Positions 1-38,721 of a DNA stretch of 38,721 bases are shown here, piece by piece. Below the pieces are notes generated by a model, which saw only the letters and a program-made list of their open reading frames with translations, was not told the origin of the DNA and made no database searches. Origin of the DNA: a virus (Duplodnaviria; Caudoviricetes); IMG/VR virus record IMGVR_UViG_3300020045_009774, positions 1 through 38,721 of that record; one strand, given 5' to 3'. The number at the start of each line of letters is the position of its first letter. The stretch's first letter is position 1. A program made the translations under genes and the position numbers.

Positions 1-144
1 AAAAAATGGAGGGACAACAACAAGGAGTTTTTAAGAGAGAAAAACAAGAAATATCAGCAGGCTAATCGAGACGCTTTAAATATGAAGAAAAGAGAAAAGC
101 GAGCTAATGAAAGGTCTTTAAACTTAGCAGTATCTGATTTGTAA
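1..144 (+). CDS. 3' end of a basic, low-complexity phage protein (partial)
   Basis: Frame 1 open from the window edge to TAA 142-144 (KKWRDNNKEFLREKNKKYQQANRD...); Lys/Arg-rich repeats like those often flanking HNH domains. Confidence 0.5.
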   Translation, partial: KKWRDNNKEFLREKNKKYQQANRDALNMKKREKRANERSLNLAVSDL

Positions 145-279
145 AAAGACAATCACATGGTTATAATTGCCCTGTAATTTTCAGAAAAGCCGTTGCTGGA
201 CTTAATGAGAATCCTATTTTGATTTATATAAAAACCCCGCTTTTAGTCATTGCAGCAACCGATGACACGCGGGGTTTTT
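139..279 (+). promoter_or_regulatory. sigma70 promoter + paired-loop leader RNA, copy A
   Basis: TTGTAA-17-TATAAT (139-167); hairpin-1 loop GTTGCTG 192-198; nested stem AAAAACCCCGC/GCGGGGTTTTT with loop CAGCAAC 253-259 (exact complement). Confidence 0.75.
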
Positions 280-292
280 GTTGGATAAAGAA

Positions 293-499
293 ATGAAAGG
301 TTTTATTGAAGTAACTACACTAAAAAGCAATTCATTGGCATTGATTAACATTAATCACATTATTTCAGTCAATGAATCGATTGAAGATAATGAATCGCCA
401 TCATCACTTATGTATATAAATGGCACTGATGCAGGGTATCTTATAGTCAGAGAAGACTATATGTCTGTGCTGAAAAAAATACAGGCAGCAATGGAATAA
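293..499 (+). CDS. hypothetical protein (moron-like)
   Basis: ORF; ATG 293 directly after leader A preferred over TTG 278. Confidence 0.6.
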   Translation: MKGFIEVTTLKSNSLALININHIISVNESIEDNESPSSLMYINGTDAGYLIVREDYMSVLKKIQAAME

Positions 500-502
500 A
501 TC

Positions 503-958
503 ATGCAAACAAAGAAAGTAACGATCCCATACGGCGCGGACAAAGGAAAAATTTTTACCGTGTCCACGTTTCCCGCTTATGCTGAGTATCTATTCGCACA
601 GGAAGCAATACACTACTTCGGACAAGGAACGCTTAATGCCGATGAGTGGCAAGGTACAATTGCAATTAGCGGATTAATTGACTTCTTTTATAAAAAGTTT
701 GGCGGTGAATTACCGAAAAGTGACGACCCATTGCACGATATGCGTTTGATGGTTGTTAAGGCTATGCGGTTTCTGTCTACTGAACACTTTAAGAAATTGA
801 GCGACAAACTACTAAGCACGGTGCTTTTTATCAATGACAAGGGGCAGGAAGTGGACTTTATGCTTGATACGCAAATCACTGACGCACGAAACATTGCTTA
901 TTTAGTCGAGGAGGCAATAACGCTACACACGGATTTTTGGTGGGGCGTAGACCGCTAA
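503..958 (+). CDS. tail assembly chaperone (G-like)
   Basis: Upstream of tape measure; N-term GxDKGKxF motif typical of chaperones of small myoviruses; overlapped by a -1 frame ORF. Confidence 0.7.
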   Translation: MQTKKVTIPYGADKGKIFTVSTFPAYAEYLFAQEAIHYFGQGTLNADEWQGTIAISGLIDFFYKKFGGELPKSDDPLHDMRLMVVKAMRFLSTEHFKKLSDKLLSTVLFINDKGQEVDFMLDTQITDARNIAYLVEEAITLHTDFWWGVDR

Positions 959-1167
959 ACCTACGCCCATTCTCACAGACAGACAAGCACAAACACGCTG
1001 ATAATGTCGCGGAAACGGTTAATATTCATCCTTACTTTTCGCTACTTATCACCAACTGCTTAGCAACATTGCACGAATTAAAAACAGTCTATGATATGCG
1101 AGACGTTTACGACTTATTAGAGATTATCCAAGTTAATAATTACAACAAGGTTTTATTATCATCATGA
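937..1167 (+). CDS. tail assembly chaperone C-terminal extension (T-like, probably by -1 frameshift)
   Basis: -1 frame relative to 503..958; LATLHELKTVY..DxYDLLEIIxVNNYN motif; candidate slippery GGATTTTT 931-938; no clear RBS of its own. Confidence 0.65.
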   Translation: MVGRRPLNLRPFSQTDKHKHADNVAETVNIHPYFSLLITNCLATLHELKTVYDMRDVYDLLEIIQVNNYNKVLLSS

Positions 1168-1424
1168 AAACAAGAGCAGAAAGAGAAGCGGAATACAATC
1201 GTAAAGAACGGGAAGATAAGGCGCGAGCGGCTGAATTTGCAAGAAAAGCAAGCAACGGACACGCGTGGGGAATGGCGGTTTTAATAGCTGGGGCAATCCT
1301 TGGGTTTCTTTTTTATTTTACTCTCGATAGAGCGCAAAAAATAACTGCCGCCGATGAGTTTTATAATGCACACGGTTATTATGAGGCAGGAACGCCGCCA
1401 CAGTATAGACAGATAGGGCGTTAA
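1164..1424 (+). CDS. small membrane protein
   Basis: One hydrophobic helix WGMAVLIAGAILGFLFYF; ATGA overlap with upstream stop. Confidence 0.6.
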   Translation: MKTRAEREAEYNRKEREDKARAAEFARKASNGHAWGMAVLIAGAILGFLFYFTLDRAQKITAADEFYNAHGYYEAGTPPQYRQIGR

Positions 1425-1433
1425 GTCGATTAG

Positions 1434-1460
1434 AAAAGCCCCATTTATTGGGGCTTTTTT
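1434..1460 (+). terminator. intrinsic terminator
   Basis: AAAAGCCCCA-tttat-TGGGGCTTTTTT. Confidence 0.8.
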
Positions 1461-1461
1461 G

Positions 1462-1577
1462 TGTTATAATTTTTTTGTGCTTTTCTGTACCGTGTCGAAT
1501 ACGTTAAAGAAAAGTGCATCACTTTACGTTAAGCCCGTTTACACTGATAATTCGACTGTCAGTATTGCGGGTTTTTT
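1462..1577 (+). promoter_or_regulatory. extended -10 promoter + paired-loop leader RNA, copy B
   Basis: TGtTATAAT 1462-1470; hairpin-1 loop GTCGAAT 1494-1500; nested stem AAGCCCGT/GCGGGTTT with loop ATTCGAC 1550-1556. Confidence 0.75.
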
Positions 1578-1590
1578 GTTGGATGAAATT

Positions 1591-1986
1591 ATGAGAGAAA
1601 GAAAAGCGGTTAATATATCACTTCCTTATGTTCCTTATTTTATTGGAACTAATATAAAGTTTATTGCTCAATACGCAATAAGCGTTGATGAGGTTCGTGG
1701 CGATATGGCAACAATGAAGCAATTAGCCGATGATATTAATGATGCTATCGACTATGTAAATATCATAGTCGATAGAAGACTGAACAAGTCAATTTTTGCC
1801 GCATTAAATTCTTGGTGCGTAGAAGCAACTAAACGAGGGTTCTTGTTTTGCGATATACACCATAATTCAATGCGTAATGCGCCTATAAATCAACAGTCAG
1901 TTGTTTTTTTAGAGAGAATTGGCGAGTTAAAACCATATTTGTGTGGTGTGTGGGACGGCACAACAGGTTGGATGGAGTCATTATGA
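1591..1986 (+). CDS. hypothetical protein
   Basis: ATG 1591 after leader B; the track start at 1459 runs through the promoter and leader. Confidence 0.6.
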   Translation: MRERKAVNISLPYVPYFIGTNIKFIAQYAISVDEVRGDMATMKQLADDINDAIDYVNIIVDRRLNKSIFAALNSWCVEATKRGFLFCDIHHNSMRNAPINQQSVVFLERIGELKPYLCGVWDGTTGWMESL

Positions 1987-2378
1987 AAACGAGCGTAGAA
2001 TTACAAAAAAGACCATTTGAAAAAGGCGATATGGTTATCGGGGTTAATGATAGTGGCAACCTTTGCACTGGAAGTGTGGTATCGACAAACACAAATAGAG
2101 GTGTTTTATTGTCACTAAATCATGCGTTATTCCATGATAGTGATTGCGATATTATTACCATACGCGCACCAAGAAAAGGCAGTAAAGATGCAAGAAATAT
2201 TGTGGCTATGTTGTGCAAAGTATGGAGGGGGCATTTATCAGATATTCTCGATTATCATATACAATGCAATGACTCAGTTTTTTCACGATCTCTGTTTTGG
2301 CAAAGACGAAAAGAAAAAGAGTTTAATAGCCACAGCTCTTTTTTGCATTATGAAAAAGCAAAATCAATGCTTGAGTAG
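1983..2378 (+). CDS. hypothetical protein, paralog of 15521..15886
   Basis: ATGA coupling; shares KRPF.GDM, IR.PRKG..ARxIVAML and KAKSML with the minus-strand gene at 15.5 kb. Confidence 0.7.
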   Translation: MKTSVELQKRPFEKGDMVIGVNDSGNLCTGSVVSTNTNRGVLLSLNHALFHDSDCDIITIRAPRKGSKDARNIVAMLCKVWRGHLSDILDYHIQCNDSVFSRSLFWQRRKEKEFNSHSSFLHYEKAKSMLE

Positions 2379-2381
2379 CGA

Positions 2382-2490
2382 TATAATGTTTATGGATTCG
2401 CGTCCTAACTGAGAAATTAAACGAAGCCAGATTTTATAGAACGGGGTTATTTCTCACCCACGCGAACGTTCTTTAAGTCTGGCTTTTTTT
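2382..2490 (+). promoter_or_regulatory. promoter + double paired-loop (C4-like) leader RNA, copy C
   Basis: TATAAT 2382-2387; TTCGCGT 2397-2403 pairs ACGCGAA 2460-2466; TGAGAAAT 2410-2417 pairs ATTTCTCA 2449-2456; outer stem AAGCCAGA/TCTGGCTT + T tract. Confidence 0.7.
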
Positions 2491-2491
2491 A

Positions 2492-2971
2492 TTGATTAAT
2501 TCAATAGACTGAAAACCGTCTATTCTTATAAAACAAGGGCTTGGAACATTTGTGGCTAAGCAACTGGTTTATTCTTACGCAATGTAGCTAAGCTCTGAAT
2601 TTGCGCTGCACGTTATTGATACTTTTGACGCGGTTGCCACGCAATCTGTTCGAGAGCTGAAAAAGTTCCAAGCTGTCATCGAGCAACAAGCAGCTACAAT
2701 GGAATTGTTTGATAAGCGTGAGCCGCGTGATTTAAAGTCGCTAGCCGTTATTCTTGATAAGCCATCGTGTTATGTGCAGGTTGACCACGAAGTGCTAGAG
2801 AGACACGGCTATTTAACCAGCAAGGATTATTGGCAAAAATACACGGTTAAAACACCCACGGATAAACTTGGTAGCCTTTGTATTGGACGCAAAGGCAACA
2901 CGCTACTCTATGACCCGAAAATAAAAGAGTTGATTAGATTGCTACACGAAACAGAATCACTTTTTAACTAA
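2492..2971 (+). pseudogene. KilA-N domain (antirepressor-like) gene remnant
   Basis: In frame with ORF 2699..2971: QGLGTFVAKQLVYSYAM*LSSEFALHVIDTFD matches the KilA-N C-terminal motif with the conserved Trp as TAG 2585-2587; another TGA at 2510; N-terminus missing. Confidence 0.75.
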
Positions 2972-2978
2972 ACAAACT

Positions 2979-3002
2979 AAGCCGCTACCAAGCGGCTTTT
3001 TT
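2979..3002 (+). terminator. intrinsic terminator, followed by -10 TGcCATAAT for the tape measure gene
   Basis: AAGCCGCT-acca-AGCGGCTTTTTT. Confidence 0.8.
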
Positions 3003-3035
3003 ATGCCATAATATCAGCCATTTTAGGGGAAAAAC

Positions 3036-4847
3036 ATGATTATTGAAGAAGCTGAAATTGTCCTGAATTTTGATGGCAACAAGGTATCAAAAGGTCTCAA
3101 AGACACCAAGAAAGGGATAACCGACTTAAATCAAGATGCCAGTAAATTTGGTAAACATATCAGCAGCACGCTTGGTGAAATAAAGAATGTCACTGGTGAA
3201 ATATCAAAGGTAGGTGCGGCTCTTGGCTTGGTTGTCGGTACTACAGACTACATTAGACAGGTAGCAATTGCCACCCGTGCGACTGACAATCTCAGTAAAT
3301 CCGTGGGCATGGGTGCGGATGAGATTACCGCTAATCGACTGGCTAATGAACGACTTGGCATTAGTATGGAAGCGACTAATACTATCATGGCTGAACGCGC
3401 ATCAATACAAGCTAGACTAAACACGGGCGGAGACGCTGTCGCATTGCTGGGGCAAGATTTTTCGGCGCGGGGTGGTAATGTCAATGTTATGCGCACTGGT
3501 AGCTACGATGAACAAATAGCTGAGTTCAAACGAATTTATGATAAAACCATTGCAACAAGAAAAGATTTTAACAAGGAAACACAAGCACAAGCAGAATCCT
3601 ACGCGTCTAATCTGAACATCACAGGATGGCAAGAATTATTGCCTATTTTGCGAATGACTAATGATGAATATCGCAATCTGGTTAATACGCAAAAAGAACG
3701 CTCTGGAATTACAGATGAAAATACCGAAGAAGCCAAGAAATTAGCCGCTGAGTGGTCGGCGGTAAGTAGCAACATTAGTTTGTTAGGTCAAAAAACAGCC
3801 AGAACATTAACCCCTGCTACCACGGGTTTTGCCAAGTATTTAAACTATGCCACGAAAGATTCTAAAACGCTTGGCGATGAAATGTTTAAGCTTAACCCTG
3901 TTTTAGGGGTGATGGTTAAAACAATGAATCTAGGCGGTGAAGCCATTGATTATATGAACAATGGCTGGGCTAAAATGTCAGCTTATATCAGGGATATAGC
4001 TGGTTTTTCGCCGCTTGGAAAATTAGGAGAGAATATTAATAATGCACTGCCAGAAAGCGTATCTAATGGTATCGGCAGTGGAATTGCTCATATATTAGCG
4101 GCTGGGGGTAACGAGGAAGCAGGTAACGCAATAAAAATTAATGCGACTACCGACGAACAGAAAGAAAATATGCGTATGGTGTATGAAGCGTATAAAAAGC
4201 AAGGACTAAGCCATAACCAAGCGGCAACGATGACCAGTGAAGTCGGGCGCGAAAATGACTTTAATTCTAAGTTTATGTTCGGCACACATACCGATAAAGC
4301 AGGTGGACAGAACATCGGCATGATTTCAATGCAAGGCGATAGAAATCCCGCGCTACAGGAGTACATGAAAAATAGGGGGCTAATGAAAGGCGGCAAAATG
4401 GAACACTCGCAAGCGGCTATCGATGCACAGGCGGCTTTCCAAGTTGCTGAAATGAAAAGCGGTAAATACCCAAAAGCTGAGGAGTTTTTATCTAAGCCAG
4501 ACATAGGACGCAATGAGGGTAGTGAGCTTATGGGGACTGGGTATGTAAAATGGGCTAAGCATCAAACGCGATTACGCAACGGCGAATCATTCAACCCCGC
4601 GCCACACCTTGCCAAAGAATACGGGTATTATGATGCTGTTAACAAAATGCAACAACAACCCCCATCAATCGACACCAAAGCTCTTGCAAACCCACAAGCA
4701 CAATCAGCACAAGGGGCAACTACCACCAATAACGTGACAATTAACCTGCCAACAACTGACCCAGCGCAGGCGGGTAATGTGATTGAATCGCAACTAAAAA
4801 ATGTATCTAAAAACGCGCCATACCGCAGCGGAATGAACCCATCATGA
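3036..4847 (+). CDS. tape measure protein with C-terminal tail lysozyme-like domain
   Basis: 603 aa helical Ala/Gly-rich protein between chaperones and baseplate; GLSHNQAA...EVGRE.DF...GMISMQGDR resembles phage tail lysozyme. Confidence 0.85.
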   Translation: MIIEEAEIVLNFDGNKVSKGLKDTKKGITDLNQDASKFGKHISSTLGEIKNVTGEISKVGAALGLVVGTTDYIRQVAIATRATDNLSKSVGMGADEITANRLANERLGISMEATNTIMAERASIQARLNTGGDAVALLGQDFSARGGNVNVMRTGSYDEQIAEFKRIYDKTIATRKDFNKETQAQAESYASNLNITGWQELLPILRMTNDEYRNLVNTQKERSGITDENTEEAKKLAAEWSAVSSNISLLGQKTARTLTPATTGFAKYLNYATKDSKTLGDEMFKLNPVLGVMVKTMNLGGEAIDYMNNGWAKMSAYIRDIAGFSPLGKLGENINNALPESVSNGIGSGIAHILAAGGNEEAGNAIKINATTDEQKENMRMVYEAYKKQGLSHNQAATMTSEVGRENDFNSKFMFGTHTDKAGGQNIGMISMQGDRNPALQEYMKNRGLMKGGKMEHSQAAIDAQAAFQVAEMKSGKYPKAEEFLSKPDIGRNEGSELMGTGYVKWAKHQTRLRNGESFNPAPHLAKEYGYYDAVNKMQQQPPSIDTKALANPQAQSAQGATTTNNVTINLPTTDPAQAGNVIESQLKNVSKNAPYRSGMNPS

Positions 4848-5410
4848 TAACGACACCTATAGACCCGATTATTGAGCTGCCGACAATTACCATCAATGCG
4901 GTAGCGGCATTAGCCACAGTTAAACAGCGGCGTTTTTACCTACTTACAATGGACGATTCCCCCGTGCTTGAATGGGATGGTGGATTGGCTTACGATAATA
5001 CAAACACGTCTTTTATCATTGATGACCCGATAGAGGGCGGTTTTACGTCTCATGATAAAGTTCGTAGCCCGCTATCCTGTACTATTTTTGCCACGGCAAC
5101 AGACCCGCAAAGACGGCGGTTATTTTTAGAGGAAGCCGAGGCGGCTGTTGACAATGTTACTTTGTATAAATTAGTAACGCCCGACATTACGCACACCAAT
5201 TTATCAATCGTAGGCGTTAATGGCTATCGAAACCCCGATAACTTTTATTCGAGCGTAGGCGTGTCGTTTAAATTGCGAGAGGTACGGCTAAATGGCAATA
5301 CCCGCATAGACAAAACCGCAGAACCCACGGCGGCTAGTAGGACGCATAATGGGCAGGTCACGCCTATAATAATGCCCCCAGTAACAACATTTCAGGCGGT
5401 AACGATATGA
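4844..5410 (+). CDS. baseplate / tail-tube initiator (Dit-like) protein
   Basis: Follows tape measure; PIEGGF.S.DKV.SP and LYxLVTPD...N motifs; ends LREVR. Confidence 0.7.
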   Translation: MITTPIDPIIELPTITINAVAALATVKQRRFYLLTMDDSPVLEWDGGLAYDNTNTSFIIDDPIEGGFTSHDKVRSPLSCTIFATATDPQRRRLFLEEAEAAVDNVTLYKLVTPDITHTNLSIVGVNGYRNPDNFYSSVGVSFKLREVRLNGNTRIDKTAEPTAASRTHNGQVTPIIMPPVTTFQAVTI

Positions 5411-5700
5411 TGTTAAAAATACCGATAACAGCGCACCCAAACCAAGTTTTTGACGTTGCTATTAATAATCAATACTGCACGATAACCCTACTACAGCGCG
5501 ATAATGGCTTGTATTTTGGACTGGTATCTAATGGCTTGCCCGTGTGTGATAACGTGCTGTGCCTTAATAAGCAACCTGTTATTTTTACTGACTATCGCGG
5601 GTTTATTGGGTCACTGACTTTTTATGATAATCAAGGCGATACCGCGCCAGTTTGGGATGGGCTTGGTAGTCGGTTTGAGTTGATTTATGAGGCGCGATGA
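5407..5700 (+). CDS. small baseplate (plug-like) protein
   Basis: IP...PNQ.F.V.I..Q.C.I.L.QR..GLY and P.WDGLGSRF.L.Y motifs typical of this gene position. Confidence 0.7.
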   Translation: MMLKIPITAHPNQVFDVAINNQYCTITLLQRDNGLYFGLVSNGLPVCDNVLCLNKQPVIFTDYRGFIGSLTFYDNQGDTAPVWDGLGSRFELIYEAR

Positions 5701-5817
5701 TTAAAACCTAATTGTCAATCGGTGATATAATACGCACACTATCTGGGTGTTGGCTTAGCCCGATAAACAAACGCACAGAACCTTATTAGTCTATTTTAAT
5801 TAACTTTTAATTTAGGA

Positions 5818-6090
5818 ATGGAAATGCAAAGCATTGAACCACAAAGAAAAGCATCGTCTGACGTTATGATTGATAGCGTTAATGATTGCTTAGATAGACT
5901 GTTAATCTTGGTTGAAAGAGCTAGTGACAAATTAAAACCAGTAAGACTTGATATTTCCAAGCTTGCCGAATCTGGACAAAAATTAAAACAGCAATACCCA
6001 CCATTAATGGAAACCGTTTTAGGTAAGTGCGAAGCCCTCAATGAGCTAATGGATAGGCTCGAACACATTATTGAGACAGTTGATTTGTAG
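5818..6090 (+). CDS. hypothetical protein (moron inside baseplate operon)
   Basis: ORF with AGGA RBS; upstream TATAAT 5726-5731. Confidence 0.6.
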   Translation: MEMQSIEPQRKASSDVMIDSVNDCLDRLLILVERASDKLKPVRLDISKLAESGQKLKQQYPPLMETVLGKCEALNELMDRLEHIIETVDL

Positions 6091-6105
6091 GTAACAAAGC
6101 TATAC

Positions 6106-6160
6106 CCATCGGGCGGTCTTATAATCCGTAGCTTTCGCCAGCGTTCCCGATGGTCTTTTT
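6106..6160 (+). promoter_or_regulatory. branched hairpin with T tail (possible C4-like element, copy F)
   Basis: CCATCGGG/CCCGATGG outer stem enclosing two small hairpins; loop TCGCCA complementary to TGGCGA 6163-6168. Confidence 0.45.
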
Positions 6161-6187
6161 AATGGCGACTATTTGACAGGCAATAAA

Positions 6188-6604
6188 ATGAAATTAAGCA
6201 AAACAAAATTAGCGATACTAACCGTATTGGCATCAAGCAAATATGACTTATCGAGTCGTGAAATATTTGAAACACTAATCGTCATCAACAAAGATTTTGA
6301 GTGTATCCCATCAATTGCCAATTTTTTAGAAAACCTAAAGAACAGCGGATATATTGAAAACGGACTTTCAGAGATAGTTAATCGCAAAACGGTTTTGATG
6401 TGGCGAGTTTCCGATACTGGCAGGGCGTTAATTAAAAGCAATAACGATGAAATTGTGGAAGCCGAATCGCCTACATCATTATTTCACAGCATCGAAAACT
6501 TAGATGAAAAAATCGGCACACTGCACAAGCTATTAGATATCGTACCCGATGAATGGGTTGTTTTGCTGAATGGAATTATTGATGATTTGAGTCGCACAGC
6601 ATGA
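6188..6604 (+). CDS. putative winged-helix DNA-binding protein (moron)
   Basis: ILTVL...LSSREI...IANFLENLKNSGYI...WRVSDTG winged-helix pattern. Confidence 0.55.
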   Translation: MKLSKTKLAILTVLASSKYDLSSREIFETLIVINKDFECIPSIANFLENLKNSGYIENGLSEIVNRKTVLMWRVSDTGRALIKSNNDEIVEAESPTSLFHSIENLDEKIGTLHKLLDIVPDEWVVLLNGIIDDLSRTA

Positions 6605-7491
6605 CAACCGAATTTAAAGAAAAGCTAATAGAAGTTACCATCGAATTTTGGAGCGGTATCGGCTATTCCGAAAAAAAGACTTTTTCAGGGTTGCACATAA
6701 AAGCACACATTGAAAACCTTGGTAGTGGTGGACAGTCATTTGCAACGTTGCACATTTTTGGAATGTCACACGCCGATATGAACCGACTAACAGTCACAGG
6801 GGCGATTAATCAAGATTTTATTGCTAAGCATAAGGTCATGGTAGCGGCTGGGGAAGCTGGTGGCTTGATGCAAGTGGTACACACTGGGGCGATTGATATT
6901 GCTTATATTGATAGTCAGATACAACCATCACGCGCTTTTGTTATCGAATCAAGAACCGCGCTTACTGAACAACTAACCGCCGTTAAAGCCACATCTTTTG
7001 AGGGTAGCAAGCAAGTATCGGCTATTCTTTCCGAGCTGGTAAAGGATGCTAATTTAACACTTGTGGATAAAGGGATTGGCGCAGCACCCCTTGATAATGC
7101 TTACTTCACCAGCGACCCAATATCTAAAATAAAAGAATGTTGTGAATCTGTGGGAATTGAATACGATATTAATAACGGATTTTTAACAGTCTGGTTATCT
7201 GGCAAGGAGCAAAAAAGCGGTATTTTTGTTAGTGCGGCTTTTGATAATGCGCCTTTAATGATTGGTACGCCATCCTGTGCAAGCAATATTTTAACGGTTG
7301 CTACTCAGTTTTTTACAGGGTTTAAATTATCAGAGCATTTTGAGATTAAAAGCACACGCAATGAACCTGCAAGCGGTCTATGGATACCTAACAAAATCTC
7401 TTATGATTTGGAGTGTTTAAATCCTAAAGGCGGTGGACTGTGGCGTACTGTTGTGGATTGTTTTAAATTTATCGGAGGTCAAGGTGGATAA
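6601..7491 (+). CDS. baseplate hub protein
   Basis: Size and position before spike; A.L.IFGMS..DMN.L, G.I..AY.D and M.G.P motifs. Confidence 0.75.
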   Translation: MTTEFKEKLIEVTIEFWSGIGYSEKKTFSGLHIKAHIENLGSGGQSFATLHIFGMSHADMNRLTVTGAINQDFIAKHKVMVAAGEAGGLMQVVHTGAIDIAYIDSQIQPSRAFVIESRTALTEQLTAVKATSFEGSKQVSAILSELVKDANLTLVDKGIGAAPLDNAYFTSDPISKIKECCESVGIEYDINNGFLTVWLSGKEQKSGIFVSAAFDNAPLMIGTPSCASNILTVATQFFTGFKLSEHFEIKSTRNEPASGLWIPNKISYDLECLNPKGGGLWRTVVDCFKFIGGQGG

Positions 7492-8137
7492 TTACAGTGA
7501 GCTATTTACGGAGCAAGGGCGCGATAAGGCAAAAATAAACGCCATAGCGGCACAGCATGGGCGTACTGCATACCCTTGTGAAGTTGTGGGTGTACATAAA
7601 AACACAAAAGACGGCAGGGTTTTTTATTATGTTGATATAGAACCGCAAAACTATCAATTGTCTAGTGATAAAAAACCAATTGAGCAGTCAATTATTTATA
7701 ACGTACCTACTCAGCAATGGCAAGGCGGCAAGTGTGCGGTTATTATTGCCCCGCAAATTGGAGACAGGGGTTTTGCGCTGATTTGTCACATGGATATAAG
7801 TGGCATAAAAAACTCGCTTGGACGCAAGTCTCCACCCGTCTCTAATCGTCATAATTCATATTCCGACAGTATTTATTTAGGCATGATGTTTGGCGAAGAC
7901 CCAGTTGATTTTGTGCTAATAGAGCCGCAAAAAATAACCATAAAAACTACCGAAGTGCAAATTAACGCCGATACTGTTAAAATAAGCAAAGATTTAGAAG
8001 TTGGGGGCAATATGAAAGTAACTGATAATATTGAGTCATTTGGAACGGTTAAGAATATGGGTATTAATATCGGGGCAACGCACACGCACGGCGGCGTTAT
8101 GAGCGGCTTAGCATCTACATTGCCGCCTAATCCATGA
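7484..8137 (+). CDS. baseplate central spike (gpV/gp138-like)
   Basis: GGAGG RBS + GTG 7484; P.IGD.G, DIS..K and C-terminal iron-binding THTHGGV. Confidence 0.85.
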   Translation: MDNYSELFTEQGRDKAKINAIAAQHGRTAYPCEVVGVHKNTKDGRVFYYVDIEPQNYQLSSDKKPIEQSIIYNVPTQQWQGGKCAVIIAPQIGDRGFALICHMDISGIKNSLGRKSPPVSNRHNSYSDSIYLGMMFGEDPVDFVLIEPQKITIKTTEVQINADTVKISKDLEVGGNMKVTDNIESFGTVKNMGINIGATHTHGGVMSGLASTLPPNP

Positions 8138-8490
8138 CCAACACAACACTATTAATCGACATTAACGGCGATATTGTCCTAGACGCGGCGGGTAATTTTA
8201 CTTTTGCCGATGGTATTGACCAAGTGGCACAGGATTGTTGGTTAGCAGTGCAAACACTGACCAAGGATATTTGGTATAATCAGCAATACGGTATCCCTTA
8301 TTTTGAAAATATCCTAGGTGGCAATCCACCAGAATCATTGATAGCGCGTTACATTCAGGACACCGTTGGCATAGTGACAAACGTGGCTAAAGTCAGTGTT
8401 AGCGGTGTTGGAATAGACAAAGACAGAGCACTACACACAACCATCAATATCACGTCTACAGACGCACAAACGGCAACATTGACGATATGA
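8134..8490 (+). CDS. baseplate wedge / sheath initiator protein
   Basis: DI.LDA.GN, VAQD and WYN...GIPYF motifs; between spike and gpJ. Confidence 0.75.
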   Translation: MTNTTLLIDINGDIVLDAAGNFTFADGIDQVAQDCWLAVQTLTKDIWYNQQYGIPYFENILGGNPPESLIARYIQDTVGIVTNVAKVSVSGVGIDKDRALHTTINITSTDAQTATLTI

Positions 8491-9680
8491 CAATTCCACT
8501 CATTACCATAAACTCAAGCGGTGTTACCGTACCCAGTGAAGCGGATGTTTTAGCGGGTACAGTTGACACGTTTAAAAATGTTTTCGGTGCTAACTTAAAT
8601 CTTGATGTAAATAATGCGTCGTCACTTGCAACGCCACAAGGTCAATTGGCTTCTGCTGTTTCCTACGTTATCAGTCGTGTTTATGATGTTTTTGGTTTTG
8701 TTCTTAATCAATTTAATCCGCGCTATGCAGTCGGAAGATTTCAGGATGGGCTAGCGTACATTAACGGCATAACCCGCAAACCAGCAACCGCAACTGTGGT
8801 GTCTTTGACGTGCTACGGATTAGATGGCACACAAATAATCTCAGGCACGACAAAAGCATCGGATATTTACGGCAGAACATACACCTGTATTGAGAGCGGT
8901 ACTATCGCGGGTGGTGTAGTCACTGTTGATTTTTCCTGTGACGTACTTGGGGCTATTGCTAGCCCTGCAAACACCGTAAACCGCATTGACTTAACCGTTA
9001 TTGGTTTGGACAGGGTTAATAATTTAACCGCAGGGGTAACAGGTGGAAATGTCGAAACACAGGCAGAAATGGAAGCTCGGCGTTATTTATCGGTGGGCGC
9101 GTTAGGTAGTGATACGGTCAGTGCTATTTATGGTAGTGTTTTTGCCGTGTCTGGAGTTACTGATTTATGGGTTGATGAAAATGACACCGATGTGAACTAC
9201 CCAAAGCGTGGGGTTACTCTTATCCCTCACTCAATCTTAGTGTGTGTCATTGGTGGCACTGACAATGATATTGCGCAAGCCATTATTAGTAGCAAAAGTG
9301 GCGGTTCAGCTATGAATGGAGATGTGATTGTTGAAATTGGTACAAAAACTGCAAAATTCTTTAGAGCGACACAGATAACGCTATCAGTGCGGGTAAAGGT
9401 AACATCAAGCCCTTTATTGCCAACAAACACCACCGACACTATTAAACAGTTGGTAGTTGATAGCGCAAATGGGTTAAACGGTCAAAAGCGGATTAGCATA
9501 GGCGAGCGTGTTGTTGCAAATCGCTTTACTGCTTACGTCCAGACAAACTTGCCTAATATTGAATTACAGGACATTGACGTGTCATTGAATGGCGGTACTT
9601 CGTGGCATGATTTAGTGTTAGTCAATGGCAATCAAATCGCTGTTATCGATACTTCAAATGTGAGCGTGTCGTATGTCTAA
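8487..9680 (+). CDS. baseplate J-like protein
   Basis: TPQGQLA, NP..A.GR.QD, G...ET.AE..ARR and IPHSI.V.V.GG motifs. Confidence 0.9.
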   Translation: MTIPLITINSSGVTVPSEADVLAGTVDTFKNVFGANLNLDVNNASSLATPQGQLASAVSYVISRVYDVFGFVLNQFNPRYAVGRFQDGLAYINGITRKPATATVVSLTCYGLDGTQIISGTTKASDIYGRTYTCIESGTIAGGVVTVDFSCDVLGAIASPANTVNRIDLTVIGLDRVNNLTAGVTGGNVETQAEMEARRYLSVGALGSDTVSAIYGSVFAVSGVTDLWVDENDTDVNYPKRGVTLIPHSILVCVIGGTDNDIAQAIISSKSGGSAMNGDVIVEIGTKTAKFFRATQITLSVRVKVTSSPLLPTNTTDTIKQLVVDSANGLNGQKRISIGERVVANRFTAYVQTNLPNIELQDIDVSLNGGTSWHDLVLVNGNQIAVIDTSNVSVSYV

Positions 9681-11766
9681 CCTCAAAACACTATCCACCT
9701 TTTTTAATCGCAATTTTAGTTTAACGCGCCTTGCTAATGCGTTAGCCGCTGAGTTTAACGCTCAATACATTTTAGATGATATTCACACGCATTTTTATGA
9801 CATCGAAACAGCGGACGGCTATTGGCTAGACGTGTGGGGGCGTATTGTCGCAATGCCTCGTTCTGTGTCGTTGCCTAGCACTGATTATTTTGGCTTTTAC
9901 GGTACACCGTTTACCCCGTTTAATCATGCGCCTTTTTATGGCGGCATTCCTGATTTAAACAACGTGACAATGGACGACACGATTTATCGAAAAGCGATAA
10001 AAGCTAAGGCATTAGCTAATCGTTCAGGTCGCGCAATTCCCGATATTAACGCCGTTTTAGCGTTGTTTTTAGATGCAACGTGTTACGCGCTTGATGGTTA
10101 TGATATGTCTATCACGTTATCTATCGCGCCATCGTGGGCAGGTAGCACGGAATTAGCTGTGATTATGTCAGATGTTTTAGGTTTACGACCTGCGGGGGTT
10201 AAGCTAAATTTTGTTTTACGCCTAACTTACGCTATAGCCCCAGACACCAGCACAATTAATGAAGCGGACAATAATGACGTGACATTTACAGTCACGACCG
10301 CAAACGTACCCGACGGCACGACGCTTTATTACACTGCTCTCGACATTACCACGGAGGGCGCGGCTGATTTAACGCCGATTAGTGGGTCGGTGATTATCAC
10401 GGGTAATGCTGGGAGTTTTGTTATTAGTGCGATTGCTGATTTATTGACTGAGGGTAGTGAGGGTTTTCAGTGTCAATTACGAACTGATAGCATAGCTGGG
10501 GCAGTAGTTGCAACAAGCATACTGATAACAATAACGGATTCAAGTACGTCTATCGCTTACACGGTTACGCCATCATCATTGGTTGTAAATGAGGGGGCTG
10601 TTCTTTCTGGCACTATCAGCACCGTAGGTATACCAGATAGCACAACGCTTTACTGGACAATTCTAAATGGCACAACGGCAAACGGTGATTTTTCGGCGGT
10701 GTCGGGTAGTGTTGTAATTATGACAAACACAGCTAGTTTTAATATATCGACTGTTGCTGATTTGACAACCGAAGGGGATGAAACATTTTCTATTCAGTTG
10801 CGCACTGGCGGTATTGCTGGGGCGGTGGTAGCGACAAGTAGCAGCATTACAATTGCTGATAATTCAGTAGCGCCAATTGCATTTATGGGGGGGATAATTC
10901 CTGTTGATATGATGGTTACTTCAACTGGTTCAGTATTAGTTGCTTCATCTTCCAACGACAATTACACAGGCTACATCCATAGTAGTGAAAATGCAATGGC
11001 TTCTTGGGCTCTTAGACTTACAACAGCAGTCCCATCTATCAGGTCTTTTAAGATAGTTTTCAGTAAACTAAGTAATGGAGACGTGCTATGTTTTGGTGGT
11101 GCGGCTATGGTGAACAGGAGTTCTAACAACGGAGTAACTTGGGATAGCACGATAATACCCGCGTTATCTACCAGTGACCAGATAAGAGCAAGCTTAGTTA
11201 CAAATTCAGGGGCTATTATTATCGGAACATTAACAATCTCTGGTACTAACAGAATCCTAAGAAGCGCTGATAACGGGCTTACATATACAAGCGTATCAAC
11301 GCAAGCCACAGGTGTGGAAACCCTAGAACTACTAGCCGATGGCAGCATAATAGCTGGAGTTCGCGGCACTACCTCATGCTCTTTTTATAAAAGTACTGAT
11401 GACGGCATTACTTGGGCTTTATTATCAACAATCACAGGGTTATCAGCTGGTAATCTTTTATGTGTAGTAAGACGGGCTGGTACAGATACCTTACTTGTAA
11501 CTACGCCGTCAGGTATATACCGAAGCACCGACTCTGGTGCCACTTGGTCGCTTGTATCTGCTCTTGTCGCTTACAACGTAGTGCAAAATAACGGCAAATG
11601 GTATATTGCAGTAGGGGCTGTTATTTATGTATCATCAAATGACGGCAGCACTTGGACTGTTTATTTTACTGCAAGCTCGGCACTGTATAGACTTAACGTA
11701 CATTACAACAAGTTGTACGCGCCACTCATTACAGGCACATCAATTTATAGATTATCCGCATTATAA
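9673..11766 (+). CDS. baseplate wedge protein (DUF2612/gpI-like) fused to two Calx-beta-like Ig repeats and an Asp-box beta-propeller
   Basis: N-term YDIETA.GY.LDVWGRIV...RPAGV; two ~105 aa repeats (NE..., TTLY.T, AD..TEG.E.F..QLRT..IAGAVVATS); five S.D/NG.TW/Y Asp-boxes. Confidence 0.8.
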   Translation: MSNLKTLSTFFNRNFSLTRLANALAAEFNAQYILDDIHTHFYDIETADGYWLDVWGRIVAMPRSVSLPSTDYFGFYGTPFTPFNHAPFYGGIPDLNNVTMDDTIYRKAIKAKALANRSGRAIPDINAVLALFLDATCYALDGYDMSITLSIAPSWAGSTELAVIMSDVLGLRPAGVKLNFVLRLTYAIAPDTSTINEADNNDVTFTVTTANVPDGTTLYYTALDITTEGAADLTPISGSVIITGNAGSFVISAIADLLTEGSEGFQCQLRTDSIAGAVVATSILITITDSSTSIAYTVTPSSLVVNEGAVLSGTISTVGIPDSTTLYWTILNGTTANGDFSAVSGSVVIMTNTASFNISTVADLTTEGDETFSIQLRTGGIAGAVVATSSSITIADNSVAPIAFMGGIIPVDMMVTSTGSVLVASSSNDNYTGYIHSSENAMASWALRLTTAVPSIRSFKIVFSKLSNGDVLCFGGAAMVNRSSNNGVTWDSTIIPALSTSDQIRASLVTNSGAIIIGTLTISGTNRILRSADNGLTYTSVSTQATGVETLELLADGSIIAGVRGTTSCSFYKSTDDGITWALLSTITGLSAGNLLCVVRRAGTDTLLVTTPSGIYRSTDSGATWSLVSALVAYNVVQNNGKWYIAVGAVIYVSSNDGSTWTVYFTASSALYRLNVHYNKLYAPLITGTSIYRLSAL

Positions 11767-11776
11767 AGAGCATCCA

Positions 11777-12994
11777 ATGACAATAGACTTTAACGCAGTA
11801 AACAAAATAACCACGCCCTTTGCAGAATTGGGCGACGCGGCTGATATTTTAGACACAGCTGGAACTGGAAGAATGAGCTGGAATTATGGCTCTCCAGTAG
11901 AAACAGAGGTAGATTCTCCACCATTCAGAATTGATTACAACGGCGTGCTAAAGCGAATTAGCCAAGCGTGCATCTCATTTTTTGCTGGTAAGCATTATAA
12001 ATTTGATAGTGCGTTTAGCACAGCCGTGGGCGGTTATCCATTGGGCGCGATTATTCAGCGCAATGATAATAATCGCCTGTTTTTATCGACTATCGACAAT
12101 AATACCAATAACCCAAACAGTGTTATGACAGGGTGGTTATTAGTGGGCGATGGCGGCAATGCTGATACGCTGGATGGATTACACGCCGATGCTTTTGCGC
12201 TCGCTGGTAATATCCCTGCTGTTATCGGAACATACAGCAACTTAACGATTAGTACAGGCGGCGCGGATAACATCATCAATATCAGCTATGATGAAATGAT
12301 TGTAAAAGCTGGTACATCGGCGCGGGTACTGCAAAATAGCGTTTTAGTATGTAATGCTGGTTTGTCTGGTATCGGTGGTTTAGATACAGGTAGTCGCACG
12401 GTTGATACATGGTACGCGCTTTATGTGATATTTAACCCAACGACTAATGTAGTTGACACCCTGTTGTCGCTTACATATCCAGCCCCGACTACACTGCCAA
12501 GCGGATTTACACACTTTGCGCGGGTTGGCTGGATTCGCACCGATAGCACGGCAAATAAGTACCCGCTTGGCATTATTCAGCACGGGAAAAAAGTAAGCTA
12601 CCGCGTGATAGCGGGTAGCAATACACCGTCTTTGCCAGTGCTTGTGAGTGGTGCAACTGGTACATTTGATTTCTTTGCCCCGACATGGGCAAGCGTAAGT
12701 GTATCCGCTTTATTGCCACCTACCGCCATAGCAATTAGCGGTACGGCAATCGGCTCGAGCGATTTAACGGGTGTTTTGTCATCGTATGTTATGGTTGCCC
12801 CAAATACGAGTTACGGCAGCGGTCAAAGCCTTAACCCGCCGCCAGTGTCTAATTTTGTCTGGGATTCTGGTACATGGGGGAGTGTTATTTTAGTTAATAC
12901 TGCGTTTACACTGTTTTTAGAAGCCCCCTCACTGGCTATCGTCATTGCTAACGCAACTGGCGCGGTTAGGGTTATGGGGTGGGAAGATTGTTAA
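11777..12994 (+). CDS. tail fibre protein
   Basis: ATG 11777; N-term baseplate-attachment motif YKFDSAFSTAVGGYPLGA; NADTLDG; GGLDTG...WYALY...LPSGFT..ARVG. Confidence 0.8.
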   Translation: MTIDFNAVNKITTPFAELGDAADILDTAGTGRMSWNYGSPVETEVDSPPFRIDYNGVLKRISQACISFFAGKHYKFDSAFSTAVGGYPLGAIIQRNDNNRLFLSTIDNNTNNPNSVMTGWLLVGDGGNADTLDGLHADAFALAGNIPAVIGTYSNLTISTGGADNIINISYDEMIVKAGTSARVLQNSVLVCNAGLSGIGGLDTGSRTVDTWYALYVIFNPTTNVVDTLLSLTYPAPTTLPSGFTHFARVGWIRTDSTANKYPLGIIQHGKKVSYRVIAGSNTPSLPVLVSGATGTFDFFAPTWASVSVSALLPPTAIAISGTAIGSSDLTGVLSSYVMVAPNTSYGSGQSLNPPPVSNFVWDSGTWGSVILVNTAFTLFLEAPSLAIVIANATGAVRVMGWEDC

Positions 12995-13012
12995 TTTTAA
13001 CAAGGATAAAAA

Positions 13013-13405
13013 ATGTCTAGTGAGGGAAAAGAATTTATATTGCCAGACGGCAAAGTCGCACAAGGGGTTGTTAGTGTTAATTCAGACGGCAGTGTTAATG
13101 GTGGTGGTGGTAACCCTATCACAAGCGACACACCATCAAGCGTAGCATCAAGCACAACATCGGTTACATTAATGGCGGCTAACGCTAACCGCCGAAGCCT
13201 AACGATTTACAATAATTCTACAGCAAACCTTTTCGTGTGTTTTGATGCAACCGCTACCGAAGCCGCTTGCAAAGTGCCATTGTCTGGCAAAGTGAATGGT
13301 ATCGGTGGCTTTTATGAAATGCCAACAGGACAAATTTATACAGGGGTTATCTCTGGAATTTGGGCTAGTGCCAATGGTAACGCATCAATTTATGAAGGAG
13401 CTTAG
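13013..13405 (+). CDS. small virion / fibre-associated protein
   Basis: AAN.NRR.L.I.NNS motif common in tail-region beta proteins. Confidence 0.55.
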   Translation: MSSEGKEFILPDGKVAQGVVSVNSDGSVNGGGGNPITSDTPSSVASSTTSVTLMAANANRRSLTIYNNSTANLFVCFDATATEAACKVPLSGKVNGIGGFYEMPTGQIYTGVISGIWASANGNASIYEGA

Positions 13406-13407
13406 TC

Positions 13408-14487
13408 ATGCCAGTAACTAATCCCGTTATAGTTTCTGATGCAACCATCTCAACTACAGATATAACCACTAACAACGCCACAATGTTAAAACATGGATTC
13501 CTGCCTAAGCTTTCAGGGGTTGCAGGGCAATTTTTAAACGGAGTAGGTAGTTGGACATCAGCAGGACTTACATACTGGACAGAATCAGAAACTCTGTATT
13601 TTGGAAAGTATTACACACGATTGTTGGCTACATCTGCACAGACTAACGCTGATGCTATTATAAGCCCTAAGGGCACAGGGGGTTTTTCATTACAAAAGGC
13701 AGATGGTACTGTAACTAGCGGTAACGCTAGAGGATTATATTCAGTTGACTTGTCTCTTCAAAGAACCGCAGCTAGCCAAGTAGCTAGCGGGGATTATTCT
13801 ATTAACGGTTCTTATTCTGGAACAGCTAGTGGGAATCAATCAGTTAATTTTGGGTATAGCGGTATAGCGTCTGGTCAAGCATCAGTTAATTTTGGATTTA
13901 TGGGGCTATCTTCACAGGTTTCTGCAATAAATTTAGCTGAAAGAGGCACGTCTTCTGGTATTTCCTCCGTAAATCTTGGATATGGAGGTATTGCAAGCGG
14001 TACTACTGCTGTAAATACTGGGTATGAAGGGTACGCTTTTTGTTTTGGTGAATGTACTCATAGCTCTGGCAAATTTACTACAGTTGGGGATGCACAACGT
14101 CGTGAACTCATACTTAGGGCAAATACAACAAGTGCTACACCCGTTAATCTAACAGCAGACCAAGGAGTAATTGGGACGCTTAACCAACTTATTTTACAAA
14201 ACAATCAATCTGTAACAGCACAGGTTTTAGTGGTTGCTAAAAAGTCTGGAACAACAGCTTCGACCGCTCATTTTAGACTTACGGTATGTGCAAGTCGTGG
14301 AACTTCGGCAGCAACAACAGTATTACATATCAATCCAGTTGTTGAAACACTCTGGAATCCTGATAACGCATCAATCGCGGTTACAGCCGATACGGCGAAT
14401 GGCGGCATAACCTTTACTGTAACAACGCCTACGGGAAACTGGCATACAGTAGCTGATATTTTCGCAATTTCAACAATTTACGCATAG
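13408..14487 (+). CDS. second tail fibre / receptor-binding protein with YadA-head-like repeats
   Basis: PKGTG, GNARG..SVDL; about six 14-aa repeats ASG..SVN.GY.G. Confidence 0.7.
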   Translation: MPVTNPVIVSDATISTTDITTNNATMLKHGFLPKLSGVAGQFLNGVGSWTSAGLTYWTESETLYFGKYYTRLLATSAQTNADAIISPKGTGGFSLQKADGTVTSGNARGLYSVDLSLQRTAASQVASGDYSINGSYSGTASGNQSVNFGYSGIASGQASVNFGFMGLSSQVSAINLAERGTSSGISSVNLGYGGIASGTTAVNTGYEGYAFCFGECTHSSGKFTTVGDAQRRELILRANTTSATPVNLTADQGVIGTLNQLILQNNQSVTAQVLVVAKKSGTTASTAHFRLTVCASRGTSAATTVLHINPVVETLWNPDNASIAVTADTANGGITFTVTTPTGNWHTVADIFAISTIYA

Positions 14488-14495
14488 GAGTTATC

Positions 14496-14780
14496 ATGGC
14501 AATCGAAAGAACAGTAATAGACGAATACGGCGATACTATTCAAAACGCGTACAGTAAAATCGTTTCTCAATCGAGCGATAACGCAAGTGAGAAAACAAAC
14601 TTTTCTTATTACGTTCAGACATGGAAAAGTAAAGCGGCTTATGAATCTGGTAAGCCGTGTATTCAGTCGCTTAATCATCGTGACGAGGTTATGATGGTGC
14701 ATTTAGAGAGTGTAGATATTGCAGGACTGTATGCGCATTTGATGACGCATGACAACTATAAAGATGGTGCGGCAGTATGA
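14496..14780 (+). CDS. putative fibre-associated / chaperone protein
   Basis: Directly after fibre; AY.KI...YAHL....Y.DG motif; AGGAG RBS. Confidence 0.55.
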   Translation: MAIERTVIDEYGDTIQNAYSKIVSQSSDNASEKTNFSYYVQTWKSKAAYESGKPCIQSLNHRDEVMMVHLESVDIAGLYAHLMTHDNYKDGAAV

Positions 14781-15445
14781 ACTCTAATCACCAGACCAAC
14801 ACACTAGGGTTTTTATCGGGTCTACCCGCGCTGTTTAAGTTTGGCACGGGTAATACACTGGGGTTTTCTGACTTGAAGGGTATTTACACTGCCCCGACTG
14901 GCGGCGGCACTGCACCCACTATTGAAAACTTTGATGGGGACTCAGACATCGGGTTTAATGCGTCGGATACTATCACATTTAAGTTTCATATTGACCATGT
15001 TGACGTTGTTGGTGGTGATAAGTTCTTACATATTCATGTTGGTATTGCTAGCGGTACGATTGCAAGTGTTAGTAATTTAGTAATAACGGCAGTAGTTCAA
15101 CACAGGTATCATAATTTACTGGGTAGTGGTGAACCGTTAAGAACTGGCAGCGAAGCATCAAAGACATTTACATTTACGTTGACACCTGCTGAGATTAACT
15201 CTACGGCAGGGGAAACATGGGTTGTGGAGCAGTTAATAGCTCAATCTGGCGGCAGTGCAAGCCTGCTAAACTCTGATTTATGGCTTACTGACGATGATAT
15301 AACTGTCACATCAACAGTGACAACAATGCCGACATTTTTGGGTGGTACGTCTCAAAAGTTTAGGTTTCCACATTGTGACTTGCACCGCAGGGTAACAATG
15401 GGTGGTACTTTTAAACGATTCTTTACTAATCTATCATTTGATTAG
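14777..15445 (+). CDS. hypothetical virion protein
   Basis: ATGA coupling; beta-rich; last gene of the tail operon. Confidence 0.55.
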   Translation: MNSNHQTNTLGFLSGLPALFKFGTGNTLGFSDLKGIYTAPTGGGTAPTIENFDGDSDIGFNASDTITFKFHIDHVDVVGGDKFLHIHVGIASGTIASVSNLVITAVVQHRYHNLLGSGEPLRTGSEASKTFTFTLTPAEINSTAGETWVVEQLIAQSGGSASLLNSDLWLTDDDITVTSTVTTMPTFLGGTSQKFRFPHCDLHRRVTMGGTFKRFFTNLSFD

Positions 15446-15461
15446 CTAAATTTTAGACAAT

Positions 15462-15496
15462 AAAAAACCCGCTAAGCCTTACGACTTGCGGGTTTA
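15462..15496. terminator. bidirectional terminator between convergent operons
   Basis: AAAAAACCCGC...GCGGGTTT. Confidence 0.7.
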
Positions 15497-15520
15497 TAAA
15501 ATAGAGTTAGTGTGCTGATT

Positions 15521-15886
15521 CTATTTCAACATTGATTTTGCTTTGTCATACAGTTTTTTCTGTATTACCCCTCTAAATCTAGTTCCATTTTTTACTAACC
15601 TCCAAAACTCTTTTTCATATTTGCTTCCATCATCAACAAACAAATCATTGCTTATAGCAACTTGAAGATTGCGAATAAAAACCTTTCGATACTGTATAGC
15701 CAACATAGCCACAATATCACGCGCTTCTTCAGTGCCTTTGCGGGGGGTGCGTATTGATGTAATTTCATCAAAATAAAAATTTCCTGTTTTTGAATAAATT
15801 TGATTTATCCCGACACGGGTAATAATTGATGGTTGCCCATAAACTATAGCCATATCACCAACAGCAAACGGTCTTTTATTGCTCAT
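15521..15886 (-). CDS. hypothetical protein, paralog of 1983..2378
   Basis: ATG 15886 coupled to upstream stop; shared motifs with 1983..2378. Confidence 0.7.
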   Translation of the reverse strand: MSNKRPFAVGDMAIVYGQPSIITRVGINQIYSKTGNFYFDEITSIRTPRKGTEEARDIVAMLAIQYRKVFIRNLQVAISNDLFVDDGSKYEKEFWRLVKNGTRFRGVIQKKLYDKAKSMLK

Positions 15887-16266
15887 GATTGCACCGTTGG
15901 CAGCGGAAGCCATACAAAATCATAAACTGCATGAGCGTTACCCTTTCCGCGCCAATCCGTGTAAAAACAATTATCTTCATTGTCATAATAAGCTGTGCAA
16001 ATCATTCCTTTTTCTTTGTTATAAGCGGTAAACTCACTGCCATCACGCGGTGCGTCTTTCATATCCTGCCAAGGTGCAAATTTCCACCATTCGGCGGCGG
16101 TTAGTGGGGTTAAATTATCAATTTCAAAATGACGTTTTCCAATTCCATCCATAAGTTCACCTTCGTATAAATTGGATTCGCCAGTTATCCTAACGATAGA
16201 GCCACTTGTTTTTACTTTACACAATACCCCTTGTGTAGGGATATTTTCATGCCATTTAGTTTCCAT
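15883..16266 (-). CDS. early phage protein (DUF551-like C-terminus)
   Basis: WQDMKDAPRDG...WLPLP motif. Confidence 0.6.
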   Translation of the reverse strand: METKWHENIPTQGVLCKVKTSGSIVRITGESNLYEGELMDGIGKRHFEIDNLTPLTAAEWWKFAPWQDMKDAPRDGSEFTAYNKEKGMICTAYYDNEDNCFYTDWRGKGNAHAVYDFVWLPLPTVQS

Positions 16267-16597
16267 TTATCACCTCTAATTTACTCAAAACAAAACATCG
16301 GCAGATTGCAATCATTGCGGTATCGCCTGTTGCCAACGAAAACACGTCTTCATTGTCTATTTTTGCAAACCAATTAATTACTTTTGGCTTTACCTCAACT
16401 CCCTCTCTCTGCATAATTTCCATGCACTGCGTGCCGTTGGTTGTCGGTGAATAATTAGCAATCCAATCGCCTTCACGGGTTAACCATACATCTTGATTAA
16501 GCCCTTGCGAAAAACCTTTTTGATACTTTTGTGCCAACGCCACCATTTCATCAAGTTCACTACCTGACGTGTTTAACGCCTGTTCTTTTGTAATCAT
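16256..16597 (-). CDS. NinX/DUF2591-like phage protein
   Basis: SG.ELD..VA, YSPTTN..QC..I, G.T..IAICR..V motifs. Confidence 0.65.
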   Translation of the reverse strand: MITKEQALNTSGSELDEMVALAQKYQKGFSQGLNQDVWLTREGDWIANYSPTTNGTQCMEIMQREGVEVKPKVINWFAKIDNEDVFSLATGDTAMIAICRCFVLSKLEVINGN

Positions 16598-17103
16598 TAT
16601 TGTGCCTTTTTTGGGTATTTCATTCTGTAATCACTGTAATCCACATCGGGGAAATCCCAGTTTACTTTGCAACCGCAAGAATCAAAAACAACCCACTCAA
16701 AACCGTTGTTGTTTGGACTATTAACCATAACCTCCACAACACCTCATGCCTTTGCGTCATCAATATCAAATGGTCGAGCGGCTGAGGTTTTGCGTCTAAC
16801 TTCATCTGTATATTCAATATCTTGGATGAAATCATTATTGCTTTCTGGCGTAATAACGCCATCGCCATCGACGGTATCAACTAGCGACTCCAACATTTGA
16901 TACGCATTATCACCATACACCGTGACATCATGTGCGAATAATTCAGGCATGGGTTTTAGTCGCACATCATGACATTCAAGTATCAATCTATTTAGCTAAT
17001 CATTGCCTGATAACGATAATCCGCAATCATCGGTAAACCGATCAAACGTCAATTCCCCAAACTCTTTAATTGTCATTGCCACTTTCACATTATCAATATT
17101 CAT
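16597..17103 (-). pseudogene. hypothetical gene with two in-frame stops
   Basis: ATG 17103 (ATGA-coupled) to TAA 16597 (TAATG-coupled) in one frame, broken by TAG 16996-16998 and TGA 16744-16746. Confidence 0.65.
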
Positions 17104-17297
17104 ACGTCATCTATGTTAATTCTCGCATTACCCCACGCATCATCTACAGATTCACTTGAATGACCGAGAACAAAAACTTCGTCACCCTCTTTTGCTAAAA
17201 CCAAAAAATACGGAATATCTTTTTTATGACACGGCTCATCTACCACGCATTTTGCAGATGGGTATTGTAACAATACAAAATTCATACCACTCATCAT
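17100..17297 (-). CDS. hypothetical protein
   Basis: ORF coupled to both neighbours; GAGG RBS. Confidence 0.6.
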   Translation of the reverse strand: MMSGMNFVLLQYPSAKCVVDEPCHKKDIPYFLVLAKEGDEVFVLGHSSESVDDAWGNARINIDDV

Positions 17298-17878
17298 CTA
17301 CCCCTCTTAATTTCATTTATAAACCACCCTTCAAACTGGTGCGGTGTCCACTCTTCATAATTAGACCGATACGTCCCATCGGCAAAATAATACTTCGAGT
17401 TAAACTCAAAACATGGCGAATTGGGATGGTTAACGTAAAAATGAATCACATAGTCACCGCGCCATGAGTTTTTATCGGTTTTGTCGTGTATTACGTTGCA
17501 AACTAACGCCGTTAAGCCGTTGACAAACGTGATTGTGTCTCCTTGTTTTAATTCTTTGTTGCTCTGCGATAAACACGTCAACTTCTTTTCTGCTAACGCA
17601 ATTTGTTCGGGCGTTGCTGGTTTGTCGTTAAAGTCTTCGTACAAATCAAGCAATTCATCACACTCAGCCAGTTCTTGCTCAACTTCAAATGTTTCAGTGT
17701 CGTTTGTTGCACTTAAATCAATCCACAAATCGCCTTTTTTGACATCTTCGCGGATTGACTGCACAATGTCTAAATCCATGCCAAGCAACTTTTTTGCAGC
17801 TTTACACGCAAGCTCATGTGTTGAGTGTGTACTTACTACGATTCCGCTAAAAGTTGCTACTACAATAAATTTACTCAT
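17294..17878 (-). CDS. hypothetical early protein
   Basis: 194 aa ORF, GGAG RBS, first gene of the leftward operon. Confidence 0.7.
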   Translation of the reverse strand: MSKFIVVATFSGIVVSTHSTHELACKAAKKLLGMDLDIVQSIREDVKKGDLWIDLSATNDTETFEVEQELAECDELLDLYEDFNDKPATPEQIALAEKKLTCLSQSNKELKQGDTITFVNGLTALVCNVIHDKTDKNSWRGDYVIHFYVNHPNSPCFEFNSKYYFADGTYRSNYEEWTPHQFEGWFINEIKRGR

Positions 17879-17879
17879 G

Positions 17880-18073
17880 ACACTCTCCGATTATTACAAG
17901 CATTTAAGCTGCTTGCCTAGCCTTGCCCCTTTTGGGCGTTTTCCGTATTTTCTTGCTTCCTTGGCTGAGTAATATACGCCTTTTTTAAAAAGTGTAAAGT
18001 TTTTATTTTGTTTTTATTTTGTTTTTATTTTGGTATGTTTAAGGTATGATATACGCTTATTTACAAAAAAGGA
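17880..18073. promoter_or_regulatory. divergent promoter region
   Basis: Leftward TTTACA-16-TATATT (17998-17971); rightward TATGAT at ~18045; T-rich spacer. Confidence 0.6.
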
Positions 18074-18307
18074 ATGATAATGGAAAACCCAAAAAAGAAG
18101 CCGCCAGTTTTAACGTGCGGCAAACACCTTGCTTATTTGATTTTTGAGACGTGGGAAGGTATTGGCGTTGTAACAGGGCTAGCAAAAACAACGTGCAGAG
18201 CATGGCGAAACAATAACATACCAACTAAGCACCGTGCGGCGATTTGCGCGGCGGCGATAACTAAGGGATGGGATGTTGAAGAAGATGACTTTAGGGGTGA
18301 TTTATGA
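18074..18307 (+). CDS. Cro-like HTH protein
   Basis: GL...T...WR.N.IP..H...I..AA pattern; first gene after the divergent promoters. Confidence 0.6.
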   Translation: MIMENPKKKPPVLTCGKHLAYLIFETWEGIGVVTGLAKTTCRAWRNNNIPTKHRAAICAAAITKGWDVEEDDFRGDL

Positions 18308-18528
18308 AAACAACATCAGAAATACAACAAGAACTTGACGCGCTAGAATCAGAACTAAGCCGCGAATATTGCGCGTAGCGATGAAATAAGCGAGACGTTC
18401 TGGGGCATGGAAAAGACATGGTGGCGTGGCACTTGCTAAGTGTTAGCGACGCGCTTGATGTGATTGCTTTTTGTGCTAAAAAGGCACTTGGTAAGATTGA
18501 TGATAATGTTGAGAGGTGGATGATATGA
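18304..18528 (+). pseudogene. small gene with two in-frame stops
   Basis: ATGA-coupled at both ends in a single frame; TAG 18376-18378 and TGA 18382-18384 inside. Confidence 0.55.
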
Positions 18529-18710
18529 GTAGGATTAAAGTTGCGAGAGATAACTACTTTTTCAAAAAAGTCCATACAAAGCACATGAGCAAGCTATCGC
18601 ACGGGAAACGGCTTGGCAGCCCAAGTCAATTTATTCACCAACAAGCTAATAAACATAGGGAAACAGGATTTTTTGGTGCAGCCCAAAAGTTTATGTTTGG
18701 ATCGTTGTGA
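18525..18710 (+). CDS. hypothetical basic protein
   Basis: ORF with GAGG RBS. Confidence 0.5.
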   Translation: MSRIKVARDNYFFKKVHTKHMSKLSHGKRLGSPSQFIHQQANKHRETGFFGAAQKFMFGSL

Positions 18711-18744
18711 GTCGGAATTGTTATTTTAGACGTAGGAGAATGAG

Positions 18745-18945
18745 GTGAGCGAATTACCAGAAAAAGTAATTGTATCTGGCGGGTGTAGAGATTGTATTTT
18801 TTTGCACTATTCAAACGACACTGAGGATGAGGTTTGCAAATTAAACGAAGAATTGTATTGTAGTCCGTACGCCATTGCCGACACTAGACACCTGCAATGC
18901 CCACTACTAACGCGCGCAATAAAGGTAGTAAAAAATGACAATTGA
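18745..18945 (+). CDS. Cys-rich small protein
   Basis: CxxC...C...CPL motif; AGGAG RBS. Confidence 0.55.
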   Translation: MSELPEKVIVSGGCRDCIFLHYSNDTEDEVCKLNEELYCSPYAIADTRHLQCPLLTRAIKVVKNDN

Positions 18946-19189
18946 TTTAAGCGAGTTACAAGCTGGTGGTAGCGTTATTTTTTCAGATAACTGTCAATCT
19001 GTTGTTTCTGGAGTTAGAAAGCACACGGCTATTTGCGGTATTCGTAACAGCGGGACTATGACAACATTTTATCTTAGTTTTTTTGATAAAAAATATGATA
19101 ATTCGCATAATGAATTTTTTGGCAATGGAGACAGTCATTGGTTTTCAAACAAAAAAATTATTGAAATAATCAAAAATACTAACCACTAA
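18935..19189 (+). CDS. hypothetical protein
   Basis: Overlapping ORF ending before a terminator. Confidence 0.55.
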   Translation: MTIDLSELQAGGSVIFSDNCQSVVSGVRKHTAICGIRNSGTMTTFYLSFFDKKYDNSHNEFFGNGDSHWFSNKKIIEIIKNTNH

Positions 19190-19200
19190 ACCGCACACAA

Positions 19201-19232
19201 TAAAAACCCGCTTTCGTGAGATTGCGGGTTTA
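19201..19232. terminator. bidirectional terminator
   Basis: TAAAAACCCGC...GCGGGTTTA between convergent units. Confidence 0.7.
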
Positions 19233-19235
19233 TCT

Positions 19236-19357
19236 AATTAGCGATTATCGTACACAGACCGACCTTTTCAGGTTGCTTTGATGCCTTATAGGCTTAGCTA
19301 TTCAATTTCACTTTTACAGTTGTGAGTTCTGTTGCCACTCGCTGATAACGGCTAATT
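19236..19357 (-). ncRNA. candidate structured RNA at the distal end of the tRNA cluster
   Basis: Closing stem AATTAGCGATTATC / GATAACGGCTAATT enclosing ~95 nt; no ORF. Confidence 0.4.
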
Positions 19358-19380
19358 CGCGTTCTTTACAATTAGCAAGG

Positions 19381-19451
19381 TGGAGCGGGTAGCGGCACTA
19401 GAAACCGCGTGACTTTCTTGGAGGGCAAGCTAACAGCATTTGTATACCCGC
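19381..19451 (-). tRNA. degenerate tRNA-Gly(TCC), probable pseudo-tRNA
   Basis: Acceptor GCGGGTA/TACCCGC + TCCA; loop CCTCCAA; D arm and T loop (TTTCTAGT) broken. Confidence 0.6.
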
Positions 19452-19456
19452 TAAAT

Positions 19457-19533
19457 TTGCGTTTCTGTTGGGACTCGAACCCAAATCAGCGAGTTGAAAG
19501 CTCGCTATCCTGACCTTTAGACGACAAAAAAAC
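19457..19533 (-). tRNA. tRNA-Glu(TTC), damaged ends
   Basis: D arm GTCT...AGGAT, anticodon arm GCGAG-CTTTCAA-CTCGC, T arm TTGGG-TTCGAGT-CCCAA; 5' T run two nt too long and 3' end CAA instead of CCA. Confidence 0.75.
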
Positions 19534-19540
19534 ATAAGCT

Positions 19541-19614
19541 TGGTAGCTCCAAGACGATTTGAACGTCTGATTTCACAGTCAAAGTGTGATGTGTTCCCAC
19601 TACACTATGGAGCA
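19541..19614 (-). tRNA. tRNA-Gln(TTG)
   Basis: Full cloverleaf: TCACA-CTTTGAC-TGTGA, AGACG-TTCAAAT-CGTCT, ACCA end. Confidence 0.9.
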
Positions 19615-19721
19615 ATTAATTTCAGAAGGTAAGTTACAGGCTCTTACTGCTATATTACAAAATCACACACAGCCTTCAAATGTGCAAAGTTTACTTTTAG
19701 GGTGCGCTTACCCTATTAATT

Positions 19722-19750
19722 TGGTAATCCTAACCGCTAGACGATAGGTA
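19722..19750 (-). pseudogene. internally deleted tRNA remnant
   Basis: TACCTATCGTCTAGCGGTTAGGATT-ACCA: 5' strand and D arm joined directly to the CCA end. Confidence 0.5.
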
Positions 19751-19757
19751 TACTGTT

Positions 19758-19832
19758 TGGGAGCGAATGCTGGAGTCGAACCAGCTACCTTAGGCTTATG
19801 AGACCTCTAATCTACCGCTGATATAATTCGCT
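19758..19832 (-). tRNA. tRNA with CAT anticodon (Met or Ile2)
   Basis: Acceptor AGCGAAT/ATTCGCT, loop CTCATAA, T arm GCTGG-TTCGACT-CCAGC, CCA end. Confidence 0.85.
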
Positions 19833-19840
19833 AAATTATT

Positions 19841-19978
19841 TTAAATCACACTCTATGCCGTATTGAGTTGCTAGTTAGGCGTATCGTCTGGCTACTATGG
19901 CTACTAATCGGTGTGTTTCACTTTGGCAACTAACCAAGCTACTAGACCCGATGTCCGCGCATATCAAGTGTGATTTAA
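19841..19978 (-). ncRNA. candidate ~138 nt structured RNA heading the tRNA cluster
   Basis: Perfect 12-bp closing stem TTAAATCACACT/AGTGTGATTTAA; downstream of minus-strand TATAAT at 20040-20035. Confidence 0.5.
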
Positions 19979-20047
19979 GATAAACCCGCAGGTTTGAGCA
20001 TTGTTAAGAGGCTTTGCGGGTATTGTTGTTGGCAATTATACACTACT

Positions 20048-20482
20048 TTAGCGAAAACTAAAGCGGTTTGTTCCAGCGTATAAATCGGCTATGATTGATT
20101 TACGCGCCACCTCATCAAACCCTGCTATCAACTCAAGCAAGGATTTAAACTCCTGTTCGGTTCTATTGCCCTTAGCCGCGTTCATGCGCTTGCTGGTTAT
20201 GCCTAGGTTGTCTGCGCTGTAATCGCCGCCACGCGATATAGGAACACGATGATCTAACTCTATTTTAGCTATGGGTATCAATTCTTGAGTAAGGTAACAG
20301 GAAAAATAAATTCGTTTCCTTTTCTCAATTATCGGCTGTCTGGCTATCCATTCTACTAACTCTTTTGGCATCGGGATTTTTTTAACGTCATGCCCCGCTT
20401 TTTTAGCCCTAGATAGTGAATGAGAGCGAAAATTCTGTGATTTTCGCTTTAATATATCTTGTATTTCATGGGGCATGCTCAT
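20048..20482 (-). CDS. HNH endonuclease
   Basis: ELDHRVPISRGG...NL...N..KG. Confidence 0.85.
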   Translation of the reverse strand: MSMPHEIQDILKRKSQNFRSHSLSRAKKAGHDVKKIPMPKELVEWIARQPIIEKRKRIYFSCYLTQELIPIAKIELDHRVPISRGGDYSADNLGITSKRMNAAKGNRTEQEFKSLLELIAGFDEVARKSIIADLYAGTNRFSFR

Positions 20483-20485
20483 AAA

Positions 20486-20788
20486 TTAATCTTCGTCAAT
20501 AGAATCAAGAAAAACTTTAAGCTCTTCTATTTTTTCAGGAGTTAAATTCGCGCTTGCATCAATAAAAACAGGCGATTCATTGACAATTAGAACCGCAGAA
20601 TCATTTATTTTATTTCGCTTGGTAGTGTCGTTTTTTACCTTCTTTTTGTCGGTAGACATCTCACTAAATACGGGCTGGACATTCCCAAACAATCGAGCCA
20701 TTCCTGTTAGCGCGGCGCGATTCTCTTCTATTTGTTGGGCTAGTGGTTTTTTTTGCTGGTAGTTTCGTTTTCTCATTTTATTTTGCAT
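20486..20788 (-). CDS. hypothetical protein
   Basis: ORF between the two HNH genes. Confidence 0.55.
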   Translation of the reverse strand: MQNKMRKRNYQQKKPLAQQIEENRAALTGMARLFGNVQPVFSEMSTDKKKVKNDTTKRNKINDSAVLIVNESPVFIDASANLTPEKIEELKVFLDSIDED

Positions 20789-21056
20789 CGTGTCCGTGTA
20801 TTAGTGTATGGCAATCGCGGCAAACTGTTAAAAGATGGTTCATGGGTTCGTCACCTAGTTGTTGATATGAAATATGGTGTACTCGCAGGTTATCACGCGC
20901 AAAGCACAGCTTGCACTCGTTGTTGTCCAGTGCCAGTCGTTGTTGGCGTTTGCGCTGCCACTTTTGCGAATTAATGTATTCGTTGTATTCGTCTAGTAGG
21001 ATTGTGGGTATTTTGTGGGAAGCAATCGTTTGAACATCAAAACTGGTCAAATTCAC
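20778..21056 (-). CDS. HNH endonuclease (small, Zn-binding)
   Basis: Y..S.KW...R...D...CxxC...VHH..Y...L...CxxCH. Confidence 0.85.
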   Translation of the reverse strand: MNLTSFDVQTIASHKIPTILLDEYNEYINSQKWQRKRQQRLALDNNECKLCFARDNLRVHHISYQQLGDEPMNHLLTVCRDCHTLIHGHDAK

Positions 21057-21255
21057 AGTGTCAACAGCAAAAATTACATACCTTGCTACCTTAGAATCAC
21101 TGCTACATCATTCTCCGCGCATCCACGCCCTGATGATACCGTCATCGACAGTTTCTATTATCGACCTGCACCCAGTACAAAAAACACAATAAACCTTTCT
21201 ATTCCCAAAGATTCTATAACCTAGCTTTATTTCACTTGTTTCATTGCCGCAATTG

Positions 21256-21519
21256 CTATGGTTTTTTCTCTAAAAAATCAATGGTTCTTTCATATTCTAC
21301 AGCCTTAAAATCATCGGTACTACCATCACGGAAGTTCATAGGATAACCGCATCCATCGGCTGCCGATTTAGAAAATATCTGACCGACATAGCCACCGCAT
21401 TTAGGACAATACTTCCTAATAATAATCCTACCTATCGAATCTAACGAATTGCAGAACTTAAACCCAGACTCACTACCACAACATTTGCATTTCATAAAAA
21501 TTAACCTTTTAGTGTTCAC
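21256..21519 (-). CDS. zinc-ribbon protein
   Basis: CKCCG...CPKCG; true start may be the internal ATG (MKCKCC). Confidence 0.5.
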   Translation of the reverse strand: MNTKRLIFMKCKCCGSESGFKFCNSLDSIGRIIIRKYCPKCGGYVGQIFSKSAADGCGYPMNFRDGSTDDFKAVEYERTIDFLEKKP

Positions 21520-21569
21520 GTTTTGACATTATACTATTCAATGTCACATATCACAATAACAGGATTAAA

Positions 21570-21761
21570 ATGAAAATAATCACAAGAAAAGAAGCGACTA
21601 TTAACGGGCTTCCCAGTTATTTCACAGGCAAACCATGCAAACACGGGCATATTTCAAAGCGAGGAACGCAAGGCGGGAACTGCCACCAGTGTGATTATGA
21701 GCGCGGCAAGGCGATACGCGCCACAATTAAAGCCATTAGAGCTAAAGCGAGAGGAGAATAG
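21570..21761 (+). CDS. small Zn-binding phage protein
   Basis: TRKEA...G...YFTGKPCKHGH...R......C..C motif. Confidence 0.7.
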   Translation: MKIITRKEATINGLPSYFTGKPCKHGHISKRGTQGGNCHQCDYERGKAIRATIKAIRAKARGE

Positions 21762-21767
21762 AGCATT

Positions 21768-24233
21768 ATGTTTAATTACTCTATTCTAACCTCAGACACA
21801 AATCAAGCTAAAAGCTTATCTTTAGTTAATGGCAAGTTAGTTAAATCGTCACTGGCAAATCCTACGCGTGGATATTTTACCGCGCACACTTGCGAAACAT
21901 TAGCGGAATTTGCTGAACACGTTAATAACATCACGGTTAAGCAATCGCTTATTATCGGTTCAGTAGTCAGACCTGATAAGACGGTTTTAGCAGTTGGCGA
22001 AAAAATAGCCCTGACTATCAAGGATAAGCCGCGAGACAACGCCGTTTCGCGCTCTTTAGACTTTCTAAAAAACTTAGCTCATGCTGGGTTTATGCTTTTT
22101 GATGTTGATAGTCGCCCCGAATCGTTTACTGATTTACAGTTATTTTTATCAGAACTTAACGGCGTTGGCGCAGTTATTAAGCCGTCAAGCTCAAGCCTAA
22201 TTTTTGACAAAAACGGCGTTGAAATAGTCGGTGACAAAGGTCGACACATCTTTATCCCAGTGCTGGACATGAGCGACATACAACGCGCTGCCGTGGCAAT
22301 ATGGGGTAGGCAATGGTTAGCGGGACACGGGCATTATTTAATCAGTAATGGCATACATCCTATGCTTTTAGAACGTGGCATTTATGACCAAACAGTTTTA
22401 GGACATAGCGAGCGGCTAGCTTTTGAAGCCAAGCCAATTTTAAACGATGGACTAACGCAAAAATACAACCATTGTGTTGTTATTGATGGCGCGGTTTTAG
22501 ATACTCGCACGATTCCAGATTTAACTGCCGATGAAATATCACAAATAGAGTTACTAAAAAACGCGGCTAAAAAGTTAGTTAGACCTGAATATGAAGCGGT
22601 TATTGTCAGAAAGAAAGCCGCGTACATTGCCACGGGCAAAACAGAATTAGATTGGAACGGATTAAAGGACCACGTTTTAACTCATGATTTTGAGGTTACG
22701 ACAACGAAGGGGGTTTTTAAAGTTTGCGATATGGACGAGTCGCATAACGGCGTGACTATGCGTGATCCGTTTGAACCTGACTATGGCGGTGGCAGTCTAA
22801 CTAAAGCTAAATTTTATTGGAATAATGGCAATCCTAAAATCTACAGTCAGGCACATGGGGGAGTTGTTTATAAAATAGCTAAGCAATCAATAGAAGGTGA
22901 GTTAGTTGACGACAAAAGAGTATCTATTGACTGGCAAGACCAACTAGAAAAACACGTTGAAACCATGAACCAAAGATTTTGCAAGACAATACTAGGGGGT
23001 AAGCACAGGATTTTAAGAATATCAGAGTTGCCCGAGAAAGTCGGAAAACATAAAAAATATGAATTTTTCAACCAATTTGAACTTGAATTAAATCACCAGC
23101 ACAAATTAATACAAGTCGGGTACAAGGCGAACGGTGAAGCGAAGTACGACAACTACATAGGGGCATGGGCTAAGCATCACAAATCGACAACCTACGAATC
23201 AACCATTTTTGACCCAGCAAACAATCACCCAAAAAACACGCTTAACACTTGGCAAGGATTCACGGTTGAGCCAAAACAAAACCATGACTGTTTGGCACTG
23301 ATACACGAACATATTTGTGATGTCGTTTGTGCTGGTAATCGTGAACTGATTAATTATTTTTATGATTGGGTGGCGTATATTTTCCAAAACCCTGAAAACG
23401 TAGCGGGTTCGTCTTTAGTATTGCGAGGCGTTGAGGGTGCTGGCAAAGGTACAATAATACAGTTGATAATGGCAATATGGGGTATTCATGCTTGGCAGAT
23501 TGACGAGCCTGAATCTTTGACTGGTAATTTTAATTCTAGGTTACGCGAAACGTGTTTTTTGTTCGCTGACGAAGCGTTTTTTGCTGGGAATAAAGCCGCT
23601 GAGGGAAAATTAAAGGGGTTAGTTACTGAAAAATTTATTAACATCGAGGGCAAAGGGCTTGAGAAGGAAACATTTAGAAGTCGATTAAAAATAATAATGT
23701 CTACAAACTCTGACCACGCCGTTCCCGTTACTGCCAATGGTAGGCGTTTTTGCGTTTTTGACATTTCACCGCACAAAAAAGGCGATACTGAGTATTTCAA
23801 AAGCCTAGTAATGGACTGTGGAAATCCAGAGGTGCAAGCGGGGTTTTTGCATAGCGCGTTAAATCGTGATATTTCAAACTTCCACACTGGGAAAATACCA
23901 GAAACCACGGGATTAAAAGAGCAACGTCGCCACTCTTTGCCGTCTGATGCTCAGTGGTTGCTCGATTGTCTGTACAACGAGGTATTATACGGGGATTTGG
24001 ATGGGTGGCGAGAGTATTACACAAGCAAAGAGCTTTATGCGAGTTACTTGTTGTGGTGCAAGGATAAGGGAATGACTCATTACGATAAAAAAACAGCTAT
24101 TGGATTAGGTATGTTTTTTAAACACTGCGGATTTGAAAAAGTAGATACTAGGTCGGCAAAGGGATGGAGTTTGGGTGGTATTCAAAATGCTAGAACCGTG
24201 TTTGTATCTGTGTTTAAAGTTGATATTAGTTAG
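21768..24233 (+). CDS. DNA primase-helicase (primase-polymerase-like N-term, SF3/DUF5906-like helicase C-term)
   Basis: hhhDxD (FMLFDVD) and GRHIF motifs; Walker A GVEGAGKG, Walker B LFADE, sensor STN, RRF. Confidence 0.85.
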   Translation: MFNYSILTSDTNQAKSLSLVNGKLVKSSLANPTRGYFTAHTCETLAEFAEHVNNITVKQSLIIGSVVRPDKTVLAVGEKIALTIKDKPRDNAVSRSLDFLKNLAHAGFMLFDVDSRPESFTDLQLFLSELNGVGAVIKPSSSSLIFDKNGVEIVGDKGRHIFIPVLDMSDIQRAAVAIWGRQWLAGHGHYLISNGIHPMLLERGIYDQTVLGHSERLAFEAKPILNDGLTQKYNHCVVIDGAVLDTRTIPDLTADEISQIELLKNAAKKLVRPEYEAVIVRKKAAYIATGKTELDWNGLKDHVLTHDFEVTTTKGVFKVCDMDESHNGVTMRDPFEPDYGGGSLTKAKFYWNNGNPKIYSQAHGGVVYKIAKQSIEGELVDDKRVSIDWQDQLEKHVETMNQRFCKTILGGKHRILRISELPEKVGKHKKYEFFNQFELELNHQHKLIQVGYKANGEAKYDNYIGAWAKHHKSTTYESTIFDPANNHPKNTLNTWQGFTVEPKQNHDCLALIHEHICDVVCAGNRELINYFYDWVAYIFQNPENVAGSSLVLRGVEGAGKGTIIQLIMAIWGIHAWQIDEPESLTGNFNSRLRETCFLFADEAFFAGNKAAEGKLKGLVTEKFINIEGKGLEKETFRSRLKIIMSTNSDHAVPVTANGRRFCVFDISPHKKGDTEYFKSLVMDCGNPEVQAGFLHSALNRDISNFHTGKIPETTGLKEQRRHSLPSDAQWLLDCLYNEVLYGDLDGWREYYTSKELYASYLLWCKDKGMTHYDKKTAIGLGMFFKHCGFEKVDTRSAKGWSLGGIQNARTVFVSVFKVDIS

Positions 24234-24238
24234 CAAAT

Positions 24239-24524
24239 AGTGGTCACAGTAGTCACAAAGTAGTAGCAGGTAAGTTATTGATAAACAAAGCGCGTTACTA
24301 CTGTTACTACTGTTACTACTTAAAATAGAGTATATAGAGAAACACAAAGAAGTAACAAATTTTTATTATGATTTTTATTTTTTTATGATTTTTATTTTTC
24401 TATGGCGATGAAAGTCTAAAAAAAGCGTCACAGTAGTCGAAGTAGTCGCAAGCCGCGCTATTTATATCCTGTAGAAAAATAAAGTAGTCACAAGACAGTA
24501 ACAAAAAGCATTCAAAGTAGTAAC
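24239..24524. repeat. iteron array, putative replication origin
   Basis: About ten 9-mers AGTAGT(C/A)AC in both orientations (GTTACTACT x3 at 24294-24320) around an AT-rich core, directly after the primase-helicase. Confidence 0.75.
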
Positions 24525-24549
24525 GCACCCCTAAAAAAAAGGAAAAATC

Positions 24550-24675
24550 ATGGTTTGCAATCACTTCGTAAAAGACCACTCAACCGACCTAGACGGGTTC
24601 GGGAAATGCCAGAAATTAACCGCAAAAAATAAAGCCAGATGGGAGACTAAAAAATGCCTTGTAAGCACTTCGTAA
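24550..24675 (+). CDS. 41-aa partial duplicate of the downstream gene
   Basis: AGGA RBS; MVCNHFVKDHSTDLDGFGKC vs MPCKHFVKDHSTELDGWGKC. Confidence 0.5.
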   Translation: MVCNHFVKDHSTDLDGFGKCQKLTAKNKARWETKKCLVSTS

Positions 24676-24872
24676 AAGATCATAGTACGGAGTTAGATGG
24701 GTGGGGGAAATGTATGCAGATTGAAACATACAAAGCCCGTGGAGCAACACCCGCTATGATTGCCTCAGTTATTAAAGATAAGCTCAATGGTGGGCAAATT
24801 TGCGCGGGTAAATACATATTTGAAGCCGCCTGTTGCAACGCTGAGCGTGGTTGTGAGAAATATTCCGAATAA
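24654..24872 (+). CDS. Cys-rich hypothetical protein
   Basis: ORF with GGAG RBS. Confidence 0.6.
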   Translation: MPCKHFVKDHSTELDGWGKCMQIETYKARGATPAMIASVIKDKLNGGQICAGKYIFEAACCNAERGCEKYSE

Positions 24873-24895
24873 TAAAATATATTTTATTTCCACGC

Positions 24896-24924
24896 TTGCG
24901 GAATCAAAACTATGTGTGTAGAAT
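24896..24924 (+). promoter_or_regulatory. sigma70-like promoter
   Basis: TTGCGG-17-TAGAAT, followed by a ~85 nt leader. Confidence 0.55.
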
Positions 24925-25016
24925 AGTCGCCACTGGTTAGGAAACTAGGTTGCAAGTCTTAACGGAACGGGCGGCAACGGTGGGATATAGGGGATAAATT
25001 AAATTAGGAGTATGAA

Positions 25017-25202
25017 ATGCAAGAACGCAAGTTAGGCGGTGGTAGGAAAAGAGGCGTGAACAAAACGCGCCGTGAAGTTAGGGGGGTGGTTACGGATGAG
25101 ATTGACACAAGACTGTCGACGTATAAAACCGATAGCGAACGCACAAACAACTGGATTGTCAAAACGGCAATAGATGAATTTTTGAAAAGTCGGAACTATT
25201 AG
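25017..25202 (+). CDS. ribbon-helix-helix DNA-binding protein
   Basis: GGRK...alternating beta strand...helix...NWIVKTAIDEFL. Confidence 0.6.
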   Translation: MQERKLGGGRKRGVNKTRREVRGVVTDEIDTRLSTYKTDSERTNNWIVKTAIDEFLKSRNY

Positions 25203-25212
25203 GGGGTAAGTG

Positions 25213-25425
25213 ATGAAAGCAATAGCCCAAAAACTTTACACAGTGTCAGTGTACGAACACAACAGCTCAGTTGGTTCGTGGGACGTGACAGTTGTCGCCA
25301 CTAACAAACACGACGCAAAAAACATCGGTGTTGACGCTCTAGTACAGAAAGGGCTGGTAAATCGTTACAGTATCAAGCGCACGGCGGTTCATTGTCATAA
25401 TGAAGAAATTTGGGCGGGTGTGTAA
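25213..25425 (+). CDS. hypothetical protein
   Basis: ORF with G-rich RBS. Confidence 0.55.
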   Translation: MKAIAQKLYTVSVYEHNSSVGSWDVTVVATNKHDAKNIGVDALVQKGLVNRYSIKRTAVHCHNEEIWAGV

Positions 25426-25577
25426 TGTACACGGAACTTGGCACGGGTGACTCAACGCCTCCCGATGACAAGCCAGTTAAGCAATGCACATGGTGTTTTA
25501 GTGACATGGGTATTGATGATATTAACGACCTGTGCAGCGATAATTGCGCACGGGAATACCAAGAGGATAAAAACAAA

Positions 25578-26531
25578 ATGAGCAATCAATTAATAACAGT
25601 CGAAGCACTATCAAATAACGCTTTAGATGCGTTCACTGGCAACGTAGACACTTTAGGCAACTTACTTTTGCAAATAGAGCAAGAGGCGTTATCGTTAGTT
25701 CCAGATGTTTCAACAGCTAAAGGGCGCTATGCAATACGCACTAACGCCACTAATGTTGCAAAAACAAAAGTTAGAATCGATAAAGAGGGCAAGCTGCTTG
25801 CTGATAAGCAGAAAGAAATACCTAGGCTTATTGACGCAAGCCGCAAAAAAGCGCGTGATTTTTTGGAAGCCTTACAAGATAAGGTTCGCGAACCTTTGAC
25901 GGATTATGAAGAAAAGCAAAAACAGGACGTTTTAGAAGCTGAATGTATTGCAAAAGAACTACTCGAAGCTGGGCAAGCTCAAAAACAGTTTTTGATAGAC
26001 TGGGATAATGCAATTTTTCTTAATGACAAGTTCGACTTTGAAAAAGAAAAGACTGAAATAGCGAAAGCTAAGAAAGCCGAACAAGATGAAAAAGACCGTT
26101 TAGCGCGTGAAGCTGAGCTAGTAGAGCAGGGTAGAATCAAGGCTGAAAATGAAGCAAAAGCAGCAATAGCAAAAGCCGAGCGTGAAAAGATTGAAGCAGA
26201 ACAGCGCGAAAAACAAGCTATCGAATATGCGCGTATCGCTAAAGACCACGCTGAATTAGCAGAAAAACAACGCTTGATTGCCGAGGAAAAAGCCCGTGTC
26301 ACTGCGCTGGAAAAAGCCGAGCAACAACGACTACAGGCGATTGAAGACGAGCGCAAACGCATAGAAGCCGAAGTAGCAAAGCAAAAGGAGATTGAGGACA
26401 AAAAAGCCGCTAACAAAAAGCACCAAGCCGAAGTTAATAACGCGATTAAATCAGCTTTAATTAAAAATGGCTTTACCGAAGATGACGCGGTAAAGATTAT
26501 CACTTTAGCGGCTAAAAAAACAGCTTTGTAA
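25578..26531 (+). CDS. coiled-coil phage protein of the recombination module (often mis-annotated TolA)
   Basis: PDVSTAKGR..I...A..VAK.K, ID..RK..RD.L..L...VR.PL; GAGGA RBS before ATG 25578; in frame with an upstream Cys-rich segment from 25425. Confidence 0.75.
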   Translation: MSNQLITVEALSNNALDAFTGNVDTLGNLLLQIEQEALSLVPDVSTAKGRYAIRTNATNVAKTKVRIDKEGKLLADKQKEIPRLIDASRKKARDFLEALQDKVREPLTDYEEKQKQDVLEAECIAKELLEAGQAQKQFLIDWDNAIFLNDKFDFEKEKTEIAKAKKAEQDEKDRLAREAELVEQGRIKAENEAKAAIAKAEREKIEAEQREKQAIEYARIAKDHAELAEKQRLIAEEKARVTALEKAEQQRLQAIEDERKRIEAEVAKQKEIEDKKAANKKHQAEVNNAIKSALIKNGFTEDDAVKIITLAAKKTAL

Positions 26532-26532
26532 C

Positions 26533-26665
26533 TTGGTAATAAACTACTAATGTAGTAAACTAACAGTGTCTTAAAAATTGCGTGTGGAAGCGTAACATTT
26601 TAAGGCATAAAAACCTTAGCCCCATTATTTAGCGGTCTTCCACCCGCTAGGTCTTGGGGTTTTTT
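26533..26665 (+). promoter_or_regulatory. sigma70 promoter + paired-loop leader RNA, copy D
   Basis: TTGGTA-17-TAAACT; hairpin-1 loop GTGGAAG 26584-26590; nested stem AGCCCCA/TGGGGTT with loop CTTCCAC 26637-26643. Confidence 0.75.
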
Positions 26666-26687
26666 ATTGTCGAAAGGAAAATTATTT

Positions 26688-27233
26688 ATGAGTGAAAACG
26701 AAAAAAACACAGAAGTTGCAACGGTTACCGAAGGTAAAAATGAGGTTGCCGTTAATAATAAAGGCGGCACGTTTGCAAGTAGATTTACTGAGCAAGAATT
26801 AGCGCAAAGCGATATTAATAGCGGCGCAATGATACCAGAAACAACTAGCACAAAAGCGTTGCCACTAAAACTGAATACCGAAACATGGACTCCAGAAATA
26901 GGCGAGGTGAAAGATTTTGTGGTTCTGGGCTTTGGGTTTGTAGAGTACCCCGACATGAATCCAGAAAAAGCAGCAGCAGGCGTAAAAAATCAAGTCAGAA
27001 GTGCGTTTTTAGCAGCCAGAGGAGTTGATAAGTCTGGTAATCCAGTTCTTGAAAAGTGGAACGTATCGGCAAAACGATTAGTATCAACACTGGAAGACGC
27101 ATCACAACGCGGGTACATTGTTTTGGGCAACTCAAAGATGATCGTCCGCATAACGCTGGTGGGTAAAATTCGCAATAAAACGAATGCTTTTAGCTCTGAC
27201 AACTACGACGTTGAGCTAGTTCCAAACTTCTAA
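26688..27233 (+). CDS. putative ssDNA-binding / recombination protein
   Basis: Directly upstream of the exonuclease; beta-rich, OB-like pattern (W.PE.GE...); AGGA RBS; function inferred from context. Confidence 0.45.
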   Translation: MSENEKNTEVATVTEGKNEVAVNNKGGTFASRFTEQELAQSDINSGAMIPETTSTKALPLKLNTETWTPEIGEVKDFVVLGFGFVEYPDMNPEKAAAGVKNQVRSAFLAARGVDKSGNPVLEKWNVSAKRLVSTLEDASQRGYIVLGNSKMIVRITLVGKIRNKTNAFSSDNYDVELVPNF

Positions 27234-27281
27234 TAATAACGCCGCGTAGTCGCAAGCTACGCGGCAAACTGGAGACAAACA

Positions 27282-28166
27282 ATGAGTATGACAGAAGCAG
27301 AATTATTAGATGGATTGATGGCTGGAACTAATGCCGCGCCGTCGCTGAAATTAGAAGCGCCAGAAGAAAAAGAAATTACCCACGCAAAAACACACAACGG
27401 CGTAATGTCCGCTAGCAACATAAACAAACTAGCAACATACCAGCCAGACCCATCGGCAATAGCAGCGTTAGAGCTTGAAATTGAAGAGCTTGATTACCAG
27501 ATAGCCAATTCATCCCGTGGTACAAAAACAGCTGAAAAAGAGCGTGAAACAAAGCAAAGGAAACTCGATAGAATGTTTAATGATGAATTACCGCAGGGTG
27601 CTATTGAGTGGTGCAATCGATTAGCCGCTGATAGAATTTTTGGATTTGTCGAAAAAATGGATGTTTCTTTTGATAATTTTGCTACACGATACGGGAAAGA
27701 GCATGAGCCGCTAGCAGTTGAAGCTTTGAAACAGCGGTTTCCTCAGTATGATTTTCGGTTTGTGAATGATGAGCAGGGATTTATCGTGCTGGATGGGTTT
27801 GAATTGGTTGGTGCATCGCCCGATTCTGTTGTGTTTGCAAATGGGGTTAAGTTTGCTACGCTTGATATAAAAAACCCTCCGACAAAATCCATACACTTAG
27901 AATATGGGCTAATTGAAAGTGCAGCACAATTTAAGCGCGATTACCCAGCGTATTATTGGCAGTTAGTCATGCAAGCCATGTGTGCTAAGGTTGATGTGAT
28001 GTGCTTTGTTTCTTATTGTCACTATGCCCCAGACCATTTGCAGTTGTTTAATTATGAGTGGGGCTTAGTTCATGATGACGCTGTTTTCTTGCTTTCGAGA
28101 ATCAAGAAAGCAGATAAGTACATTAATGACAGAATTCAAGGTTTGAATGAGCGTTTTGGGTTGTAA
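27282..28166 (+). CDS. YqaJ / lambda-exonuclease family nuclease
   Basis: SAS, G.EHE..A, GASPD, DIK.P and YYWQ...Q motifs. Confidence 0.85.
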   Translation: MSMTEAELLDGLMAGTNAAPSLKLEAPEEKEITHAKTHNGVMSASNINKLATYQPDPSAIAALELEIEELDYQIANSSRGTKTAEKERETKQRKLDRMFNDELPQGAIEWCNRLAADRIFGFVEKMDVSFDNFATRYGKEHEPLAVEALKQRFPQYDFRFVNDEQGFIVLDGFELVGASPDSVVFANGVKFATLDIKNPPTKSIHLEYGLIESAAQFKRDYPAYYWQLVMQAMCAKVDVMCFVSYCHYAPDHLQLFNYEWGLVHDDAVFLLSRIKKADKYINDRIQGLNERFGL

Positions 28167-28240
28167 ATAAAAACACGCTCATCGGATTAGCCTATCCGAT
28201 GAGCGCAAAAGCAATATTTAACGAGGTTGGGAGAGTGCGA

Positions 28241-28501
28241 ATGACCAAAAAAACAGACTTGCCAATTGGGGTCTATAAGACCCGCAATGGAAAATTCAGT
28301 GCTAAATTTTCAAGAAGGCACGTCGGTACGTTTGATACAGTGTTAGAGGCTAGTAAAGCGTATGACGCACACGTCGAAAGAATTTCTACAGCTAAACAAA
28401 ATTACGCGGTCGCTAAAATTTACGACATTTACCAAGACTTTAGAAGTCGCGACGATGGCAAAGACCACACGCCCATATACCGCCGCCCTTGCGGTAATTA
28501 A
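28241..28501 (+). CDS. AP2-domain protein
   Basis: LP.GVY....KF.A......GTFDT..EA..AYD; ATG 28241 has an RBS, while ATG 28199 lies in a 12-bp hairpin. Confidence 0.65.
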   Translation: MTKKTDLPIGVYKTRNGKFSAKFSRRHVGTFDTVLEASKAYDAHVERISTAKQNYAVAKIYDIYQDFRSRDDGKDHTPIYRRPCGN

Positions 28502-28558
28502 ATAACACCTTCGTGCAGAAAAACTGCACGAAGAAACCACAAAAAAGGAGAAGAACAA

Positions 28559-28966
28559 ATGAACTTATCAAAAAAACACAAACTATGGCTAGCACTGGCC
28601 GCCGTAGTTTTGATGGTAGCAGAAGCAAAAACAGCTCATGCAAGAACCGAAGGCGATTGTCTTGCAAGAATATCTTTTGCGGAATCAAGGGGTGAAAGTG
28701 TAAAAGGTGTGCAGGATGTTATGAACGCCACGATTGCACACGCTAGGCAGTTGGAAATAAGCGTTTGCAAAGTCAAAGCCAAGCAATAAACACCGTCAGC
28801 AGACGTTGCGCTGTCGTATAGCTTGATAGCTAAAAGCGTCCTATCAGGTGCAATCAAGCCAAGAAACCGCGCCAATGCGTGGCGGTCTAAAGGTCAACGT
28901 GCCAAAGGTGGCGTAAGTATGGGCAGAACTGGCAAGCATCAATTTTTTTATGTCGCTCATTTGTGA
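28559..28966 (+). pseudogene. SleB/Hydrolase_2 cell-wall hydrolase interrupted by TAA
   Basis: Signal anchor, CLA...FAESRGE...G...V motif; TAA 28787-28789, then frame continues to GKHQFFY and TGA 28966. Confidence 0.75.
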
Positions 28967-29129
28967 GGTGTTGATATGACAAACCACAACCCCCCCCCGC
29001 ACAACTAGCCGCTGATAAACGGGCGCGATTCTTGTCTCTACCGACAGGCAGAAAGAAGCAATCAAACCGCGTGCAGATTGTCATTACACCTGCAAACCCC
29101 ATTGTTTATCCAGTTTGGACAATAAGAAA

Positions 29130-29514
29130 ATGAGAAAACAAAGAACCCCTACCTAAAGGCGTGTACTACGGAGCAAAAGGGACTTTTAACGCTCAATGCT
29201 CAATAGCAGGAATCTCTAAATGGTCATGCGGTCACGCCACGATTGAAGCCGCCGAATCCGCTTATAATGAAATAGCGGTGCTAAGACCGCCACGAAAAAA
29301 ACGCGTAGTGAGCTTTGAAAAAAGCCGCACTGAATATGTCGAGTATGGAGTCGAGAAAATAGGAAATACTTATGTGGTTAAGTTGCAAGCCAAGGAAATC
29401 GGCTATGTAGGCACAGCTAAAACACTTGAATCGGCTAGGGTTATGCGTGACAAAGTGCTGATTGATAGAAAAATATTTCCCCGTGCTAAACAATACAGGG
29501 GAAAGCATGAATAA
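29130..29514 (+). CDS. tandem AP2-domain protein (5' end frameshifted)
   Basis: LPKGVY...T.EAA..AY and GV....Y.V......VGT..TLE.A...RD; ATG 29130 is out of frame by one C at 29146-29149; GTG 29161 in frame. Confidence 0.55.
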
Positions 29515-29689
29515 AAAACACAGCGAACGCAACGCAGGGCGTAAGCCCACGCCAGACGGCGTAAGATTTAGCGGTGGGATGATGCCCCGTGAACTATACG
29601 AATGGGTAATGCGTGGGATAAACGGAATAAAGGGTATGGCGTTAGTAAAGGTCGCTCTTGAGTTCTATCGAGAACACCACACGCATTAA
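29507..29689 (+). CDS. ribbon-helix-helix-like protein
   Basis: RNAGRKP...MPRELYEW...LVKVALEFY. Confidence 0.5.
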   Translation: MNKKHSERNAGRKPTPDGVRFSGGMMPRELYEWVMRGINGIKGMALVKVALEFYREHHTH

Positions 29690-29738
29690 TTAATTTTTTT
29701 TGTGCTAAAATTTAGCATTTTATGTGGAGTGGGTTATT

Positions 29739-29996
29739 ATGACTAATATCGATGTAACTGTAGGTATTTTAGCAAGTCAGCTCGAAAGAGTGCGGCAGGA
29801 CATGAATGAAATAGCGGCAAAGGCTAGAGACGACAAAGAAGATAGCGACAAAGAAACAGAGGCATTGAGAAACGATGTTAATGATTTGCGCTCAGAAGTG
29901 CTAAAATACAAATGGTTAATGAGCGGGATTGTTGCGTGTTTAAGTGCGTTTGCAGCCGCTTTAAATTATATCGGGTTTGATTATTTTGAAAAGTGA
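29739..29996 (+). CDS. lysis-module coiled-coil membrane protein
   Basis: N-terminal coiled coil + single C-terminal TM helix; upstream TGtgcTAAAAT -10-like site. Confidence 0.6.
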   Translation: MTNIDVTVGILASQLERVRQDMNEIAAKARDDKEDSDKETEALRNDVNDLRSEVLKYKWLMSGIVACLSAFAAALNYIGFDYFEK

Positions 29997-30002
29997 GTGG
30001 TT

Positions 30003-30182
30003 ATGAAAAGATTATTTGCGTACCTACACGAAAGACTAAAAGAAGCTAGTACATGGCGCGGGATTATGTTAGTAGCAACGGCGGCTGGGGCAAAAATTAG
30101 CCCTGAAATGTCAGAAGCCATTATTACTTTAGGCGTTGCGCTTACTGGTATTATCGGTATCGTAACAAGTGACAGAAAATGA
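30003..30182 (+). CDS. holin-like protein
   Basis: RLKE.STWRG motif, two TM segments, near endolysin. Confidence 0.7.
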   Translation: MKRLFAYLHERLKEASTWRGIMLVATAAGAKISPEMSEAIITLGVALTGIIGIVTSDRK

Positions 30183-30352
30183 ACGCCCAACGCGATCTAA
30201 ACAAACTCGAAAAAGACAACGGAATTAAATCGGAGCTGTTTAGCGGTTGGGTAGTCACTGCCGATGATGGCACAGTTTACATGGTAAAGACATTTGCAGA
30301 GCGTCAACAGCTAGTCAAAAATTTAATCAGGATTGGTCAAAATGCCACATGA
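30179..30352 (+). CDS. hypothetical protein (57 aa)
   Basis: ATGA-coupled ORF below the track cutoff (MNAQRDLNKLEK...). Confidence 0.45.
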   Translation: MNAQRDLNKLEKDNGIKSELFSGWVVTADDGTVYMVKTFAERQQLVKNLIRIGQNAT

Positions 30353-30506
30353 CACCCGAATATTTTATTGTCATAATAACGCGTGCCAGTCACGCCACGA
30401 ATGCCTTTATCCGTCAGTGAAACCACAAACCCCCGTATTTTATGGCAAAGGCGACAATAAAGACGATTGCGAGGATTTTGTTAAATCGGAGAAGTCCAAT
30501 GACTAA
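30342..30506 (+). CDS. Cys-rich hypothetical protein (54 aa)
   Basis: ORF overlapping both neighbours (MPHDTRIFYCHNNAC...). Confidence 0.45.
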   Translation: MPHDTRIFYCHNNACQSRHECLYPSVKPQTPVFYGKGDNKDDCEDFVKSEKSND

Positions 30507-31095
30507 CATCGAAAAACTACGCGGCAAAATACCGCAAAACGTGTTTGAAGAATTGCCATTAATAATTCAAAAGCGAAACCTAACACCCTGCCAATTAGCC
30601 CACTTTTTAGCGCAATGCCATCATGAGAGTGGTGGGTTTAATCACGTTGTTGAAAATCTGAATTACAGCGCGACGCGATTGCAACAGGTGTTTCCGAAGT
30701 ATTACCCAAACAGCGCGATAGCCGCTAATCACGCTCACAAGCCCGAATTAGTCGGGGCGCGTATTTATGCTGACCGTATGGGTAATGGCGATGAGCGTAG
30801 CGGCAGTGGTTTTTATCGGCGTGGGCGCGGGTTTTTAATGTGTACAGGTGCTGATAACCAACAAGATTTTTTTGCATCTATGGGATTACCCGTCGATAGC
30901 GACCCAGAACTAATCAGCAAAGTTTACCCACTAACCAGTGCGGCGTGGTATTTTGACGAGCGCAAAGTGTGGCGCGTATGCGGTGAACCGACTGAAAAAG
31001 CAGTATTGGCTGTTACGCGGTTGGTGAATGGCGGTGTTAATGGGATTGATGATAGAATCAATTTGTTTAATTATTATTTTGACTTGTTGAAATAA
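30499..31095 (+). CDS. endolysin, glycoside hydrolase family 19
   Basis: AHFLAQ..HESG.F...ENLNYS, R.GNG, RGRG, SA.WYF, NGG.NG..DR; GGAG RBS before ATG 30499. Confidence 0.9.
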   Translation: MTNIEKLRGKIPQNVFEELPLIIQKRNLTPCQLAHFLAQCHHESGGFNHVVENLNYSATRLQQVFPKYYPNSAIAANHAHKPELVGARIYADRMGNGDERSGSGFYRRGRGFLMCTGADNQQDFFASMGLPVDSDPELISKVYPLTSAAWYFDERKVWRVCGEPTEKAVLAVTRLVNGGVNGIDDRINLFNYYFDLLK

Positions 31096-31856
31096 TGGCA
31101 ACTATTGAGCTACATAACCGCGATTGTTTAGAGGTTATGGAGGGGATTGATGATAGCAGTATTGATTGCATAATTTGTGACCCGCCGTATTATTCTACTA
31201 GCTTACATTTTGATAAAGCCGTGCGAATTGATTTTAAATCGTGGCTATTGGAGTGCCAAAGGATATTAAAGCCGTCGGGAGTATTGATTAGTTTTGCTGA
31301 TTTTAATCTTCTTGCTGAATTGCGTGGACACAAAGTATTCAAATGCACCTATGAATTAATCTGGGAAAAAACAATGGCGGTTGGTTTTTTAGATGCAAAT
31401 ATAAGACCGTTGCGAAACCATGAATTTATTGGTGTGTTCACGGACGCATTGAAGCTATCGACCTATAATCCGCAAAAGACTAAGGGCGCGGCTTACGCGC
31501 AAAAAAGCAGGGCTGGGCGTATGGCACACACCAATAAAATGAGGTCTTGCTCAATAGAAAACACAGGCGACCGCCACCCCGTAAGCGTATTAAAGTTCAG
31601 CAATAACAACAACGGTTCACTGCACCCAACACAGAAGCCATTAGACTTAGTAAGCTGGTTAATAAACACCTTCTCAAACGAGGATGATGTGATTTTAGAT
31701 TGCTTTTTAGGAAGTGGCACAACAGGACACGCCTGTGCAAATCTTAACCGCTCATTCATCGGAATAGAAATAGACTCTGCTTATTTTTCGATAGCCAAGG
31801 CGCGAATAGAAAACGCACAGCACGATTTAGTTAATTACTTTGGGGAGTTGGTATAA
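31095..31856 (+). CDS. DNA methyltransferase, N6A/N4C beta class
   Basis: DPPY ... HPTQKP ... LDCFLGSGTT ... GIE. Confidence 0.92.
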   Translation: MATIELHNRDCLEVMEGIDDSSIDCIICDPPYYSTSLHFDKAVRIDFKSWLLECQRILKPSGVLISFADFNLLAELRGHKVFKCTYELIWEKTMAVGFLDANIRPLRNHEFIGVFTDALKLSTYNPQKTKGAAYAQKSRAGRMAHTNKMRSCSIENTGDRHPVSVLKFSNNNNGSLHPTQKPLDLVSWLINTFSNEDDVILDCFLGSGTTGHACANLNRSFIGIEIDSAYFSIAKARIENAQHDLVNYFGELV

Positions 31857-32018
31857 TGCCCCCCCCAATTAACTTTTACAGCGTCCCCAGCCGTGACTGA
31901 TTTGACAATGCGCACTGCGTTAGGCAACATAGCAAAGACACTGCTATCAGTTGTGGCGCGGTGCGTGTTGGCATTAGGTGCAAACCAATGAATTTTTAGG
32001 ATTTAATGAAAATAGGTA

Positions 32019-32294
32019 ATGAAAGACGACAAAACCACCGACATATTTACTGATCCGCTCACTCTTGACGATTGCGACTTGCAAACTAAAGACGGGCGTT
32101 TGCGCGGGTTAGAGAAAATTGCAAAGTGGGAATTAACTAAGCCAATGGAAAAAATTAAAGCAATTGAGATTATTGGTAAAATTGATGGTGATTTTGTTGT
32201 AAAAACTGAGATAAAGCATAGCGGAGGAATAAACACTAAGCCAATTCAAGAATTGACGGACGCAGAACTTGACAGAGTTATTAGCGGCGGCTAA
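32019..32294 (+). CDS. terS: terminase small subunit (short form)
   Basis: Overlaps terL; KIKAIEI.GK..G.F..K.E..SG....LTD.EL C-terminal pattern; no N-terminal HTH visible. Confidence 0.6.
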   Translation: MKDDKTTDIFTDPLTLDDCDLQTKDGRLRGLEKIAKWELTKPMEKIKAIEIIGKIDGDFVVKTEIKHSGGINTKPIQELTDAELDRVISGG

Positions 32295-33651
32295 ATCAGA
32301 ACGCGCTTTGCGATTAGCGCGTTCTGATTTTTGGCGGTTTCGCCTGTTGATGCACAAACATCTGAAAATTGGCTGGTGGCAAAAGGAAGTTAGCTATAAA
32401 CTACAGCAATTCCACGCCGATTATAAAGATGGTTTACGCCCCCAGCTAATCATCACAGCACCACCGCAACATGGAAAAAGCACTATTATCAATGACTTTC
32501 TTTTGTGGTCTATTGGAAAAGATAGCGAGGCAACAGAAAGCGAATTAAAAATAATCTACGCTTCTTTTAGTGATGCTTTAGGGGTTAGAGCTAATCGGCG
32601 CATTCAAAGATTTTCAGCAACAAAACGCTTTCAGGATGTATTCCCTAAGTTCACACCAACTCACAAAACCCTTGATTTAATTCTGTATGGTGAAGATGGC
32701 TATTTCAGAAATACCACCATCGGCGGGGCAATTACGGGCGAATCAATGACGTGGGGGGTTATAGATGATTATACCAAGGGCAGGGCAGAATCAAACAGTC
32801 CAACAATACGCGATAAGGTTTGGGAGTGGTTCACGTCGGACTTTAGCACTCGATTTAGTGATGATGGGGCGTTTCTTTGCATCTGTACACGGTGGCACGT
32901 TGACGACTTAATCGGGCGTTTGGTTGAAATGAAACCCAACACCAAGGTTTTAAAATATCATGCCATTGCAGAACATGACGAACCGAACCGCAAACAGGGT
33001 GAGCCGCTATTCCCCGAACACAAAAGCGTTGCGTTTCTGAACGACATTAAGTCTGTCATGAGCGCAGCGGCATGGAATAGCCTTTACCAGCAAAACCCAA
33101 CGATTGCCGAGGGTAACTTTTTCAAACCTGATTTTATCGAAACCGTTGACACCTATCCAAGCAGCTTACAATTTGTCAGGGCGTGGGACTTTGCGGGAAC
33201 AGCAAACGGCGGCGATTATACGGTAGGCGTTAAAATAGGTTATGATGTTGCAACAAAAACGGCTTATATCGTTGATGTGGTACGCGGTCAATACGCACCC
33301 GAAGATGTTGAAAGGTTTTTACTATCAACCGCACAAGCCGACGGCAGATTGGTAAAAATACTTATCCCTCAAGACCCTGCGCAAGCTGGAAAATATCAAG
33401 CCAAGAATTTTGTTAAAATACTCAGTGGTTTTAGCGTGATTGCGGACAGGGTTACAGGAAGCAAGGAAACCCGCGCCAGTCCAGTAGCCGCACAGGTGAA
33501 TATTGGGAATATCAAAATGTGTCGGGGTGTGTGGAATAAGTCGTTTATTGAGGAATTGCGATTATTCCCCAACGGCGTAAACGATGACCAAGTTGACGCG
33601 TTTAGTGATGCGTACAATCATTTTATTAACAAAAAATCATACTCATTCTGA
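32269..33651 (+). CDS. terL: terminase large subunit
   Basis: Walker A PPQHGKS, Walker B VIDD, TRWH, YQQ.P, WD.A, DDQVDA. Confidence 0.95.
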   Translation: MTELLAAAKSERALRLARSDFWRFRLLMHKHLKIGWWQKEVSYKLQQFHADYKDGLRPQLIITAPPQHGKSTIINDFLLWSIGKDSEATESELKIIYASFSDALGVRANRRIQRFSATKRFQDVFPKFTPTHKTLDLILYGEDGYFRNTTIGGAITGESMTWGVIDDYTKGRAESNSPTIRDKVWEWFTSDFSTRFSDDGAFLCICTRWHVDDLIGRLVEMKPNTKVLKYHAIAEHDEPNRKQGEPLFPEHKSVAFLNDIKSVMSAAAWNSLYQQNPTIAEGNFFKPDFIETVDTYPSSLQFVRAWDFAGTANGGDYTVGVKIGYDVATKTAYIVDVVRGQYAPEDVERFLLSTAQADGRLVKILIPQDPAQAGKYQAKNFVKILSGFSVIADRVTGSKETRASPVAAQVNIGNIKMCRGVWNKSFIEELRLFPNGVNDDQVDAFSDAYNHFINKKSYSF

Positions 33652-35405
33652 TGCTAAACATATTCCGAAAGAAAAAACCTAAACATCCAGACATCATCGG
33701 TGAAATAGTCGATAAACTAATGCTACCCGACACTATCGGCGAAACGGTTTTTGTTGGTGATGACGCGTCAATATCAACCGATGAAAGCGGCGTGTTAAAC
33801 ATTGATATTTTGCGCTATTTTGCGCGGTGCAATTACCGACTGACACCGCAAATACAAGAGGAGCTTGTCAAGTATTGGGCTATTAATCGCGCGTGTTTAA
33901 TGCCCGTACAAGACTGCCTGCGCAATGGGTACGAACTGATAGCCGAGGCTCAGGAGCAAGTACCAGACACGCACATAAAAGCCATTGCGACTTTTAACAA
34001 GGAGTTTGGTTTTGACGAGCTCTTAGAGGATACGCTTTATTATTCGCGTGTCTACGGTATTCGTGTGTGTGTTTTTCAATTTGACGGATTAACACCTGAA
34101 CACTACGAAAACCCTATCAACTGGGAGACATTGAAAGGTTACAAGTACAAAGGCTTCTTTGCGTTATCACCTCAATATTGCGTCCCTTCCGATTTTGAAT
34201 TTAATGACCCTATGAGGTTCAGACAGGTTAATTACTGGCGCGTAGCTAATCAAAAGTATCATCATTCGTGGGTGCGTATCGTTCACCACGCCAAAGTACC
34301 CCCTAACCTGCTACCGCAATATTTAGGCGGTGGTGTTTCGTTGGTGCAAGAAATTTACGAACACATTTACCAAGCCAATCAAGCAAGTAATGAAGCCCTG
34401 CAAATCTTATTCACTAAGAATATGACGGTACGCAAGGGCGATGTACAAAGTGCATTGTTAGACCAAGCGGGTTTTGAGAATAAAATATCGTTCTTTTCAA
34501 GATTGACAGGGCAATTCAGAACGCTGTTTTTAGGCGAAAATGAAACCTACGAAAACGTAGAGAAATCATTGCAAGGCGTAGAAGATGTGCGCGGCAAAAT
34601 GTGGGAAATGTGCGCAGCGGTTGCAAAAATCCCTAATAATCGATTCATGATGACGCAATTAACAGGCTTTGCGGCAAGCGGTGAAGCTGAGGATAGAATC
34701 TACAATACATCGAATTTAAGCACTTTGCAGGTTAAAATTAACCCTGTTATTGAGTTCCACAACAAAGCCATTTTGATAACTAACGGACTGGATTGTGAAG
34801 ATATTACAATTCAATGGAATAAATGTGGCGCGTTGACAGAAGTTGAATTAGCGGACATTCAAGGTAAGCGGATTGCTAACGATGTGCAGCTGGTTATATC
34901 TCAAATCATATCCCCTGAAAAAGCCGCTGAGCGTTTGAGCAAGGATAAGGATAGTGGGTATGCGCACATTGATTTGACTGAGTTAGAATCGGAAGATGAT
35001 GTGTTGGACGGGCTTGATTTTTCTATGTTTGAACAGCCGCAAACGAAACAAAGTGAATCCGCACAGCCAACACAAACAGCCGACAAAAGCACCACCACAG
35101 CACAAGCCCATTTCATGGCAGCGGCAGCACATAATCCAGAGTTTGCAAAAGAAGCGGGTATTCCGCAATCCGTGGCGCGTGAATTTAATGAAGTCGACAC
35201 CAAAGACGAACGCCCACTACAGGCAGGAGACATAATCACTCTAGGCGGCTATGACGTACTAATCGAAAATCCAGCGGGTAGCGTAAGGACTTGGACGGAT
35301 TCAACAGGGCGTAGAGGCGATAGCGTTATGACTTGCCATTATGGGGAATTACAGGGGTATAGTGGGGCTGATGATGATTATTTGGATATTTTTATTGTCT
35401 ATTAG
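33651..35405 (+). CDS. portal protein (DUF1073-like) with C-terminal extension ending in the N-half of an InPase domain
   Basis: After terL; R.YG, HHS, G.S..Q, A..IP...G..ASGE motifs; tail AAAAHNPEFAK..GIPQSVA.EF and IENP.GS.R...HYG...G.GADDD..DIF. Confidence 0.9.
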   Translation: MLNIFRKKKPKHPDIIGEIVDKLMLPDTIGETVFVGDDASISTDESGVLNIDILRYFARCNYRLTPQIQEELVKYWAINRACLMPVQDCLRNGYELIAEAQEQVPDTHIKAIATFNKEFGFDELLEDTLYYSRVYGIRVCVFQFDGLTPEHYENPINWETLKGYKYKGFFALSPQYCVPSDFEFNDPMRFRQVNYWRVANQKYHHSWVRIVHHAKVPPNLLPQYLGGGVSLVQEIYEHIYQANQASNEALQILFTKNMTVRKGDVQSALLDQAGFENKISFFSRLTGQFRTLFLGENETYENVEKSLQGVEDVRGKMWEMCAAVAKIPNNRFMMTQLTGFAASGEAEDRIYNTSNLSTLQVKINPVIEFHNKAILITNGLDCEDITIQWNKCGALTEVELADIQGKRIANDVQLVISQIISPEKAAERLSKDKDSGYAHIDLTELESEDDVLDGLDFSMFEQPQTKQSESAQPTQTADKSTTTAQAHFMAAAAHNPEFAKEAGIPQSVAREFNEVDTKDERPLQAGDIITLGGYDVLIENPAGSVRTWTDSTGRRGDSVMTCHYGELQGYSGADDDYLDIFIVY

Positions 35406-35420
35406 GTTGTATAAAAAAAC

Positions 35421-35554
35421 TTGACATTTTGACTTAGTTTGTTATTATGAGCGCGTTATTGAAATTCTGCGTTCAGGCTTAAATTCAATAACGGTCGTTA
35501 TTACTAAACCCCGTTTCTAGGTAAGGCTGAACACTTACCACGCGGGGTTTTTTT
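35421..35554 (+). promoter_or_regulatory. sigma70 promoter + paired-loop leader RNA, copy E
   Basis: TTGACA-16-(TGt)TATTAT; hairpin-1 loop GTTCAG 35471-35476; nested stem AAACCCCG/CGGGGTTT with loop CTGAAC 35527-35532. Confidence 0.75.
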
Positions 35555-35567
35555 ATGGTATAAGAAA

Positions 35568-36941
35568 ATGCAAGACTATCGCGCTTTTCTCGAAGCAAAA
35601 AAACACTCGATAAGCGAGTCTGGATTTAATCCAGTGTTCATTCCTGATATGGCGTTCGATTTTCAACGCCATATCATTACTAAATCCGTTCAAAAGGGTC
35701 GTATTGGAGTATTTGCCGATACAGGTCTAGGAAAGACATTAATACAGCTATCAATAGCTCATAACGTGGTATTAAAAACAAACAAGCGCGTATTAATACT
35801 AACTCCGTTAGCCGTAGCCTTTCAATTCTTGATGGAAGCCGAAAAACTAGGCATTGGTGACATCGAACACTCAAAAGACGGCAAACACACCAAGAAAATA
35901 GTTATCTGCAATTATGAGCGACTTCACTATTTTTACGCCGATGATTTTGAATGCGTTATTCTTGATGAAAGCTCGATTTTAAAGAACTTTGACGGCAAGA
36001 TAAAGGGTCAAATAACCGCATTCATTAAAAAAGTACCCTATCGCTTTTTAAGTACCGCCACACCTAGCCCTAATGATTTCATCGAGCTAGGAACATCTAG
36101 CGAGGCGTTGGGTTATATGGGGTATATGGATATGCTTACCAAGTTTTTTAAGAATAACCAAAACTCAGTAGATAGCAACAATCGCAACATTGGCGAGAAG
36201 TTTTATTTAAAACCACACGCTGAGAAGTCTTTTTTCGCATGGGTTAATCAGTGGTCAATCATGGTAAAAAAGCCTAGCGACATCGGTTTTAGTGATGATG
36301 GTTACAACTTGCCAGAATTGATAAAAAATTATCACTCAGTACAAAATCAGTCAATGATTGATATTAGTGGTCAGTGTCAGTTGTTTACCCCGATAGCAAA
36401 ATCAATGACGGAGGTTAGATTGGAGCAACAGCAAACTATTAAACAGCGGTGCGAGCTTGCTGTGCAGCTTGCCAGTGATAAGACCAGCGTTTATTGGTGC
36501 AACTTTAACGAAGAAAGCTCACTATTAAAAGAACTAGACTGTGAAGCGGTTGAGATTATCGGGTCAATGTCAATCGACAAAAAAGAGGATATTTTAATCA
36601 ACTTCGCACAGGGCAACATTGAGCGAATTATCACCAAGGCAAAAATGACTAGCATGGGTTTGAATTGGCAACACTGCAATCACTCAGTGTTTTTCCCTAC
36701 ATGGTCTTATGAGCAGTATTACCAAGCTATTCGTAGGTTTTGGAGGTTCGGACAAAAAAATAACGTAACAATTGATATTGTTGCAAGTGATGGTCAATCG
36801 CGTGTATTGGAGGCGTTAGAGCAAAAGACACAAAAAGCAGTATCACTACATCAAAACTTAGTAAATGCGGTTAATCACTCTTTTACCGATGTTAGACGTG
36901 AATTTAAAAACGATGCAAAGTTGCCACATTTCTTAAAATAA
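35568..36941 (+). CDS. SNF2-like SF2 helicase
   Basis: TGLGKT, DESS, TATP, GLNWQ, Q...R..RFGQ. Confidence 0.9.
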   Translation: MQDYRAFLEAKKHSISESGFNPVFIPDMAFDFQRHIITKSVQKGRIGVFADTGLGKTLIQLSIAHNVVLKTNKRVLILTPLAVAFQFLMEAEKLGIGDIEHSKDGKHTKKIVICNYERLHYFYADDFECVILDESSILKNFDGKIKGQITAFIKKVPYRFLSTATPSPNDFIELGTSSEALGYMGYMDMLTKFFKNNQNSVDSNNRNIGEKFYLKPHAEKSFFAWVNQWSIMVKKPSDIGFSDDGYNLPELIKNYHSVQNQSMIDISGQCQLFTPIAKSMTEVRLEQQQTIKQRCELAVQLASDKTSVYWCNFNEESSLLKELDCEAVEIIGSMSIDKKEDILINFAQGNIERIITKAKMTSMGLNWQHCNHSVFFPTWSYEQYYQAIRRFWRFGQKNNVTIDIVASDGQSRVLEALEQKTQKAVSLHQNLVNAVNHSFTDVRREFKNDAKLPHFLK

Positions 36942-36951
36942 GGAATCCAAA

Positions 36952-37980
36952 ATGATTACCAAACAAGAGCTTCACACAGAAAAATACAGTATGTACAACT
37001 CGGACTGCATGGAGATATTGCCAAGCTTACCAGCCTCAAGTATTGATTTGAGCGTTTACTCGCCTCCGTTCGCTGGGTTGTATAATTACAGCTCTAGCGA
37101 GCGTGACTTTTCAAATTGCGAAAGTAAAGAGCAGTTTTTAGAACAGTATGATTTTTTGGTAGAGCAAATCGCACGGGTTACAAAAGCTGGTAGAATAACT
37201 GCTGTTCATTGCACGGATGTTTTTGACAACACCTGCCGACTATGGGATTTCCCACACGAGATTATTCAAATCCACATTAAGCATGGGTTTGAATATCGCA
37301 ACCGAATTACAATTTGGAAAGAGCCGCTAAAAGTCAGAATGCGTACAATGGTTCAATCTTTGATGCACAAGTTCATCGTAGAGGATTCTACCAAGTGCTT
37401 TACTGCTATGCCTGACTATATGTTGATTTTTACCAAGAAAGGCGAAAACGAAGTTCCCGTTACTCATGAGTTTGGGCTATTAAAATACTTCGGTGAAACA
37501 CCTGTTTTGCCTAACATTTTGCAAGCATACAACAATGCGAATGACAGTAAATTAACGGCTGACGAGTTATGGTCTGAATTGAATGATAAGTTTAGCAACT
37601 TTAAAGACCCTAAAGCCAACAAGTTGAGTCATTACATTTGGCAACGGTACGCTTCAAGTGTGTGGGATGACATTAGAATCGACAATGTTTTACCGTTCAG
37701 AGATTCAAAAGAGGATGACGACGAAAAGCACGTCCACCCTCTCCAGCTTGACGTTATCGACCGTATTATAGAATTGTACAGCAACCCTAACGAGGTTGTG
37801 CTAACGCCTTTTATGGGTGTTGGCAGCGAGGTTTACAGCCCCGTATCGTTAGGGCGTAAGGCTATCGGTATTGAGTTAAAAGATAGCTACTACAAACAGG
37901 CGGTGATAAATATTGGTATGGCAAAAAATCGTTTTAGCGATAAAAAACATATTCAAGAATCATTATTTGACTTGGATTAG
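36952..37980 (+). CDS. DNA methyltransferase, beta class (SPPF, probably N4C)
   Basis: SPPF ... H.HPLQLD ... PFMGVGS ... GIELK. Confidence 0.9.
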   Translation: MITKQELHTEKYSMYNSDCMEILPSLPASSIDLSVYSPPFAGLYNYSSSERDFSNCESKEQFLEQYDFLVEQIARVTKAGRITAVHCTDVFDNTCRLWDFPHEIIQIHIKHGFEYRNRITIWKEPLKVRMRTMVQSLMHKFIVEDSTKCFTAMPDYMLIFTKKGENEVPVTHEFGLLKYFGETPVLPNILQAYNNANDSKLTADELWSELNDKFSNFKDPKANKLSHYIWQRYASSVWDDIRIDNVLPFRDSKEDDDEKHVHPLQLDVIDRIIELYSNPNEVVLTPFMGVGSEVYSPVSLGRKAIGIELKDSYYKQAVINIGMAKNRFSDKKHIQESLFDLD

Positions 37981-37984
37981 TATT

Positions 37985-38188
37985 ATGCAAACCCGCAAAA
38001 ACTCATTATTTGAGTCAATTGTTAATGTTTTAATAGGTTATTTTGTGGCGTTATTGTCGCAAATAGCAGTGTTCCCCATGTTTGATATTGCTATTCCTAT
38101 AGGTGATAATTTAGCAATTGGTGCATGGTTTACTGCCATTAGCTTAACAAGGAGCTATGCTATTAGACGATGGCTTAACAAACGATAG
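37985..38188 (+). CDS. small membrane protein
   Basis: MQ.R..S..E...NV.IG...FT..S..RSY..RRW motif; two hydrophobic segments. Confidence 0.7.
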   Translation: MQTRKNSLFESIVNVLIGYFVALLSQIAVFPMFDIAIPIGDNLAIGAWFTAISLTRSYAIRRWLNKR

Positions 38189-38218
38189 AAAAAAGCCGCT
38201 TTTTATAGCGGCTTTTTT
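38189..38218 (+). terminator. intrinsic terminator closing the helicase-methylase cassette
   Basis: AAAAAAGCCGCT-ttttat-AGCGGCTTTTTT; TATAAT follows at 38238-38243. Confidence 0.85.
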
Positions 38219-38272
38219 ATTGGGTATCGGTTTGTAGTATAATTAAAATTACAACACCCAACAGGAACAACC

Positions 38273-38578
38273 ATGCCAAACTTTTTTATCATTGACCAAA
38301 TAAACCCCAACACAGGCGAATTTGACGAACACAAATTAGTCAAGGGCGCGAACCTTGACATGGTAGATGCGGCTTTAGTCTACCTATCGAACTACGAACC
38401 AGATTGGCAAGGCTTAGGCGCGATTAGTGAGGTAACGCCTCATGTGTTTGATTTGTGGCTTCATTATGGCAATCGCAAAGAGCCGTTCAGCAATTCGCGT
38501 TTTGCCGAAAAGTCGATTGATTTATCATCGGCAATGGTGGGTGATACTGCACCCGACGCAAGTAAATCGCGCCATTGA
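38273..38578 (+). CDS. C-terminal half of an InPase domain
   Basis: IIDQ.NP.TGEFDEHK...A...YL.NY...WQGLGAI.E.....F..WL; own -10 and AGGA RBS. Confidence 0.75.
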   Translation: MPNFFIIDQINPNTGEFDEHKLVKGANLDMVDAALVYLSNYEPDWQGLGAISEVTPHVFDLWLHYGNRKEPFSNSRFAEKSIDLSSAMVGDTAPDASKSRH

Positions 38579-38721
38579 ATAACGGCGCGTGGCAGAACAA
38601 TCATGGAGATTAACGTACCCGCTGGTTCTTCGGCTATATCGGCAAATGATTTTAGTCAGTTTGGGAGCAAAGGCGGTAAAGGTGAAAATGAAATAATATT
38701 GAACCGTGGTCAGAAATATAA
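38579..38721 (+). pseudogene. ADP-ribosyltransferase C-terminal remnant (partial)
   Basis: In frame after TGA 38576-38578: ITARGRTIMEINVPAGSSAI...GENEIILNRGQKY with the ExE motif. Confidence 0.6.

Follow-up and report, generated by a model that had tools for sequence, protein, structure and literature searches.

Do the intergenic regions that open several gene cassettes of this phage encode copies of one regulatory RNA, and how might such an RNA act? We analysed a 38,721-nt stretch of DNA from a caudoviricete virus (IMG/VR record IMGVR_UViG_3300020045_009774; hereafter the window), in which a first-pass annotation had described five leaders of one layout, here regions A to E. All six loop complements that it had listed proved exact and lie at the positions given for them. 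Each of the five regions folds better than its shuffled versions (z of −4.1 to −5.6 against 200 shuffles). A descriptor combining a T tract, a GC-rich outer stem and an inner hairpin whose loop matches an upstream 6-mer found exactly five sites in the window, all on the plus strand and all intergenic, against a mean of 0.7 and a maximum of 4 sites in 40 block shuffles; this control is lenient because the descriptor was designed with the five sites already known. By their shared layout and modelled fold, copies A, B, D and E are one family of phage leader RNAs with complementary hairpin tips. The structured family is thus real, but the layout extends to these four regions and not to C, which has only a 4-bp hairpin at its 5' end and a two-box design.

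In A, B, D and E, a promoter is followed by hairpin 1 and, after a linker, by an arm resembling a terminator, the tip of which complements loop 1. The predicted fold spans ~100 bases and is common to the starts of four gene cassettes. Loop 1 lies at +17 to +19 from the predicted start; in the firm copies, here and in related phages, the two arms are matched in length (15–18 nt) and the distance to the U tract is 98–109 nt. A U tract and then an ORF start come after each copy; in the firm copies, without exception, the ORF start follows immediately. Conservation is highest in the terminator base, where B-like copies are identical at 45/48 and 48/48 positions. The plus strand folds better than its complement in 12/13 copies, as expected for RNA with G-U pairs. 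As the first-pass annotation had proposed, each copy heads its own cassette. Its assignment of a sigma70 promoter to every copy stood in part: a scan over the window listed full −35/−10 sites only for A and E, and those of B, C and D, judged by eye, are partial or weak.

All leader features given here are on the plus strand. Copy A has a promoter-like site, TTGTAA-17-TATAAT, at 139–167 (10/12 consensus matches) and a leader RNA at 174–282 (predicted start ~174), with hairpin 1 at 177–212, an outer stem at 235–240/269–274 and a U tract at 275–282. Its loop boxes (192–198 and 253–259) are exact complements, the second lying in the inner stem-loop. The next ATG, at 293, opens a 68-aa ORF without a family, followed by a tail assembly chaperone gene, and the ortholog of this leader in phage record G001 carries an identical key. 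Copy B has an extended −10 element, TG-n-TATAAT, read from the sequence at 1462–1470; a terminator-like hairpin at 1431–1461 overlaps its −35 region, and a matching hairpin stands before a different leader in G001. Its leader RNA (1477–1579) comprises hairpin 1 (1477–1517), an outer stem from 1534 and a U tract (1572–1579), with exactly complementary loop boxes at 1494–1500 and 1550–1556 and an alternative hairpin at 1511–1525; two ORFs without a family follow from the ATG at 1591.

Copy D is preceded by a weak promoter-like site, TTGGTA-17-TAAACT (26533–26561, read from the sequence), where the G001 ortholog has TTGGCG-17-TAAAAT. The leader RNA (26568–26667) contains hairpin 1 (26568–26606), an outer stem from 26620, a U tract (26660–26667), an alternative hairpin (26601–26618) and exactly complementary loop boxes (26584–26590/26637–26643); the G001 ortholog carries two compensated changes. 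The next ATG (26688) starts the gene for a phrog_14584 protein, which is followed by that for a YqaJ exonuclease. Copy E has the promoter-like site TTGACA-16-TATTAT with a TG (35421–35448; 11/12 consensus matches) and a leader RNA at 35455–35555, with hairpin 1 at 35455–35492, an alternative hairpin at 35487–35502, an outer stem from 35509 and a U tract at 35548–35555. Its loop boxes, 35471–35476 and 35527–35532, are again exact complements. From the ATG at 35568 follow genes for a helicase, an N6/N4 methylase and a DUF7220 protein, and a terminator-like hairpin lies at the end of this cassette (38189–38218).

Region C (2382–2492), judged by its predicted fold, is a different two-box design and no fifth copy of the fold seen in A, B, D and E. 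It begins with TATAAT (2382–2387, read from the sequence) and ends in a U tract. Its 5' boxes, 2397–2403 and 2410–2417, are exact complements of 2460–2466 and 2449–2456, respectively, and form one nested duplex with the terminator arm, where their partners are a loop and a bulge; the outer stem is formed by 2424–2431 and 2478–2485. Neither the sequence model nor the structural model of the family matches region C, and no relative of it was found among the loci compared. A KilA-N gene does follow region C, as had been proposed for its cassette, but the gene is broken: the remnant (2483–2971) is 5'-truncated with two stops near its start. It corresponds to residues 49–210 of the intact KilA-N protein of G001 (85%), and an ORF within it (2699–2971) is still open.

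Six other phage records yielded ten firm relatives, recovered through sequence outside the loops, and a further one that is doubtful. The loss of complementarity looked for in these homologous leaders was not seen, all of them retaining a loop match of 6–9 bases. The doubtful relative, G10b (E = 0.002 with the sequence model), has no structural-model match and is overlapped by an ORF. In a blind comparison within fixed windows, a match of at least 6 bases was present in 15/15 cognate pairs and in 0/206 non-cognate pairs. Across 13 copies, 78/78 loop cells pair, 77 of them as Watson–Crick pairs, with 2–5 pair types per kiss column. A whole-loop permutation over 12 copies gave a mean of 41.5 against 72 observed, a value reached in 0/200,000 permutations. 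A fixed-column count on the machine alignment found 46% of kiss cells paired, because several rows are out of register. As judged from these sequences, the loop pairing is under selection, and the covariation first noticed within one genome holds in related phages too. In G001, G002, G006 and G014, copies are followed by KilA-N or Rha genes. The leaders change locus and pass between divergent phages, and cassettes are exchanged at or near them, with common T-rich microhomology at the junctions.

Weak model matches at 15451–15509 of the window, at its G001 counterpart and at G010:881–987 were rejected as ordinary terminators. G003, G004, G005, G009 and G011–G013, mostly fragments, yielded no copy, and seven loci at which the gene behind D has distant homologs lack a leader there. 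Searches with a D-type pattern returned 22 stretches from metagenomes and 15 from genomes; no member was among the 21 and 14, respectively, inspected by eye, the two left out being seemingly duplicates of inspected contigs. Two of the six viral stretches with this pattern were rejected as unrelated. In cultured phages, all matches to the D leader were short (25–34 nt). The primase and terminase have only distant relatives (terminase identity at most 44%), neither of the two nearest named records holds a leader copy, and a terminase search of GTDB found no prophage relative.

Cognate keys in the window pair in silico at −8.3 to −9.8 kcal/mol, compared with −4.3 kcal/mol or weaker for crossed keys; on these computed energies the keys are orthogonal. 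The proposal of an orthogonal set is upheld in that cognate keys pair far better, but selection for orthogonality gained no support: cross-pairing within genomes is no lower than between genomes (p = 0.72), and crossed pairs of 5/6 occur within a genome. The inner stem varies at least as much as the loops (33–44% versus 52–56% identity), and this high variability fits a constraint on structure only.

In the passages of the literature cited here, and by analogy of topology, the guanidine-IV riboswitch, and not C4, comes closest as a mechanistic precedent. In guanidine-IV (the GGAM-1/mepA motif), hairpin 1 and an intrinsic terminator 5' of the gene pair through their loops, and this kiss is proposed to hinder terminator completion (PMC7736828, PMC11611296, PMC10907184) by competing with stem extension (PMC7736828, PMC11611296). 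In the phage leaders, loop 1 is likewise complementary to the loop of the terminator arm. According to these excerpts, guanidine-IV loop bases are highly conserved and bind guanidine, whereas in the phage leaders the letters vary freely while the match is perfect, every kiss column showing several pair types in place of conserved ligand-pocket bases. Guanidine-IV genes are described there as mostly sugE-type exporters; the phage leaders precede KilA-N, Rha, helicase, methylase or unknown genes, with no sugE/mepA-type gene downstream, and, unlike guanidine-IV, occur as several keyed copies in one genome.

Our preferred reading, on which we are evenly divided, is that A, B, D and E work as attenuators that need no ligand, a tip-to-tip kiss hindering the predicted terminator and letting transcription into the cassette; the leader would then likely set how much of each cassette is transcribed. 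The starting point is the conserved two-arm fold with its covarying 6–9-base loop match. From the consensus sites, host sigma-70-type polymerase would start 17–19 nt before loop 1, hairpin 1 would fold first, and the arm before the U tract would serve as an intrinsic terminator. By analogy with guanidine-IV, loop 1 would pair with the terminator-tip box on its emergence, and the kissed, stretched form would strain the linker so that the GC-rich terminator base closes less often. In a rough geometry, the kiss fits in all 12 copies computed when the terminator is open; when it is closed, the five D-like copies have a linker that falls short or only just suffices, unless the kiss bends sharply. 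This crude steric argument fails for A, whose 22-nt linker leaves ample slack, and is marginal for B and E. A perfect ligand-free kiss might also give constant read-through and no switch.

A trans step is more speculative, and we give it about half the weight of the preferred reading. Terminated RNAs would keep a free tip, another possible form being a 3' piece of 65–70 nt capped by the small alternative hairpin. Through this tip they would bind loop 1 in newly made leaders with an identical key, which would block the cis kiss and close the cassette once an early burst is over. Mobile cassettes, such as those with KilA-N/Rha regulators, the helicase–methylase genes or the exonuclease operon, would not silence one another, because their keys differ. 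The alternative hairpin caps the 3' fragment in 12/13 copies and in two found later (Fisher p = 0.016 over the 7 least related copies). It is weaker than the full hairpin 1 by 0.1–10 kcal/mol; p values for single copies range between 0.007 and 1.0, and in A, D, G2_x and G2_D the helix scored differs from that in the fragment fold.

The same features could be read otherwise. Kiss and terminator might coexist in a compact fold, the kiss strengthening termination or protecting the RNA, so that the terminated 100-nt RNA is the product (a decoy, protein ligand or stable sRNA) and the genes are fed by leak-through. Matched arm lengths also suit side-by-side packing, a closed form with a sharply bent kiss fits 11/12 copies, and loop letters are free provided they pair; yet the position of all firm copies directly before ORF starts, and their number per genome, suit a cis role, and guanidine-IV, the sole kiss with a terminator loop studied in the reports cited, is antiterminating. 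We consider this reading unlikely. Proteins such as Rop and ProQ/FinO read the shape of a kissing complex, and a phage or host protein of this kind might stabilise the kiss in all copies at once, making the family a co-regulated delayed-early switch whose key differences are neutral drift. Conserved geometry with unconserved letters, the failure to detect selection for orthogonality and the lack of conserved loop bases able to form a ligand pocket would agree with such a reader, but leaders that move between loci and divergent phages suit a self-contained device, and we rate the reader as rather less likely again. Very improbable, and already disfavoured, is that the loop matches are inverted-repeat mutation by-products in ordinary terminators, or that they serve cassette exchange as a recombination structure in the DNA: exchange at or near leaders with microhomology at the junctions speaks for it, but the complement is confined to the loops without extending into the flanks, the match is kept across 12 different keys at a fixed distance from the promoter-like site, and the plus strand folds better.

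Kinship with immunity RNAs of the C4/CI type had been suggested, in which a processed 3' piece would act only in trans, antirepressor-type genes would be kept off in the lysogen and phages of the same key excluded. In the accounts cited, P4 CI RNA with seqA/seqC resembles the phage leaders as a short leader-derived RNA whose loop is complementary to an upstream site in its own transcript, with control at termination (PMC4825925), where we predict attenuation; the loop 1 box provides such a seqA-like complement in 15/15 copies. P1/P7 C4 (RF01695) offers short loop boxes that set specificity and covary between phages, P1 and P7 differing in specificity by a few changed letters (PMC5320573). Antirepressor-type genes are a further shared feature, KilA-N or Rha genes standing behind some copies here. 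Region C has two boxes, as C4 does, but on one arm; C4 is described as three stem-loops with pairing loops a' and b', against two arms and one box pair in A, B, D and E, which also differ in having no box over the ribosome site. Unlike in P4, the partner loop is the terminator tip itself, no seqC-like site lies downstream, and neither sequence or Rfam likeness nor a sign of lysogeny genes was seen. No exact second complement of the tip box occurs within 250 nt downstream in 12/13 copies (C excluded), and the exact match in the remaining copy is no more than non-cognate controls lead one to expect. Rfam covariance models (gathering threshold and E ≤ 5) matched none of the five regions; C4 gave no match in the window at either threshold and in 0/5 records at E ≤ 1. 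Tyrosine integrase, resolvase and S24 repressor genes were absent from 5/5 records per search, of which only G006 is complete. Without an Rfam match, a downstream seqC/a2b2-like site or an antisense promoter the suggested kinship is not supported, and we hold a C4/CI-type RNA to be improbable.

IsrK, CI and C4 are described as short RNAs that derive from a leader and act on the transcript they come from (PMC4825925, PMC5320573), which speaks for the trans step. IsrK of Salmonella Gifsy-1 shares with the phage leaders a promoter, a short RNA and a terminator with read-through into an antirepressor operon, and its short RNA targets its own longer form in trans (PMC4825925), as proposed here. According to that source, IsrK activates translation and pairs extensively with orf45, which lies downstream, whereas the phage leaders have a 6–9-base upstream loop pair; complementarity to downstream mRNA, searched with the tip box, was not found, nor was an Rfam match. 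An opposite-strand promoter-like site within 150 nt downstream was seen in 0/13 copies by a consensus scan, which weak promoters may escape. Plasmid antisense attenuators of the pT181 type rely on a counter-transcript from such an opposite-strand promoter. No published description of the element was found in titles and abstract openings; a piece of the family may be among the 8495 unnamed IMG/VR candidate RNAs catalogued in PMC10690425.

In the literature searched, as far as the cited passages go, guanidine-IV is the only switch in which a loop kisses a terminator loop, and it needs a ligand; the phage leaders combine its topology with letters that vary freely and with multiple copies in a genome. 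Their variants offer a natural means of examining the effect of a loop kiss on an intrinsic terminator, and an element of ~100 nt suits a simple in vitro transcription assay. If the trans step is true, it would explain repressor-free self-timing of accessory phage cassettes and offer compact keyed transcription switches for synthetic biology. Tentatively, and with less confidence than in the attenuator itself, the leaders may represent a widespread class of phage switches, so far uncatalogued, that need neither protein nor ligand and are opened by a cis kiss, closed by their own released RNA and addressed by a rewritable key of 6–9 letters. One phage would then run several independent timers, and mobile cassettes would carry their own addressable control.

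Four leaders in the window, A, B, D and E (174..282, 1477..1579, 26568..26667 and 35455..35555, all +), share a common plan. In each, a −10 element is followed by hairpin 1, which begins at the predicted RNA start and has its 6-nt loop at +17 to +19. Then come 13–22 nt of linker and an arm with a GC-rich outer stem of 5–6 bp, an internal loop, an inner stem of 6–9 bp capped by a 7–8-nt loop, and a U tract next to it; the start codon lies about 20–28 nt past the beginning of the U tract. The conserved G–C pairs and U tract suggest that the arm is an intrinsic terminator, which a simple terminator scan misses because the insert is long. The first-pass annotation had described five copies of one fold with complementary loops. 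Every listed complement was exact, and each of the five regions folded far better than its shuffles (z −4.1 to −5.6), but the fifth, C (2382..2492, +), proved to be of a different design. A descriptor composed after the five sites were seen matched these and no others on both strands of the window (mean of 0.7 in 40 shuffles). In several leaders a terminator hairpin lies upstream, across the −35 region, and the −10 is TG-extended, which makes an insulated promoter module within the tail operon (window 1431-1461; relatives' loci L022 18391-18436, L023 near 8460, L092 and L093). Plain terminator-like hairpins with a leader-like CCCGC/GCGGG base and no upstream partner loop occur at 15451-15509 and 19200-19232.

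Region C is without the long hairpin 1; its two 5′ boxes are predicted to form a single nested duplex with the loop and bulge of the arm (−16.6 kcal/mol). It was found by neither of two family models and had no relatives among the loci compared. At this locus the related phage G001 carries a leader of the subfamily resembling D (D-type), then an intact KilA-N gene, whereas the window has leader B, two ORFs and C in place of the D-type leader and first 48 KilA-N codons, followed by a KilA-N remnant with stops. C is a separate two-box terminator leader, now stranded ahead of that remnant.

Related records came from scanning the viral collection by terminase and by pattern; four of them were fetched whole. 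These relatives hold four members in G001, two in G002, one each in G006, G014 and G015, and one plus a doubtful one in G010, giving with the window copies 14 firm members and 12 different keys (the complementary loop letters). Some were first seen by the descriptor, and all were recovered by BLAST, loop-skipping patterns or a sequence-only model. Leader D and its ortholog share 82% identity, and the key of the ortholog carries two compensated changes. All 78 loop cells over 13 copies were paired; in a whole-loop permutation over 12 copies, the observed 72 compared with a mean of 41.5 and was never reached in 200,000 trials. With windows set by distance from promoter and U tract, blind to loop letters, at least 6 complementary bases were found in 15/15 cognate (same-leader) pairs versus 0/206 non-cognate ones. 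The boxes were mostly unpaired in the plain fold (0.56–1.0). In a count on a 10-row alignment built by the model, both the covariation score and the percentage paired exceeded those of all 500 shuffles, although only 46% of loop–loop cells were paired there because of register shifts. Comparative evidence for the loop pairing (kiss) is strong at the sequence level; its regulatory function is putative. Two of the members (L092 543-644 and L093 2499-2600, both −), upstream of a Rha gene and a short ORF, have a 9-base key containing a 6-base palindrome, which would allow each loop to pair with another copy of itself as well.

The keys had been proposed to be orthogonal. By computed energies they are distinct: cognate window pairs range from −8.3 to −9.8 kcal/mol, and crossed pairs reach −4.3 at best. 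Full-match crosses numbered 0/28 within genomes versus 5/128 between them, but mean cross-pairing was not lower within (3.36 versus 3.20, p=0.72), lending no support to selection for distinctness. The inner stem was as variable as the loops in a segment comparison where one D-type row had its linker and outer stem anchored at the wrong place.

The suggested kinship with C4 and CI was not borne out: the family lacks a tested defining feature of each of C4, CI, IsrK and guanidine-IV and belongs to none of them. Guanidine-IV is alike in topology and CI possibly in logic. Rfam 15 gave no match to the family, and a literature search, judged by titles and abstract starts, found no description of such an element. 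Nothing alike appeared in passages of two Weinberg surveys (PMC2864571, PMC5737381); the IMG/VR catalogue of candidate RNAs (PMC10690425) may list a piece of the family. Within this scope, the sequence data indicate that the family is real and uncatalogued.

In guanidine-IV, the first loop is described as kissing the terminator loop, and a stem extension as shortening the linker and competing with the kiss (PMC7736828, PMC11611296). A rough length calculation over 12 copies showed that the kiss fits in all with the outer stem open. With that stem closed, a straight or mildly bent kiss requires 82–101 Å, and the linker reaches 66–90 Å in D-type leaders, 102–114 Å in B and E types and 126–138 Å in A. 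These approximate lengths partially support competition between kiss and terminator closure, in which the kiss in cis would cause antitermination and transcription into the cassette.

A predicted alternative hairpin, absent from the first-pass annotation, pairs the 3′ strand at the base of hairpin 1 with the linker instead (5–7 bp). Its letters differ in each subfamily, and it caps the 3′ fragment in 12/13 copies and both copies found later; its statistics are modest (Fisher p=0.016, 7 least related copies). Its formation would require the 5′ strand of hairpin 1 to be removed or held, and the product would be a 65–70-nt RNA that lacks loop 1 and keeps its tip free; this RNA could pre-empt the cis kiss and cause shut-off in trans. 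CI and C4 are reported to be excised from their leaders (PMC4825925, PMC5320573), a leader-derived short RNA that the predicted piece may parallel. No downstream second site complementary to the tip box was found, nor an opposite-strand promoter (0/13 copies). We give cis antitermination by the kiss, with trans shut-off as its bolder half, about an even chance.

The window comprises the whole of a linear virus record (38,721 bases; completeness estimate 62%) with a tailed phage gene set (baseplate, terminase, portal, primase, three tRNAs); the nearest cultured relatives of its terminase are at most 44% identical. Neither tyrosine integrase, resolvase nor S24 repressor was found in 5/5 records per search, including the complete relative G006, so a classical temperate life style is not indicated. 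A strong abiF match (RF03085, 57.4 bits versus gathering 37) lies at 19984-20020 (−), immediately upstream of the three tRNA genes, with no AbiF-type gene noticed close by.

Within 33651-38578, the leader E cassette (helicase-methylase-DUF7220) is flanked on either side by one half of an InPase domain: profile positions 14-67 end the portal fusion, and 75-134 fall in ORF 38273-38578, which has a ribosome site and, near 38237, a TATAAT of its own. A T-rich motif is common to both cassette ends. Helicase-methylase also follows a B-type leader in G001. KilA-N stands behind a leader in G001 and, as second gene, in G002; Rha in G002 and G014 and, split into two ORFs (L038 1995-2572), in G006; and a methylase in G010. 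Other leader-headed genes are ORFs of no family. These varied combinations show that leaders and cassettes have been shuffled relative to one another.
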